The notes beneath the pieces are model-generated. The model was not told where the DNA came from. It was given only the letters and a program-made list of their open reading frames with translations, and searched no databases. DNA of 64,000 bases from Perkinsela sp. CCAP 1560/9 (Eukaryota > Protista > Euglenozoa: Kinetoplastea): positions 186,001-250,000 of the forward strand of contig CBFFSA010000014.1 in NCBI GenBank assembly GCA_965644495.1. Reading direction: 5' to 3'. The position numbers and the translations under genes were made by a program. This document shows positions 1 through 64,000 of the stretch, in pieces (within the stretch, counting starts at the first letter, position 1; the number at the start of each line of letters is the position of its first letter).

Positions 1-1486
1 CAATAGTTGTATCGCGAAGTGGAAAAATCTCGAACATTTTTGAATAATAAGGTGCCGAATCCCGGTGGCACTAGCAGGAGTAAAGTACGTTTGTAACAGG
101 ACTGAAGCGATTGCGTAACACGTACTTGGCAAGACAAGCGCATGGTAAAAAAGTTTCAACGAAACGGTGAAGAAACACGTGTAAATTTATGCATGAAAGT
201 GATACGTGATGTGTGCATGCATATTCACCCAAAACTCAGCCCTGTTTTAAAACGGTTTTAGACAGTTCTAAAAGTCTTAAAAAATGTTTAAGGTGTATAA
301 GTTTATACACCTTCTTGGCGTTCAGAATTTTGAAATGCACACATTAACATTACTTTTAGTAAATTTTTCAAGGAGTTTTCTTTTCAGAAAAAAATTTAGC
401 ATAAACATTTTTTGATGAATGCAGTCGAAAGCATTCTTTTGATTTATGCGAAGCGTTCTTTTGATTTATGTACACACATACTGTACCCCCGTAGTTAGCA
501 CACACGTCACCCCCCCTAGTTATCTGTGACTTTTTAAAAATAGTAGTTTTAATAATTAAAGTTAAATAGTATAGAGTAAAGCAATTGCAAGAAAAAGAAC
601 TCTTTTTCACGTTTTCTGACCCTTTTGAAAAATCATGGATCACGCAGAAGGAGAGGAAGATCTAAAAGAGTGTCTCAAGCTTGTTGAACCTGTTCCGGTA
701 TCTCACGGAGATTTGTTTGACATCTTTGCAGCTTCGACGAAACGAGTATACGTGAAGCGCAAAGATGTATTTACTAGACCTTGTTTGACGATCAGTGAGG
801 AAGAATTAAATTCCAAAATTGAGGGCATTACGGATCGTGTGGGGCGATCCTTAGACACTTTTCTGCACGGGAAACGAATCCTGTGTGGCGTGTCCGTGAC
901 GCCAAAAAAGAGCGAAAAGCGCTACACCTCATCGATCGTCGTGGTCATCTTATTCTAGATGAACGTCCTCGAGCCGTGTACTTTCTCGTGGAAGCAGCTC
1001 AGGACCTTGAAAAACATCTTTCAGAGAATCCTCTGTACGCCCCAGTTCGAGCAAGTGAGGTTCAAGACTTCGTTCTGAGCTTTTGGCGCACATACACGGG
1101 AAATCGCTCTCTCGCATGCGCACAATGGCGAAAGAGTCGTTCTAGTGGCGTTGCGGAAAGTGAGTGTGCTCAGCAGGACGAAGACGCTCCCCAATCCTCC
1201 CCAGTAGCTCCATCCCGTAAACGTCGTAATATTGTGTTCCCGTGTGGGATGCTAATCCCCAAGTGGGACGTACTATAAAACGTAGTCGAGTTTTTTTCTG
1301 TAAAACATGATAAAAAACGTTTACAAATGCCCCATTTATAAATATATTTTCGCAGGATTACGTTGAGATGTACTTTTAATGTGAAGACATTACAACCTAT
1401 CATGTAAGCAAGTAAACATAATGTTGGATAAACACGTACATTTCAAATAATCCTAGCCGTAAATTTCAAAGCAAAATTATCGCACT

Positions 1487-2257
1487 ATGACTGATCTGCC
1501 CTCTCTGCTTTCGCTCTCTCGCCTCGGAAAGTTCGTAGCTGAGTGTAAGGCCGGGGACATAATAGCGGTGGCCTGGTCCTCAGATAAGGTTCCCCGCGGA
1601 GAATTGTGGAAAGGGACAGTGAAAACGGTCGGAGACGAGAAGACTACCATGTCCGTAGATTATGGGAAATTCGGAGATCTCGCTTTCCCCCTACCAACGC
1701 AAGTGTCCACGCTGTTGACAAGCTTCCCGGAGATTCGTACTCCGCTGCGATGGAGAGAGTGGGAGGGCGCGAGACGGGCACATTTGAACCGTTGGAACTG
1801 ACGACCTATGGGATGTTCCTTGATTGCCCCCCCCGAAGCGCGTGATCGAAGTTTTGTGGAGCTAGATTTGCATCTGCGCCGCTATTTTGGTATCGGTGCA
1901 GCGGAACGGAATGCCCCGCGGTTCCATCAAGACGAACATAGAAAAAATGATCTCCTACTGGCTTTCCTCGCGTGGTCGCGAAATTCTATGAAAATGGGGA
2001 TAATGTGGAAATCGGATTCGAATCTCGCTGTTGGGGATAATATACTGGCAGCTCTCATGGCCTACAAGATACGTGCTCAACGAGGAGATTGCAGAGTGTT
2101 TGCGCAGGCCCTGGAGGAAGCGAAACTCACAGGCGGACTACGCGGTCACTTGGTGGCTGCCATGACAAAAGCAATGGCGAAAAAATCGGACCCAAAAAAC
2201 GACAGCTCAGGGCGACCCGCCGGCCCGAGTTACAAACCGCGCGAAAAGAAATTCTGA
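1487..2257 (+). pseudogene. Frameshifted ORF with a Tudor-like N-terminus, probably a mobile-element ORF1 relic
   Basis: Overlapping ORFs 1487-1801, 1606-1845 and 1808-2257. GDIIAVAW...WKGTVKTV...SVDYGKFGD resembles a Tudor barrel. Lies directly upstream of RT fragments, opposite to the host gene strand. Confidence 0.35.
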
Positions 2258-2375
2258 CTAGAGGATTTCTCGAGGGGGACTATACAATATACGATACCTC
2301 AGTTTACCCCTCAATAAGGTGGCTACCCGCCACTCGGACTTGTACTCGGTCTTCTCGGGGAGCCGGATGCAACAT

Positions 2376-2600
2376 GCTCCGGGGGGTTAAAACTTCTGGG
2401 GGCGTATATAGGCGCCACGGAAGTAGTTGAAGAGGAATGGGTCCTCTCTAAGGTCCCTAAAGTCACAAATTTCTTGAGTAAACTGAAGGACTTGCCCAGA
2501 CAGTGTGCCTTCCTCTTCTACGCCTATGAGGGAGCCCCCGGTGGAACTACATAGTTCGTACGCATGAACCGGAGGCAGACCGAACGCCTCAAAAGGCGCA
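2376..2600 (+). mobile_element. CRE/SLACS-type RT fragment, same family as the element at 32390-38989
   Basis: Reads GVKLLGAYIGATEVVEEEWVLSKVPKVTNFLSKLKDLPRQC, near-identical to the RT ORF at ~35.3-35.4 kb. Confidence 0.85.
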
Positions 2601-2649
2601 CTCACGAAGAAATGGCGGGGGCCAGGGAGATGAAAAAAAAAGCGCTAAC

Positions 2650-3270
2650 ACGCGAGCATTTCCCCACGCTTACTCCTTACGTCGAATGGTGCTACACATC
2701 GGAAAGTAAGCTTACCTTTTGGAACACGCGTCATTAAATCTCGTGAGGGTGTCCAGCAAGGATCTCGTGAGGGTGTCCACCCATTGGGCCCTCTTCTTTT
2801 CTCGTTGGTCATGAGGGAAGTCGCCTCAGTAATTCACGCAGCAGCCGCCAAATTAGACCTAAACCTCTGGTACCTGGATGATGGCATTTTGGCTGGCACT
2901 TCCTGTGATGTGCGACACGCGTTCGACGTTATCGAAAAGAAGGGTCCACAATGGGGCCTACACCTCAACGCTGCCAAATGTGAGATTATTACCCACCCAG
3001 CATCTTCTCATCGTTCTTCTGTTTTTCCCGATCTCCCTGGCCCTAACAAAAACCTCGAAGGCAATTTTTACTTTCTCGGAATCCCCGTTGGATCGCCAGA
3101 GTTTTGCCGTGAATATCTCGTCAACAAAGCGGTCGAAATGGCAGAAGATTCTCTGGACGCTATAACGCACCTCAAAGACCCCCAGGTTGCCTTATCCCTC
3201 ATTCGTCACTGCATTGGCTTCTGCCAGATGTTTACTCCCTACGAACAACCCCAACATCTGAACTTCGGGA
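2650..3270 (+). mobile_element. Second non-LTR (CRE-like) reverse transcriptase fragment
   Basis: Motifs GVQQG, GPLLFSL, WYLDDG, GLHLNAAKCE and FLGIP. An 18-bp duplication (atctcgtgagggtgtcca, ~2738 and ~2762) disrupts the QGD motif. Confidence 0.85.
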
Positions 3271-3436
3271 TCTCTGTCGGCGCGGTAGACATAGCTGTAA
3301 AATTATTAATATTTTTTTTGTTGAATAATAATTATTATTAAGAATTATTAATAGGGTCTTAGTAGGCAGATAGGGCATAAAAATACGATCGTCAGAATAG
3401 TTTACTCCCTCACATCCTTCTTTCTAATTCCGCTTC

Positions 3437-3709
3437 ATGCCAAGGAAGAATCCTGAAGGGGATCAACTCAGAAAACTTCGGTTCTTGAGAGACCCCAGAA
3501 ATGACGTTTTCTGGCTATGTATAAAGTGCAAGAATGAAGGCCAACTTTTTGGACACAAGCGCATAAAAATATCTGCGGAGAACTCCCACTCGGTCCTCAT
3601 TGAACACGTGAAGTCTGCCCACAGTAACTCGAGAGAAATTATCACCACCGATGCGCATCTGCAAGAGATTGAGACATTCCGGGTAAACGTGGCGCAAACA
3701 CATGTATGA
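3437..3709 (+). pseudogene. BED-like C2H2 zinc-finger fragment, possibly a transposase N-terminus
   Basis: CIKC...LIEHVKSAH spacing; short ORF inside a transposon island. Confidence 0.4.
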
Positions 3710-4811
3710 CTTAATGCTGGCTACAGTTTGAGTACAGGTGTCCCAATATTTTTTAATAAAAGCAGTCGAAATGTATCCTAAAAAAATAGATACTGGCCCC
3801 CCCCGTTTAAGCGCACCTCGTTTTCCGTGAAAAGTGCGCTTAAACGGGGGGTTTAAATCAGTACATAAAAAATACTTTTTGCTTGAAGGGACCTAAGGGG
3901 GTTAACATATCACTTTCTCGTTCAAAATTCTGAGAGCTGCACGTTCCCTTCATTTTTAGATGATTTAAAAAAAGAATACAAAAAATTATTTTTTGCATCT
4001 TCATACCATACAATTTTGAGCAAACAAACACTCCGCGGCCAGGGGGCACAAGTGGATCAATATTAATAAAGAGCGGCAAAGCTATTTTCTAGGATGACGA
4101 GATCTCTCGTTTGCAACGAAAATCAGAAACAACAGATAAAAATAATTGAATTTCTCATGGGAGGAGAGGATTTGATTGCTTGAAATGTGAGAAATTGGTC
4201 TCTTGAAAAATGTGAAGAAAGTGATACTCCGTCTATTGGATGCAGGCATTTGAGAGTTTTGTTTCCATGCTTTAACGCGCAAGGTCCTTGTGCTAGGATC
4301 TGCGAAATGCAACAAAAATGAGCTCAAACGGACACTTGGCTGAAAAGTTAGACGGGGGTGACTTTTCGCTGTGGGGGGTTATAAATTAGAACAAAAAAGA
4401 AAATTTATAGTTATATTTATAGAAATTATTAACAGGGTTCGAATTAACGAGAATGGTTACGCAAAAAGTCCTGATTAATGATTCTGCCTGATGGAAAAAC
4501 GCTATAATTCTGCGATAAGCTACCTCGGAACGTGAGATCCAAGGCCCTTGTCGGAAGTGAGGGTCAAATATTTCTGCGGTGTTCTCCCCTCTATCCTAGC
4601 TTTTCCTGTTTTTTTCTTCAAAAACATAATTTTTTTTCTGAAAAATTAGGAATGGCATTTATAGAAATTAATGAGGAGTATTAAAAGTGAGAAGAGGGCT
4701 CGTTTTACAAGGTTACCAGTGAACATCCCAGCCTCCCTCGGAAAATTTATAGAAAATTCATGTGGAAAATCGTTTAATAGTTTTTTAATGGCAAACAGGT
4801 GGGGTAGTATG

Positions 4812-5435
4812 CTAAAAGTCCAATCGAATCGTTTCCCCCAATATTTGACTTAGTTCATCATTTAGTCTTTTCAAAAGGCTGTGCCCGTTGCGGCTGCAAG
4901 CAGTACAAATTTTTTCATTGTTTTCTTGTTCTATATTGTAGTGAAAAGGACCGCTAAGAGGAGAAGACAACCAAAGCTGTCGATTTGGAGCCTGCTTGTT
5001 TAGCACGTATTTCCCTCTTGAGGTGTCAATGGAAAGGACTCCGCCCTCAAGGTTAACTTCCGTAATTTCATCAGGATAACGTTCCGACAACTCTTCTAAC
5101 TGCTCAGAAATCGCTTCAAGCACTTTCTCCACAGCTGCGTTGTACGCAACATCTGTGTATGCTGACATCCCGACGTCTCCGGTGGATGATGCAGAATTTA
5201 AAAATGGCGTTCTCGAGTAGTATCGCGCGAGTAAAAAAAATTGTGGTCCCACTACTCTCGCTAACGGACTAAATGGATGCAAATTAAATTTGTAAGGTGT
5301 CGATGAAGTGTAAGGTGTCGAAGTTGAAAATACTGTGCATTGACTCCAGCAAATATTTTTACGCGTTACATTCCGATACCTACTCAGGCGATGCATATAA
5401 AATACAGTAGTATATATCTGCAAGTGTAAATACAA
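4812..5435 (-). CDS. FXN: Frataxin (CyaY family) with mitochondrial-type presequence
   Basis: Motifs EGGVLSI...GKYVLNKQAPNRQLWLSSPLSGPFHY. True start is probably a downstream ATG. Confidence 0.95.
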   Translation of the reverse strand: MYLHLQIYTTVFYMHRLSRYRNVTRKNICWSQCTVFSTSTPYTSSTPYKFNLHPFSPLARVVGPQFFLLARYYSRTPFLNSASSTGDVGMSAYTDVAYNAAVEKVLEAISEQLEELSERYPDEITEVNLEGGVLSIDTSRGKYVLNKQAPNRQLWLSSPLSGPFHYNIEQENNEKICTACSRNGHSLLKRLNDELSQILGETIRLDF

Positions 5436-5672
5436 CTATTCTAATTTTTGCTAGGTAACCTACGGTTTATGTCAGCGAACTTAAAAGAGGGGCTGTGAGA
5501 GAGTCAAAACAACCATAAGATCGCACCGTCCTATTTGATAAATTATTTAGACTAATACGATGTATTTAGTTTAGGCCATTACAATGAAGAATTCATACAG
5601 AACACAATTTCCCGTAAGTTCACTCTACAGTTGTAGACGCAAAACGCTGTGTAAAAGTGAAATTGTATGTGC

Positions 5673-8663
5673 TCATTTGCAGCTCCTAAAAAACTTGCCC
5701 GCATATTCCGTCGCCTTTTCTCTGACACTTTGTGCATCACCCTGGAATCCTCCCTGGGCGCAGCTCTCCTTACCCCCGCCTTTCCCAACGGAAGCCTTTA
5801 CCCAAGCGACAGCCGAAGCCTCTGATGATGTCACCTCGCCACCTGAACTTTGCCCTGTAGAATACCCCGGACGTACTTGAGTCACCACAAGGCCGCATTT
5901 TTTGCTGAAATCATACCCCACAGCGAATACGCCACACAAACGAGAATTCGAGGAGAGAAGTACGCTGGTGGCACGTTGCACCAAATCTCTTGAGGGAGGG
6001 AGCTCCGTGCAAGGCCCCAAAATTGTCCATTGGGTGTCTGACGAAAGCGATGTTGCATGTCGCTGTGCCAGTTCCTCTACTATCACGAGTCGCGCAGCCT
6101 CATGCTTACGTTTCAATCCGTTCGCGAGGTTAATTTGCGCATCCATACCTTCACGTAGTTTGTGCTTCACCAGTAACGGAGAAGTAGAGGCATTCACCGT
6201 GTCTCTTAGTTTGCTCAACGCCTTGACGGTGTCGTCCAGCTCCCCTGTAGAAATCCTTGTAATGTCATCGGCAAGACATTGGAGATGGGCGCTCCTCTCC
6301 CGTAGTTCGTCCTCGAACCGGACGCCAAGTGCAATGGACTCCACCGCCTGATCGCCACTGACGGCGACGATCCGGCGGATTCCTCGCATCAACGCGTCCT
6401 CGGAGAGAAGTACGAAGCTCCCTACCTCGCTGAGCGAGCGGAGATGGGTGCCGCCGCAGAGCTCAATGCTATACGGAAGAAGATAATCTGCGTCGCTGAC
6501 GTGCTCCAGAACCTCCTCCACGGGGATTCCAATGGTTACTACCTTCACGATATCGCCGTATTTCTCGTCAAAAGCACTTCGGAGGGAGGGTATACCCTGG
6601 GCCACGGCCAGGGGGAGTTCTCTGGTATGTACCCTTAGGTCTTGCGCCACGGACGAACACAGCCGGTTCTCCACTTCGCGCAGCTCCTCGAGCTCGAGTT
6701 TCCTGCCCCAGGAGAAGTCAAAGCGGAGAGCGTCTTCGCCGACGTAGCTCCCACGCTGGTGCACTTCCCCAGACTCCGGATGTTGCAGCTGGAGCACTGC
6801 GCGTAGCGCGTGGTTAAGTTGGTGCGTCATTGTGTGGTTGGCTGCGACCCGGTGTCGACGAACTAAATCCACCTCCGTTGTGATGGTCTCCCCCACAGTA
6901 AGCGAACCGCTGTCAGAGGACGAGAAACCCCCGACGTGACATACATATCCACCCTGGTTGGACACTTTGGTTACGACAAACCCAGGCGTGAGGGTTCCGG
7001 TGTCGTAGATCTGCCCCCCTGCCTCGGCGTAGAAATTGGTGCGGTCCAGTAACACGGCAAACTCTTCTGTGGAGCCCGTGATGTGCTGGACGAGTGTTCG
7101 GGACGATGTGGAGACAATCGCAACGACAGTCGCCTCCAGGCTTCGCCCCCAGTCATACTTTGCCTCGTCCTTCGTTGCCGGAACGCCTTCTCGCCGGAGG
7201 GTATCCAGTGTGGTGGGGTCCAGCACCGCGAATCCCGCCTTTGCTTTCTCCCCGGCTTCTTTTTTGTGCCGTTCCATAGCGTGATAAAACCCGCTCTCAT
7301 CGAGCGACAGTCCCCGGGCATCGGCCATAAGTTTGGTGAGGTCCATAGGAAACCCGTACCGGTCATGCAGAATAAACGCCTCCACCCCCGGGACTACCCC
7401 CGTGTCGACACATCGCTGTGCGAGAGCATCAAAATGCCTCATCCCGGTTGTGTAGGTTCGCGCAAACGCGGTCTCCTCCTCCCTCAACACTGCGGCAACT
7501 TTGGCCAACGTTTTTCCACAGTTCAGCTCGGGGAACGCCGGCCCCAGGGTTTTCTGCACCCCTGCGACGAGCTCGGAGAGAAACCCCTCCCGGGCCCCGA
7601 GGAACTCATGCCCGAATCGTATGGCACGGCGCACAATACGACGCAGGACGAACCCGCGACCGCAGTTATCTGGCAGAGCCCCATCGGTGATCGCGCAGGT
7701 GAGCGTACGGATGTGATCCGCGACGACGCGATAGGCCATCGCGTGTTCCGCTTTCTCTGTGTTGGATAGATTGATATTCTCGGCGTCCTCGGTGGTACAC
7801 AGGACTTTGTAGGGGTGGGGGTAAGCCGTGACATGTTGGATATGCTCAAACAGCGGCGTCCAGAGATCGGTGTCGTAGTTACTGGGGACATGCTGCAGCA
7901 CCGAGAGCAGACGCTCCAGGCCCATGCCGGTGTCGACGTGGGTGGTGGGGAGTGGGGTGATGGCACCTCCCGGGAGGCGTTCGTACTGCATAAAGACCAG
8001 ATTCCAGAGCTCAATAACGTTCGGGTCGTCTTGGTTGACCAGATCTGAGGCGTCACGATCGCCGAGACGGTCATAGTGGATTTCTGTACAGGGACCACAG
8101 GGTCCGGTCTCACCCATCTCCCAAAAGTTATCTTTAAGGTTTCCAGGGAGGATACGTTCCGGAGGGAAATACATTTCCCAGGCCTCTTTTGTTTCCACAT
8201 CGCATGGCAGCCCCTCGGACTGGCATCCCTCAAAGTACGTCACGTAGAGTCGATCAGGGGGAATATCATAGACTTGGGTGAGCAGGAGCCAGGCTCGGTG
8301 GATAGCCTCGCGCTTGAAATACGTGGAGTCCCCGAAGGACCAGTTTCCGAGCATCTCGAAAAAGGTATGGTGATAAGTGTCACGGCCGACGTCCTCCAAG
8401 TCATTGTGTTTGCCACCCGCTCGGATGCATTTCTGGCTGTTCGTCGCGCGTCGGAGTTTTCCAAACTCCGTGTTCGGGTCGGCGGCTCCCAGGAAGATAC
8501 TTTTAAATTGATTCATACCAGCGTTAGTGAAGAGAAGTGTCTTGTCGCTCTCTGGTACTACTCTAGAGGAGGGCACAAAGCGATGATCACACTGGTTAAC
8601 GAAATAATCAATGAACGCGCGGCGTGTTTTCTCCGCGGGCCATTTAAGTTTTGATTCACTCAT
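5673..8663 (-). CDS. AARS: Alanyl-tRNA synthetase
   Basis: Motifs LLFTNAGMNQFK, HHTFFEMLGNWSFG, DTGMGLERL; editing motifs NHTMTHQL and ELCGGTH; C-terminal GKGGG. First ATG at 8663. Confidence 0.98.
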   Translation of the reverse strand: MSESKLKWPAEKTRRAFIDYFVNQCDHRFVPSSRVVPESDKTLLFTNAGMNQFKSIFLGAADPNTEFGKLRRATNSQKCIRAGGKHNDLEDVGRDTYHHTFFEMLGNWSFGDSTYFKREAIHRAWLLLTQVYDIPPDRLYVTYFEGCQSEGLPCDVETKEAWEMYFPPERILPGNLKDNFWEMGETGPCGPCTEIHYDRLGDRDASDLVNQDDPNVIELWNLVFMQYERLPGGAITPLPTTHVDTGMGLERLLSVLQHVPSNYDTDLWTPLFEHIQHVTAYPHPYKVLCTTEDAENINLSNTEKAEHAMAYRVVADHIRTLTCAITDGALPDNCGRGFVLRRIVRRAIRFGHEFLGAREGFLSELVAGVQKTLGPAFPELNCGKTLAKVAAVLREEETAFARTYTTGMRHFDALAQRCVDTGVVPGVEAFILHDRYGFPMDLTKLMADARGLSLDESGFYHAMERHKKEAGEKAKAGFAVLDPTTLDTLRREGVPATKDEAKYDWGRSLEATVVAIVSTSSRTLVQHITGSTEEFAVLLDRTNFYAEAGGQIYDTGTLTPGFVVTKVSNQGGYVCHVGGFSSSDSGSLTVGETITTEVDLVRRHRVAANHTMTHQLNHALRAVLQLQHPESGEVHQRGSYVGEDALRFDFSWGRKLELEELREVENRLCSSVAQDLRVHTRELPLAVAQGIPSLRSAFDEKYGDIVKVVTIGIPVEEVLEHVSDADYLLPYSIELCGGTHLRSLSEVGSFVLLSEDALMRGIRRIVAVSGDQAVESIALGVRFEDELRERSAHLQCLADDITRISTGELDDTVKALSKLRDTVNASTSPLLVKHKLREGMDAQINLANGLKRKHEAARLVIVEELAQRHATSLSSDTQWTILGPCTELPPSRDLVQRATSVLLSSNSRLCGVFAVGYDFSKKCGLVVTQVRPGYSTGQSSGGEVTSSEASAVAWVKASVGKGGGKESCAQGGFQGDAQSVREKATEYAGKFFRSCK

Positions 8664-8962
8664 GTGGGTAACTACCGAAGCGCGGGTAAACGTTCGGTAC
8701 AACGAATTTAGGTTAGATGACGAAAAACAAAGAAAAGTCAAAGAAAAAAGTTGAAGTGTAAACCGAAGTTGCTTTCATACTGTGTGTAAGAACTATCAAT
8801 TGTGGCTTCATTTTGCCATGGACTCCATATTAAATATGGATAAATATTATTTGTACCAAATACTATTTACTACGAAATACGCCTAAAAAATTGTGCTGGA
8901 TTCAAAAAACCTGTAATTCAAGAAAGTCTGACTTTTTGAATTACAGTAAAACTTTCAAAGTC

Positions 8963-10912
8963 TTACAAAAGTAAATCCTTCAAAGCACATGGAGTAAAAC
9001 CAGAGCGTTTATCATGCACATCTCGCACATGAACACTGTGGCGTATAATGCACACCTCCTTTGTGGTTCCCCAAAAGTAAGTGGTCTTGTCGTACACGGA
9101 TTTGGGTACTTGAGAAAAGGGAATGCCATAGCCCAATGCCAGCATCCGCAAGCACTGCACTATTCGACCTGAGACCAACGCATTGTAAAAGCTTATCGAA
9201 CAAAGTTCCTCGGAAGAAGTATCCGCGGAAGGCGTTTTCATGGACGATTTCGCATTGTCCTCGCAAAGATCACGAATACGGCTGCTAATTTGAGTGAGCG
9301 CATCCTTACTTACTGTACTTTCAAACTTCTCATCCGTAGATGAGGCAAGAGTTTTCTCACGCGCTCGTTTCTGAAATTCGTGTATGACACTGCGTACTGT
9401 TTGAGTTACGATTGGATCCAAGCAGAATTCGTCATTCTGGCAAAATGCTTTTGCAATTTCGGAAAAAAGTGTCCAGAGAATTTTCACATTCGGAAAAGAC
9501 ATTTCGCGTATGAGCACATAGTAAACTGGAAGGAAAACAGATTTCAGATGTAGTATTCGTGTGTTCCGAGGCAGGAAACTGAGGAACTCGACGTAATTCA
9601 GCGCGAGAATATCAAAATTAGAGGACATAGATCCGATCTCCGACTGTAAGACACTGATAAACCATTCTGGATTCTGACTTTGTGTAATAAGACGCTGCAG
9701 CAGCGAGCTTGAAAATTTATAAAGAATGCTACAGGATGCTGGAGCTATATCCTCACCGGAGGAGTCATTGTTGCTGTCGAGGTCATTTTCGATTTGTAGT
9801 TCGGAGAGCTTGGTAAGGGCATTCGGACAGAGGAAGTTCCTTATTGACAAGTATTTCCAGGAAGAATTGTTGAAAACTTTAGGGTGAGATAAAGAGTGGC
9901 ATAAAAAGTCGTACATTTTTTCAGTTATACCGCTGCGGTGCAATTGTTCACAAGTGTCCCCGCTATATGCCAACCAAGGAATTATCATGTGTGCAAGAGA
10001 AAGAGGAGGATATATTGGCAATAAGTCGCACAAATTCGTCGCTTCGGATCTCTCCTTCACTTTTTGATAAATTCTCCACAACTCTGGAATTATGACATGT
10101 TGAAACAGTGCCTGGACATGCCCTCTTGTGAGAAGTCTTTCCCAAAGCCGGAGCTCGTTGGCCGCTTGTTCGGCGGAACGAAACCCGTGCAAAGAAACAT
10201 CCTCAGAGTAGAAATTTTTGGATTTACTTTTCTTGGCACACCTCCCACATAGGAACGCATGGAGATCACAATTTTGTGGTTGAAAAAAATTGTGAAGTGC
10301 TTGTCGTAGCCACGGCATAATATGTGAAGCCATTGCACTAGAAATAGAATCCTCGTTGTTGTTCTCTCCCATCAAATTTATAGACGTCGCGAACTCATAT
10401 AGTGCTTGACAAGGTAAGGGCGGGTGAAACAAGCACACGGAACGACCACTGTACTCAACAACAAAGTCAGTTGTCGTGCGGGTGTCTACTATTTTCGCAG
10501 AGCTCGATCGGAGTAAAGCCGGCTTCCAGGAAAGTTCGAGTACACGGGACAAAAGCACGCATGCCACATCGCGATAACTTAATTCCCCACCCGATAGCGG
10601 ATACCTTTCTCTTACTCTGGTGAGAGCTAGGGCTACCGTCCTCAAAATGTTTCCACAGTTTGATTCCACCTCGATCCAATAGGTATCAGACACAGGACGC
10701 GTAGCAAGTTTTCCGAGAGACTGGATGACTTGACCGTAGATGGTGTCTGTCGCGTGCAGCGCGGCCCTTAGGCTGAGTAGCGTTGTAACGTCATGCAACA
10801 CTGCTGATTCCCTATCTTCCCGTAGTAGAAAATCACAAAAACTATCCTGAAGGTCTATTTCTTGGGACTCCCTGTCAGGTTGAATTGCTGCAGGATCTTC
10901 TCGCATCGACAT
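8963..10912 (-). CDS. Divergent TFIP11/Ntr1-like spliceosome disassembly factor
   Basis: LFQHVIIPEL...HMIIPWL resembles the GCFC domain. LALGYGIPF...TYFWG...FTPCALKDLL resembles the TFIP11 C-terminal domain. No G-patch visible. Confidence 0.55.
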   Translation of the reverse strand: MSMREDPAAIQPDRESQEIDLQDSFCDFLLREDRESAVLHDVTTLLSLRAALHATDTIYGQVIQSLGKLATRPVSDTYWIEVESNCGNILRTVALALTRVRERYPLSGGELSYRDVACVLLSRVLELSWKPALLRSSSAKIVDTRTTTDFVVEYSGRSVCLFHPPLPCQALYEFATSINLMGENNNEDSISSAMASHIMPWLRQALHNFFQPQNCDLHAFLCGRCAKKSKSKNFYSEDVSLHGFRSAEQAANELRLWERLLTRGHVQALFQHVIIPELWRIYQKVKERSEATNLCDLLPIYPPLSLAHMIIPWLAYSGDTCEQLHRSGITEKMYDFLCHSLSHPKVFNNSSWKYLSIRNFLCPNALTKLSELQIENDLDSNNDSSGEDIAPASCSILYKFSSSLLQRLITQSQNPEWFISVLQSEIGSMSSNFDILALNYVEFLSFLPRNTRILHLKSVFLPVYYVLIREMSFPNVKILWTLFSEIAKAFCQNDEFCLDPIVTQTVRSVIHEFQKRAREKTLASSTDEKFESTVSKDALTQISSRIRDLCEDNAKSSMKTPSADTSSEELCSISFYNALVSGRIVQCLRMLALGYGIPFSQVPKSVYDKTTYFWGTTKEVCIIRHSVHVRDVHDKRSGFTPCALKDLLL

Positions 10913-11189
10913 GCAAGTATCAACCCAATGGCTTGCGAGGGTAGCGCATCAAACCATATGCATGTGTTCAAAAGTTAATTGCAAAAAAAACGGACACCGT
11001 AAAAATATTCGAAATATCAGATGACAGAACGTGTGAAAGCTAAAAATAACGAATGCCAGAAAGTACTGTGACTGATTTTATATCTAAGAGCTCAAAAAAG
11101 GCTCCCCAATTAGTGATTTTTCAAGACACGTATCTTCTTGAAACAGGAACCTAACAAGATGAAATCAACCCAATATGGCTTCCCTTCTC

Positions 11190-12026
11190 CTAAATCTCAT
11201 CAATATTCAGCTCCCCTATATTCGGAAGCGGCGGCATACTGCGTTGGGCGGGAATCACCTCCCCTGGGCGCGTCGCACTCCCACGCCCACCCACCTTCCC
11301 CGCCCCACTCGCTTCAGTTTCCTCCCCTGTCTTCCTCTCCCGCCCACGTTCCTTCGCGAGCCTCGTCTTGAACGTGTCCTGTCGTTTCCTCATCGTCTTC
11401 CCCGAGTGCCGGTCATACTTTGTGTACACCGGGACATCAGGCTCCAGACTCTCCTCCGAGTGTCCTGAATCACTCCCCTCCTCCTCCTCCCCCTCCTCCC
11501 CCCTCCCCGATCCCCCCTCCCCTTCGGACTCCATACCCTCCGAATCGGATGAGATCTCCCACCCCTCATTGGGCACCGGCGTCCCCTCCCCCCCCGCCCC
11601 CGCCCCCCTGGTGAACCGGACATTCCCCGCGCTCTCCTCCGCCTCCTCGACCATCCCCCCGCGCCCCACCACGGACCACCGGGAGGTGTCCGGGATGTGC
11701 CCCAGGCGCTGCAGCTCGGCGGCCTCCTCGGAGGTGTAGCGCAGCAGGACGTCGACGACGGGGGAGCCGGTCTGGAACGCGCGGGCCCCGCACAGCACGA
11801 CGTTGCCGAGGTTGATCCACATCCGGCGCACGATCTTGCCCCGGATCACCCCGAGGAGGTCGAGCCCGGAGAAGAGGTGGACGCGGACCCGGTTGCACCC
11901 CAGCATGGCGGTGCAGATGCCGTACTCCTGGCCCTCCTCGCGCAGGATGAGCTCCTTTTTGACGTTTTGGTTTTTGCTGCTGCCTTTTTTGCGGTTCTTG
12001 CCGCCCATCCCGGTGTTTTTCGGCAT
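11190..12026 (-). CDS. eIF1A: Translation initiation factor eIF1A with extended C-terminal tail
   Basis: MPKNTGMGGKNRKKG, EEGQEYG, IRGKIVRRMWI, terminal LNIDEI. The in-frame upstream region is a pyrimidine-rich non-coding tract. Confidence 0.93.
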   Translation of the reverse strand: MPKNTGMGGKNRKKGSSKNQNVKKELILREEGQEYGICTAMLGCNRVRVHLFSGLDLLGVIRGKIVRRMWINLGNVVLCGARAFQTGSPVVDVLLRYTSEEAAELQRLGHIPDTSRWSVVGRGGMVEEAEESAGNVRFTRGAGAGGEGTPVPNEGWEISSDSEGMESEGEGGSGRGEEGEEEEGSDSGHSEESLEPDVPVYTKYDRHSGKTMRKRQDTFKTRLAKERGRERKTGEETEASGAGKVGGRGSATRPGEVIPAQRSMPPLPNIGELNIDEI

Positions 12027-12526
12027 GGGGTGGGGGAGAGGGAGGTGAAAAGGAAAAGAAAAGAAAGAGAAAAGGAGAATGAGATAAATAAAAGGAATGA
12101 GGTAAATAAAAGGAGAATAAAATAAAAGGAGAATAAGATAAATAAAAGGAGAATAAAATAAATAAAAGGAGAATAAAAGCCACGTTGATGAGAGCTCAGG
12201 CCCGTGTGATGGTGGCCAGGATGTCCGACGAGGACTCCAATTCACCTCTAGTCCTGAACTAGAGGCCTGGTGTACTATGGAGTGGTTTTTAGAGGGGTTT
12301 TTAAAAAAAGGAGAAAAGGGAGAGGCGTGGAGAAGAGGGTGGGGTAGAGAAGAGACTTCGGGTAGGGGAAATAGAGTAGAGTGAACAAAAAAAGGCCTGT
12401 TGGTGTTCATAAACCCCCGTGCAATTTAGGGTATACTATTTTGGTATACAGACTCATTAGTGTACAAATTGGTGCACACCCGAATTTGATCACCTTGAGA
12501 TTAGAGAATTTACTGGACATTTGGTG

Positions 12527-14250
12527 TTACATCCGAATTCGTACGGATATTTTGTCTTCGCTCAATGTAAAGTGTTCGGGATGAGATTGTAGGAAGTGAC
12601 AGACCCCACCTTTCATTCTGCGAAGGACCGTGCGTGCATCACTCGGTAGTTGCACACCGATCTCAGAGACATTCATTGGAAGGAGGGGTTGACCTAAGAA
12701 CAGTTTTCGAAGCTCTTGAAGCAGGACATCGTCATTGAAATACGGATTTTCTACCGTAGCGCTCGGGCTCGCATTGTCGTCCTCGGTGGCTCGACGTACA
12801 AGATACTCTTTTTCAAAAGTACTTTTTTCTTGCACATAACGCATGTTTTCCGTGACAACGACACGGTCGGGAAATTTCTGGAACCACTTTGCAAAAGTAC
12901 ACATACTGCATTAAGACCCTTCGTAACGTGGTGATACGCGGCTCTCTGTTCATCACTAATATTTTCCAATACGGCTTCCAGTAGACCTTTTAAAGGGACG
13001 CACATACCCTGTTCTGGTAGTTTCAGAAAAACCTGCTCCATTAAATTTTGATTCCAACAATCGAATTCCTCGACGCTCATTGACACTTCCTTATCTCGTG
13101 CTTCCTCCAAATCTCTAAACTCTGTAAAATCAGGTGTAGCACATGCTTGGTTAGCATATTCGCGGGCGATTTTATTTTCATTACTGTTAAACCTCTGTTG
13201 AAACTCCGTCTGGATAAGCGTCGTATAGGGTGCGAAGCTGCAAGGGGGACATATCTCGGGATGTTTTTCACGTATGCGACTTCGTATTCTGGGATGTTTC
13301 GAGTCTTCCATATTCATTTCAAACGCCTTAGGATATAGGAATGCAATGGTAGGTAAACGAAACGGTGCGGTATGTAGCCACGTCTTGCATGACGGAAATA
13401 AAAAAGTTTTACACGCGAAGGAAACAGGAACAAAGTGTGCTGGTAACCCACAAGCCAATAAAACAATAAATTCTCGAGACAACCCCAAGTGCTCGCCATC
13501 CGCAGGAGGAAGCTCTGTCGAGGAACAGCTTGGAATTCTTTTAATGTATATGACTTGGTGAACCGGCATGAAGCCTATACGACAATCCTTGCAAAGAAAA
13601 ACATATAATTTTCTTACAGGGGTTTTCTCCCATAATGCTTTCATCTCCGGAGCTAACTTCTTGACCAATGTCTCAAGCTGCACAAAATAGTTCGGAGCAA
13701 GCAGAAGCAAAGCAGATGCCAGACGTTTAGTTAACATCACACATTCCGTATCCCCAATATTAAACACATCCCTGGCGATAGCTTCAAAGTCTTTTCGCAG
13801 TAAGAAGGCCACCTTGGTGGGATTCCACTGCACCGTGTAATGCTCTGCAAGTGTATCATCACTTTGTATGGTTGTCAAGACTTCGCATGGAGGTCGGTTG
13901 TAGTAGAGATATGAAAAGCAATCAAGCCGCGCCCATCCCTGTTTTGGGACATATAGCTCAAGAAAACGCTTCAAATCACCTGGTGAGGGTAGAAAATTTC
14001 CGTTAGCGTCTACTCGACGTCGCACCTTTGTGCCGTCATGGCTCAGTTGAAACCCAGCGGGATATTCTTTCAAAAAATTTTGTATTGACCCAAACGAGAC
14101 GTCCAGCACGCCTTGCACTCTCTTAGGCAACTTCATCTGTATGGTAGAGACGGTAGATACTGAGTGGTAGGGAACGTTTTTAGCAATGCTATAGGCAATC
14201 TCATGAGGCAAGGTAATAGGAGAATGAAACCGTCGCTGTGAACGCATCAT
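12527..14250 (-). pseudogene. Winged-helix (LOTUS/OST-HTH-like) family paralogue 1, frameshifted near 12900
   Basis: ORFs 12751-14259 and 12527-12904 together match the length and motifs of the 14641-16368 paralogue (EKEYLVRRATEDD vs EKDYLVRRATDDD). Confidence 0.75.
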
Positions 14251-14640
14251 TCTGTTCAACAGGACTCACATGTGAAAAGGGGTGCAACACTTATTCGAAT
14301 ATTTTAGAGAACTACAAGATTCCCTTTTCGAAGTAGAGTCCATAAACAACGCAAGTACATGTATGCCCGATGTTTAGCTATTTCTGTGAGGAAACGTCAC
14401 GGTCCCAATTCGAGCACATGTCAAGGAAGAAGGAACGAAGAAAACTTTTTTAAGATTTCATAGGGTGGACCACTACACTAGAAGTACATACACTAGAAGG
14501 GGAGGACTGGGAGGGTAAACACACTACATTCCATAAGGTATGTGTTATGATCAGCATAGCTACAGTATGACATAGCTATGAACGTCATAGTTATGTTTTT
14601 CTAGAATCGTATTGTTGAAAAAGCTTTCCTGTTACCCAAA

Positions 14641-16368
14641 CTACTGTACTTGATGGGATTCTTTTTTTAGATAAACTAGATGTGATTCACTATCATAAAT
14701 AAAGTGATCTGATTGCGACTGAATAAATTTCAAAACACCCCCGGCAGATCTCCGAAGTGCTGTCTGCGTTGCACGAGGCAAAGTGTTATGTATGTTGTAT
14801 ATGGAAATCGGTATTTTAGGACTAACAAGGAATAATTTACGAATCTCATTGAGTGAAGCATCTTCAGTGTAGTAAATATTCTGCTTCTGAGACGTGTCAT
14901 GTACCGCATCATCATCAGTGGCACGCCGCACAAGATAATCTTTCTCGTACCTTCGGTACTTGTCACAATATTGTATGCGTTCCTCCATAAAGAATTTACG
15001 AGGATTCTTTCGCAAAAGGCAAAAGAAGGATTCTCCATGTATAACTCCGGCTCGAAAGCGAAAATTCGGAGATCTTTCGACAGCTGAATTGAGGAACATG
15101 TGATACAAATCCCACGATGCAATGCTCTCCCCACTGTCCGGAAGTAACTCCCATATTATGTTGATCGCTTCTGCGCGATCAGCTGTATCTGCTTTTTGTG
15201 TGTCAGGCTTCCATTTCGTTATATCTTTAAATACTTTCAAACACGTGTCGGAGCAAACGGTTTCAGCAAAAGATTTTGCCTGACAGTTTTCCGGAAGGTT
15301 CAGTCGCCGAAAAAATTCCTCTTCGACACCTTCCCCATAGGGTGATTCATCACTGGGAGGACAAATTTCAGGGTGAGTTGTTCTCAAAAGACTTCGAACA
15401 AGATATGACGTTCCGAACAAACCAGTGCAGCATTTTTTGTCGAAGGCGCGTGGGAACAAAGAAACAATAGTAGAGAGACGAAATTCGCAGGATTTCAGCC
15501 ACGCTTTTACAGACGGAAATATATATTTATCTGCAACCTGTACAGCCACGAAGTTGTCTGGAAGGCTGCAGGCCAAAGACAACACCATTTTTAAAGGAAC
15601 GAAATATTCACTGTATTGCTCTGTGCAGCATGGAATATCCCTAACCTCGGGACGACGACGTACAAAGACTTCGCCGGTAGGTAGAAAAGTGGATATTTGA
15701 AATTTATCAAGGAAAGGATAGAAAAACCTGGGAGGATCTGCTTTAATTGTTCGCTGTACTTCAGCAGGGAGCCTCTTCTTCACCGCATAAAGGCTAACGA
15801 AATAATCTGGAATAAGTGACTCCATGATGTTGGAAGCAAATTTAGACATTAAAACCAAATTACTCGAGCCTATGGGATAAACTCCCTGGGCACGTTCCGT
15901 AAAACTACGTCGTGCTAAGAATGATGTTTTTAACACATCCCATTCGACCACGTATGCCTCGGATAAGGCATCGCTGCTTTGTATTCCAGATACCACGTAG
16001 CTGGGTTTTTGGTCATGGTATATTGAACAAAACTTGTCAAGACGGATCCATCCGTCTTCTGGAACGTACTGCTCCAAAAATTTCTCCAGGTCACCTGGTT
16101 GAGGAGTGCGACTGCCGTCTCCATCTAAACAAAGCCGAATATGACACTCATCTCGACTAAGTTGAAAAGCGGCGGGGTGTTTTTTCACGTAAGAAGCTAA
16201 ACTATTACCATATTCTTCGCTAAGTAGAGTTTTGATTTCGTTCTTCATTTTTGCATGTAGTCCCTGCACTGAGTCCTTTTTTGACCGGCGTAGAAAATAC
16301 ACTAAGACACATGCAATTTCACAAGACATTAAACGCTCCGGGGCTAATCTCACTAAAGACCTCCACAT
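14641..16368 (-). CDS. Winged-helix family paralogue 2, predicted mitochondrial
   Basis: Starts MWRSLVRL; family motifs YVPEDGWIRLD, LACSLP, IFPSVKAW, HPEICPP, GGVLKFI. Confidence 0.85.
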   Translation of the reverse strand: MWRSLVRLAPERLMSCEIACVLVYFLRRSKKDSVQGLHAKMKNEIKTLLSEEYGNSLASYVKKHPAAFQLSRDECHIRLCLDGDGSRTPQPGDLEKFLEQYVPEDGWIRLDKFCSIYHDQKPSYVVSGIQSSDALSEAYVVEWDVLKTSFLARRSFTERAQGVYPIGSSNLVLMSKFASNIMESLIPDYFVSLYAVKKRLPAEVQRTIKADPPRFFYPFLDKFQISTFLPTGEVFVRRRPEVRDIPCCTEQYSEYFVPLKMVLSLACSLPDNFVAVQVADKYIFPSVKAWLKSCEFRLSTIVSLFPRAFDKKCCTGLFGTSYLVRSLLRTTHPEICPPSDESPYGEGVEEEFFRRLNLPENCQAKSFAETVCSDTCLKVFKDITKWKPDTQKADTADRAEAINIIWELLPDSGESIASWDLYHMFLNSAVERSPNFRFRAGVIHGESFFCLLRKNPRKFFMEERIQYCDKYRRYEKDYLVRRATDDDAVHDTSQKQNIYYTEDASLNEIRKLFLVSPKIPISIYNIHNTLPRATQTALRRSAGGVLKFIQSQSDHFIYDSESHLVYLKKESHQVQ

Positions 16369-16822
16369 TGAAAGGTAGAGTAAGTATGAATTGTCGCATG
16401 CGGCTCTACTTTGTAAAATTAGATACACTGTCATACTGCTCTCACTTCAATAAATCTTTTCAACTCATGAAAAAGTATCACATTTTTTTGCTATCACTTT
16501 ATTACTGTATATCAGATGCTATTGCTCCTTATAAACCTGATTGTACTACGCTTCCCACGATGAAGAAGCCAGTTGCAAGTGGTGGCCCTTCCAATGCAAA
16601 GTAGCGTTCTCAAGTTTTACATACAGACATCGAAAATCCCCCAGGTGTTGGAGGAACCCTTACACTCATTAGAAAGAATTTAGAATCACTGCGTAAATTT
16701 GTTAAACAAAGATGCACAATAGAGGTTGTTCAACGCAATATTGAAACTATTTCTTCGAAAACAAAGTCCCTTGCACCTTCTTCTATTTTGTGTGTGTACT
16801 CTCAACAAAGAGTAATCAAGCG

Positions 16823-18550
16823 TTACGATTCCTTTAGATAAATTAGTGCCGAATCGCTTCCATGTGGTTCCATTCGAAACACTTTCGGATGGTTCGCGAT
16901 GAACTTACGCCATCCGCCCATAAAGCGAAGGGCTCTCCGCGCCTGACTCGGTAACATAAATAGAATGCCTGTAGGAGATTTTCCATTGCGGTCATTTTTG
17001 AGAAATGTTTCTCGAATGGCCTGAATGAGGGCCTCTGACGTGAGGTATGGGTTCTGTTGCCCTTGGCGATGCGATGTCTCTGCAGGACTCTGCTGCGCCG
17101 CCTTACTAACTATCCAGTCGTATGCACGACCCATTTGCACCTCCTCTACATGGAGTCGCTCTGGAAAACGTTTAACAAACTTCAGTAGTGAATTTCTATG
17201 TTTCAGTGTGATAGTGTTCTTGATCTTACGATATCGATCAGCGGGAACGAAGTCACGAAGACGAATCATTAAATCATACAATCGTATAGGATCATGGGAC
17301 TCATTAAGAACAAGATCTAGAGCATCCAATATTTCACTTGGTTCTAGTACGGGAGCATCTTTGCTAATCACAACGTCGTCTTTCCTTACCAAACGAAATA
17401 TTTTCCTTTGAAATAACTTGTCAGAAGGTTCGGAAACAAGTTCATTAAGCTCTTTAATTGTCTCCGGGCTCTGTTTCATCAGTTTTGCCTCAAACTCAGC
17501 TTCCGCTTCTAAAGTAAATGCCTGTTCGGTAGATGGCGCTAAATGTGGATACTTCATTCGCAGCGCTGAGCTGACTTTACCATACGGTTCTATATTAATC
17601 GCCTTGGGATACATTTGGGCGAGATCGGAAAGAGAAAATGCTGCACATTTTGCACCCCATTTCATTACGGAAGGAAATACAGCGCCCTGGGCGTAGAGAA
17701 CCGAGACCGGCGTGGTAGGGAGTGAGAACGCGAGCTTTAGCATGAGCTTTGGGTGTAAGTCGTAGGCCTCATAGATGGGCCACTTGTTTTCTTCTTCTTC
17801 AACCGAGCGCGTGGCGCCCCACTTCCGTACGTACGGGGGATCATTACGAAGGCAAGCCATTTCTAGCACTTCATCACAAAACCCTAGAGCCTGAGATACA
17901 TTTACGGAATTGTGCCACCTGTGCTCATCTAAATTGGCATCCATTTTCCCTTGTCGAAGTAGCATAGGAAACGGAACCCAAAAATTGGGCGCAAAGCTCT
18001 TGATGATTTTAAGAAGTGTCGGTGCCTTAATGCAAGTTGAGTTATCACCCAGCGAAACTCTCCCCCCAGTCGATTCCCAAAACTTCTTGCGTATAATGTA
18101 TTCCTTCTCGCTATTGGAGCATGCTTTTTGAAGATCAAAAATTTCAGCACAAGATGGGTCGTTTGATAGGTGTGAAATCACGTAAGACTTTCGCAATTTA
18201 GGGTGTAGTAGTCTACAAAAATCTTCAATTAGTAGGAATCCGAATTTCGGCACATATCTTTTCAATGCTTCACTTAACTGGGAGGACGAAGGAATGTGTT
18301 CGCGCACCTTCAAACGAACTATGGTTTCATCCCGATTCAAAAGAAACAATTCGGGGTAACGTTTAACAAATTTTATCATATCATACTGCTCAGCCGCAGC
18401 AACTTTAACAGGAACAGCAGCTTTACTTGTGATATTCGCTATAAATCGCTGGTTTTTCTCTGCGACTTTTAGCGTTTTTTGGAGCCACACTAATAAGTCA
18501 GTCGGATGGACAAGAGTGTCCATCCGAAAGCGCGACGAAATACGGAACAT
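16823..18550 (-). CDS. Winged-helix family paralogue 3, predicted mitochondrial
   Basis: Starts MFRISSRFR; motifs YVPKFGF, LAFSLP, VFPSVMKW, GGWRKFIANHPKVF. Confidence 0.85.
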   Translation of the reverse strand: MFRISSRFRMDTLVHPTDLLVWLQKTLKVAEKNQRFIANITSKAAVPVKVAAAEQYDMIKFVKRYPELFLLNRDETIVRLKVREHIPSSSQLSEALKRYVPKFGFLLIEDFCRLLHPKLRKSYVISHLSNDPSCAEIFDLQKACSNSEKEYIIRKKFWESTGGRVSLGDNSTCIKAPTLLKIIKSFAPNFWVPFPMLLRQGKMDANLDEHRWHNSVNVSQALGFCDEVLEMACLRNDPPYVRKWGATRSVEEEENKWPIYEAYDLHPKLMLKLAFSLPTTPVSVLYAQGAVFPSVMKWGAKCAAFSLSDLAQMYPKAINIEPYGKVSSALRMKYPHLAPSTEQAFTLEAEAEFEAKLMKQSPETIKELNELVSEPSDKLFQRKIFRLVRKDDVVISKDAPVLEPSEILDALDLVLNESHDPIRLYDLMIRLRDFVPADRYRKIKNTITLKHRNSLLKFVKRFPERLHVEEVQMGRAYDWIVSKAAQQSPAETSHRQGQQNPYLTSEALIQAIRETFLKNDRNGKSPTGILFMLPSQARRALRFMGGWRKFIANHPKVFRMEPHGSDSALIYLKES

Positions 18551-19439
18551 GTTAACTAGACATCGCGCAAATACCTATAATAAACTTCCGAGTAGTAAGG
18601 TGGAAAAACCTTTTCACATGACTATTAACAATTTAGCATGATAACTATTAATAATTTTACCGCTATGGTTGCAGGTACTCGCAAAAGGGGTTTGTTTCGA
18701 AAAGAGGACAAATAAGTAGGGGGGCGGAGCTATGACAGTTAAGTGGGGGGAGTCACAGTTCGTGCATACTTAAAAAATACTGTTTACGAATCTTTATAGG
18801 TCAGCTTTAGTACCATCAGTAAAATAGTGTGTACTTTGTTGCTTGTCAAAATAGACGTATCATATGAAAATGTCCCTAAGGTATGCGGGCGCGAACGTGA
18901 CCACCGCAACAGCACCGGGAACGCAAGCGGCCACGCGCCTATTGTAGAAGAAGAAAATGTTGCATCAATTTTTGATTTATCTTCTGCGACATAGCAACAT
19001 GAAGCTGACGATGCCCTGTGGAGTCCGCGACGTACAATTACGCGTACAACCAAAAACCTGAAGAAATGGCATTGCCGGTAAAAAGGGAATATTTTTGTAC
19101 CAACTCTTCCGATTGACAGAAAACAATTTTTGTAATATTCGAATAAATTCCAATAATTTATAAGAATCTTTCATTACAAAGGAACTGTTATGCAAAGAAA
19201 GTTAGCACCACCTTTAAAATCATTTTTCGTGCAACAACATGAGCCTTGACTGCGAAGGGTATGAAACATTTCAGTGAATAAAATCCTACCATTGGCGTAC
19301 AGGATGACCATTCCTTCCTAGGATGTGTAAAAACTCTTCAGCGCCGTGCGAAGGTGAAAGGAAAATAAATATCAAAATATTTAAGACTGTGCAAGAAAAT
19401 TTAAAGAAATCTTCTTCGGTTTGCCTAAAAAAGAACCTA

Positions 19440-20019
19440 TAGTCCGCGTCATATTGATCCCCCCCTCAGGAAATTTTAGTTTTTTTATCCGATTTTGCTC
19501 ATCTTTGCAGTATTCGAGAGATCTCGTTCCGGTAGGAAAGTTTTTTGCCGCAATAAAACGTAAGGAGGGGGGTGCCTCCAGGAGAGAATCCCAAAGTTAG
19601 GAAAAAACAGAAAAAGTTAGGAAAGAATTTCAATGATCACATGACTCTGATACATTCAATTCAATCATAATCATGTGTGATCGCCGCTTAGCTACAAAGC
19701 GTTTTTTTGAGGAATTCGTATTTTTCATTTAACTAAAGGTATTTTTAAGGGATTCAGACGAGGATACGTGCGGTTTCGGCCTCTTCGGGGTGCTGGAAGA
19801 AGAAAAAGTCATGAAAAAATAAGAAAGTTTTACATCTATTCAAGATTTTAGTAAAAAAACGTGTAATTTTCCACTATTTCGAAGCGTCTGGCTAAAAGGT
19901 AAAAACAGTGGCGAAGTACTTTTCTATGGGAACGAGATCTCTCGAATGCTGCATAGATGAGCAAAATCGGATAAAAAAGCTAAAATTTCCTGAGGGGGGG
20001 ATCAATATGACGCAGACTG
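19440..20019. mobile_element. MITE with ~90-bp TIRs, TA-flanked
   Basis: agtccgcgtcatattgatccccccctcaggaaatttt... is mirrored at 19929-20019. Subterminal sequence is shared with 56855-57623. Confidence 0.85.
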
Positions 20020-20493
20020 TATAAAGGGGGGAGGGGTCGAGGCTATTATAAACAGGGGGGGTACAGTACTTGTATGTACTTACGGGACATACGGGTATGT
20101 TCCGGTGACGGGAACGTTTTTAGTAATTACAGCGCAGGCATGTCTCCACATCCACAATGGTAGATGCTGCGTCTTCTGGTGCTTGACACACGAGACAACG
20201 CCTAGGAGCCAACACCGAAAAAACGCTTTCTTTTCACATTCCGTAGAGTAAAGCTGCGGAAGAGAATCTTGCCCAGACATAGCTCTACAGGAGGAAATCA
20301 TGATACGGAGTTTGATTGGAAAATTATTTTCTATTCTTTTGTATTCAGAAATCTCAAAAGAGTACTAATTTCAAAAATATAGATTAAAGAAAGATTTTTT
20401 TTGAAAATAATTTACCCAGTGCAACCTGTGTTACCCAGTGTTACCCATAGAAACTTCTAAAAAGGCGGACTTGCAGAAGGTCCATTGATAATA

Positions 20494-21226
20494 CAGGGGT
20501 GTAAATTTGGATGTGGGGGGGTCTAAAATTTGTAAAACTTGGCCAATTTTGAAAAATAATAGCGCATTCGAGAGCTCTCGAATTGGGTTCATGAACGTGC
20601 AAGTACAGCATCTGCATTAATTAGATTTTCAAGTGCACATACAAAGATTTTTTTTTTTTGGGAGACAAAATCTTGCATTTTTCACAGTTTTTCTGATTTC
20701 TCCCCTGATTCATGCCCCAAAGACAGGGTCGTGGGCGATAACCCGAACACAAAGACTACGAAAGGGCTTATTCTTCGCCTGCGCACGTAGAAGCAGGCTG
20801 TTGCATGGTTCTTGTTGCCGATTACGAAACAACATAATCTTTTTCTCGCTAAAAATGTATGTTCCATAGTGGGCAACTTCAAAAATGATTGAGCCCCTCG
20901 GAATCGTGCAGATTCGATCGAAGCAGCGTTTCAAGGCCCCTGAAAATGCCAAGAAGAGCTTTCGAAAGCGATGCTGTATTGTGATTGAGATTAACCGACG
21001 ATAATAGCCATTATTAATTTCTTTTTCGATATGTGCTATTGATTTAGAAAGTTGCAAATAGCGTTTGGGGGCTCTTTGTCTAGGGGGCAATACCCCCTTG
21101 TGCCTAGTTCGGCCTTGCTACATTCATGAGCCCTGTTCGAGAGCTCTCGAATGCGCCATTATTTTCCAAAATTGGCCAAGTTTTACAAATTTTAGACCCC
21201 CCCCCACATCCAAATTTACACCCCTG
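20494..21226. mobile_element. Tc1/mariner-type MITE (CAGGGGTG termini, TA target duplication)
   Basis: ~90-bp TIRs beginning caggggtgtaaatttggatgtggggggg, related to the TIRs of the element at 32612-34617. Confidence 0.9.
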
Positions 21227-21873
21227 TATATCTTCGGGAAACTCATGCCGTGCGCTTCGCGTTGAAAACTACCACCGCGTTTAACGAAGAGCCTAAAAAA
21301 GAAATTACCTTTGCAGATTCGTGGAGATCTCGAGGAACATTACTTGGGGAAAATATTTGCTTTTCGTTCGAAAAGCTATATTCTGGAAAAGCTGTATTCT
21401 GAAGAAAATTAACTGCGAAAGTCAAATTTCTGAGAAAAAAGATGCTCACATTTTCTTGAAGAAAACTCTTAAGAACACTCGAAGATCATAAAAAAAAGAT
21501 ATTTTACAAAGTAGTACAACATATCAGATGATGTCGACATGGAATGTGTTTGCCGTCGTATCGAGTGCACAATTCTAATCTTTTTTTGAACGATGCATGC
21601 AATATAGCACCCTTCTGCCGACATTCGAAATCCGACTTTTGTGCATGGGAAATCACTCGTAGGCATGAATGAAGGCCTACTGAACGTATTGGGTAGAGAA
21701 TACGACTCCAACCACACCATTCTTTCGACACGAAAAGGCCCCTTGGGGTCCAAAAAATACTTTTCATCGTTTTCAGTCAAAAATGGGTCATTTTTGGAGG
21801 CATACCACGGCTCGAAGGGGTATCTTGCGAAAACTGCGGAGAAAGCTAGTATAGGTCCTAAACTATCAAAATA

Positions 21874-22231
21874 CTATGAACCCCCCCTTTATACTTCGCC
21901 CATTTTGAGCAGTAACGAAGTATAAAGGGGGGGCCTGGAGGTTTTCCCCGCTGTAAAAAGAAAACCGCGCCGCGAAGCGGCGCGGCTCATCCTGTTTTCC
22001 TGTCTTTCCTTTTATATCACCTTCCATTTCTAGAAGGGAAGACTTAGAACGTTTTTTCTAAAACATACGTTTTTTTAAAACGTTTTTCAAAACGTGTTTT
22101 TTCTAAAACAAATTGAAAAAATACGAAAATTAAAACACAATCGTCCCCCCTTCGGGGGGGGGGGCACACAAAAAACGAAGTATAAAGGGGGGGGGGGCTG
22201 ACCAGCGAAGTAGAAAGGGGGGGGGTCACAG
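21874..22231. mobile_element. MITE with CTRTGA/TCACAG ends, nested in another repeat
   Basis: The empty site ctatcaaaaTAcaata is present in the paralogous repeat at ~33351-33366, supporting a TA duplication. Internal gaagtataaagggggg repeats. Confidence 0.85.
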
Positions 22232-23580
22232 TACAATATATGTAGGCAAAACCATTTTGGAGAATATTTTGCCATTGTGTTCGCCAAGTTGAATTTTTTT
22301 TCGAAAAATCCGAAATTGGAGAGATCGCGAGCGGCCCCTGATAAATGGGGGGAAGGTAGTGGTTGTTTTGGGGGAAATGAGAGGCCGAACGCACGGAGGG
22401 GCCGGACGAGCCAATGAACTCATGCCTATTTTTGTGCTACAAAGGTGGTATGCATTATCAATGTGCTATATGCATTATCAATGTATTATATGCTTCAGAT
22501 ACCTGACTTATGTGACTTCCATAATTCTGCATAGCAAGTCCCAAGTCCTGACCACAACCACCCAACCCACCAAAGGATCATCACATTACGTCGTGAATCA
22601 CATTACGTGGATCATCACATTACGTAGGTGAAATATGGTTTTCCACCCATGGATGAAAAACCTACACATTATCAATGTGCTATATGCATTATCAATGTGC
22701 CGCTTAGTATGAATATCAATGTGCCCTTACTGAAATTATTCTGATATATTATTAAAAACCATGACATAAAAAAGAGTTTTTCAAAATCGTTTCACATATT
22801 GTGTTTTGAGAGTTTGGGACCTTTACTAGCATTCTACGCCGTTGTTTTCACAAAATACCCCTTCTTGAAGCCGTGGCACGCCTCCCAAAGTGACCCCCCA
22901 AAATAGGTGTCCAGGCAAAACCTGGCAAAACCTGACAGGTTTCAACCCTCTTAATATGCCATGTTTGTGTATCATTTCGATACAGATTTTGACGTAGGAT
23001 TGGGAGCGCGCGAGGATGTCATAATAGTCGCTTCGCTAAACGCGGTGGTTGTTTTCAACATACTATACAGGGGGGCCACGAAAACTGACTAGCTTCGCAT
23101 TTTAGCCTCGTGAGGCCGTTTGAGCTAATTTTTGTTGCAAACGAGAGATCTCGTTCAGAATATCGTGTCTACGCTATTTAGAACCCGTTTATAAATATTT
23201 ATAAGTCTGATCTTTTACATTTCGAAAATACTGAAATTTAAGACGATTTATTTTGCAAAAAGCACAAAAAATAGTAAAAAAGTTGTTTTTCTCTTCTTTT
23301 TTTTCACTATGGGCAAGCGGCATAGATTAAACCGTCGCCAATTGTCTCCAGAGCAGTCTTCGTATTCCACACGCATTGTTTGCGCACACGAAAGACATCG
23401 TGGTACAAGTATTGAAGACACAATCGCGGTTCGGAGAAGTCAGCTCCGACAGTTGCGCGTCTGATTATGATGAGTAATACCTAAATTCGGAACGTCTGTA
23501 CATATTTCTTTTTCATCAATAGTCTGTACATACTCGTTTATGCTATACTCCTCCTCTCATTGATTTTTATAAATATAAAC

Positions 23581-23940
23581 CACTGTCCGGGTTAATATTC
23601 CTGGTAGGAATATTAAGAAGGTATAGGAATATTAAGAGGTATAGGAATATTAAAAAATTAGCAGAAAAGGACCAAAACATTTTCGCGCCGCTTCGCGGCG
23701 CGGTCTTTGCTCTTGTGTTCGTTTTTGGTTCTTTAGGGACTGTGTGCGCGTTGGGCTTGCTATTTTGATGAAAAAATCATCCAAAAAAGGGGAATATTGA
23801 AGGATCATTTTGGTGGATCTCAAGCAAAGACATGGTAGGTGTCAGGGAGAGAGGGGGGTAGGAATATTAAGCACCATTGGGACACTTAATATTCCTGGAA
23901 GGAGTAATACGGGGGTATAGGAATATTAACCCGGACAGTG
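23581..23940. mobile_element. MITE with 22-bp TIRs cactgtccgggttaatattcct
   Basis: Perfect TIRs and internal ggaatattaa repeats. Flanks atataaac/atataaat. Nested inside a ctcattgatttttataa inverted repeat. Confidence 0.8.
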
Positions 23941-24790
23941 ATATAAATTATAACAAAAAAGAAAATATATATTATATTTATAATTATAAAAATCAATGAG
24001 AATGTTTTCCAAAGATACCGGAGACCCGCCAGTAAACGACCCCCGGTAAGAGAGATTGGCTCTGGAGGCTGGCTGGTTGGCGGGGCTGAGCGGGCGGGGG
24101 TTGTTGGACGGGTAAGGGTGGGTGAGCGGGGTGAGGGTTATTGGGAGGGCTGTGATGGCTGTGGTACGGAGTTGTCTGGACAGAAAATCAATGCGCGCAT
24201 GAGTAAAAGAGGTCTTAAACAGAGTGGGAAACCGAGTTCAACTCGCTTTCGAAGACGTGTGTGCGAAACACAACGTGTGTGCGATAAATATGATATATCG
24301 ATTACTTGTAGAAGGGGGAGGAGCATTTACAATCAAAACAACCCAGGCTAAAATGGAAGACGGAGATACTCGTCCTTGCGCCCCCTCCTTCATCTAAGGT
24401 CTTGAGCGTCACACACGTCCAGTTAAAATTTGGCCTTTGCAGGTGCATTACCAGAACATGTTGAAGAAGTATCTAACGAAACCAAAGCGCATACAGGTAC
24501 ATCAGGGCCCAAACTCTCCAAATACGCTAGAGGAGTTAATTTGGGAATCTTTTATTTTCACCCACGAATTTTCAGGTTTTCATTTCGAAAACTCACCCGA
24601 CACGAAATCAGGCCACAAATCGGGCACGACGAAATAACCTACCGAGGGAATAGTGCCTCCCTCAATATTTTTAAGCATGTCGTGAATGCTTTGTGCGAAC
24701 AGAATCAAATTTATAAATTTCACAATTCTTATTTTTTTTTTCGAAAATTCTGTCTTGCCATTTATAAAAATCAATGAGAGACAGAGTATA

Positions 24791-25514
24791 CCGTATACCC
24801 CCAGTAAGAGAATGGGATTTGGGTCGAAATGGCCAAATCTCTCTTACTGGGGGGGTATGCCTTTTTGGCCAGTTTCCTCTTTTCTCCCAACTTTTTTGAC
24901 TATTTTTTTGTATTTTTTCTTCGGAAAACGTGTTAAAACGCTTCTTTGGGTTACCCCCGAGGCCCCCAACATGCAAACACCCATCCCCTACCTATTTGGC
25001 TCCCAAGCCAAATCTCTCTTACTGGGGGTCAGCCCAAAAAGGGCCAAATCTCTCTTACTGGGGGGGTATGCCTTTTTGGCCAGTTTCCTCTTTTCTCCCA
25101 ACTTTTTTGACTATTTTTTTGTATTTTTTCTTCGGAAAACGTGTTAAAACGCTTCTTTGGGTTACCCCCGAGGCCCCCAACATGCAAACACCCATCCCCT
25201 ACCTATTTGGCTCCCAAGCCAAATCTCTCTTACTGGGGGTCAGCCCAAAAAGGGCCAAATCTCTCTTACTGGGGGGGTATGCCTTTTTGGCCAGTTTCCT
25301 CTTTTCTCCCAACTTTTTTGACTATTTTTTTGTATTTTTTCTTCGGAAAACGTGTTAAAACGCTTCTTTGGGTTACCCCCGAGGCCCCCAACATGCAAAC
25401 ACCCATCCCCTACCTATTTGGCTCCCAAGCCAAATCTCTCTTACTGGGGGTCAGCCCAAAAAGGGCCAAATCTCTCTTACTGGGAGGGGGGTACCTTACT
25501 GGGGGGGTATACGG
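24791..25514. mobile_element. CCGTA-terminated (Tc2/pogo-like) MITE, TA-flanked
   Basis: TA|ccgtatacccccagtaag ... cttactgggggggtatacgg|TA. A related left end occurs at 41993. Confidence 0.8.
24831..25485. repeat. 211-bp tandem repeat, about 3 copies
   Basis: Identical ORF starts at 24930, 25141 and 25352; units appear identical. Confidence 0.95.
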
Positions 25515-25559
25515 TAGTTTCCAAAGAAAATAATAAAAAAATAAAAAAACCCTCTTCTA

Positions 25560-26066
25560 CCTCTAGGGAGGGCACTCCGCCCATCATCAGAGCCACGATA
25601 CTGGAAGGGATTGCGGCTGCAGTCAACGTCTCCAGCTCCCCTCATAAGGATACCGAGCTGGTCCAATGTACCGGTTCCCAACAGGGGTCGACCCCAACCA
25701 CCCAGGTCGCAAACACGGAGATCTAACCCCCTCCCCCGAAAATCTGGCGGAACTATTGGGGAGGGGCTCTCTCCGCAAGCTTTACGCGGTTCAATGCCCC
25801 GCGTGGAGAGAACATGTGGCTAGCGTTTGTCACGATTCCCTTGACAAATCAGTCGAAGGAAAAGCGGCGATTGCATGGAATCTTCTACTTGCAGTCAATA
25901 GATTCCTCTCTTACCCTGATGATAAACTGTCACAACGACAGTTAGCACGCGAACTCCGTGTGCGTGCTCGTCTGGAAGGATCGGAAACCTCGGCTCCGAC
26001 CCCCAACCCTGCGAATGGCTCCCCCGTGTGTGTTACAAAACGGGTGGAAGAATTATCTAGGGCGGG
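25560..26066 (+). mobile_element. Fragment of the CRE/SLACS-type RT ORF N-terminus
   Basis: PSPENLAELLGRGSLRKLYAVQ.PAWREH is shared with ~36.5-36.9 kb. Confidence 0.9.
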
Positions 26067-26786
26067 AAAAAAGAAAAATAAAATAAAATTTACTTAATCT
26101 GTCCCACTACACGAACTTACTTCAGCGTTAATTTTGTGCATATAAAGGGGGGTCCCACTACACAAACTTTTTTCAGCCTGCATTTTGTGCATATTAAAGG
26201 GGGGTAAGGGGGGTGCATATTAAGGGGCGGGGTCACAGTAAGAAATGGAACATGCCGCCACTGTTGAAAGAAGGGTCATGAGCTCAAGGACTGGTATAAG
26301 ATGCCTCCTCTCCATGATAAAAAGGCTCGCTACGATGGCCCCCGAGCAAAAAAACGACGTTACATGCATTGGTCATTGTTTTATGCGTGAACTGCAGTAG
26401 TTTTCCGAATAAAGTCATGAGCTCATTGTAGAAGATTGTAAGTTTATAAGCGATAAAGGTCGGTGGAAGAACAAAAAACTCAAACATAAATCGAAATGAA
26501 AGGGACGGCTTCTCGGTGTCTACCGTATGCGGACCAAAATATTCCAAAAAATATCTCTAACTATCCCAAAAAATATGGGCATGAATGAAAAAACGTAGAA
26601 ACCCCAATGACTTCGTAGACGTGCTGCGTAGACCGACGCTGTTCACGAAAGGGGAGTACCTTTCGTTGACGAGATCGAACTGAAATTTTAGCATTTTAGA
26701 ACCGGCGTTTTTTATGTGCATTTTGAGAGTTCTGCTGCAGCAATCCGTTTCTCTGTGGACTGTTATCCTCTACTCACTCACCTTTT

Positions 26787-28730
26787 TCACTCCATCCGTC
26801 GCCTCCCCCCTCGCTGGGATCCCTCTCGTTTCTGTGCGACCGCCTTGTTTTTTTTCTCTTCCTCCTCCCTCTCCTCTGGGGTCACCAGCCACACGACATT
26901 AGCAAACTTATCGAAGTGAAACGTCCCGGGGTGTTTTAAAATTACCTGCGTCAGCCCGCCGTATCTTCGAGCCGCTTTCTTTGCGGCCTCCGGGAGCTGT
27001 GCCTGCAGCGCGTTCATCGACTTGCGACGCTCCGTGTCGGCCGCCCAACAATCCAGCATGGCTTTCAATAGATTATCCATTAACAAATATGGATTCCCCT
27101 TCTCGTGGTCACATACCTCGTCGCGACGTCGTACGCAGTTCTCATAGATCACATTGCCATGTGCTGTCTCCTTTTTTTGCTGGAATATATGAAACTTGTC
27201 ATGGTGTTTACGAAGGAATGTCATTGGACGCCCATCATGGCGTAGATCTAAACCGTTGCGCAGCATCATGTGCTGCCTGGTATTGAGATGAGAGCTCACC
27301 AGGGGAAGCAGATCTGGCATAAGCACCGAAGAAAACTCCGGGATACGATGGTAAATAATGTCCGCAATCTCGGCGTCGGTCATGGAGGGGGCGTCAAGCG
27401 GCAGAGAAATCCAGCCGAGTTTGGAGGAGTACACCCGCTTGAACCCCTCTCGTTTGCGGCGCTCGAAATCGACCGGAGTGAACATCGAGGTGCAGGGCTC
27501 CTCGGCGAGATTCAGAAGCTCCCGACGTGCCTCGGCGTGAGTTTCGGAAGTCAATGCGACGTCAAATGTTGCCTCCGCCTCCAGGGTGTGCTCGGTCCCC
27601 TCCACCGGCGACATCTCCGGGTAATCCTCCCTCACCAACGACCGTATCTGCCGGGTCTCACTGCGTGCGATAAGTTTCGGAAACATACACGCCATTGCGG
27701 AAAGCGTAAAAGCACTCTGGGCCCCCCATTTTGCAATCGAGGGAAATACCCCCGCCTGAGCCTGTTCGAGGGAAACAAACTTTGTGGGAAGACAAAACGC
27801 CAGCTTCACCATCACCTCCGGCGGCATCGCATAGCTCCTGTAGCTCCCCGCTAACCTCTCATCCTTATCCACATCCCACGCCACTTTCACATTCGGCAAC
27901 CTCCGGACAAATATCTCCTTCTGTTTTCCATAATACGCCTGGTCCAGCTCCGGGGTCACCAACAGCACCGTCTCCGGCCCCACCCCCCTCTCCGTCACCG
28001 TCCGTCGCACATAGGACACCACCACCGCCCACGGCACCCAGTACCCCGGGGTGATTTGCAAAACCCGCTTCCCCACATCCACCGCGGTGCCATACATCAC
28101 CGTCCCGCTCCCCGGCGGGAACCGGCTCTTGGTCTCCGCCACCCAGGCGCGCCTCCCCACGTACGGCGCCCCCTCGCTGTGGTCCTTTCGCACCTCGTAG
28201 CGCGTGGCCATCTCCCCCCCCCGGGTCAGCACCTGGAGCAGCCGCGGCACCTCCTGGGAGAGCATAATGTGCAGCAGCTCGAGCCGGATGTAACCCGCGT
28301 GGGGCACCAGGCGGTGGATCCCGTTCGCGAGGTCGGCGTCCTGCTGCACCACGGACGGGGGGACGCGACGGAGCTGGAGCGCGGTGCCCTCCCGGTTGAG
28401 CTGGAAGTAGGTGGGGAAGGCGTGGGCGAAGGTGCGGGGGGTGCCGAAGTACTTCTCCAGTTTCACCCCGTCCCGGTAGGACAGCGCGGGGAGCAGCGCG
28501 GAGAGGGGGAGACGGCCGGGGGGGAAGTTCCCGATGCGGTGCGCGCAGAGTAGGCAGCGCGCGACGGTGAACACGAGGTCGAGCCCGGCGGAGCGACGGA
28601 CCTCGGGGTACTGCGAGGCGACGTAGGAGGTGGTGAGGAGGTGGTCGAGGGAGGGGGGAGGGGGCGGAGGGGGGGCGCAGCGAAGGGTGGGGGTGCGGTA
28701 GTGGAGGAGGGGGAAAAGGTTGCGGTACAT
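26787..28730 (-). CDS. Winged-helix family paralogue 4, predicted mitochondrial
   Basis: Starts MYRNLFPLL; motifs LVPHAGYIRLE, LAFCLP, VFPSIAKW, YGGLTQVILKHPGTF. Confidence 0.85.
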   Translation of the reverse strand: MYRNLFPLLHYRTPTLRCAPPPPPPPSLDHLLTTSYVASQYPEVRRSAGLDLVFTVARCLLCAHRIGNFPPGRLPLSALLPALSYRDGVKLEKYFGTPRTFAHAFPTYFQLNREGTALQLRRVPPSVVQQDADLANGIHRLVPHAGYIRLELLHIMLSQEVPRLLQVLTRGGEMATRYEVRKDHSEGAPYVGRRAWVAETKSRFPPGSGTVMYGTAVDVGKRVLQITPGYWVPWAVVVSYVRRTVTERGVGPETVLLVTPELDQAYYGKQKEIFVRRLPNVKVAWDVDKDERLAGSYRSYAMPPEVMVKLAFCLPTKFVSLEQAQAGVFPSIAKWGAQSAFTLSAMACMFPKLIARSETRQIRSLVREDYPEMSPVEGTEHTLEAEATFDVALTSETHAEARRELLNLAEEPCTSMFTPVDFERRKREGFKRVYSSKLGWISLPLDAPSMTDAEIADIIYHRIPEFSSVLMPDLLPLVSSHLNTRQHMMLRNGLDLRHDGRPMTFLRKHHDKFHIFQQKKETAHGNVIYENCVRRRDEVCDHEKGNPYLLMDNLLKAMLDCWAADTERRKSMNALQAQLPEAAKKAARRYGGLTQVILKHPGTFHFDKFANVVWLVTPEEREEEEKKNKAVAQKREGSQRGGRRRME

Positions 28731-28913
28731 GGGGGGAAGGAAGACGTGAGATTGGAAGAGGTTAGGATTGGGGGAAATAAAAAAAGAGTTGAGTAGAAAC
28801 AAGGATGTGGTTGGGAAGGTGTAGCGAGACGAATGGGAAATACCGGTGAGGTCAGTATGTTGGATTTTCTTTACAAGGGATGTTAGAGGTGTGTCGTGGC
28901 AGTGACCTGGTGC

Positions 28914-30698
28914 TTATCTGCTACCTGTGGAAGTGTTATTTTGTTGAATTGTGCTACATAATAGAACCACTACTTGTCCGCACACTCGGATATTCTTTGG
29001 ATATGCCATGAAAAACTTTTGAATTCCCTTGGTTCGCAAAGATTTTTTTGCGCCATCCGGTAGACGCTCAAACAGATTACTGATGGCCATTGATTTTCGT
29101 CCAGTATCAAAGCAAGAAATTATAGCTTCAAGGAGAATTTGCGGGTCCAAAAAAATATTTCCCCGTTCCTCGGGAGAAGCTGGTTGTCGAGACAGAATAT
29201 ATTGGAGTCGTTTATCCTCCTTGGGTTGCTGCTCCATGCTAAAACCGCAGTTAGGATATTTGCGTATAAGCTTGACAATGCTTCCCTGGTGTCGACTTAG
29301 CAAAGCATGTTTTACTTTATCCTGAACGACACTACTGATATTACGTATATCTGCCGTTACCTGGACCAGTGGCACGCACTCCATCTCAGGGACTCTTTCG
29401 CGTATCATTTCCAGTATCTCATGATCGGTAAACGGATTTTGCACTCTGTCTAAGAGCTTTTTCTTCCATCCGACTCGAACTTTTACCTTTTCCGTACATT
29501 TGTATGGCTGGAAAAACTTACTTGAGGGCTCGGAAGCCATGTGCAGCAAATGTTCCAGCTCGGGGCTTGCAGCAATCTTGGTGCAAAACTCAGATTCCGC
29601 CTCAGCGGTATATTCTAGACCTGTTTCTGGGGATATATCGGGGTATTGCTTTCGTACTATGGAGCGTACGTCTTTTTCCCAATTGACTTCTATAATTTCT
29701 GGATACATTTTAACAAGGGCGGAAAAGGAAAACGCAAGATCGTTCTCGATCCACCTTTTGACAGAAGGAAACACATTCCATTGTGCCTCCCTCTGAGAGC
29801 GAAATTCACAAGGCAACGAAAAAGCTAACTTCAAAACTTTCTTGGGACCGAGTCGGAACGATGTATGCGACACCTCACACGGAGGAAGTTCAAACTCACA
29901 ATTTCGATTGTCGCGCCGAACAAAAATATCACTACTATTCGCGTAGCTGGAGAGCTGAATGGCCTGATTTAAAATTGCTGAAACTCGACTATGTCCAGCT
30001 ACATCTATGGCATTACGATGTTCCGGTGGTACACGCTCTAGACACTCTTGTAAGGGTACCCAATAATGCGGTACGGCGCGAATCAACATGTCCGCCGCTT
30101 CTGCTGCCAAAAATAAACTATGGTTATCACCAACTAAGAAAACACTAAGCAGGCAAGCTTCTGTTTCACGTTTTAATATGAATCGTTTCTTATTTGAATC
30201 AATAGCCGTTGTATATATTTTTTGTAGATCCTCGTTGTTTAAGAACAATTGGTAAACCGTCGCAGAAGATATATTGCCAAACAGATGACACAGTAACTCA
30301 AGATGAACGAAACCTATTGGAGGCATTATAGACTCCAGCACCTTTTGCAATGCCTTCTCGTTGATGTCTTTTTCAGGAATCGGAGGGACTCGCTCAATGA
30401 GGTCTCGATCGGGAAAAATGCGGAAAACACTTGGGTAGTTAGAAAAAAGGTTATTAATAGATCCCCAATACTCCACTATCTTAGATCTCTTTTGCTCCTT
30501 CCATCTTGCTCTCACATTCGACAGTGAACCCCTCCAAGGCCGTGCGTTGTAGCCCGTTCGATTATTTACGCGGTCACAAAGCGTCAGACACGTCCAACTA
30601 AGCGTCTCAAACGCAAGTATGTTGCGCGCCAAAATTTTCATGCTGGCGCGACATGATAAATCTTTCTGTTGGACTCTGATGCGCGAGAATAGAAACAT
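28914..30698 (-). CDS. Winged-helix family paralogue 5, predicted mitochondrial
   Basis: Starts MFLFSRIR; motifs WGSINNLFSNYPSVF, LAFSLP, VFPSVKRW, YPDISP. Confidence 0.85.
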   Translation of the reverse strand: MFLFSRIRVQQKDLSCRASMKILARNILAFETLSWTCLTLCDRVNNRTGYNARPWRGSLSNVRARWKEQKRSKIVEYWGSINNLFSNYPSVFRIFPDRDLIERVPPIPEKDINEKALQKVLESIMPPIGFVHLELLCHLFGNISSATVYQLFLNNEDLQKIYTTAIDSNKKRFILKRETEACLLSVFLVGDNHSLFLAAEAADMLIRAVPHYWVPLQECLERVPPEHRNAIDVAGHSRVSAILNQAIQLSSYANSSDIFVRRDNRNCEFELPPCEVSHTSFRLGPKKVLKLAFSLPCEFRSQREAQWNVFPSVKRWIENDLAFSFSALVKMYPEIIEVNWEKDVRSIVRKQYPDISPETGLEYTAEAESEFCTKIAASPELEHLLHMASEPSSKFFQPYKCTEKVKVRVGWKKKLLDRVQNPFTDHEILEMIRERVPEMECVPLVQVTADIRNISSVVQDKVKHALLSRHQGSIVKLIRKYPNCGFSMEQQPKEDKRLQYILSRQPASPEERGNIFLDPQILLEAIISCFDTGRKSMAISNLFERLPDGAKKSLRTKGIQKFFMAYPKNIRVCGQVVVLLCSTIQQNNTSTGSR

Positions 30699-31359
30699 TG
30701 GGTTTATGTGCTCTATCCTTTTGCAAACACTTTGTGTTATTATTCAGTGCTCATAAATAAAAGAGATAATGTGGTACAGATACTATACTGTACTATAGAT
30801 ACTAATGTGGTACTAAACAGAAATGTGTATCCAAGGTGAATATGAGCGGATGCACGATACAAGCAGAATGGAAACCGGGCTACGTTATTTCTATCATGGA
30901 GGGAGGGGGGGCAATGCGTCTGAGGTGATTGGTAGAATAGGTTGCTTATCATGCGCTCTTTGGCGCAGATATAATCCCCTTAATGCGACGGCCGATGTCA
31001 TCGGCACATAATTCACCCACAACGGATGTCGCCAAAGGGGGTTCGACACGGACTCGGTCTGTAGAGGGGGTCCAGGCAACTCGCCTCTCTTTACGCAGCC
31101 GGAGGGGCGCACTGCAACCGACCGCTGCCTCGCGATAATGCGAGGCAGAGTCACGCCCAGTGGTCCTCAAGGGAGGCCACCATGGCGCATAGCTCCCCGG
31201 GAAGAGACAGGCGCGAGAAGAAGAAAGCCGGGGAAGGAAGAAAACTCACTCAAGGAGTGAGCCGGGGAGGGGTGAAAAGTCGGAAGTACGTCCCCTACTT
31301 CCACGACAAGAGGGGACAGTTCCCGCTAGCCGTCAGCCGGAAATGGGCATTAAAAGGGA

Positions 31360-31437
31360 AAATGTATGCCCGTTTCCGGGAAAAGAAAGGAAGGGCTAGC
31401 AAAATGTACCAACAAGGTACAGAAACTGTATCTTTAT
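31360..31437 (-). ncRNA. 5'-truncated SL RNA gene-like sequence (exon plus GT donor)
   Basis: Minus strand reads ATAAAGATACAGTTTCTGTACCTTGTTG|GTACATTTTG..., followed by a cccggaaacggg hairpin. The 3' end is uncertain. Confidence 0.7.
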
Positions 31438-32060
31438 TGCGTTGGTTGTAAAACTACCGCTCTACCCTCGATTATTGAAAAAAAAGTGAAAAAAAAAACA
31501 GTGAAAATATAAAGAGGAACACAGTAATATAATAGAAGAAAAATTTATAAAAGGGGGCCCCGGTGGTCCAAAATTGAAAAAAATGGGGGGTCCATGGGGG
31601 GGTCCATGGGGGGGGGTCCAGGAGGGGGGTCCAGGGGGGGGCATACATCGTTTTTTCAAATTTTCAAAATCCTGATTTTCGAAATCGAGCGCAGGGAAGT
31701 GGTAGAGTAGGCCGCGGCGATGACTTTCCACCCCCCCACCTGGGGGTACCTCCCTGGTACGCGCGGAAGGGGTCCGACAAGGTCAAAAATTCCGAAATTT
31801 TTGGGATGACCAAAAAAAATATTTTTTGATCCAAAAAAAAGCAAAAATATTATTTTCCAAAATCGACTACTAAACCGTATTTGGAGAGTTTCGGACTTCA
31901 GCTACCATTCTACGACGTTTTTGTCGACAGATTCGACTCCTGCCCCAACTGGTAAGGCATCCAAAACAGCCCAAATTGGGTGTAAAATTTCGCAATTTTT
32001 GCCGAAGAATCGAGCTTTTCCCCCCGAAAAAGTAGATTATTCATGATCTTTTGGCGATTC
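31437..32060. repeat. Dispersed repeat beginning TA|TTGCGGTGGTTGTAAAACTACCGC
   Basis: Direct copy at 39045-~39600; inverted copy ending at 33798. Confidence 0.85.
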
Positions 32061-32175
32061 TTCTTTTTTAGGCTCTTCGTTAAACGCGGTGGTAGTTTTC
32101 AACGCGAAGCGCGCAGCATGAGTGACTTCTAAGTTGAAAACAACCACCGCGTTTAACGAAGAGCCTAAAAAAGAA
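32061..32175. repeat. Foldback palindrome with 43-bp arms and a 29-nt loop
   Basis: Arm ttcttttttaggctcttcgttaaacgcggtggtagttttcaac. Other copies at 32899-33013 and 39894-40001; partial copies at 21241-21303, ~23035, ~39780 and ~48230. Confidence 0.92.
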
Positions 32176-32254
32176 ATGGCAGAATTCGAAACTCATTTGG
32201 TAAACTTGTTATGTAAACTTTACCCTTATTGGTGAAAGTGAAGTATAAAGAAGT

Positions 32255-32282
32255 ATAAAGATAGAGTTTCTGTACCTTGTTG
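32255..32282 (+). repeat. Degenerate inverted SL exon copy
   Basis: ataaagatagagtttctgtaccttgttg, followed by cctttctttccccggcaacgggcata as seen after the 31410 copy. Confidence 0.75.
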
Positions 32283-32389
32283 TTCATCCTTTCTTTCCCC
32301 GGCAACGGGCATATTCTTACTGTAATTATATGCTCGTTGCATAAAGCACATAAGAATATGAAAAAAAAAGCACATGAGAATATGAAAAA

Positions 32390-32611
32390 TTGAGGGTCTC
32401 TGGGCCAGGCACCCCATAGGTGGTGAAGGCCAGGGGGAAAAATCCATCCCTCTGGCGGCCGCCATCTCGTCATGGGCGCGGCGCTTGTTGCCTTCCGCCA
32501 TCCTCAGTGTATAAGAGGGATGGGCGGCCTCCTTATCTACGTAGGACGGGGCCAGTGGGTTAACCACGGTGGCGTCCACACGGGCGAGCTTCCGACCCAG
32601 TTGGAAGCATA
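32390..32611 (-). pseudogene. C-terminal part of the retrotransposon restriction-like endonuclease
   Basis: CFQLGRKLARVDATVVNPLAPSY...GNK, then PLAFTTYG after a frameshift. Confidence 0.85.
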
Positions 32612-34617
32612 CAGGGGTGAAAATCCCATGGTGGGGGGGGGTCTAAAATTCGTAAAATTTGTCCAATTTTGGAAAATAATAGCGCGTTCGAGAGCTCTCG
32701 CAGAGTTGTATGTTTTAAGATAGGCAGTTTGCGGGGGTTAGGGGGGTACCCCCCTTTGATGGAAGGGTCAAAAACACGATTTGCAAATTTTAAAAACTGT
32801 AAAAAATGGTCAAAAATTACCCTTAATACCCACAGGAAGACCCGTTTCGCTCAATAACGATGCGACAACGCTTGCGGAAACTGCTCATCGTGTTAATTTT
32901 CTTTTTTAGGCTCTTCGTTAAACGCGGTGGTTGCTTTCAACTTAGAAGTCACTCATGCTGCGCGCTTCGCGTTGAAAACTACCACCGCGTTTAACGAAGA
33001 CCCTAAAAAAGAAAATTTAGCCTGGAAAACGGAAAGAATATAGCCGAAAATAGCCGAATTTCGGGTACAAATGGGGTGATTTTCGCGCATTTTTGCTCTC
33101 AGAGCACTAAATCCGACATTTGCGCGTGGGAAATCACTCGCAGGCATGAATGAAAGCCTACCGAACGTATTGGGTAGAGAATACGACTCCAACCATACCA
33201 TTCTTTCGACACAAAAATGCCCCTTGGAGTCCGAAAAATACTTTTTCACCTTTTTTAGTCAAAATTGGGCCATTTTGAGGGGCGCACCACGGTTCGAAGA
33301 AGTGATACCTTGCGAAAACAACTGCGGAGAAAGCTAGTGTAGGTCCCAAACTATCAAAATACAATAGGGGAAACGATTTTGGAAAACTATTTTTTTTGTC
33401 ATTTTTTTCGCCAAGTTGAATTTTTTTTCAAAATTTTTTTTCCGAAAAAATCCGAACTTGGCGGACCCGTCCTGCGGATACGCGGGGGGGTCACCCCCGG
33501 GTGGGGGGGTGGAAAATGCGCGCCAAGACCCCGGCTACCCTTTCTGCGGTTTTTTTTCGAAAACTAATTTTTTCGAAAAAATTTGCTCGACCATGCCCCC
33601 CCCCCTGGACCCCCCCCTGGACCCCCCCCATGGACCCCCCATTTTTTTCAAATTTTTTTTTCAGTTTTGGTCCACCGGAGCCCCCTTTTATATTTTTTTC
33701 TTCTATTATATCACTGTGTTCCCCTTTATATTTTCACTGTTTTTGTTCACTTTTTTTCAATAATCGAGTGTAGAGCGGTAGTTTTACAACCACCGCAATA
33801 CATTCTTACTTGCGTTCTGATTGTAATCTTTCGAACGCTGTCTCAATGGCCGATACTAATTCAGCCCGATTCTTGGGTCGAAGATCATTTTTGATCCTGT
33901 CCATGGTCCCCCAAAGGTTTTCAATGGTGTTTAAATCGGGGGATTCTGCAGGCCAAGAGAGTACATTAATACCTTCGTTGCGAAAGGTTGTTCGCGCAGA
34001 ATTATGAACAGGACAATTATCCATTGCAACGACCCCAGATGGGTGGCGCCTCAAATAATTTAAAAGTCCTTTGCGCTTCTTCATGGCATCATTGAAAACA
34101 TCCCCTGTTACAGTTACTTTTCGGCCGGAAGGGTCGTGGGAGGGAAAAATGTGTAGATGAAATCCATGATTTTAACTGACCCCCATCCACACCATGACGC
34201 CGTTCCCTCCATATCAAGGTTCTAGCTCTCCCTGCTGTTCCTTGGCGGGGTCAGTCTTCCGGCAAAAGTAAGTAATTTTGTTTCGTCCCCTACCGCAAGT
34301 GAACTTCTTCTCATCGCAGAAAACAATTTGTCTCAGTTGGGTATCTGACCAAGTGAGCATCTCAGAACAAAAATGCACTCGTTTCCTCTTGTGTTCATCG
34401 GTCAGTGCGGGCTTTCTTTTTAAAGTTCGCATGATCATACCATGGCTCTTCATGGCGTTAACCAAAGTTGGTCTTGAACACTGAAATCCAAGAGAAAGCA
34501 CAACTCTATGGAGCACACCAGTTCTCAATCCCGTACGGGAGGTCACGGTATCCCTCATCAATTATAAATCATTTTTACGAATTTTAGACCCCCCCCACCA
34601 CGAGTTTTTCACCCCTG
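32612..34617 (-). mobile_element. Tc1/Tc3-like DNA transposon with decayed transposase and TA target duplication
   Basis: TIRs caggggtgaaaa...gtctaaaattcgtaaaa at both ends. Transposase pieces: KRKPALT...IVFCDEKKF (34214-34561) and DNCPVH...WPAESPDLNTIENLW (33806-34084). Confidence 0.92.
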
Positions 34618-36864
34618 TATGTCAGGGCCTCGACCGTTGTCGAACCTGGGTTCGCAAAGATCTGGGGAGAAACCATAGTTGATTAGGAGGTTTCGGAAGG
34701 TTTCCTTAACTACTTTATGTCGAGAGGCTTGGGTCTTGCCCCTGACCTTCTTGCAGTCCAGCGCTTGGACGCAAAAATCCTCGTTCCTGAGGGTGGCGCC
34801 GCACACGCAGTGTAGTTCAGGTTCGGAGGTCGGGGAGACCAAGTACCGAAGGCGGGCCGCTGTTTCCCACTCGGGGTCCCGCATGTAGTACTCCGGCCTG
34901 TTCGGCCACGCATTCATCCATTCGGTAGAGTGGATGTTTTGAATCTGTCTCATACAGACCAAATGCGTGGCCGAGGGGGCCTTCTGGATGGCCGCCTCAC
35001 AGAAGCTGCGTCTCAGCTCCTTGGCTGGCGTACCCTGAGTGAGTCCTTGGAGGGCGTTTTTGGCTTTGCCCTGCATGTCCCCACCTTTGTGCTCGAAAGG
35101 AATGGTTCCTAGGAAGTCCGCCGTAAAAAGGGGATTTGAGAACGGCGACTTTCCAGGGGGGGCCATCCCTCCGAGTAAGGCTTCAGAGAACGCCTTGATG
35201 GCACAATCAATTTGTTTATTGGCCATCTTGGTGACCGGGGGTTCGTGCGTCCGCACAATATAATTCCAGTGCGGGCTGCCGCATAGCCGCAGGAGGGGTA
35301 GGGCGCATTGCCTGGGGAGGTCCTTCAGTTTCCCCAGGAAGGAGGCCACCTTGGGTGCCTTGGAGAGCACCCATTCCTCCTCAACCGACTCCGAAGCTCC
35401 AATGTAAGCTCCAAGGAGCTTAACCCCGCCCGGAGAGTGCACCATTCTGGTACCTTTGAAAGCCGAGTATAGGTCATCCCGGCGGGTGGCGACCTTACTC
35501 TTGGCAGTGTTTAGCTTCAACCCAAGGAATTTGATTTCTCCTTGGAGGGCATCGAGGGCCTCCCCGCACACCATGGGCTCCCCAGCGAGGGTGACGTCAT
35601 CGAGGTAAGCCCATAATTTCAAGGAGCTGGGGAATTTGGCCGCCACTCGAGAGATGGCCCCCTGTACCCCGATCGCGAACAGGATAGGGGCGAGCGGGTC
35701 TCCCTGTTTGACCCCCCTGGTGCTCATGAGGACATTGCCCTCGCCCAGGTGAAGAGCGCTGGGTTTCCCGTATCCGAGGAGGGTAATGCCCTCGAGGGGG
35801 AGAAGCTTGGGGTTCCCCCGTATGGCCCTGAAAATAGCTGACCTCGAGATGCTGTTAAAGGCATTCTCGAGGTCCGCCGCGACAATAACCTCGTCGGGCC
35901 TGTCTCGGAAGTGATCGCGTACCTCGTACACGATGTGTTCACACCCTTGGGTGTATTGGGCCCCGAATTGGAGCCCTTGGAAGACGTTTGGGAGGTGTTC
36001 GCGCACCCTTTCAAGGGCGAGGAGTCCCGCCAGTTTCAGGAACACTTCGCCCATGGTAATTGGGCGACAGGTCGAGTGATGCCCCGCGGGGGCACCCGGT
36101 TTGGAAAACAGTTTAAGGGTGGCCCCCGTTATTATCTCCATCATGGAGTTAGGGAGGGTGTTCGTAATGATACCGTGGACAATCCACCTCACACATTCCC
36201 GGGGATCATCCTCCATAAGGGCCGGGGCCAGTAGCTCCTTGGTCCACCCGGACGGTCCCGGGGCACAAAGCAGAGCCAAGCCTCGGACCTTCCGGGCCAC
36301 ATCCGCCGGGGACGGGAGCGCCCCGTGGACGTCTTGGTCGTAGCGATACAGGCCGGAGGTATATGGGCCCCCGGTCGGATGGAGGCGTCTTGCGTAGTAT
36401 GAGGCCGCATAAGGGTTAGCGGGGGGATCCAAAGGGGCTTCGAGGATTTTCGCTGCTCTGGAGAAAGAGCCCACTCTAACCAGTTCCTCAGCGCGCTTGA
36501 GCGCCGAGGTGGGTGAACCGTTAGCTTGTATAGGCATGGGGGACATGCTCTCTGACCCCTCGAGGAACGCGCGCTGGCGTAGTTCCCTGGCCATTTGCTT
36601 CTGAGAGAGCTTCTCCTCCGGGAAGAACAGGAAGCGTTTTACCGAGAGAATGAGGTTCCAAGCGGTCACAATCTTCTGGTCAGGGGATTTAGATGGGAAC
36701 CTACGGCAAACATGTGCTAAGTGTTCTCTCCACGCAGGGGTCTGGACTGCATAAAGTTTGCGCAAAGAGCCCCTTCCCAACAGTTCCGCCAGGTTTTCGG
36801 GGGACGGGGCGTGGTCGGTTCCTTCTGTATACGCGCTCTGTGTGCATGGGGGCGTAACGGACAC
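34618..36864 (-). CDS. Reverse transcriptase-endonuclease ORF, interrupted at the PD motif
   Basis: Motifs APGPSGW, RPITMGE, DLENAFN, GVKQGDPL, YLDD, CVCG...C, RH and PD. Confidence 0.95.
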
Positions 36865-37067
36865 AGGTTCGGACGGGATTCCGGCCGTGTGTGCGGGCTC
36901 CGGCCGTAATGGCCGCCGCCGCGATCTCTAGTATCGTCCCGCTGACGAGCGGGGTGGGCTCCCCCATAAGGACCGGCGCGAGGCTGCCATCCTCGGAGTG
37001 TGGCTCACCGGCGTGCTGGTTGCCCTCCCCCTGACGAGGGAAGTTGGGTTCAGAACCTTTCGGGAGG

Positions 37068-37667
37068 TTACCGGCCTTTGCGGGAATGCCGCGGGGTTGC
37101 GGGGGGGGCCCTAGCCTTAGGAGGGGATGTTACGTAAGGGCCTGAAGGGAGGCTGCGCGCGACAGACCGAGTATTGCGAGTCTTGCGGTGAGGTCCCGGG
37201 TTAGCCTCGATGCAGCCCCGTCTCAGGTTGCATCGCACCAGTTCCGCCGACCACCCCGAGTCGGCGATTAAACCCTCAGAAGGGAGGAAACACCAGTATA
37301 CGGACCCGTCTTCCGCCTCGAAAGGGGTCCATGCACATGCGAAGTCGTGAGTTAGTGCCAACGTGTAGCAAAGGAAGAAGGGAATATTTTCTGCGGGGAG
37401 GGGCGCTTTCGTGTTGATACATGAGCCGTGTGTTGTTCCGTCGAACACCCTGACATGGTGTCCGTGTGGCGAATCGTTGAAAGGTACGAGCAGGGTGGCC
37501 CAAATGTTGGGCGAGGCGCCCACGTCCTCGTCTGTCTCCAGGTAGGGGTCTCTCTGGTCGGTGGTGAGACATACGCGGTCCGACGGGACCCCTAGAGTGA
37601 GGCCAACTGTGTGAGCTAAGCCTTGGAGTGGGCATCCGGGTGGGACCGGAACCATGGTGTGCCCCAT
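37068..37667 (-). CDS. Retroelement inter-ORF segment with a 2A-like GCIEANPGP motif
   Basis: GWSAELVRCNLRRGCIEANPGP; the motif lies at 37191-37217. Confidence 0.6.
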   Translation of the reverse strand: MGHTMVPVPPGCPLQGLAHTVGLTLGVPSDRVCLTTDQRDPYLETDEDVGASPNIWATLLVPFNDSPHGHHVRVFDGTTHGSCINTKAPLPAENIPFFLCYTLALTHDFACAWTPFEAEDGSVYWCFLPSEGLIADSGWSAELVRCNLRRGCIEANPGPHRKTRNTRSVARSLPSGPYVTSPPKARAPPATPRHSRKGR

Positions 37668-37678
37668 AGCGTGGGGCC

Positions 37679-38956
37679 CTAGATGCAGGTTAACCTTGGT
37701 CCAGACCTCCTCATGGAGTTCCGGAGGGGGGGCGTCCCCGGTGGGCCGTGCGCTCCCCCCGACTGGCGGCGAAATCGAGGGGCGTCAGCCATAGGGGGCG
37801 GCGGAGAGTCTACTTCAATGTGCCCACTCGACGGGGTTGTCGGGGCCCTGTTTAATAAGGCGATGCGCTGCAGTTCCCCGAGCCACACGTTGTGAAGTTC
37901 GGAGGTTGAGGCCCACTGGAGGTCTGAGATATCTGAAGCCCCCCACCGGTGTTCCTTGAGAAGGTGGGCTGCGGTCGCGCGGACAGCGGCCTGTTCGTGG
38001 ACGAGCTTATGGTCCGCCAACTTCCGCTGATCGAGGAAGACCCGCCCACAAGTATGGCAAAGATGTGCTCGATCCTCGACCAGTTTGCGTTCCCTATGCT
38101 CCTGCCCCGCGTCCTGGCAGAGTAGGGCGAGCCACTCTGAGATGATGTCGTCCCGCGCCCTCGCGAAGTCGGCCTCCAGAGCTCGGGCAGCGCTCGCTAG
38201 ACGATGCTCTTCGACTTCGTGTCCGAGGTCCGAGGACGCTCCATCCTTGCGTCCCCTATTGAAGAGAGCCCTCATAATTTCGGCATTCTTAGATGCTATG
38301 ATCGCAAGTTGGTCCTGGAGCGGGGGTGCTTTGCCAGTTACGGTGCCGGAGGGGGGTTCTGTACCTTGGGTTGATAGGTGCGGAGGGATGGGTGAGAGCA
38401 ATCTGGCCTTGTCCGCGTAGGAGTGGATCAAATGGGTGGGCGTCGGCCGAGGGGCGGAGACCCGGGAGGAGGAGCGGGTGCGGGGGCCCTCGGCTTGGAG
38501 GCTCGGCTTGCGGGGAGCCGACCGGCCCCTGGAGGTGGCGCGCGTAGGGGTAGAGAGACGTGAACGAGAGCGTGTTCTACGGCCTGGGGATGTGTCCCGT
38601 CCCGGGGAGATTCTGGCGGGTGATGAGTGGCTACCAGCGCTCTGGCGTTCGGCTCGGAGTTCGATGCATTCCAGGCATAGAAGGTGAAAAGGTCGCCTCG
38701 GGGAGAAGGTCTGCGCGCAGAAACCACACGGCCGGTTGTCGAGGGAGGGGGAGGCCCCCGTGTGAGGACGGGGGGAGGTCTGCTTGGGTCCACCGTGGGC
38801 GGGCCCGAGAGAAGAGGAGTGGTCCCGCGGAGATCGGGACAATCGTCGAGATGAATCAGCGCACGGCTGGCACATCCGATGGGAGGGGGAGAGTGGTTCA
38901 TACTTCGAACCACAAGTTGCGCAAAACAAGATTCCCTGGAGCGGGGGTTTTGCCAT
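37679..38956 (-). CDS. Retroelement ORF1 (zinc fingers, Ser/Arg-rich region)
   Basis: Two C4-type motifs (CATC...CQPC, CGFC...CLEC) and a C2H2 finger CHTCGRVFLDQRKLADHKLVH. Confidence 0.8.
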   Translation of the reverse strand: MAKPPLQGILFCATCGSKYEPLSPSHRMCQPCADSSRRLSRSPRDHSSSLGPAHGGPKQTSPRPHTGASPSLDNRPCGFCAQTFSPRRPFHLLCLECIELRAERQSAGSHSSPARISPGRDTSPGRRTRSRSRLSTPTRATSRGRSAPRKPSLQAEGPRTRSSSRVSAPRPTPTHLIHSYADKARLLSPIPPHLSTQGTEPPSGTVTGKAPPLQDQLAIIASKNAEIMRALFNRGRKDGASSDLGHEVEEHRLASAARALEADFARARDDIISEWLALLCQDAGQEHRERKLVEDRAHLCHTCGRVFLDQRKLADHKLVHEQAAVRATAAHLLKEHRWGASDISDLQWASTSELHNVWLGELQRIALLNRAPTTPSSGHIEVDSPPPPMADAPRFRRQSGGAHGPPGTPPLRNSMRRSGPRLTCI

Positions 38957-38989
38957 GGGGGTAAAGTAACGAAGAAAGAGGAAGTAAAT

Positions 38990-39025
38990 CAACAGGGTAC
39001 AGAAACTGTATCTTTATCGTTAAAT
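38990..39025 (-). ncRNA. SL exon-like sequence (36 nt) fused to the retroelement 5' end
   Basis: ATTTAACGATAAAGATACAGTTTCTGTACCCTGTTG matches the kinetoplastid pattern AACTAACGCTA...CAGTTTCTGTAC...TTG. Confidence 0.85.
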
Positions 39026-40011
39026 CATTATTATTATATCCTTATTGCGGTGGTTGTAAAACTACCGCTCTACCCTCGATTATCGAAAAAAAAGTGAACA
39101 AAAACAGTGAAAATATAAAGGGGAACACAGTAATATTATAGAAGAAAAAAATATAAAAGGGGGCCCCGGTGGTCCAAAATAGAAAAAAAAATTGAAAAAA
39201 ATGGGGGGTCTAGGAGGGGGGGCATACGTCGTTTTTTGAAATTTTCAAAATCTTGATTTTCGAAATCAAGCGCAGGGAAGTGGTAGAGTAGGCCGCGGCG
39301 ATAATCCCCCCCCCCTGGTACGCGCAGGAGGGGTCCAGCAAGGTCAAAATTTCCGAAATTTTTGGGGTCATCAAAAAAAAAATTTGACCCCAAAAAAATA
39401 TTGTTTTTCCAAAATCGACTCCCAAAACGTATTTTAAGAGTTTGGGATCTCAGCTACCATTTTACGACGTTTTTTTCGACAGATTCGCCTCCTACCCCTA
39501 CTGGTAAGGTTTCAAAAGCAGCCGAAATTCGGGTTAAAATATCGAATTTTTAGCCTGAAAATCATGCTTTTTTGTCGAAAATTATGTAGTTTTCTTGAAT
39601 TTTTCTTTTTTTAGTCTGTTGGGGTGATAAATGTAAATGGGGTAAATCAATAAAAGGGGGCGTTGAATAAAATTGTGGTGATCAATAGAAAGGGGTGATC
39701 AATGAAATGAGGGACTGAAATCCCGGTTGGTCGACTAGGGCTATGGTGTCGTAACAGTTACATGGAAACCTCTACTCTTAGTTAAGCGCGGAGGTAGTTT
39801 TCAATATAGTATTTGTAAAGTTCGGAACCTCAGCTACCTTTTTGCGACTTCGATTCCTACAATACGATTTCAGTAATCATGTTAATACGTATTTTCTTTT
39901 TTAGGCTTTTCGTTAAACGCGGTGGTTGTTTTCAACTTAGAAGTCACTCATGCTGCGCGCTTCGCGTTGAAAACTACTACCGCGTTTAACGAAGAGCCTA
40001 ATAATTTCAGG

Positions 40012-40500
40012 CTGTAAAACATCTCTTGATCAGGGGCGTTATACCCTCAGACACGACACCGCGCTAACTGAACTCGCCAAACACATCCAAGAATCCCCGC
40101 ATACAAAATATCAGCATTTTGACCTACTAGGTCACCGAAATCCACCACATTGGCTACACAACAATCCGAATCATCAACGTCCAGACGGATTCGTTGCACT
40201 GACTGACGGTACAGAATACATCGTTGAGCTCACTGTCCCCTGGTAAGAGAACTCAAGTACAACGCTCTATTACACGAACGACGAATAGTGCACCCGAACA
40301 CGTACCTCCTCGTATTCGAAATTGGAGCACGAGGTGGTCTGATATCCTCAGCGGATATTAATCGGTTGTTTGGAGGGGGCAAGGATTTGGGGGCTAAATG
40401 TCGGGCGACGCTCTCCCGAGCTGTTATCCGTTCCAGCTTCATATTATGGCACAAGCGTGATTCCCCGCAATGGAGCGATGCAGGGACACTGTCCGCATAA
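40012..40500 (+). mobile_element. Restriction-like endonuclease fragment of a different non-LTR clade (HERO/R4-like)
   Basis: GRYTLRHD...QRPD...IVELTVPW*...FEIGARG...SFILWHKR, with an internal stop. Confidence 0.75.
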
Positions 40501-40639
40501 GGGATGCAACTAACAGCGTCATATGCGCAAGTTAGTTACATCCTAAAAATCCTCTATCTTAAAAGGTATGATATCATCATATCGTACCTTAGATTGTACC
40601 TTGTTGCCTTTTTCTTTATACCTTGTTGATCTACCCCAT

Positions 40640-40960
40640 GTACCCCTTCACCCCCCTTCGCCGCGCCTTTCGCCGTCTCCCCGCCGTGCTTCCCACATCC
40701 CTCCATGCCGTTCTCCCTGCCTTGCTCCCCGGCATGCTCGCTCCCGTGCTCCCCGCGCCTTTCGCCGTCTCCCCGCCGTGCTCCTCGCCGCCCTCCTCGC
40801 CGTGCTCCCCGCCGTGCTTCCCTCGCCTTTCACCATCTCTCCGCCGCGCTCCCCGCCGCCCTCCTCGCCGTACTCCCCACCGTGCTCCCCGCTGCGCTCC
40901 CTGCCGCCCTCCCCGCTGTCCAACCGCCCAACTCCCCGCCTCTCTCCGCCGCGCTCATGA
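40640..40960. repeat. Degenerate C-rich ~12-bp minisatellite (ccgccgtgctcc)
   Basis: Visible periodicity; only low-complexity ORFs in all frames. Confidence 0.8.
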
Positions 40961-42475
40961 TGTGGAGCTACCCGGCGTCAACACAACAAGACGTCAAGAA
41001 ACTAGGGTAGCATCAATACAAAAAATTTAAGGCAGGGTCGTGGATTAACTTGTTAAGCCACGCTGAGGAGTAGCGAATCCCTCCTACCCTGGAGCTGTAA
41101 TTATTGGCTTCCTTTTATAGGAGGATAAGTCGCGTGTGTGCCTTCTATGGTTGAGATTACTCCTGTGTTAGCACAGATGCTTCGAGCTTCAGCATCCGCA
41201 CAGCGGACCTAGGCTGGAACTAGGGGGGCATATCTCCTCGGAGACAAACGGCTCTGTGATACATCCATCCATACCTTAGATTACCCAATCTCGTTTAGCA
41301 GTGCCACATTCATCCTTTGTTATATTTTCTCCTGAATGCCGAAAGTACAGGTGAACTGGTCGTGCGAACTGTGTGATGATTTTTCATGCGTTAGCAATAT
41401 GTTATTTACTTCGATAGCCGAGTCCACTGAACAAGAGCTCCGGTTATGGCTTAAAAACCACAAACCAGTGGTACAGCAGGCATGGTGTGCCAAGGAAAAG
41501 TATCATGAGGAGCCTGTGGCCTGTGACCGCACTGAAACTTGTTGGTTGTGCCCGATGGAGGGCAACGGTTCCTGTCGAGGCCATGACTACTCGACTTCAT
41601 GACTACGGCCGAAAATTTGGCTGATGGATGGAGTAGAAATGCTTTTGGAACTTGGCGATTGGGCGTGGAACGAGCGAATGGGTGGACGCGGGCTACCCAC
41701 TCGCCCATAAGATTAAGCCCATAAGCCACGTAGGCAAGCAAGTACAGTAAACGTCATTATTCTGAGAGTTGCTAAAAATGAGAATTGGGCTATCAACGTA
41801 CAACTGACTAAAATGAGAATGTACCTTGGAAAATGAGAATGGAGCTTCGGTCATGTGTCACCGTTCAATTCAATTTTACACTGAAGAATGAGAATTGAAA
41901 AAAAACTCTTTCGTTCTCTCACTGCTTAACTCACTGCTTCATCTTCACTCACTGGAGAGTATGTGAGAGATCGGTGGAAATGACTGCGGATACCGTATAC
42001 CCCCCCAGTAATGGACCCCAGGAAACTGTCACACCCGCTGGGCTTGGGCGTCTCTTGGATAGCAGCAACTTCGTGCATCACTAATCATTGTTCTTCCGTG
42101 TGATAGCTGTGTGGTAGAATTTCTGGGAGTTAGACCTCCACCTAGTACCGTAATCTCAGTAAGAGAGAATTGGTCCTTTTTGGGCTGACCCCTGTAAGCG
42201 AGATTTGGTTCGAGGGGCTGAGCCATCGGGGTGGCTGGATGGGGGAGGGTGGCTGGGCGGGGTGACGGTAGTTGGACGGGCGGTGATGTCTTTTTTAGAC
42301 GCTTAAAATGTATCTATGAACCTGCAAATGTCATAAAAACGTTTAAGAGGAAATTTGAGTCATTTTTGAAAAAAATCTATTTTTTGTCAAATATTTGTCC
42401 CTACCGTCCAACGGACGCTTGGCCGAAAAGGTAGGGGAGGGGGTGACTTTTCGCTGTGGGGCGATTATTAAGATA

Positions 42476-43422
42476 CTGTCACCCCCCCTTTATACTTCCG
42501 CCGGTTTCGGTACTTTTGGAAGTATAAAGGGGGGGGTCTGATTTTTTGAAAAATCCGCGAAACAAATACTTTTGAAATCCTATTATTTATTTTTGAAATC
42601 CTATTATTCTAGCTAAAAATCAATCATCTAATCTCCAAACATGCAGGGCATAATGTTTGCTTCCGTGTTCCTCTTGCACACAATCAACATACGCTGTATA
42701 TTACGCTGCAGTGAATACGTGTCGGGACGATCTACCATTAGAAGCTTCATGGGACAGTCTTTGAAACGAGGTACATTCGCCTTTGCTGCAGCAGGCGCAT
42801 GTCCGCGCTGGCTGTCATCCCGTCCAGTTCGCTAAGGAGGAGTTCGTCAATTTTTTCGCATCTCGACATGTTTGTCCTTGTGCAAACCCCATCGCGCTTG
42901 CGACTACGATAGATTTACTTTTTTCTGGAAAAATCCGACACCATTTTTCCGGAGGGAGCGGATGGTTCGAGATCAGACGCCGTACTTCTCGCTGATTTGT
43001 GGAGCACTGCTACTCGAATGACACACATTCAACTTCTCCTACATTTTTGGGTTCTTTCCTCCCTGGGGTGAACCGACGGACACTGGTAATGTCGCAGGCT
43101 CCGCGCTTGAAACCATTATTTCGTTGGGAGGCCGAACGCGATGAAGAGGGGGATAAAGCTTAACCCACTGTGAGTATTGACATGGGAAAAAATGCGGCAA
43201 ATAATTTAAATGTATATCTAGCAATATCTCTACACACATCTCTAACGTTTAATAAAAAAAATGTAGAAAATTGTTAAAAAAAAATTTTTTTAACCCATTT
43301 TTAACCCCATTTTTTTGGGACCGGAAGTATAAAGGGGGGGTGCTGATTTTTCATCTGGATGAAAACGGAAGTATAAAGGGGGGGGGGGTTGACCCCCCTG
43401 AAGGATAAAGGGGGGGTGACAG
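42476..43422. mobile_element. MITE with ctgtcaccccccctttat TIRs, TA-flanked
   Basis: Perfect 18-bp TIRs; internal gaagtataaagggggg motifs as in 21874-22231. Confidence 0.85.
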
Positions 43423-43517
43423 TAATAAATAATGAAAATCGTTTCTAATACTGTACCCCTAATTCTCCACAAATTAATTACCAGTGCGCAAGGTCGCGTT
43501 AAGATTTAGTGAATCAG

Positions 43518-45494
43518 TCAGGATGCTCCAAGATGGAGAGAGGAACGTTCACGACGCGCAAGCTTCTTTCCTGCTTCGGTTAATGTGAGATAGACGTTCG
43601 TTGTATATGACTTGGCTTCGCGTTCCGTATTTATAATGTCACCGAAATTTGCCGCAACGCGCAAGGCACCCCCATACGAATATAACGCCTTCACTGCCAA
43701 CCGAGGCAGGAGAGCGTACAATAATGTGGGACATATTCGTTTCTCTTTTGCCTGAAGCACACACTCAGCAATGGCGGCCTTAAGGTTGTGGGGATCCATA
43801 TAGGGATTTGGTTCAGAGGTTTGAGTGTGAGGCGCCCGTATAGGAGCCGTCGATGCTTCACATTCCGATGCGCTACGCAGTGCGACATGAAGGTCGTATC
43901 GGATCCCACGGTCGTGCGGCATATGGACTGTCTCTTCCTCTAGTCGAAATATGTCCGATCGCGCCTCAAGAAATTTATCCAAACTCGCGTGGCGCGTCGA
44001 TTTATGTCCCGCTCTTTTTCTCTGGTGCGGTATGCCGCACCGATATCCGGCTTTGAAACGGGCCCAATCCTCGCTGCTAAGTGCTTGTTGAATCTTAGAA
44101 ATCAATTGCGAAACTAAAATCAAATGAGAGATGGATAAATGGCCTTTTAGAATGGTGATCACTTCGTCCGAACTCATGGGTACCAATTCCTTCGAATCGA
44201 GAGTAGCTTGCTCTCTTTTCAGGATTTCAAATGAAGGTTTACTAATATAGCTGAACAGTTTATTTGTAAACTCTGTGTGTACTTCTGAATATAGAAGATA
44301 CACGAGTCTATTCTCCTCACTTTGGTCAAACTTATCCCTGACTACACCAAACCGCTTCACCACATCACTTGAAAATTTGGAAACAATGTTACAGGAACAG
44401 CAGTCAGAGGAGTCGAGCGCGGGTTCCTTGCCATGGTACGCGAAAAGCTTCGAATACCCAGACACCCACATACCCGAGGAGTGCCTTGAGCGAACTAGGA
44501 ACTCACGCACCGTCGGGAAGTTCTTCCGATGCGCCATTGACATCGTGCGTGGCCACACGACACTGAAAGCAAGCAGTGCCACCACCAGCAACGGGAGGCC
44601 GTACTCGAGCGCATACGTCACATCGGGCTGAGAAATCACCCGTTCCCAGGGCTGTTGCGGACACGCAGAGTCTCTCCCGAGTGCGTAGAGCACTTCCGCG
44701 GTAATCTCGCTGGCATCTGCCTCCGGAAGCTGTCGTATCCCACGCACCCACACCTTGGACTTTGGGTGGTTATCAAACTGCGTCACCATTGCCTCTCTTT
44801 TGGGGTCCAGCATCTCCGCAAATCGCCGGGCACCAAGCCTACCAATACCTACTTGCAAGTCTACCGGTACATGCCCGAGAACCTGATGCAGCGGGACATA
44901 GTAACTTGGAAGATACTTCGCGAACAGCGATTTATATAAACATGCCAATAGCATTTCTAAGATTTTACCATGGTGGTGCGGGGAGGCGTAGGCTGTCACC
45001 CACACCCGGCGTCCAACTAGAAAATGTTCGACGCGGTGAGGTTGGGGTTGGCCATCCGGGTTGCGGGCGAAATGGTAAGTCGCAAACATCTGGGATAGTA
45101 ATTCCGAGGACTCCAACACGGAGAGTAGTTTCCGGAGGGAGTAGTCCCCAAAATGCATAGAGATACAGGAGAGAGGGAACAGCCCTTGGGCGGGGACCAG
45201 TTTGTTAAATGCGGTCCCAAGCTCGGTTTCAGACACCGCGTCGGGTGCCTTCACCTCATATCCTTCTAAGAGGTGCTGCTGGGTAGGGTTTCGCCGGACG
45301 TAGCACTCGTGTTCTTTGAGAAATAAGTCTACGTCTTTCCAGACGAGTTGAATAACCTGGACGGGGCGATCACCAAGGATTCTTTCCAGCCCTAGGGTCA
45401 GGGAATTGCAGAGCTTGAAGGGTCCATGGGTATCACACCAATTTCGAATACGTTGTATAAGGTGTAGTCCAATCGCTCTTTTCGCACGCCCCAT
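43518..45494 (-). CDS. Winged-helix family paralogue 6 (most divergent)
   Basis: Motifs LVPAQG, LPSYYVPL, LAFSV, NFPTVREF, NPYMDP, YGGALRV in the family order. Confidence 0.75.
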   Translation of the reverse strand: MGRAKRAIGLHLIQRIRNWCDTHGPFKLCNSLTLGLERILGDRPVQVIQLVWKDVDLFLKEHECYVRRNPTQQHLLEGYEVKAPDAVSETELGTAFNKLVPAQGLFPLSCISMHFGDYSLRKLLSVLESSELLSQMFATYHFARNPDGQPQPHRVEHFLVGRRVWVTAYASPHHHGKILEMLLACLYKSLFAKYLPSYYVPLHQVLGHVPVDLQVGIGRLGARRFAEMLDPKREAMVTQFDNHPKSKVWVRGIRQLPEADASEITAEVLYALGRDSACPQQPWERVISQPDVTYALEYGLPLLVVALLAFSVVWPRTMSMAHRKNFPTVREFLVRSRHSSGMWVSGYSKLFAYHGKEPALDSSDCCSCNIVSKFSSDVVKRFGVVRDKFDQSEENRLVYLLYSEVHTEFTNKLFSYISKPSFEILKREQATLDSKELVPMSSDEVITILKGHLSISHLILVSQLISKIQQALSSEDWARFKAGYRCGIPHQRKRAGHKSTRHASLDKFLEARSDIFRLEEETVHMPHDRGIRYDLHVALRSASECEASTAPIRAPHTQTSEPNPYMDPHNLKAAIAECVLQAKEKRICPTLLYALLPRLAVKALYSYGGALRVAANFGDIINTEREAKSYTTNVYLTLTEAGKKLARRERSSLHLGAS

Positions 45495-45768
45495 TACGCT
45501 GGCCAAGACTTACGTAGGCTTCTGCCGGTCATGCACAAAACATGAATGAGTTACTCATCTTGCGGTTTCAGGGGGTATGACATACCAAAGTTTTCGTTGA
45601 TCTCATAAGAATAACAATTCGAAAAAAACTTTAGTTTCAGATAAAAAAGGCAATGTACGACAAGTCGACAAGTGAAAAAATTCTTCATTTCGATAAATAA
45701 TGAACGGCACTTAGACGCAGGTAGACGAACTCGACTGGTGACTTTCTGGAACTTTAAAAAATTCTTAT

Positions 45769-47613
45769 TTAAAATGTAACTATTTTTTGGGGAGTCGGCA
45801 AAGCATCATTGTGTGTAGCTGGGCGCCTACGAATATAGTCAGCCATCCGGGCAGGGTCAGACAAAAGTGTATCCTCTAGCGTCCGAGTGGGATAATCTCC
45901 CACCGCAGTCTCTGTGAAATAAGCAGAATCTCGCTCCGCCATTGTGCCCGTGGAGGGAGCGCAATTGTTTTGAACATTTTCTGCCCCTTCTGCCATGGAG
46001 CCGGGGGCCTCACCATTTTCAGTGTTTGTAACTTTTTCGTTCGTATCTGTGAATATACTCTCCGCGTGGGAATCGGAGGCATGCGATTGAATTATGTACG
46101 ACAATTCCTCCATACTGTACTCATTCAGCTCATTCAGCTCCTCCGAGGAAAGGGCTTTAACTTTTGATAACGCACGAAGCCGTCGCAGACGACGGGAACG
46201 AAAATATGGCCAGTCGCGTTGAATAAAAGGCCGCCAAAGTGGGTTCACATGCTCCAGATAAATTTGCGGAACGCTCACTGCACGAAGAGTTCCGGACACC
46301 ATATCTCGTATACTGTATGGGCCGATGCTCACCCGCGTCACACGGGAGCATTTGCGACCCAATTTTTCCATGAGAAGCGGGACACGCATCGGAAGCGATC
46401 CTCGAACACTAACACGTACGTAATTTTTACATTCGTCCCATGGTACATGTGCGACATTGAATGTTATATTGTTGTACACGACCCCATCCAGTCGCACCCC
46501 TTTCGTATTAAATGCCTCCGCGAGAACCGGGTCTATTTTCGGAACAACTTTCGCAATGTACGTTCGTTGGATTTGACTACTGGGATGCATCATAAACTGA
46601 GCCAAATCCCCGTCATTGGTTAACAAAATAAGCCCTCGGTCCTCATGTGAGAGGGTACCCATCGGCACTACATGCGAGAGTCCATAAATGGCCGAGAGCC
46701 ATGACCACAGTGTTCGTCGTCCCCTCGACTCGGACATCGCAGGCCCACAGGACATGTTCCGTGGCTTGTAGAACGCCCACAGCTGGGGGGCCTGGAACCG
46801 TAGCCTTCCTCGGTGTCCCTTTACATTAATCACGTCCTCGGGGGTTACCGTCGCGAACGGATTGCGCTCGGGAGATCCGTTTAGAAATACTTCCCCCTCC
46901 GTGATTAACTTTTGCGAGACCTCTCGGGTCGTGAGCCCCGCGCGTGGGAGACAACGGTGAAGGGTAATCGCACGGGGGGCACTTTCCAAACCGTGAGCCG
47001 GGGGAAATGCATCACCCATCTCTGAGAGATCGGGTACGGGGGAGGGGGACATCCCCGGGGTGAAGTCCCGTCGAAGCCTTGCCCCAATGAGATCCTCCTC
47101 CACCACCCCGTCGAGCTCACGTAGTCTCTCCTCCAGCATGGAGTGAGAGAGCTCTTGGGAATCTTTTGTGCTCGTGTCTGATTGATTCCGTGTTTTGGTG
47201 CTTTCGGTCTCGCTCTCAATAAGCGGTATGGGATCGAGACGTGATTCTGGGAGAGTGGGATCTGAAGTGGTAGGGGAGGAAGAATTCCTCTCCCCAGGTA
47301 ACGAGGATCGATCACTACGCACTAGGTCGGGTGTTTGTGGTGTTCCAAGATGGGCAGCAACGGTGTGAAATGCCAGCGAGATTACCGCAGAGTCGTCAGC
47401 ATATTCTGGTTTTTGGTCGTAAGGAGATTCTGAGACATTTGCTCTCGACAACAAGACCTCCGTGGGAGATGCAGCTCTCATCCTTCGCCTACAACAGCAA
47501 AACAGTTCACTAAGTGAATTAACTCTTCTGCTCAAAAAGAAGGTTGCGCTTTTAGACCTCATGGCATCGGTTATGTCAACAGATTTCAAACTTGAATGTC
47601 TTGAAATAATCAA
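45769..47613 (-). CDS. RsuA/RluB-family pseudouridine synthase-like protein with S4 domain, catalytic motif degenerate
   Basis: S4-like RAGLTTREVSQKLITEGEVFLNG, FYKPR, GLILLTNDG, RVSIGPY. GRLD is replaced by GTLS. Start uncertain. Confidence 0.88.
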   Translation of the reverse strand: MIISRHSSLKSVDITDAMRSKSATFFLSRRVNSLSELFCCCRRRMRAASPTEVLLSRANVSESPYDQKPEYADDSAVISLAFHTVAAHLGTPQTPDLVRSDRSSLPGERNSSSPTTSDPTLPESRLDPIPLIESETESTKTRNQSDTSTKDSQELSHSMLEERLRELDGVVEEDLIGARLRRDFTPGMSPSPVPDLSEMGDAFPPAHGLESAPRAITLHRCLPRAGLTTREVSQKLITEGEVFLNGSPERNPFATVTPEDVINVKGHRGRLRFQAPQLWAFYKPRNMSCGPAMSESRGRRTLWSWLSAIYGLSHVVPMGTLSHEDRGLILLTNDGDLAQFMMHPSSQIQRTYIAKVVPKIDPVLAEAFNTKGVRLDGVVYNNITFNVAHVPWDECKNYVRVSVRGSLPMRVPLLMEKLGRKCSRVTRVSIGPYSIRDMVSGTLRAVSVPQIYLEHVNPLWRPFIQRDWPYFRSRRLRRLRALSKVKALSSEELNELNEYSMEELSYIIQSHASDSHAESIFTDTNEKVTNTENGEAPGSMAEGAENVQNNCAPSTGTMAERDSAYFTETAVGDYPTRTLEDTLLSDPARMADYIRRRPATHNDALPTPQKIVTF

Positions 47614-47953
47614 TAGCCTCTAATTCAAAAGTACTGATAATACCGAATATAAAGTTTATATGACCCAATGAAAAGTGACCCACCACTTTTAGTACGCATA
47701 GTACTGTGACTCTATGTCACCCACTTTACACTAAGGAACTTGGACAAATACAAGCTGTGAAAATATGTATTTTTAACACTGCAAACTTGTGATAGTAGAT
47801 AGAATACATTGCGGGGGTTGTTAACAAGCTCTGCCTCTTTCTTCTTTATGGTGGCCGGGTGGGGGTGAATTGAGGGGGGTGATAAAATCGCGAAAAAAAG
47901 GGGGGGGTATGGTCGATGAAAGGAATACTGATGATTTTCATTTTCGCCAGGGG

Positions 47954-48030
47954 GTGTGATTAGCCAAGTCGTTAGGTCCAGTGACTCTACATCTGAGATA
48001 GTTGGGTTCGATTCCCACTAACGTATTTTT
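47954..48030 (+). other. tRNA-like Pol III element or tRNA pseudogene
   Basis: A-box tagccaagtcg, B-box ggttcgattccc and a T5 run, but acceptor and anticodon stems do not pair. Confidence 0.5.
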
Positions 48031-48729
48031 CGTTCGGCTACACAGGGATTAGCTAAGAAGCTTGGGTCCACGATGTCTGCACGGATTAGTCCATTTGCCA
48101 ATCCCACCCATTAGCATTCGCGTTGGAAGGGGGTTCGAACCCGCTACTCGTAGCTTTTGCACAAACTACATGCAGCACGAACGTCGTTAATGGAAAGCAA
48201 TTCGCGAAGCCCCGTTTTACAACAACCACCGCTTTTTAACGAAGCAGCTAGAACACCGACATGATAGTATAGAATACATCAATTGAATTATTGAAATGGG
48301 ACGGCAAACGTTAGTGAGTTTAACCCTAGGGACATGAATAAGTCACCCCCCCCCCTGTTTTTTTTCCTGAAGGAGCCTAGGGAGATCATGATACCATTTT
48401 TTCGTTCAGAATTTCGAGATCTACACGTTCCCGCTATTTTTAGCTGCCTTTAAAAAAATAAAAAAAAAGCTAAATTAAAAAAAAATTAATTCGCGATTTG
48501 CGAGCCTCCCCAGAATTCGGACTTCTTTCTACGTTTAAACCCTGTTTTGGGGTTTTATTGGGTCCCCAGCGCAATGGAGTTTCCCTAGTCAGCATAATCT
48601 CATTACTTAACACCTGAGAGAAAACGGATGATCACAATATTTGTTGACTGAGATCTCATGACTGATCTATTTTCCAACGCTTTTGTTGCACATACAATAT
48701 TGTATACTTGTATGTCATGCTCTTACGTG

Positions 48730-49020
48730 CTAGTACTCCTTCGTTCTCACATGACGTGGTTCACGTTGGATGGATATTTTATGATGATTCACGCTGTCGG
48801 CTCGACATTTATGAGACTTCCACATGTTTTTGGACATTAGCATAATATCATTCATTTTTTCCAAAGAATCAAGATGCTGTTTGCTAGATTCGTGTTCGAC
48901 AGCGTGATGGTCGGGAAATACATCACAGCAGAGCTTGCACCAATGCTTCGATTTAGTTGATCGCCTGTAAAACAATTTTAATGCTCGACGAGGACCCCGT
49001 AGTAATAACGACACATGCAT
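48730..49020 (-). CDS. Small protein with a U1/matrin-like zinc finger, predicted mitochondrial
   Basis: Arg-rich N-terminus; WCKLC-x11-H-x5-H. Confidence 0.5.
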   Translation of the reverse strand: MHVSLLLRGPRRALKLFYRRSTKSKHWCKLCCDVFPDHHAVEHESSKQHLDSLEKMNDIMLMSKNMWKSHKCRADSVNHHKISIQREPRHVRTKEY

Positions 49021-49269
49021 CAACTAGAATTAAGGCAATTTTTTTAAAGTCTGGAATGTATGCCAAATAATCTAAGGGGGGGGTGCGGATTTTTTTGGTA
49101 ATATACCTGTGAAACGGTTATTAAGGATAAAAGCAATTAAGGCAGAATGAATTTAAAAATTAATTACTGCCTTAATTAAAGTATTAAAAAAAGTATTAAA
49201 TTTGGAACATTGGCAAAGATAAAATCATGGTTTTATTGTAACCTGCACCTCTAACGAAGACTTTATTAT

Positions 49270-49385
49270 ATTGAAGGAGATACTACTCCCTCGCTACCGT
49301 AGGTTATTTCGTCGTGCCCGATTTCGTGCCCGATGTGTGGCCGGATTTCGTGCCCGATATCGTTTCAGGTGAGTTTTCGAAAAAA
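49270..49385. repeat. Dispersed repeat with 12-bp cgtgcccgattt units
   Basis: An inverted related copy lies at ~24580-24667. Confidence 0.75.
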
Positions 49386-49748
49386 AAAATGTTTACAAAG
49401 ACGTATGAATTGAGTGACAAAATCACTAGTTTTTCAACAATTCCGATGGGTACCCTCTGCCCCCATCCCCTCCTCACCAGGGTGGTCATAGCAATCTTTG
49501 AAATTTTGAAAAATTGATTATTGCCTTAATTAAATTGCCTTAATTACCCTTAATTGAGGTTTCGACGATAAATCTGTTTGGTACTGTTTTGTAATATAAA
49601 TCTGCGAATACAAAACGAGTGTTTTGTCCCCTTTCACTCTGCTTGACCAGACCCCCCATATTCTATTTATCTGATCGACGCTCCTGTAAATATATCATCC
49701 TGTAGACGCTAAATCTGTTAAAACTTATTCGCATCCGATAATGAAGTG

Positions 49749-50441
49749 TCAAGTCACACACCGCTTTGCAAGCTTTTCCTTCAGTGTATTGACTTCGCTT
49801 TGAAGTTTGCTGCATTTCTCGGAAAGTTCTTCGAGTTCAACGCTTTTGTTTGCTAATGTTTCATTTAGCTCCGTGTGCTCGGCGCTGTTTACAACTATGT
49901 TTCTTAAATTATTTTTCAATTTTCCGATTTCCAATTTCGTTATCTCATAATTTTCACGCTCAAGGCCCAAATGAAATTCATATTCCTCTACGTTTTCACG
50001 CAATTGTTCGAGGTTGTGCTTTTCTGCCACCGCCCAAATGTTGTCTGAATTTTTATTGGTGCTGGTAACACTGCTGAGTAATTGACCGAGCTCTGCTCTC
50101 TTAGTACGTAGCTTTTGATGTTTTGCCTTCAATTCGTATTCGTTCATGATATCGGTCATTTCGGGAGAAGGATACACGCCGAGTACCTTCTTGTGAGCCA
50201 CTGCATTCTCCGCGGTTTGATACGCTTTCCAGAGCTCGTTTAATAGCTTCGAATCTCCGCTGGATTCTGCTCTAGAAAAGAGACACGCGGGACACCGTGT
50301 AAATGATCTACATCGCGTGTTGAAGAGCATTTTGCTCTTAAAAAACGAATGTATCCCAGTTTGTGTAACATATTGGCGTCGAAGCATTGTCTGAGTATGC
50401 CAAAGATATGAAGCTGTATAACTCATCGTCGGGCATGCCAT
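49749..50441 (-). CDS. Hypothetical coiled-coil protein, possibly mitochondrial
   Basis: 230-aa ORF on the gene strand; heptad-rich C-terminus; MLRR-type internal start. Confidence 0.7.
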   Translation of the reverse strand: MACPTMSYTASYLWHTQTMLRRQYVTQTGIHSFFKSKMLFNTRCRSFTRCPACLFSRAESSGDSKLLNELWKAYQTAENAVAHKKVLGVYPSPEMTDIMNEYELKAKHQKLRTKRAELGQLLSSVTSTNKNSDNIWAVAEKHNLEQLRENVEEYEFHLGLERENYEITKLEIGKLKNNLRNIVVNSAEHTELNETLANKSVELEELSEKCSKLQSEVNTLKEKLAKRCVT

Positions 50442-50699
50442 TTTTTCCCGTTTCTTATAGCATGACGAATAGTATCGTAAAATTTTAAAATAGAATCCGT
50501 AGAACTTACGATAAGAAAAAGTCAGCTTTTGTTTTAAGCACCAAAATACGACTACAGCCCTTCAAAATCAACGAATACTTCAAAGAAAAGTCGTTTTCTG
50601 GAAGCGAATTCGAAATTTGAACTTCACGCAAGGTCACTAAACACAAAATTACAGTTAACATTTTTTCCCGAGAAAACACGGTGCCTATCTCAATTTTTT

Positions 50700-52571
50700 T
50701 CAGTTCGTGCTCGGATCCTTTTCAACTATCGGTACACAGCATAGCCAACGCACGGACTGCGTCTCGTCCTCCGGATCCTCACAAAACGGAATATGCCACA
50801 TTCGTTTTCCCCCTTTCCGTTGAAACTGCATATACGGCGGATCCTCCGTACTGATTTTCATAAAACAACGAAGGCACAGCACCTTTTTCTCCTGCTTTTC
50901 AAACACCACCTCCTCCACCGCATGGGGAAACATTTTCCTCACCACCCCCTCCACCAGCTCCGTTGAGGCTATATCCTGCGCCCCCTGCATGTGAAACCCC
51001 AGCAGCGCCCTCTCCGCCTCCTCCCCCATCCCCCGATGCTGGTACACCCGCATCATGGCCTCATAACTCCCCGCGGTGAACCGCACCCCCACATTCCCCG
51101 CAAACGTCCGTAGCTGCTGGATCTGCTCCAGCGCACTGGTGGCCGCGAGGGCACGGAAGATGGGCTCGAAGCACCGCCCCTTCATGTAGCGCAGTGGACG
51201 GGAGCGTAGGAACGCAATGGCGTCGTGTACGCGGCCATCCTCACAGAGTACCGCAACGGCGGCGAGCGTAACCTCGGGGGTCCAGGTGAAGGTGGGGCCT
51301 GCGGCATAGGCACGGTCGAGTACGGTGAAGGCGTGGGCCCTGTGTTCGTTGCGAATACGACTTGCCTCCGTGCTGTTGTTCGTGTTGTCGCTGTTCGGAT
51401 TCGCGATGACTCTGCGACAGTGCTGGAGGACGGTGGCGGTGGTGGCGGGGGTGTCGGGGAGGTGGGGGTTGGACTGTAGGGTGTGGAGGAGGGCGGCGAT
51501 ACGGGAGGGGAGGGTGGTGAGGTCGGGGGTGGGGAGAGGGGGGAGGGAGGGGGGAGGGAGAGGGGGGTGACCGATGGGGTCGAGGAGGGGGGAGGGGAGG
51601 GAGGGGGGTTGTGTTGGTTGTGGTGGTGTTGGGGTTTCTGATGGTTGTTGTGCTTGTTGTTGCTGCTGGCATTCTTGTTGTTGTTGTTGTACATGCTGCT
51701 GCTGCTGCTGCCATTCTTGTTGTTGTTGTGACAATTGTTGTTGTTGTGACAATTGTTGTTCTTGTGACAATTGTTGTTGTTGTGATAATTGTTGTTGTTG
51801 TGATAATTGTTGTTGTTGTGATAATTGTTGTTGTTGTGATAATTGTAGTTGTTGTTGTTGTGATAATTGTTGTTGTTGCCATTCTTGTTGTTGTTGTTGT
51901 TGTACATGCTGCTGCTGCTGCTGCCATTCTTGTTGTTGTTGTTGCTGCCATTGTTCAGGTTGTTGTTGTGTAGACGGGTGGTGAGGGTTATCAAAACCCA
52001 TGAGTGAGGCGGGTGTTGATGTTTGGGCGTATTCCATCGATACAGTTGTTGTTGTGGCCGTTGTTGTTGTATGGAGGGGTGGAGTGGGGGATGAGGAAGA
52101 GGAAGGGGTGTAGGGGGGAGAGGGTGAGTCGGAGGTGAAGGGGTTGGTTACGTAAGGAGGGTCTTGGATTTGCTCTCCTGCATGGGGTATGTTGGAAAGG
52201 GTAGAGTTGTTTGGAGGGGTGGAAGGGGATGACTGGTCGGGGGATGGAGCACTCTCATGGGGGTCACGTGTGGCTCCGTCTTGGTCCTTAAATGATGACT
52301 CGTCAGGGCATTCAGTGAATGTGGTGTTTACCATGGTGGCGGAGAATCCTTTCTGCATGTGAAGCTGATGAATTTGCTCACTGGAAAGCGGGGGTGAAGC
52401 TGTAAAGCTTTCACCTTGAGAAGAGAGCTCAGCCGCTACATGCGGACTAAAATCTGAAAACCCAGTTTGCGGGTTTGTGTGTACACGACGTGTAAAATGA
52501 GCGAAAGTTTGGGAGAAAGAATAAAGCCCTGACGTAGAGCCTCGAAACCCACGAAGAGTGTACATGTGCAT
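50700..52571 (-). CDS. PRORP-like PPR protein with poly-Gln tract and Zn-binding central domain, lacking the NYN domain
   Basis: PPR-like repeats, then CLRC, PPY, WHIP and WLC in PRORP order; presequence-like N-terminus. Confidence 0.75.
   Translation of the reverse strand: MHMYTLRGFRGSTSGLYSFSQTFAHFTRRVHTNPQTGFSDFSPHVAAELSSQGESFTASPPLSSEQIHQLHMQKGFSATMVNTTFTECPDESSFKDQDGATRDPHESAPSPDQSSPSTPPNNSTLSNIPHAGEQIQDPPYVTNPFTSDSPSPPYTPSSSSSPTPPLHTTTTATTTTVSMEYAQTSTPASLMGFDNPHHPSTQQQPEQWQQQQQQEWQQQQQHVQQQQQQEWQQQQLSQQQQLQLSQQQQLSQQQQLSQQQQLSQQQQLSQEQQLSQQQQLSQQQQEWQQQQQHVQQQQQECQQQQQAQQPSETPTPPQPTQPPSLPSPLLDPIGHPPLPPPSLPPLPTPDLTTLPSRIAALLHTLQSNPHLPDTPATTATVLQHCRRVIANPNSDNTNNSTEASRIRNEHRAHAFTVLDRAYAAGPTFTWTPEVTLAAVAVLCEDGRVHDAIAFLRSRPLRYMKGRCFEPIFRALAATSALEQIQQLRTFAGNVGVRFTAGSYEAMMRVYQHRGMGEEAERALLGFHMQGAQDIASTELVEGVVRKMFPHAVEEVVFEKQEKKVLCLRCFMKISTEDPPYMQFQRKGGKRMWHIPFCEDPEDETQSVRWLCCVPIVEKDPSTN
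51640..51970. repeat. CAA/CAG poly-Gln repeat with 18-bp LSQQQQ units
   Basis: Tandem tgataattgttgttgttg units. Confidence 0.95.
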
Positions 52572-52715
52572 AGAAGAAGTATGAAAAATCAGATTAATTC
52601 TCTAAATCAGATACTGCTAGATTGGCGAAGTAAATAATTATGATTATCAAAAGTCAAGGAAAGAAAAAGGAATGCAGCACGCAAAAAGACGTCCTCCACA
52701 GTAGTCATTCATCCA

Positions 52716-54095
52716 TTATACCGAATCTGGGTACATTTCCAGAATCATCGTGCGAACAGGATCATCTTTACTTTTGAGAAGCGTAGCGCACTGAAATACA
52801 ATAATTTCAGTGTCCACAACATTGAACATACGACTGTTGTTTTCTGTGTTAAAATACGCGTATTGTGATTTAGGGATGTACAGGTGAAGATTAACGCAAG
52901 TGTTGTTCGAGATGGACGATACCCATGTAGAGAGAACCGTCGGAGGCCGAGATAAATAGCTGGAGAGATCCGTCGCACCTCCCCCTATTCGCTTCTCGTG
53001 TGTGAATCGAATATTCCACCAATAAGGAATTACGGAGACATAATGAACAGAGAGCCCGTTGACGCCTTCAAATGGGCGAAGCAGCGAACGCTCAAGAAAA
53101 GAGTCCCCGAACAGCGCCTCTGCAAAATCTTCGTCATAGGGAATGTCGAGGGTGAACACCCACTTGGGCCTACAGCTCTGCGTCACACGATGCAGAAGCT
53201 CATTTCCAAGTTCAGCGCGCAACACGCTGCCGAAACTACCGAAAAATCTGTCGGTTTCGTAGAATGCCGAACCGAACACCATCGGGGCACCGGGACTGTT
53301 TTCGGTAAAAGCATTGAGGGGCGACGCACATAAGTCAATAACAGTGTAGCCGGACTGCACGAGCCTTTCCTTCAGTCGAAGATCGGCACACAGCTGTAAC
53401 GATCCACTTCGCAGAATGCGTATGTAGCGAATTAAAACCGTAGCAATGCGGTAAAGAATCTCTTCGGGCGCCTGAGGGGAGTTTGTCCGGTAAAGCCGCC
53501 GAAGTCGTTCGTAGGTAGCGGCGGGAACAGAAATGGAGAAAGCATAGGGCTCGGCATTCACGACAACCGCAACTTGCAGATGCACGGAATGCCCAATACA
53601 GGAAGGGAGAGTGGGTTTTTTGGAAGCTGTCCTCGGTAAGTAGTCTTCGCGGACCAGTCGCAAGGTAGAAAGTTGTGTTACTCCCTTTAAAGTGCAAATC
53701 TCGTTCCATGATTTTTGACATTTCACAATTAAGGAAAAGTTTTGGAGAAAGCTTCGTAATCGATCAATGTCTTCGGAGTGGTGCAGATCTAGCAGGAGCG
53801 CTGTATCACGTAGGAGTTGTGCATCGTAGGTGGGACCAGCAAGAGGAAGGAATGCCATGGCAGGTGGAAACTGTCCTGATTTCTGAACTCGAAAAGGTGA
53901 GGATTGACTCAGAATCCACTTTGCTAAGGCCTCCCACAGCTTGCGCTCTGCTCTGGCGTGTTGCAATACTTTGCGTACCGGGAAAGCTTGCTTTAGCGCC
54001 ACATGGAACTCAACGTTTATTGAAGTCCAGGCTCGTTCAAGCAATACTTCGGAAACAAGCGCTTCGAGGGCGCCTGATTGATCCTCCAGCTGCAT
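52716..54095 (-). CDS. PCIF1/CAPAM-like cap adenosine N6-methyltransferase
   Basis: LIRY...SLQ, DLCASPLN, FGSAFYETDRFFGSFGS and DIPY at the NPPF position. No WW domain. Confidence 0.8.
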   Translation of the reverse strand: MQLEDQSGALEALVSEVLLERAWTSINVEFHVALKQAFPVRKVLQHARAERKLWEALAKWILSQSSPFRVQKSGQFPPAMAFLPLAGPTYDAQLLRDTALLLDLHHSEDIDRLRSFLQNFSLIVKCQKSWNEICTLKGVTQLSTLRLVREDYLPRTASKKPTLPSCIGHSVHLQVAVVVNAEPYAFSISVPAATYERLRRLYRTNSPQAPEEILYRIATVLIRYIRILRSGSLQLCADLRLKERLVQSGYTVIDLCASPLNAFTENSPGAPMVFGSAFYETDRFFGSFGSVLRAELGNELLHRVTQSCRPKWVFTLDIPYDEDFAEALFGDSFLERSLLRPFEGVNGLSVHYVSVIPYWWNIRFTHEKRIGGGATDLSSYLSRPPTVLSTWVSSISNNTCVNLHLYIPKSQYAYFNTENNSRMFNVVDTEIIVFQCATLLKSKDDPVRTMILEMYPDSV

Positions 54096-54352
54096 TCTAT
54101 CCGATTATAACGGTGTGCGAATCAAAAGAGTCAGAAAAAGCCATACGACTTTTAGCTTTTGACATGTGAAATTAGATCTTCAAGGGCGAAAGGTGCTTAC
54201 ATAGACTAGGAGAATTAAAGGAACGTCAAAGGATTTGTACGCCTGTAAAAAGGTGACGTCGCATAAAATGCTATCATTATCACTATTGCAGAAAGGAATT
54301 ACAATAGTAAAAAATATACATAAACGCATGTACATGAACGTTCGACCAACTT

Positions 54353-55687
54353 TTATTCATCTGATTTTCCCCAGACAGCTTTTCGTTTTTTCCATGGCTC
54401 TTTCTTCACCCTTTCCCGTCGCTTTTCATTAGTACGATCGATGTTAAGTGTGCCCTCATCGTAATCCTGAGGCAAGACCCCTTCCGTTTTCCACTGCTTG
54501 ACTCTTTCCTTCAGTAGATCGCGAGCGCCAATCTTTTTCTGGGACAACTCGCTGACACTGCTTGAAGGTACATAATCAAAGTACTCTCGTCGTGGCAGGA
54601 AGTGCATGGGATTACGTATCTTAAAATGCCAATGCACATGGTAAAACATCTTATCATTTTGCGGAATCGACTCCGCCACGCGCATTCGGACATATCGGTG
54701 TCGAATCGCGGTAATCAGTCGACTGGAGAAATCGAACAGCAACGGCTTCACCTGCTCATAATACTTCTCGCTGTGCACCGCATTCAGCGCCCGTACATAC
54801 GGCTCACACGGTACCGCATGTAAATTCGTACGGGTCGCAATCATCTCCCGCAACACCTGTACCACCCCCTCCTCATCCTTTGTCATCCCTGCGGCATCCA
54901 ACACGTGACCCCATAACGCAATCGGGAAATGCGGAGACGTGTTCCATCGTTCCTTCTTTGAGAATTCAAACAAATCTTTCCACATTGGGTCTTCAAATTT
55001 ACTCGCCGCATACATAAGAGCGAGAGCGAGACACAGCGGTGGGTTACGTCGAGATCCCATCGCATGCTGCAATGCATTTGACGCAGCCTCTGGACACGAG
55101 GTCGCGGATTCCGTGTCCGGGTTATTCCCACTATGGTACGTACGCATTGCATTAAGGTTACGAAAATCCGCTTTCCAGGTCTCCGAGGCACTCGGGAGTG
55201 TACTCGGCAGGGCGCCCGCCGCAAGCCAGGGCTCGATGTACTGAGGCGAGCCATCCCGCTCCCAGATCTCTCGGAGTTGTGCAAACACCGAAGCGCTCGG
55301 GCACATCTCGACCAGCTTAGAAAACAAAACATGCCGCTGGGTCTCGGGGAGCACACGAGCGATACGGCAGTACTGCGTGAGGAGGGTAGAGGAAGACTCG
55401 ATGGATTCCGGGGACGCTGTGCTTTGCTGACACACGTGGTCAAGAAAAGGACGGAGCGCGATTTGTAGCGCCGGGTGGAGCTCGTGGTGGAGACTTAGAC
55501 GAAAGGAGTTGTCCCCACGACGGGAGTGGTTGTGCCAGACCAGCCCGAGGTTGCGGTTGTGTAGCCGTGGGCGGTCAATTCCTCCCGGGTTAAGGTAGTG
55601 CCACCCGAAGGGACTGTAGGAGGCGTTCGGACAGTTATCGGGATCGGTTTGGTGATGTAGACGTCGTAGGCGGGTGCGGCGAAGCAT
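54353..55687 (-). CDS. Hypothetical mitochondrial protein with PPR-like helices
   Basis: MLRRTRLRR presequence; LWGHVLDAAGMTKDEEGVVQVLREM. Confidence 0.75.
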   Translation of the reverse strand: MLRRTRLRRLHHQTDPDNCPNASYSPFGWHYLNPGGIDRPRLHNRNLGLVWHNHSRRGDNSFRLSLHHELHPALQIALRPFLDHVCQQSTASPESIESSSTLLTQYCRIARVLPETQRHVLFSKLVEMCPSASVFAQLREIWERDGSPQYIEPWLAAGALPSTLPSASETWKADFRNLNAMRTYHSGNNPDTESATSCPEAASNALQHAMGSRRNPPLCLALALMYAASKFEDPMWKDLFEFSKKERWNTSPHFPIALWGHVLDAAGMTKDEEGVVQVLREMIATRTNLHAVPCEPYVRALNAVHSEKYYEQVKPLLFDFSSRLITAIRHRYVRMRVAESIPQNDKMFYHVHWHFKIRNPMHFLPRREYFDYVPSSSVSELSQKKIGARDLLKERVKQWKTEGVLPQDYDEGTLNIDRTNEKRRERVKKEPWKKRKAVWGKSDE

Positions 55688-55840
55688 TGGGATAGGAGAA
55701 GGGAAGGGTGAAGTAAGAAATCCGTGAGGGAAGATGTAAAACAATGAATAAAGTGCAAAGAAGATTTTTGTAAATACAGTGAAGAATTTTTTTTACGCTA
55801 AGAAAATAGTATGGTGTGCCAAGCAAATACAGTAAGTAGT

Positions 55841-56839
55841 TCAGCAGGATTCAGCTGATGAACTGTATTCATCATCTTCGTCGTCGGTATCAGTCTGTCC
55901 TTTAAAACGTATTTTCGTACCGTACGTCATAAAGGTAGTGGACAAAGACTCTGGGAGCATAGACACATCAATTTCACCTTGGAGATTCTGGTTGTCTTCG
56001 AGGTCCAATGTTTCCAATCGTGCGGGAAGATGAACAAAGCGCACTAACCCAGAAAACAAATTATTGGCACAGTAAAGATCTATCAATGACGAGGGTAAAT
56101 GTTGTAACTCTAGAGAGCCGGTAAAACAATTACACGATAAATTGAGATATTGAAGTTTTTTCGGTAAGTTTAGAAGATTCAATTCTCCCTGTAAAAGATT
56201 TTTATGAAGGCGAAGATGAGTCAAACTCATTGGAAGTGTTGCTAACTCAATATGTCCATCGAACTGATTGGATTCGGCATCCAACTCGTCTAGAGTGTTG
56301 GGCAAGTGAACTAAATCCAAAGGTCCTGTAAATTTGTTTGTAGAGAGCCCAAGGTAAAAAATGTTTGTGGGTAATCTGCCCAACTCTGCACTTCCCGTTA
56401 TGTTGTTTCTCCACACGTTGAATTCTCGTAGTGTTTCCGGTAGCCATTCCAATCGTAATAACCCAGTAAGATTAATGTCAAGCAAAGAAATTCTCGTGAC
56501 CCGCAGATCAGCGTCACACATGACGCTTTTCCATCCACATGCTGGTGTCGAAGTCGTCCAAGACATTGGCGGGTTATCAATGGCTTGAAAGAGTCGTGCA
56601 AGCTCGTATTCCTGTGGCAAGTTTGCCCCTCGTATTTTTCCTAAACCGGAAGACAAAACAGAGCCGTGTACACGTTCGTTCACTTTTAGGATACTACAGT
56701 CCTTCTTTTGCCGCTTAGTCGGTGGCCGTAAATCACTACATTGGCATGCTCGAAAGCGGATCACATGAAAAGATTTCGGTGGAAAAGTCATGAAAAAAGG
56801 TTGTGATAAAGGCAGTGAAAATATAATCAAAAGGATCAT
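55841..56839 (-). CDS. Leucine-rich repeat protein
   Basis: LRR N-cap WTTSTPACGWKSVMC; ~7 repeats of LPxxLxxLxLxxNxFxG; acidic tail. Confidence 0.92.
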   Translation of the reverse strand: MILLIIFSLPLSQPFFMTFPPKSFHVIRFRACQCSDLRPPTKRQKKDCSILKVNERVHGSVLSSGLGKIRGANLPQEYELARLFQAIDNPPMSWTTSTPACGWKSVMCDADLRVTRISLLDINLTGLLRLEWLPETLREFNVWRNNITGSAELGRLPTNIFYLGLSTNKFTGPLDLVHLPNTLDELDAESNQFDGHIELATLPMSLTHLRLHKNLLQGELNLLNLPKKLQYLNLSCNCFTGSLELQHLPSSLIDLYCANNLFSGLVRFVHLPARLETLDLEDNQNLQGEIDVSMLPESLSTTFMTYGTKIRFKGQTDTDDEDDEYSSSAESC

Positions 56840-56854
56840 TTGAGGTCGCAGATA

Positions 56855-57623
56855 CAGGGGTGAACAGAAATCTTGCCCCCCCCCCGCGGAAATTTGACTT
56901 TTTTTTATCCGCTTTTGCTCATCTTTGCAGCATTCGAGAGATCTCGTTTTCCTAGCGAAGGGCTTTGCCGCCTTTTTTTCATAGGGACCCCCTGGGGCTC
57001 ATACGGCGACCCGAAAATCGACCTGAAACAAGATTTTAGAAAACTCAAATTTTGAAAATTAAGTGAGAAAATGCAGAAAATGCCGATCAGTAAGAACTAC
57101 TATACGTGATTTAAACTTACTTTAAACTACTAACTTCTATACGTGATTTAAACTTTGTAGATTAGTGCCCAGAATGTCCGCCGTCATTTTCTAATACTAT
57201 TCGGAGTCTTTTGGGTTTAGGGTTTGTAGATCTCGTTTTCACAGTTTCACATAAGGGAAAAATGTACGTGAGGGATACAAATTTGCTAAAAATCATGTTT
57301 TTTATTCCATGAGAGCTCTAAGGAGCCATTATGAAAGAAATGCAGCAAGACTATTCGCTATGAGAACGAGATTCATCAAATGCGATTAAAACGAGCAAAA
57401 GTGTGAAGGACATAATTTCATAAAACTTAAAAAAGGCGTAAAAAAATAGGTGCGTTCCAGAAAAATGGTATCTAAAAACCATGTGTTTTGGACCTAGGAG
57501 GTCCCTATGAAAAAAAGCCCCTCGCTGGGAAAACGAGATTTCTCCAATGCTGCAAAGATGAGCAAAAACGGATAAAAAAAGTCAAATTTCCGCGGGGGGG
57601 GGCAAGATTTCTGTTCACCCCTG
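56855..57623. mobile_element. Tc1/mariner-type MITE with ~100-bp TIRs, TA-flanked
   Basis: caggggtgaacagaaatcttgcccc... is mirrored at the right end. Confidence 0.92.
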
Positions 57624-57789
57624 TATCTGCGACTTAATTAAAGCGAAAATTTTATAGTTAAACTAATTCACCGAAACTTACTGTTTTTTAGGCATTCTGA
57701 ATGCCTCTTTAGTAGAGTATAGTGCTTTGTTTAACTCATAATCTACATACATGTAGATTTTACACAAGATGTATTTTTATCGTAATCGA

Positions 57790-58230
57790 TGACTAGGTTG
57801 TTCAACATTTTCATGTCTCTTGGTTGTTACGTCGATCTTAAGCGTCACGGAAGAAAGTATCGTTTCTCGGCTTCGTTCTCATTCTTTCGGTTCACACACG
57901 CCTTGTCTCCGACGTAATGCAGAACCTCAAGGGAAGGTTTGCTACAAGAAGCTGCCGGATGGCACTCAATGCCGAAGAAAATTATCAGAATTTGATCTTT
58001 TTTCTACGTCGTGTAAAAGGCCTAGGAAGCACTTTTCGTACTTGGATGCTGGTAGCGGGAGGCAATTTACCACATGTTATTACTTTACTAATTGGTAGAT
58101 CCTTGCGTGCAGTGACAAGCTATCTTGCTAACATCGAATAGGTTTTCTTAATTGACCGAGCCCCTCAAAATCTCATAATTTTTCTAATGGTAGATGAAAC
58201 GTACATCGGGAAGCGGCTTGTTTCGGAAAA
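57790..58230 (+). pseudogene. Merlin/IS1595-like transposase relic
   Basis: Cys pair (VCYKK...QCRRKLS) followed, after stops, by MVDETYIGKR at ~58188. Confidence 0.55.
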
Positions 58231-58643
58231 GAGATTTTTCGAATCCAAGAACGTTCAAGCCGGAGAAGCTGTGCCAGTATAAATACTTTCAGAGGTTTTC
58301 GAAGAAGGATGACCATTTACAAAACACCGCCGGGGCCATGTACGAAACGTATAAAAAACAAGGATAGAGTTAGACGAATTGCTCATCGGTAGCGTGTATA
58401 CCATGAGGTTTGTACCCCGTGTAAACTTCTTCTTCCAATGGAATACATCTTGTGATACTGATTCTTCCCATGTGAAATCGTATATCGAATACACCCCCTC
58501 ATAAAAGATCCTATCAACTCAACCTTTCTTTACAAAGAGACCCCTCAATAGTGAAAAGTTTTAAATTCTTGTATCCCTTCCTCAAACCAACCCTTTTTTT
58601 CATTCCCCCCAACCCCTTAGGCTACCCCCCCGCCTCCCATCCC

Positions 58644-59534
58644 CTAATTCCCCACCCTCATCCCCAACACCCGTCGCAGTGACTCCACCAGGTACCACGA
58701 CAGGCACACCTGCGGAACCACCCGGCTCAACTCCACCGTATACCCGCGGTAGAGCCCCACCGGTCCGTTACGCCTGACCACCCCCATCGCACACGCGGCC
58801 ATACTCCCCCCGTACCTCCGCGCCCCCCCGCCGGCCCCATCCATCATCATCCGTCGCCGAATCACATCCAGCGGGAGGGTACAGGAGACACTCGCGACCC
58901 CAGCCACGCAGGAGGCCCCTAATGTCGATCCCGTCCACCCAATGGAGTCCCCATAGTTACGGAGTAACGCAAACTTTGTGGTTTCATACACAGAGAAGTG
59001 CAAGCAGAGGTCCGGGATGCGCTGCAGCACGGTGGGGGTGAGTCCCTTGTACCAGCCCCGGACCCCCTCCTCTTTTCGGATACGACCCAGGGAGGGGAGG
59101 ATGCCGTGGTAGGAGGAGTTGGGGCTCATCAGTCGGGTGCGCACGACATCGAGGGGGAAGCAGGCGACGGTGGCCACACACCCGCTGACGCCCCCGGCGA
59201 GGGTTTTCATCAGGAAACTGCTCTCCTCGACCCCGGAGAAGTCCCGGATGCGGAACTTCACGGCGTCGTAGACAAAGAGCTGGATGCCGGAGTAGGGGAA
59301 GCGGTGGACGACCATGGTGAGGTTGCCGCGGAAGAGGCCCCGGGGACCTTCTTTTTGCCACAGGGTGCGGACGGTGGGGAGGATTTGCTTGGAGGCGTCG
59401 TCGAGTTGCATCACGACGACGATACGGGAGAGCGGGGAGAGGGCGCTTTTGGCCGCGCTGTTGCCAATGCCACCGGCGAGGAAGTTCACGAGAGGGGTGT
59501 TTTCTTTTTCGGGGGTGGGGGTGGTGGTTGTCAT
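58644..59534 (-). CDS. Mitochondrial carrier (SLC25) protein
   Basis: Three repeats (PLSRIV, PLDVVRTR, PLDVIRRR); EGPRGLFRGN...RFPYSGIQ. Confidence 0.95.
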   Translation of the reverse strand: MTTTTPTPEKENTPLVNFLAGGIGNSAAKSALSPLSRIVVVMQLDDASKQILPTVRTLWQKEGPRGLFRGNLTMVVHRFPYSGIQLFVYDAVKFRIRDFSGVEESSFLMKTLAGGVSGCVATVACFPLDVVRTRLMSPNSSYHGILPSLGRIRKEEGVRGWYKGLTPTVLQRIPDLCLHFSVYETTKFALLRNYGDSIGWTGSTLGASCVAGVASVSCTLPLDVIRRRMMMDGAGGGARRYGGSMAACAMGVVRRNGPVGLYRGYTVELSRVVPQVCLSWYLVESLRRVLGMRVGN

Positions 59535-59876
59535 GGAGAGAGAGAGAGAGTGGCTGTGAAAGGGAGGAGAGGCGAATAAAAATGGGGTTAAAAAGTGGTG
59601 TCGTTTGGATTAGGAGACACATTGTATAAAGCTCGCCCCCGATAGGATACACTTCCGCTATACCACAACGTTTAAAGCCTCGTTGTTATAAAATTGGCGT
59701 ACGCTCCCGATCACTCCTCTCTCTTCTGTTTCAATACCTTAAATGATTTCCGCATATCGGGCCTACCATCACATGCCAGTTTTAATACCGCGCAGTATGT
59801 TTCAACAGTGTATGTTTCAACAGTATATTCCAACAAAATATCGTTCTCCTCCTATACTAAAACCACCCCACCCACC

Positions 59877-61616
59877 TTATGCTTTCACCCGCAACGCACC
59901 CGCAATCGTCTCCACGGCCTTTATATCCCGTATCAGATGCCCAATCGCATCCTGCATCATCTTACTCGGATCCGACGTCCGGTCCCGTGACACCGTATGA
60001 ATCGTACTCCCCTCAATATAAAAATCCAACCCATCCGGAGAGGCCATCCTCCGTGGCCCCGACAACCCACGTCCGGGGCCTCCTTTCCCCCCCCCACCCC
60101 CTGTCTCCTTCCTCCCCCGTGTCCCCACCGCACCCGAAGAAGGAGACTTTGTCTTTTTCTGTGTCGCCCCCTCTCCTTTCGACGTTGCCTTTTCCCCCCC
60201 CTCCCCCTCCCCCTGCGGCTGCTGCTGCTGGAACCCCTTATGCTTCCAACACAGCAGGTGGGCCGTCATCTCCCCCCCGCCCACTTCGGGGGCCCCGTGC
60301 AGCCCCGCGAGCCGGTCCACCCCCATCCCCCCGTACAGCCCCAGGTACGACCGCAGCACCGGCACCCACGCCTGCTGCTGCACCTCCCGGTACAGCATCA
60401 CCGCGTGGGAGGCCATCCGCACGAACGGGGAGTGGGCGTAGACGGAGTCCGCGTCCTCGGGGCGCCCCGCGGGCGTGAGGAACTTCGGGCAGGCCCTGCG
60501 GAAGGCGTGCCGGAAGGTGTCCTCCTCGTAGGTGAGCGCGAGGAGCTCCTCCGGGGGGGCGGGGAGGGCGGCCCTCAACGTGTCCTCCACGGGGGCGGGG
60601 TACAGCGTGAGCACGAGGGCGAGGGCGGCGGTGGAGTGGCGGCGGAGGGTCGCGAGGGTCTGCTGGGGGTCGGGGAGGGCGGCGTAGGTGTTGGCCCAGC
60701 GCAGGGCACGGAGCAGGAGGTGGTGGGCGTCGGGGTAGCGCCGGAGCATGAGGGCGGAGAAGCCGGCGTGGTAGTGGAGGGTGAGGCAGCAGGGGGGGAG
60801 GGCGTGGCAGGGGGCGTCGAGGCGGTCGAGGGTGGCGGGGAGGAGGAGGGGGGTGCCCTCGAGGGTGCGGAGGGCGGTGTAGTAGTCCCCGAGCTGGGTG
60901 TGGAGACGGAGGAGTTGGATGAGGGCGTAGTACCCGGTGAGGGGGAGGGGGTGGGTGAGCTCGGGGGCGTCGCAGGCGAGTAGCGCGCGGATGTTGCTGC
61001 GCTCGACGAGGTCAGTGAGGTGCTGGATGACACTTGCGGGGTTGCACACCTCCGTGGGGGGTTGGTGAAGACGGGTGGCGAGGTTGTCCCCCTCACGGTA
61101 CCGTGCGTGGCAGTAGGTTTGGGTTTGGTAAACGAACTCGTTGAGGAGGTCCCAGCTCCACTTGTTGGGGAGGGCGAGCGTAAACGTGCCCTCTTTGAGC
61201 ATACGGAAATAGTCGCGGTAGTTCTCCCACGCCTCGATGCGGACGGCGGTGGGTACGTCACGCTGCTCATGGAGGTAGCGGAAGTAGAGCTCTTTGTACA
61301 GAAAGCACGCCACGGGGTCGGTCCCGAGATGGGACTGAATGGAGGACAGCGCGGGCCACTGACGTCCCGCGGTACGCTGTGCGTTCCGCTGGTTGCTGCG
61401 CGTCCCGGCACGGTTTTTGTCGGCGCCTTTGCGGGCGGCGTTAGTCTTTTCTTCACGGGTGATGCTCGCCTCGCTTTTGTAGTGCTCCTCGGTAAGGTGA
61501 GGATAGGTGACATCGTAGAGACGAGTAATGTCTTTGATTTTCTTTTCGCGAGCAGCCGTCGAGAGATCACGTAGGAATTGTTTCACATTCTCCGGTATGG
61601 AGTCCTGTGCGGGCAT
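59877..61616 (-). CDS. EIF3L: Translation initiation factor eIF3 subunit L
   Basis: Motifs LYKELYFR, LPNKWSWDLLNEFVYQ, LLRLHTQLGDY, ACPKFL, LRSYLGLY, LDFYIEG. Confidence 0.95.
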   Translation of the reverse strand: MPAQDSIPENVKQFLRDLSTAAREKKIKDITRLYDVTYPHLTEEHYKSEASITREEKTNAARKGADKNRAGTRSNQRNAQRTAGRQWPALSSIQSHLGTDPVACFLYKELYFRYLHEQRDVPTAVRIEAWENYRDYFRMLKEGTFTLALPNKWSWDLLNEFVYQTQTYCHARYREGDNLATRLHQPPTEVCNPASVIQHLTDLVERSNIRALLACDAPELTHPLPLTGYYALIQLLRLHTQLGDYYTALRTLEGTPLLLPATLDRLDAPCHALPPCCLTLHYHAGFSALMLRRYPDAHHLLLRALRWANTYAALPDPQQTLATLRRHSTAALALVLTLYPAPVEDTLRAALPAPPEELLALTYEEDTFRHAFRRACPKFLTPAGRPEDADSVYAHSPFVRMASHAVMLYREVQQQAWVPVLRSYLGLYGGMGVDRLAGLHGAPEVGGGEMTAHLLCWKHKGFQQQQPQGEGEGGEKATSKGEGATQKKTKSPSSGAVGTRGRKETGGGGGKGGPGRGLSGPRRMASPDGLDFYIEGSTIHTVSRDRTSDPSKMMQDAIGHLIRDIKAVETIAGALRVKA

Positions 61617-61811
61617 TGTGGTTTGCTACAAGATAAAATAAATAAAAGTGCACTATCTGATCGTTTTTTTCACACAAAATACTTACAATATGCGTATCCT
61701 TGAAAGCTTCCCCATGAATACTATTTTTTTATATGAAAGACATCTCGTTCCCACACGTTTTGCATACACATGTACGAACAAAATAATCCCCGCTCACGTA
61801 CCCCCTGTTCC

Positions 61812-63251
61812 TTAAAACAAGTACCGTTTGCTATTTGGCATACCATGTACATAGGCGCTCTTCTCGTTTTTATAATACGCGGGCCACAGCGAAGTGGCAC
61901 TTTGACGTCGCGGGCGGCGATACACATCCGGCAACCCCAATTGGTGACGTTCGGCAGCAAACTCCTCCGCGGATCCAATAGCCTCAGTACGTGGCAGTGT
62001 CCGAGATTGGGCTCGGGTCGGACGTCCGTGCTCGTCTTTGGTCCCATGTAAAACTGCGGACCAGCGTCGCTGGAAAGTCCAGCGAGAGAGGCGGTAGGAG
62101 GGACGGGTGGCACTCTGTTCCTCCCGGTCCCGCTCCATTGTGCGTAGTGTGTCCTCGAAATTCGGACCCACAGTGGACTGCAGCGCACGGCTGCGGGAGA
62201 CGAACGCGGAGAGGCGCTGATCTTTTTGTTTCGCCTCCAGAGCGCGCTCGGCGGCGACCGGGTCCAGCGGCCACCTGCCCTCGGTGGGGAGCCCACCAAG
62301 GATGTGCTTCGCTGTGGTATTGAGGTCTTCCGTGAGATCACGGCAGAACTCGGGCCACTCCCCAGGTGGAGTACCATCGTGAAGCTCCACGACGCGAATC
62401 TGACTCAGGCGCTCCATGCGCCGGATCAGATTCCACTTGTAGGGATGGCGGCAGCCAGCGATAAGGGATTTCTCCCGTTTCGAGAGCGGGAAGGTCTCGG
62501 TGCCATCCCGCTCCCTTCTTTTATTCTTGTGAGCCTCCCACGCCACACGACGTCGGTCTGGGGGAAGCCGGAGAAGTGAGGTGCGCAGGAGCTCGTCGTA
62601 CTCGGTGAGCCCGATGGCACCATAGAGCACACGGTCCCGCAGCCGCCGTGGGAGGTTGCGTGCCCACAGGGGGAACACCTGCTCGTCCCCCAGCATGTAC
62701 GCATCCAGCCGGTCCTCCGGGACCATCCCGGTCTCGGACTCTATCTTCTCCCGGTACTGTGCAATCTCCCGCTCGTCGCGCTCCGCTACCCGGAGTGAGG
62801 CTTTGGCTTGCCTATAGGCCGCCCGGGTAGGGGGAGAGAGGGACTTGATGCGACGCTTTAAAGTGCGAATACGCTCATTTAGCAGTCGAGTGTGATGTCC
62901 GCGAGGCAGGGAGGGTATACCCGTATTGGACTCCGCCATCACCCCTCCAAGATCCATATCGGTGGCGATCTCCTCCTCGGCACGGGTGGTGGGGGAGGCG
63001 CCGTGACGCAGGGCCTCGTAGGCGTCAGAGGAGACCTGGGCGGAGCGCAATCGCTGGGACATACGCTCCTGGTGGCGTTCTTTGTTTTGCTCCTGCACAC
63101 CGCGAAGATAATTCCCCGGGTTCTTGGATTTGTAGCCCTCAAGGTAGTCATGACGGGGGAAGGTTCGCGGCCGACTGGTGTAGTCGTGGATTTCCGTTCG
63201 CTGCGGGTAATAAATATGATGGCGTCGGAAATGCGAGACGCTGCGTCTCAT
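61812..63251 (-). CDS. Hypothetical Arg-rich protein, probably mitochondrial
   Basis: 479-aa ORF on the gene strand; MRRSVSHFRR presequence-like start. Confidence 0.75.
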   Translation of the reverse strand: MRRSVSHFRRHHIYYPQRTEIHDYTSRPRTFPRHDYLEGYKSKNPGNYLRGVQEQNKERHQERMSQRLRSAQVSSDAYEALRHGASPTTRAEEEIATDMDLGGVMAESNTGIPSLPRGHHTRLLNERIRTLKRRIKSLSPPTRAAYRQAKASLRVAERDEREIAQYREKIESETGMVPEDRLDAYMLGDEQVFPLWARNLPRRLRDRVLYGAIGLTEYDELLRTSLLRLPPDRRRVAWEAHKNKRRERDGTETFPLSKREKSLIAGCRHPYKWNLIRRMERLSQIRVVELHDGTPPGEWPEFCRDLTEDLNTTAKHILGGLPTEGRWPLDPVAAERALEAKQKDQRLSAFVSRSRALQSTVGPNFEDTLRTMERDREEQSATRPSYRLSRWTFQRRWSAVLHGTKDEHGRPTRAQSRTLPRTEAIGSAEEFAAERHQLGLPDVYRRPRRQSATSLWPAYYKNEKSAYVHGMPNSKRYLF

Positions 63252-63618
63252 AAGGGTGACATTTTAGATAGGAACAAAGAGTGAGTTGATTTTCTATACA
63301 GTTCTGAAAGAAAATGATTGGGCGAAGCAAATAAAAACTAATATCAAAGTCAGCTAATAAGAGCTTGAAAGTACATTACTGGGTGATCCAAAAGAGTGCT
63401 ACACGTGAACGTTTAATATCATCATGGTTATTTACTATAATAGTATCATCATTTTCTATTCTACTCTAGAAGAATTACACTCGTGTCCTACTTTTCGATT
63501 AAAGGTAGTACTATTTCATTTATAAAATGATTGCCCAAAAATAAATCGAATAGAGTAAGTTATGTTGTATAAAGTGCCTTATCAGCACGAACACCTCTGG
63601 ATATTTCGGTTCCTTCAT

Positions 63619-64000
63619 TCACTGAGTCTTACAGAAACAACAAATGATCCTAAAGAAAAAATACAGTATTCGGTGTAAAAAGGATACCCCGGGACCATTC
63701 TCATGTCCCGGATCCTCTACTTCATCCTCCGGCTCCCTGTGCGTCCTTCGCACGGGAGTGACAAACTTTTGGGGTGGGATCCTCACTTTCTCTTGTTCCT
63801 CTCTAAAGGAACTTCCAAGCAGCGTGGAGGCCGTAGCCTTCTCCCTTGGGTGTGCTCGATCCGTCCCGGGGGTATCCGGTACCGAAACGGGCATCCGCTC
63901 CGGGGAAGCGAGCAGCGAGGGTCTGGAACTCTCCGAGAATTCTCCCGCCATGTGCTCCATCGGGTTTAAATTTCCAGAGGAGGTAAGAGTGCCTGAGGCA
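63619..64000 (-). CDS. 3' end of a gene running off the window
   Basis: The frame stays open to position 64000; hydrophobic/Cys-rich tail. Confidence 0.5.
   Translation of the reverse strand, partial: ASGTLTSSGNLNPMEHMAGEFSESSRPSLLASPERMPVSVPDTPGTDRAHPREKATASTLLGSSFREEQEKVRIPPQKFVTPVRRTHREPEDEVEDPGHENGPGVSFLHRILYFFFRIICCFCKTQ

Follow-up and report, generated by a model that had tools for sequence, protein, structure and literature searches.

LOTUS (OST-HTH) domains bind RNA, and two of them are carried beside an NYN nuclease by the plant mitochondrial proteins MNU1 and MNU2, which set a precedent for such domains acting on transcripts in mitochondria (PMC9181182). In the animal germline, LOTUS domains occur in TDRD5, TDRD7, Oskar, Tejas and MARF1, with several modules per protein in TDRD7 and MARF1. 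Egalitarian has a tandem winged-helix (WH) pair, seen bound to mRNA localisation stem–loops (PDB 9rvy and related entries), while chains of at least four WH domains read SECIS RNA in SelB (C-terminal WH1–4) or DNA in TFIIIC tauB. WH arrays can also be pure protein scaffolds, as in cullin WHB, UFL1 and ESCRT-II, and such proteins are among the fold matches of the family described here.

Within a 64,000-nt stretch of the Perkinsela sp. CCAP 1560/9 genome (contig CBFFSA010000014.1, positions 186,001 to 250,000; hereafter the window), six paralogous genes encode tandem WH proteins, with six modules (W1–W6) in the predicted structure of one copy. W5 superposes over its full domain on the LOTUS proteins (Z 8.4–9.4, rmsd 2.2–3.3 Å), W1 and W6 are its kin by profile, and several modules share one chain, as in TDRD7 and MARF1. 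In contrast to these proteins, the family has no above-threshold Pfam OST-HTH match and no Tudor, NYN or other partner domain, its conserved core consists of three further, non-LOTUS WH modules, and it belongs to a protist lineage and a predicted mitochondrial setting rather than to the animal germline. Egalitarian is the closest system by the Pfam, PDB-sequence and language-model routes, all below curated cut-offs, and its WH pair aligns on both W5–W6 (Z 8.1) and W3–W4 (Z 5.2). The rmsd is high, however, and module orientation therefore differs; the exonuclease domain and the BicD/dynein context of Egalitarian are also absent. With MNU1 and MNU2, which contain NYN nuclease, OHA and WW-like domains, the module type is the only homology seen, and no catalytic domain is recognisable in the present family. 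SelB and TFIIIC tauB are the top whole-chain Foldseek matches, yet with TM-scores of just 0.15–0.17, no sequence similarity, and a different biology and compartment. As a functional analogy only, the PPR, OPR and HPR/RAP expansions are also modular families that are restricted to particular lineages, diverge fast, carry presequences and frequently form tandem arrays, although their alpha-solenoid fold is entirely different from the WH.

The six-gene array and its relatives

The initial annotation described six paralogues with shared ordered motifs, and all six ORFs (c1–c6) lie on the minus strand where it had placed them (Table 1). They align from end to end at pairwise identities of 14–33%, and their consensus contains every motif listed (GSxxxFxKxYPxxF, VPxxG, PxYWVP, LKLAFSLP, FPSVxxW, YPEIxP, NPY and GGxxKFxxxxPxxF, in this order). 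A c1–c6 profile searched against the organism's own genome recovers every copy at E 1e-166 to 1e-224, well past chance, together with a seventh full-length member of 741 aa on contig C1. The same contig also encodes a 3,191-aa protein in which the W1–W4 cassette is repeated at least three times, and the family is thus larger than the six members first proposed. The true start of c2 is probably Met23 at 16368 (MWRSLVRL...), because two other strains (runs X2 and X4) have a stop at codon 8. Expression is represented by a single 170-nt contig, from a run merely guessed to be RNA.

Table 1 Coordinates of the gene copies, the strain-variable stretch and the predicted c3 modules in the window
Feature	Position	Strand	Extent	Description
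Copy 1 (c1)	12527..14259	-		Broken in the present assembly; N and C pieces in different frames
5-nt stretch in c1	12896..12900	-		Present in the window and run X4; absent in run X2
Copy 2 (c2)	14641..16434	-	597 aa	ORF
Copy 3 (c3)	16823..18550	-	575 aa	Copy modelled by AlphaFold2
Copy 4 (c4)	26787..28802	-		First ATG 28730; protein begins MYRNLFPLLHYR
Copy 5 (c5)	28914..30698	-	594 aa	
Copy 6 (c6)	43518..45506	-		First ATG 45494 (MGRAKRA...); greatest divergence among copies
c3 W1	18305..18511	-	residues 14-82	Predicted basic WH, LOTUS-like by profile; WH matches Z ~7; median pI 9.7
c3 W2	18083..18292	-	residues 87-156	Predicted WH; MarR, SelB and tRNA 2'-phosphotransferase WH domains, Z 6.3-6.8
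c3 W3	17816..18049	-	residues 168-245	Predicted WH with PxYWVP; AlkZ/YcaQ WH Z 6.3-6.5, MARF1 LOTUS Z 5.8
c3 W4	17561..17785	-	residues 256-330	WH-like in the model; LKLAFSLP and FPSVxxW; pLDDT 94-97
c3 W5	17096..17347	-	residues 402-485	Predicted LOTUS-type WH
c3 W6	16832..17044	-	residues 503-573	Predicted basic WH with GGxxKFxxxxPxxF; kin of W1 and W5

No Pfam family matches the six copies or the 3,191-aa protein above cut-off. OST-HTH/LOTUS (PF12872) matches none of the six window copies and a single one of the 23 members in our set of relatives, at E 3.4e-4 and under the curated level. WH_Egal (PF23713; gathering score 27 bits) recurs below threshold, in 10 of the 23 at E up to 0.1 (best 5.4e-5), with 19.6 bits for c3 and 12.3 bits for c6. 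Egalitarian is also the best PDB sequence match (E 0.16), and the nearest language-model cluster is WHD_Egal (score 0.84). Full-length and W6 profiles yielded no match below E 0.1 among all PDB sequences, including those of RESC, RECC, the mitoribosome and its assembly factors. When 1.84 billion representatives were searched exhaustively by profile, Branchiostoma was the sole named eukaryote outside the prokinetoplastids among the 30 of 54 matches whose source was checked. A word-indexed homology search with c3 and the 23-sequence profile gave the query's own protein alone within a ceiling of 8,000 candidates, a blank that carries no weight. As the initial annotation had supposed, the proteins are covered by no trypanosomatid, Pfam or PDB family in the searches run.

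Several existing names were considered and rejected. The GenBank names of Perkinsela members ('FNR-like protein FLP', 'multifunctional fatty acid oxidation complex subunit alpha' and 'Tetratricopeptide repeat-containing protein') refer to domains that Pfam does not find in them; these names are wrong and can be corrected. MRB6070 and MRPL13, the T. brucei identifiers beside family rows in Table S1.7.1 of PMC5601477, were set aside as well: adjacent unrelated rows carry the identical identifier and E-value, so the T. brucei columns appear to have been filled down.

All full-length relatives found come from Prokinetoplastina (Perkinsela and Apiculatamorpha) or from uncultured contigs, and Papus has relatives at the level of single modules. 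Copy 4 is the orthologue of P0007 from a Perkinsela-like genome (SH-aLRT 97), and c6 groups with Perkinsela KNH05382 (P0020; SH-aLRT 100), a grouping in which two long branches meet. Synteny next to eIF1A and AlaRS is kept in two Perkinsela-like genomes, so distant that AlaRS itself is just 47% identical. Because both orthologues and synteny are preserved in these genomes, the family has long been retained. An element with a reverse transcriptase separates c5 from c6, and the c3–c4 interval contains inverted-repeat elements as well as tandem repeats. In relatives, family members are directly adjacent to each other. The locus therefore bears out the proposal of an old, diversified array later spread apart by mobile DNA; we read the six genes as the product of an old tandem expansion of a family specific to Prokinetoplastina.

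Copy 1 varies between strains. Its N piece runs in frame from ATG 14250 down to ~12897, while its C piece (12530–12769 and upstream) is in another frame that ends at the stop 12527–12529, and the family profile matches both (600.9 and 107.3 bits). Without the 5-nt stretch listed in Table 1 the two pieces share one frame, which identifies a strain polymorphism inside module 5; the omission at 12896 is called in X2 and not in X1 or X4. Since two of the three samples have a broken c1 and six of its seven strain differences are non-synonymous (one is synonymous), this copy, at least, may be dispensable. Copy 3 has one non-synonymous and two synonymous differences. For any analysis of selection, the paralogues are saturated at 14–33% identity and the strain differences are few.

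A predicted chain of winged-helix modules

The AlphaFold2 model of c3 (mean pLDDT 83.1, pTM 0.61) contains six WH units, each of helix–helix–helix–hairpin topology, and a helical linker; the predicted fold is thus wHTH. In this model, W5 corresponds to the TDRD7 LOTUS domain over 76 of 76 residues (3rco_A; Z 9.4, rmsd 2.2 Å) and to those of TDRD5 (3s93_B; Z 9.1), Tejas (8wxs_B; Z 8.4) and MARF1 (5yad_B; Z 7.0). Profile comparison by hhalign relates W1 to W6 (97% probability, E 7e-11), W5 to W6 (93%) and W1 to W5 (87%). On the predicted structure, the fold of the family is thus a tandem wHTH array of six modules, three of them LOTUS-like (W1, W5 and W6). Together with the sub-threshold WH_Egal and OST-HTH matches, this agrees with the tandem LOTUS-like build, and with the likeness of the first and last units as internal repeats, that had been proposed from the motifs.

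Correspondence to known structures is confined to single modules. Whole-model Foldseek against the PDB returned low TM-scores (0.09–0.17, E >3e-3), with other multi-WH proteins on top, and found no global correspondence of the array to the tandem-WH scaffolds TFIIIC tau138, UFL1 or RPC62. In the ESM Atlas, a search by shape found low-TM multi-WH matches alone, which support the fold class and no particular family. The best-conserved block of the family is W4, which by itself matches no known fold with confidence, and the W3+W4 pair superposes on the Egalitarian tandem WH. Although best conserved, the W3–W4 block is the least LOTUS-like.

The proteins are basic overall (pI 8–9.4), with values of ~9.5–9.7 in W1, W3 and W6. 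This charge, the LOTUS fold of W5 and the leads to Egalitarian by three sequence-level routes argue for nucleic-acid binding. The WH is a classic DNA reader, and the structural matches include TFIIIC tauB, MarR and IclR regulators, forkhead and DNA-bound AlkZ/YcaQ; Perkinsela mitochondrial DNA, moreover, exceeds nuclear DNA in amount (PMC4669381). Basic proteins of this kind could accordingly bind or organise kinetoplast DNA, as packaging, replication or transcription factors, instead of RNA. We consider this rather improbable, as the best matches, and the only ones to stand out clearly, are to the RNA- or helicase-binding LOTUS domains and Egalitarian, HMG-box or histone-like features are absent, and the PDB profile search revealed no kinship to known kDNA-associated proteins.

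Other matches lie in the mitoribosome. W6 resembles a WH chain of the T. gondii particle (9g6k_L0; Z 7.0), W5 one of the plant particle (9evs_1r; Z 6.6), and W3 both Chlamydomonas 7pkt_K and the T. brucei assembly factor 6yxy_Bi (Z 4.4–4.8), and the scaffold arrays of cullin WHB, UFL1 and ESCRT-II are matched as well. Moreover, the most conserved surface is that of W3–W4, a rigid core (pLDDT >94, pTM 0.83) in which W4 has no obvious basic character. According to PMC4669381, the Perkinsela mitochondrial rRNAs were never found and are presumed to be fragmented or to have diverged extremely. In other lineages, such a state goes with extra ribosomal proteins. The family might thus consist of mitochondrial protein–protein scaffolds or accessory subunits, for instance in the mitoribosome or in intermediates of its assembly, rather than nucleic-acid readers. 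This seems unlikely to us: the Z scores are within the range that any WH domain yields, the profile search found no sequence kinship to any solved mitoribosomal chain, at least 10 fast-diverging paralogues per genome would be unusual for stoichiometric ribosomal subunits, and the proteins, three modules in particular, are basic.

N-terminal leaders and candidate roles in the mitochondrion

When started at ATG, all six copies open with a short Arg/Lys-rich, acid-poor stretch. The presequence-like starts of the initial annotation are therefore upheld, but its count of five becomes six. Such leaders (for example MFRISSRFR, MWRSLVRL, MMRSQRRF and MLRGTRRNFFRAR) recur over the 23 members, which are otherwise ~20% identical, and are nearly free of acidic residues, unlike clearly cytosolic neighbours; their basic, hydroxylated, acid-poor composition, itself a soft criterion, fits nearly all of the set. 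In c3, the folded part starts after the leader, at about residue 14–15. A peroxisomal PTS1 ending is absent from the C-termini of c1–c6. A predicted mitoproteome in the literature already includes three of the Perkinsela members, with mtTP scores of 4, 4 and 2 and unrecognised as one family, and also the weaker relative KNH05188, with an mtTP score of 4 (Table S1.7.1, PMC5601477). This list draws on four targeting programs and places some family members at the top score; it is a prediction, and its description columns misfit the family rows.

Kinetoplastids depend on regulation after transcription and have enlarged families of RNA-binding proteins, and the LOTUS and Egalitarian proteins of animals are cytoplasmic. 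On these grounds the proteins could be RNA-binding regulators, in the cytosol or the nucleus, of the polycistronically transcribed nuclear genome, with incidentally basic N-termini. We regard this as very unlikely, given that leader-like N-termini are retained in 23 members despite the low identity elsewhere, that the fold of module 1 begins only past the leader, and that the four-program list has members at its top score.

Our preferred reading, to which we give an even chance, is one of modular adaptors in kinetoplast gene expression that bind RNA or DNA after import into the kinetoplast-bearing mitochondrion, with RNA a likelier ligand than kDNA. In the protein plan, a short putative import leader precedes the W1–W4 cassette, the helical linker and two LOTUS-type WH (W5 and W6); import, nucleic-acid binding and target diversity are our inferences. 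The leader would direct the protein into this mitochondrion, where it would serve as a modular nucleic-acid binder or adaptor, and the diverged paralogues may serve differing targets or partners, like the PPR, OPR and HPR expansions in other lineages.

A broader proposal, which we put forward as doubtful, is that LOTUS-type WH gave rise, within Prokinetoplastina, to a separate class of proteins for RNA recognition in the organelle. This class would comprise the six-module family, the ~3,200-aa W1–W4-repeat protein and several other leader-bearing proteins with the same modules, and would fill the place held elsewhere by PPR, OPR or HPR expansions. Each paralogue would act in the stabilisation or maturation of certain RNAs of the mitochondrion, be they transcripts, guide RNAs or the elusive, probably fragmented rRNAs of Perkinsela.

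Among kinetoplastids, Perkinsela and its relatives branch earliest, and they have mitochondria that hold huge amounts of DNA and in which every mRNA is edited. To our knowledge, nobody has found the ribosomal RNAs of these mitochondria. The family supplies concrete candidates for the lineage-specific factors still missing from this mitochondrial system in the Perkinsela group. If the preferred reading as imported nucleic-acid adaptors is true, it would be the second case, after the plant MNU proteins, of LOTUS modules acting inside mitochondria.

Array organization and strain variation

Six open reading frames of the window (c1–c6) can be aligned end to end at pairwise identities of 14–33%, and their consensus contains every motif named in the initial annotation in unchanged order. 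A profile of the six copies recovers each of them from the organism's own 21-Mb assembly with E values of 1e-166 to 1e-224; together with the ordered motifs, this makes the family real far beyond chance. c1 through c5 extend over 18,172 nt. All long ORFs in the array part of the window share the minus strand, the arrangement of a kinetoplastid polycistron. The gaps between c3 and c4 (8 kb) and between c5 and c6 (13 kb) compare with 100–300 bp between members in relatives and hold a reverse-transcriptase element (RVT_1, E 2e-17), inverted-repeat elements and tandem repeats, which fits the earlier proposal that transposon islands spread the array apart. Two short elements between c3 and c4 (19438–20021 and 20491–21229) look MITE-like: long inverted repeats bound them (112 nt, 90%; 87 nt, 92%, plus 31 nt, 100%). 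A tandem repeat at 24827–25488 has a 211-bp period and at least three copies at 99–100% identity; the ladder of short plus-strand ORFs over it has no Pfam match. Elsewhere in the window, a 459-aa minus-strand ORF (52716–54095) carries an above-cut-off PCIF1_WW domain (E 2e-8), a domain of the cap-adjacent adenosine methyltransferase family, and deserves note in an organism whose spliced-leader cap is hypermodified.

Strain differences were read from public contigs placed on window 12401–18400. The reading frame of c1 breaks near 12896–12900. In run X2 (depth 67) precisely five nucleotides are missing at 12896, which joins the N- and C-terminal pieces of c1 in one frame through the module-5 motif. 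The five extra nucleotides are present in X1, the likely source sample, and in a third sample, X4 (depth 53); the runs serve as contigs, and their depth and strand carry no expression information. Because X1 and X4 carry these nucleotides and X2 lacks them, the frameshift is a true polymorphism rather than an assembly error. Between the window and X2, c1 has six amino-acid changes and one silent change, and c3 has one amino-acid change and two silent; the c1 pattern fits relaxed constraint, at counts below what a test needs. A single 191-nt contig of X4 carries a 4-nt GATC insertion at 17838, in the third module of c3, which, if real, would shift the frame.

Locations of the family genes, the modules of c3 and further module-bearing proteins
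Feature	Location	Strand	N-terminus from first ATG	Basis or content
c1	12527..14259	-	MMRSQRRF	ORF and family alignment
c2	14641..16434	-		ORF and family alignment
c3	16823..18550	-	MFRISSRFR	ORF and family alignment
c4	26787..28802	-	MYRNLFPLLHYR	ORF and family alignment
c5	28914..30698	-	MFLFSRIR	ORF and family alignment
c6	43518..45506	-	MGRAKRA	ORF and family alignment
W1	c3 residues about 14–82			AlphaFold2 model
W2	c3 residues about 87–157			AlphaFold2 model
W3	c3 residues 168–245			AlphaFold2 model
W4	c3 residues 256–330			AlphaFold2 model
Two-helix linker, W4 to W5	c3 residues 345–375			AlphaFold2 model
W5	c3 residues about 401–485			AlphaFold2 model
W6	c3 residues 503–573			AlphaFold2 model
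634-aa W1/W6-module protein	L015 3849..5753 on C15	-		several modules
703-aa W1/W6-module protein	L016 5236..7347 on C3	-		several modules
About 1,500-aa W1/W6-module protein	C1:4015872-4015994			several modules

Predicted fold

AlphaFold2, run on c3 with an alignment of 23 full-length members, yields a confident model (mean pLDDT 83.1, pTM 0.61) of six units (W1–W6), each predicted to run helix-helix-helix-hairpin, as winged helices do. In an exhaustive comparison with 48,161 PDB representatives, the predicted W5 falls on LOTUS domains: TDRD7 (3rco_A; Z 9.4, rmsd 2.2 Å, 76/76 residues), TDRD5 (Z 9.1), Tejas (Z 8.4) and MARF1 (Z 7.0), with Egalitarian also among the matches (Z 8.1). For the modelled W1, W2 and W6, the matches are winged helices of the ordinary kind (Z 6.3–7.1). 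A separate model of residues 160–400 (pLDDT 85, pTM 0.83; pLDDT 94–97 over W4 and the linker) places W3 on the winged-helix domains of AlkZ/YcaQ and cullins and on the MARF1 LOTUS domain (Z 5.7–6.5), and W3 and W4 superpose jointly on the Egalitarian tandem winged helices. W4 lacks an independent fold match and is thus graded winged-helix-like only.

Profile–profile comparison finds W1, W5 and W6 mutually homologous (W1–W6 97%, W5–W6 93%, W1–W5 87% probability), which confirms the likeness of the first and last units noted initially. By the same comparison homology among the modules is below detection for W2–W4, which have diverged past the point where their profiles would reveal it. The OST-HTH/LOTUS likeness suggested initially holds for the predicted structure of W5, but the Pfam hits are all below cut-off (WH_Egal in 10 of the 23 members, OST-HTH in one). 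The W6 profile finds Egalitarian as its best match among PDB sequences (E 0.16), and the language-model nearest neighbour is the WHD_Egal cluster (score 0.84, graded by the method as a lead only). These sequence-level signals point weakly but repeatedly toward Egalitarian/LOTUS winged helices.

Relatives, age and the wider module family

The window's seven-row profile, run exhaustively with HMMER against 1.84 billion representatives, gave 54 hits, and the source was looked up for 30. Among these 30, full-length relatives come from Perkinsela sp. CCAP 1560/4 (including KNH07776 and KNH05382), two other Perkinsela-like ENA assemblies, Apiculatamorpha spiralis and environmental contigs; Papus ankaliazontas and further environmental proteins share single modules. 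Outside this group, named hits come from Branchiostoma alone and cover one module (E 1e-4 to 1e-5), and trypanosomatid, bodonid and diplonemid proteins are absent from the 30. GenBank calls KNH07776 'FNR-like protein FLP' and KNH05382 'multifunctional fatty acid oxidation complex subunit alpha'; these public names, and that of the weaker relative KNH05188, have no support from any domain. No description of the family was found in the literature searched.

In a maximum-likelihood tree, c4 is sister to the Perkinsela-like protein P0007 (SH-aLRT 97) and c6 to KNH05382 (SH-aLRT 100, with two long branches meeting), and Perkinsela carries additional expansions of its own. c1 and c2 are sisters (SH-aLRT 99) at only 30% identity and form, by this tree, a younger duplicate pair. 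One Perkinsela-like genome has two adjoining members followed directly downstream by eIF1A, a 589-aa gene and AlaRS, the same set that lies downstream of c1; another has three adjoining members. Since the window and the relative with this synteny share just 47% identity even in AlaRS, the common neighbourhood indicates that the array is ancient and has kept its position. This and the cross-genome orthologue pairs bear out the old, diversified array of the initial annotation. The eIF1A ORF (11190–12410, minus strand) has a 130-aa Pro/Ser/Phe-rich N-terminal extension, probably 5′ UTR read-through, before the conserved protein begins at MPKNTGMGGKNRKK.

The same genome encodes one more full-length member, the seventh (741 aa; contig C1, about 1197064–1199289; L009 781..3006, plus strand), with low-complexity acidic and Pro/Ala-rich inserts and the environmental protein P0021 as tree partner. 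A 3,191-aa ORF (P0018; C1, about 46000–56100, on L008, L010, L011 and L012) contains at least three repeats of the family's W(1)-W2-W3-W4 cassette and no Pfam domain; its orthologues in Perkinsela-like genomes measure 3,325 and 3,579 aa. At least three other proteins carry several W1/W6-type LOTUS-like modules in other arrangements, and those of 634 and 703 aa have MFRR- or MLLLR-type starts.

Leaders and possible function

Starts were re-read from the first ATG, as the ORF finder had also allowed TTG and GTG. The long ORF of c2 has a stop at codon 8 (16413, CAA>TAA) in X2 and X4; given this stop in two other strains, its probable start is Met23 (MWRSLVRL). Short basic starts are found in all six copies rather than the five first counted. 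In almost all 23 members the segment before the folded W1 is short, basic, Ser/Thr/Leu/Phe-rich and nearly acid-free, a character kept although the rest of the proteins is only ~20% identical; clearly cytosolic neighbour proteins begin with acidic residues. The predicted Perkinsela mitoproteome (Tanifuji et al. 2017, PMC5601477, Table S1.7.1 'Perkinsela_mitoproteome'; tools including SignalP, TargetP, Predotar and PredSL) lists KNH07776 at mtTP 4, two further members, spotted by their AFSLP motif, at mtTP 4 and 2, and KNH05188 at mtTP 4. The T. brucei identifiers beside those rows (MRB6070, MRPL13) mismatch the sequences, look like filled-down cells and were not used; description and recBLAST cells recur across unrelated rows of the table. 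From leader composition and this listing, import into the mitochondrion is predicted as likely, and action of the family outside mitochondria appears very unlikely.

The family proteins are basic (pI 8–9.4; W1, W3 and W6 about 9.5–9.7), and their alignment has no invariant acidic or His residues hinting at catalysis. The binding partners of LOTUS domains are RNA or DEAD-box helicases. Egalitarian winged helices, per PDB titles, grip RNA stem–loops, and LOTUS-bearing MNU proteins serve transcript maturation in plant mitochondria (PMC9181182). Basic charge, these binding partners and the plant precedent together favour an RNA-binding or adaptor role; binding of kDNA would be a decidedly improbable alternative. 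Purely protein scaffolds or mitoribosome accessories would accord with the winged-helix proteins of several mitoribosomes among the structural matches and with Perkinsela mitochondrial rRNAs never having been found (PMC4669381), and we regard this reading as unlikely. We give about even chances to the RNA-binding or adaptor role, in which the proteins, once imported, would act as modular components of kinetoplast gene expression and the paralogues would have diverged toward different targets.

Follow-up and report, generated by a model that had tools for sequence, protein, structure and literature searches.

A conserved PRORP-derived protein without the NYN nuclease domain in Perkinsela-like kinetoplastids, predicted to be a non-cutting mitochondrial RNA-handling protein

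The minus strand of a 64,000-nucleotide stretch of the 21-Mb genome of Perkinsela sp. CCAP 1560/9 (contig CBFFSA010000014.1, positions 186,001 to 250,000; hereafter the window) carries an ORF of 623 aa at 50700–52571. Genes of the window are syntenic with Perkinsela sp. CCAP 1560/4 and with two ENA metagenome contigs; a search for a paraflagellar rod gene, made without a positive control, found none in this genome. A PCIF1-like methyltransferase gene (52716–54095, minus strand; PF12237, E 2e-8) lies directly upstream of the ORF, and a gene with the same Pfam hit lies about 6 kb upstream of the orthologue in loci L004 and L005. Directly downstream is a coiled-coil protein (49749–50441, minus strand) that is syntenic in L004 and L005 (27–28% identity) and has no confident Pfam family. 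An S4 plus pseudouridine synthase-like protein (45769–47613, minus strand) is 39% identical to the syntenic Perkinsela gene in locus L009. At 12751–18550 and 26787–30698 (minus strand), at least five paralogous ORFs of 500–670 aa all match the same two genes of L004, indicating a local family expansion. The 623-aa ORF has the following parts:

50700–52571, minus strand: whole ORF, 623 aa, with a presequence-like start, a low-complexity linker, a PPR domain and a contiguous PRORP-type zinc domain
52482–52571, minus strand: mitochondrial presequence-like first 30 aa, with 4 Arg and no Asp or Glu (composition only); similar in orthologues
51525–52481, minus strand: non-conserved Ser/Pro-rich and Gln-rich linker of about 320 aa
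50931–51524, minus strand: PPR domain, about ten predicted helices, collinear with PRORP PPR1–5, with a 20-aa insertion after the LQHCR motif in this species only
50865–50876, minus strand: CxxC, first half of the zinc site (C566, C569; equivalent to AtPRORP1 C344, C347)
50841–50864, minus strand: 8-residue junction that replaces the helical linker plus the NYN nuclease domain
50736–50840, minus strand: second half of the zinc domain, with MQFxR, RxWHxP (H593) and WxCC (C611)

A preliminary description, based on the sequence at 50700–51400 alone, had proposed that this is a PRORP-like protein from which the NYN nuclease domain is precisely missing, with only 8 residues between the two zinc-domain halves, all four ligands present and the frame intact. 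We confirmed this observation. On the minus strand, CLRC (50876–50865) is followed in frame by exactly 8 residues (50864–50841) and then by PPYMQFQR (50840–50817), RMWHIP (50804–50787) and WLCC (50747–50736), and none of the NYN motifs (DGAN, DDxxW, NDxMRDH) is present. Two points required correction. The folded part starts near 51524 and the gene at 52571, outside the coordinates originally given. In addition, the residues PPY, which had been taken as part of the second zinc half, are not the PRORP PxxYS motif in register: they are peculiar to this species, orthologues have FPC, YPC or TAS there, and the Tyr sits 2 residues, not 5, before the conserved Gln. The PxxYS motif, which is invariant in intact kinetoplastid PRORPs, is gone; the deletion therefore removes the NYN domain plus the helical linker and the PxxYS element, about 180–220 residues.

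To determine whether the short junction might be an assembly artefact, we searched for relatives. A word-index protein search with the C-terminal part alone found nothing, but an exhaustive phmmer search over 1.84 billion representatives found three relatives at 42–47% identity (E 1e-45 or better), and a profile search added Perkinsela KNH05378.1 (locus L009:3741–4796; a second record is KNH05723.1) and one more; a further hit, P0005, was a chance repeat match. The five orthologues are 37–47% identical to the window protein, and three are syntenic with it (those in L004, L005 and L009). The most distant one (P0004, locus L007:101–1435, JGI Ga0194129 / SRR7053298) is as far from the window protein as from Perkinsela, carries a low-complexity Gln/Ala tail at its C-terminus instead, and has a different, repeat-rich neighbour (MORN-like by eye). 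All six proteins have 23–25 residues between the second Cys and the His (23 in the window protein), compared to 243 (L002) and 233 (L003) in the two intact PRORPs of this genome, 246 in the PhM-4 PRORP and 200 in AtPRORP1, the overall range in intact PRORPs being 200–246, with 380 in one that carries insertions. The four ligands are invariant in 6 of 6, as is a fifth, adjacent Cys (C612), and no NYN motif is present in any of the six. Between Perkinsela and orthologue P0007, the PPR part has dN 0.097 and dS 1.45 (dN/dS about 0.07), while in the zinc part synonymous sites are saturated and dN is 0.13. A second public assembly of the same organism (L014, 99.98% identical over 12.3 kb) has 50700–51400 letter for letter, although it may rest on the same reads. 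In the linker, L014 has an extra base in a homopolymer at about 51537 that breaks the frame, so that gene callers report only a 118-aa fragment (P0001); the Gln-rich and Pro-rich insert (51525–52000) gives long ORFs in several frames. The N-terminal region is much shorter in orthologues (about 90–110 aa or less), and that of the window protein is 14% identical to the Perkinsela N-terminus. Altogether, the occurrence of the same deletion in open frames in five other assemblies, under purifying selection, refutes both a collapsed assembly and a decaying pseudogene.

We then compared the protein with known families and structures. Pfam gave weak PPR hits and a weak match to the last 38 positions of the PRORP model (PF16953, positions 205–242, E 0.19; 11.8 bits against a cut-off of 39.1). 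Sequence searches of the PDB found only generic PPRs and did not reach PRORP, and the ESM Atlas likewise gave generic PPR clusters only. An AlphaFold model of residues 350–623, built from only four sequences, has a mean pLDDT of 85.6. Foldseek ranked Arabidopsis PRORP2 first (E 1.8e-4). In VIA-align the nine best entries were PRORPs, the best being 5diz_B (Z 17.6, rmsd 4.5, 239 residues aligned, model 1–266 against chain 42–515), that is, across the NYN gap, and the top three entries of an unbiased wide search were also PRORPs. The PPR part superposes on the tRNA-bound PRORP1 PPR domain (6lvr, Z 14.5–14.7, rmsd 3.0 at Z 14.7, model 1–201 against chain 109–293). When the 94-residue zinc part was folded alone, three PRORPs, human and plant, ranked first (Z 5.5, 5.3 and 4.9; next 3.3); these Z values are modest, and Foldseek on the isolated zinc part gave nothing significant.

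Profile comparisons extended these observations. The family aligned with the PhM-4 PRORP over 210 columns, from the first helix through CxxC (E 3.8e-7; E 2–4e-7 to prokinetoplastid PRORPs), and with the C-terminus of the intact PRORP L003 (E 6e-4). In the genome, the family profile hit the intact PRORP L002 at E 0.014. A weak hit of the zinc-domain profile (E 0.08) at C4:895616–895723 lies in a 99-aa frame within low-complexity DNA and is probably due to chance. The profile scored prokinetoplastid PRORP1-like proteins highest (24.6 and 21.8 bits), above non-kinetoplastid PRORPs (10.2 or less; shuffled maximum 12.3), which favours duplication and loss inside kinetoplastids. The best tree agrees only weakly, grouping the family with kinetoplastid PRORPs at 55/28; a position outside them is not rejected (p-AU 0.10), and trees on 247 columns did not resolve the parent paralogue. 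A plain MAFFT alignment with full-length PRORPs misaligned across NYN and was discarded. Some non-kinetoplastid PRORPs in our set (P0012, P0014 and P0016, of which P0012 and P0014 group with a diatom protein) show the converse situation, keeping NYN but having lost the CxxC zinc ligands.

The genome also holds two complete PRORPs with all NYN motifs, L002 on contig C5 and L003 on contig C6. L003 has an acid-free, presequence-like start and L002 does not, which matches the nuclear PRORP1 and mitochondrial PRORP2/KRNP1 of T. brucei (PMC3807811), although this assignment is our inference. A free NYN gene that could form a split enzyme was not found: only these two loci match PF16953 or the kinetoplastid PRORP profile, and none match PF01936 or PF11977. 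All six NYN-less proteins have Arg-rich, acid-poor N-termini once P0002 and P0004 are extended to their upstream Met, an observation of composition only.

We then asked whether the determinants of tRNA-elbow binding are retained. In AtPRORP1, Y140A and R184A lower pre-tRNA affinity more than 190-fold and 67-fold, and R212A lowers it below detection (PMC5689006); these residues contact the elbow in the co-crystal (PMC10941002). By sequence alignment at about 20% identity, all four intact kinetoplastid PRORPs compared have His at the Y140 position, a Lys/Arg in the PPR3 helix three residues before the R184 position, and Arg at the R212 position. In the NYN-less family, the Y140 position is His in 2 of 6 and Gln in 4 of 6 (Gln383 in the window protein), neither PPR3 position is basic in any of the six, and the R212 position is Arg only in the window protein (R466) and Gly, Ser, Glu or Leu in the other five. 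The R210 position is Lys in 5 of 6. The invariant arginines of the family lie elsewhere, two of them in the zinc domain next to the old NYN junction.

These results only partly support the interpretation first offered, namely a nuclease-less PRORP reused as a tRNA-elbow-binding adaptor, probably mitochondrial, with conceivable roles in tRNA import or handling or in ribosome assembly. PRORP ancestry, loss of NYN with all four zinc ligands kept, the presence of intact PRORPs elsewhere in the genome and, from composition alone, probable mitochondrial targeting are supported. Elbow binding is not supported as stated, the window protein being the most favourable case, and a role in tRNA import remains conjecture.

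We propose that a PRORP gene duplicated in an ancestor of the Perkinsela-like Prokinetoplastina and that one copy lost the NYN nuclease by an in-frame deletion of about 210–220 codons that joined the two halves of the split zinc domain. Our analysis establishes the fold homology, the deletion, its conservation, purifying selection and the coexistence with two intact PRORPs; that the protein is imported into the mitochondrion, binds one Zn through Cys/Cys/His/Cys and cannot cut RNA is inferred from sequence and predicted structure alone. In this view, the closed zinc domain caps the five-repeat PPR arc, and the protein most likely works as a non-catalytic RNA-binding or scaffold subunit of mitochondrial gene expression (mitoribosome assembly or rRNA/mRNA stabilisation). 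It would use a remodelled surface (invariant Arg in CR, xRV, FLxSR, RLT, MQFxR and RxWH) and not the classical tRNA-elbow pocket. We put the identity as a NYN-less PRORP derivative at about 0.95 and this mechanism at about 0.5. Repurposed dead enzymes and PPR proteins are common in euglenozoan mitoribosomes and their assembly (PMC10325924), but no solved trypanosomatid mitoribosomal protein or assembly factor has this zinc domain, so there is no direct precedent. The folded part is near neutral or acidic, although intact PRORPs are too.

Among the alternatives, a retained elbow binder acting as a non-cutting adaptor for imported mitochondrial tRNAs or tRNA-like elements is possible but unlikely. 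The superposition on tRNA-bound PRORP1, the Lys at the R210 position, R466 of the window protein and the His kept by two orthologues speak for it, and trypanosomatid mitochondria import all their tRNAs (PMC3807811). The loss of the R212-equivalent in 5 of 6, of the PPR3 basic residue in 6 of 6 and the Gln at the Y140 position in 4 of 6 speak against it. Less likely still is a non-catalytic partner or regulator of a mitochondrial nuclease, either L003 or a PPR-PIN protein, supplying specificity in trans or competing for substrate: human PRORP needs helper subunits and plant PRORP1 binds the NYN protein MNU2 (PMC11740979), but no stand-alone PRORP-type NYN gene was found in the genome and L003 keeps its own elbow residues. 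Tentatively, the evidence also leaves room for a naturally evolved, stand-alone, non-cutting tRNA-shape reader, or a trans-acting specificity subunit, that handles imported tRNAs or the still unidentified mitochondrial rRNA fragments of Perkinsela; it would be the first RNase P derivative repurposed by whole-domain deletion, and a pull-down handle on those missing RNAs.

It is improbable that the protein survives from an ancestral PPR plus contiguous zinc-domain protein that existed before NYN was inserted. A split zinc domain does imply a contiguous precursor (inferred from PMC10941002), and the tree does not reject a position outside kinetoplastid PRORPs. However, among 1.84 billion representatives the family was found only in Perkinsela-like organisms and one related metagenome, its sequence is closest to prokinetoplastid PRORP1, with which it shares motifs, and the PxxYS element is missing. 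The range seen is thus Prokinetoplastina-like only, although relatives below about 25% identity would be missed, since the single-sequence search did not reach even intact PRORPs. An ordinary PPR protein with an unrelated zinc ribbon is largely refuted: despite the weak Pfam match, the non-significant Foldseek result and the identity of only about 20%, the PPR part, the CxxC and the C-terminal part each match PRORPs independently and in order. The name "radical SAM protein" carried by the Perkinsela orthologue (P0006) is likewise wrong, since this protein has only CxxC and not CxxxCxxC, and the family is predicted to fold as PPR plus zinc domain, not as a partial TIM barrel.

Compared to single-subunit PRORPs (AtPRORP1/2 and the T. 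brucei enzymes), which are its best structural and profile match, the protein has the five-repeat PPR arc followed by the Cys/Cys/His/Cys zinc domain, but it has no NYN domain or catalytic Asp residues, its zinc domain is contiguous, its elbow residues are mostly lost by alignment, and it is present in addition to two intact enzymes. Since NYN with catalytic aspartates (D399, D475 and D493 in AtPRORP1) defines the subtype (PMC10941002), it is not an RNase P. Human mitochondrial PRORP (MRPP3) has the same PPR plus central zinc domain (8cbk_E, Z 14.6; isolated domain Z 5.3–5.5), but it is the catalytic subunit, and its helpers TRMT10C and SDR5C1 are unrelated proteins, not PRORP paralogues. MNU2 is a mitochondrial RNA-processing factor tied to PRORP (PMC11740979) that has the nuclease domain, the present protein being the opposite case. 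Kinetoplastid PPR mitoribosomal proteins and assembly factors, such as chains F2, F7 and FX of the T. brucei mt-SSU assemblosome, are non-catalytic mitochondrial PPR proteins that give a generic PPR match (Z 11–12), without sequence similarity and without a PRORP-type zinc domain.

Reviews describe every PRORP as PPR, split zinc domain and NYN (PMC10941002), and literature and supplement searches on PRORP in Perkinsela, on the accession numbers and on PRORP-like proteins, within mostly open-access papers, found no description of this protein. A conserved family without NYN indicates that the two zinc-domain halves can close on each other and that RNase P can give rise to a non-catalytic paralogue. 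The protein is kept under strong selection even in Perkinsela, the most reduced kinetoplastid genome (PMC12936278), so it probably does something important. Perkinsela mitochondrial rRNAs have not been found (PMC4669381), and the role of mitochondrial PRORP in organisms that import mature tRNAs is open (PMC3807811). A lineage-specific PRORP-derived binder, as inferred here, is a concrete probe for both questions.
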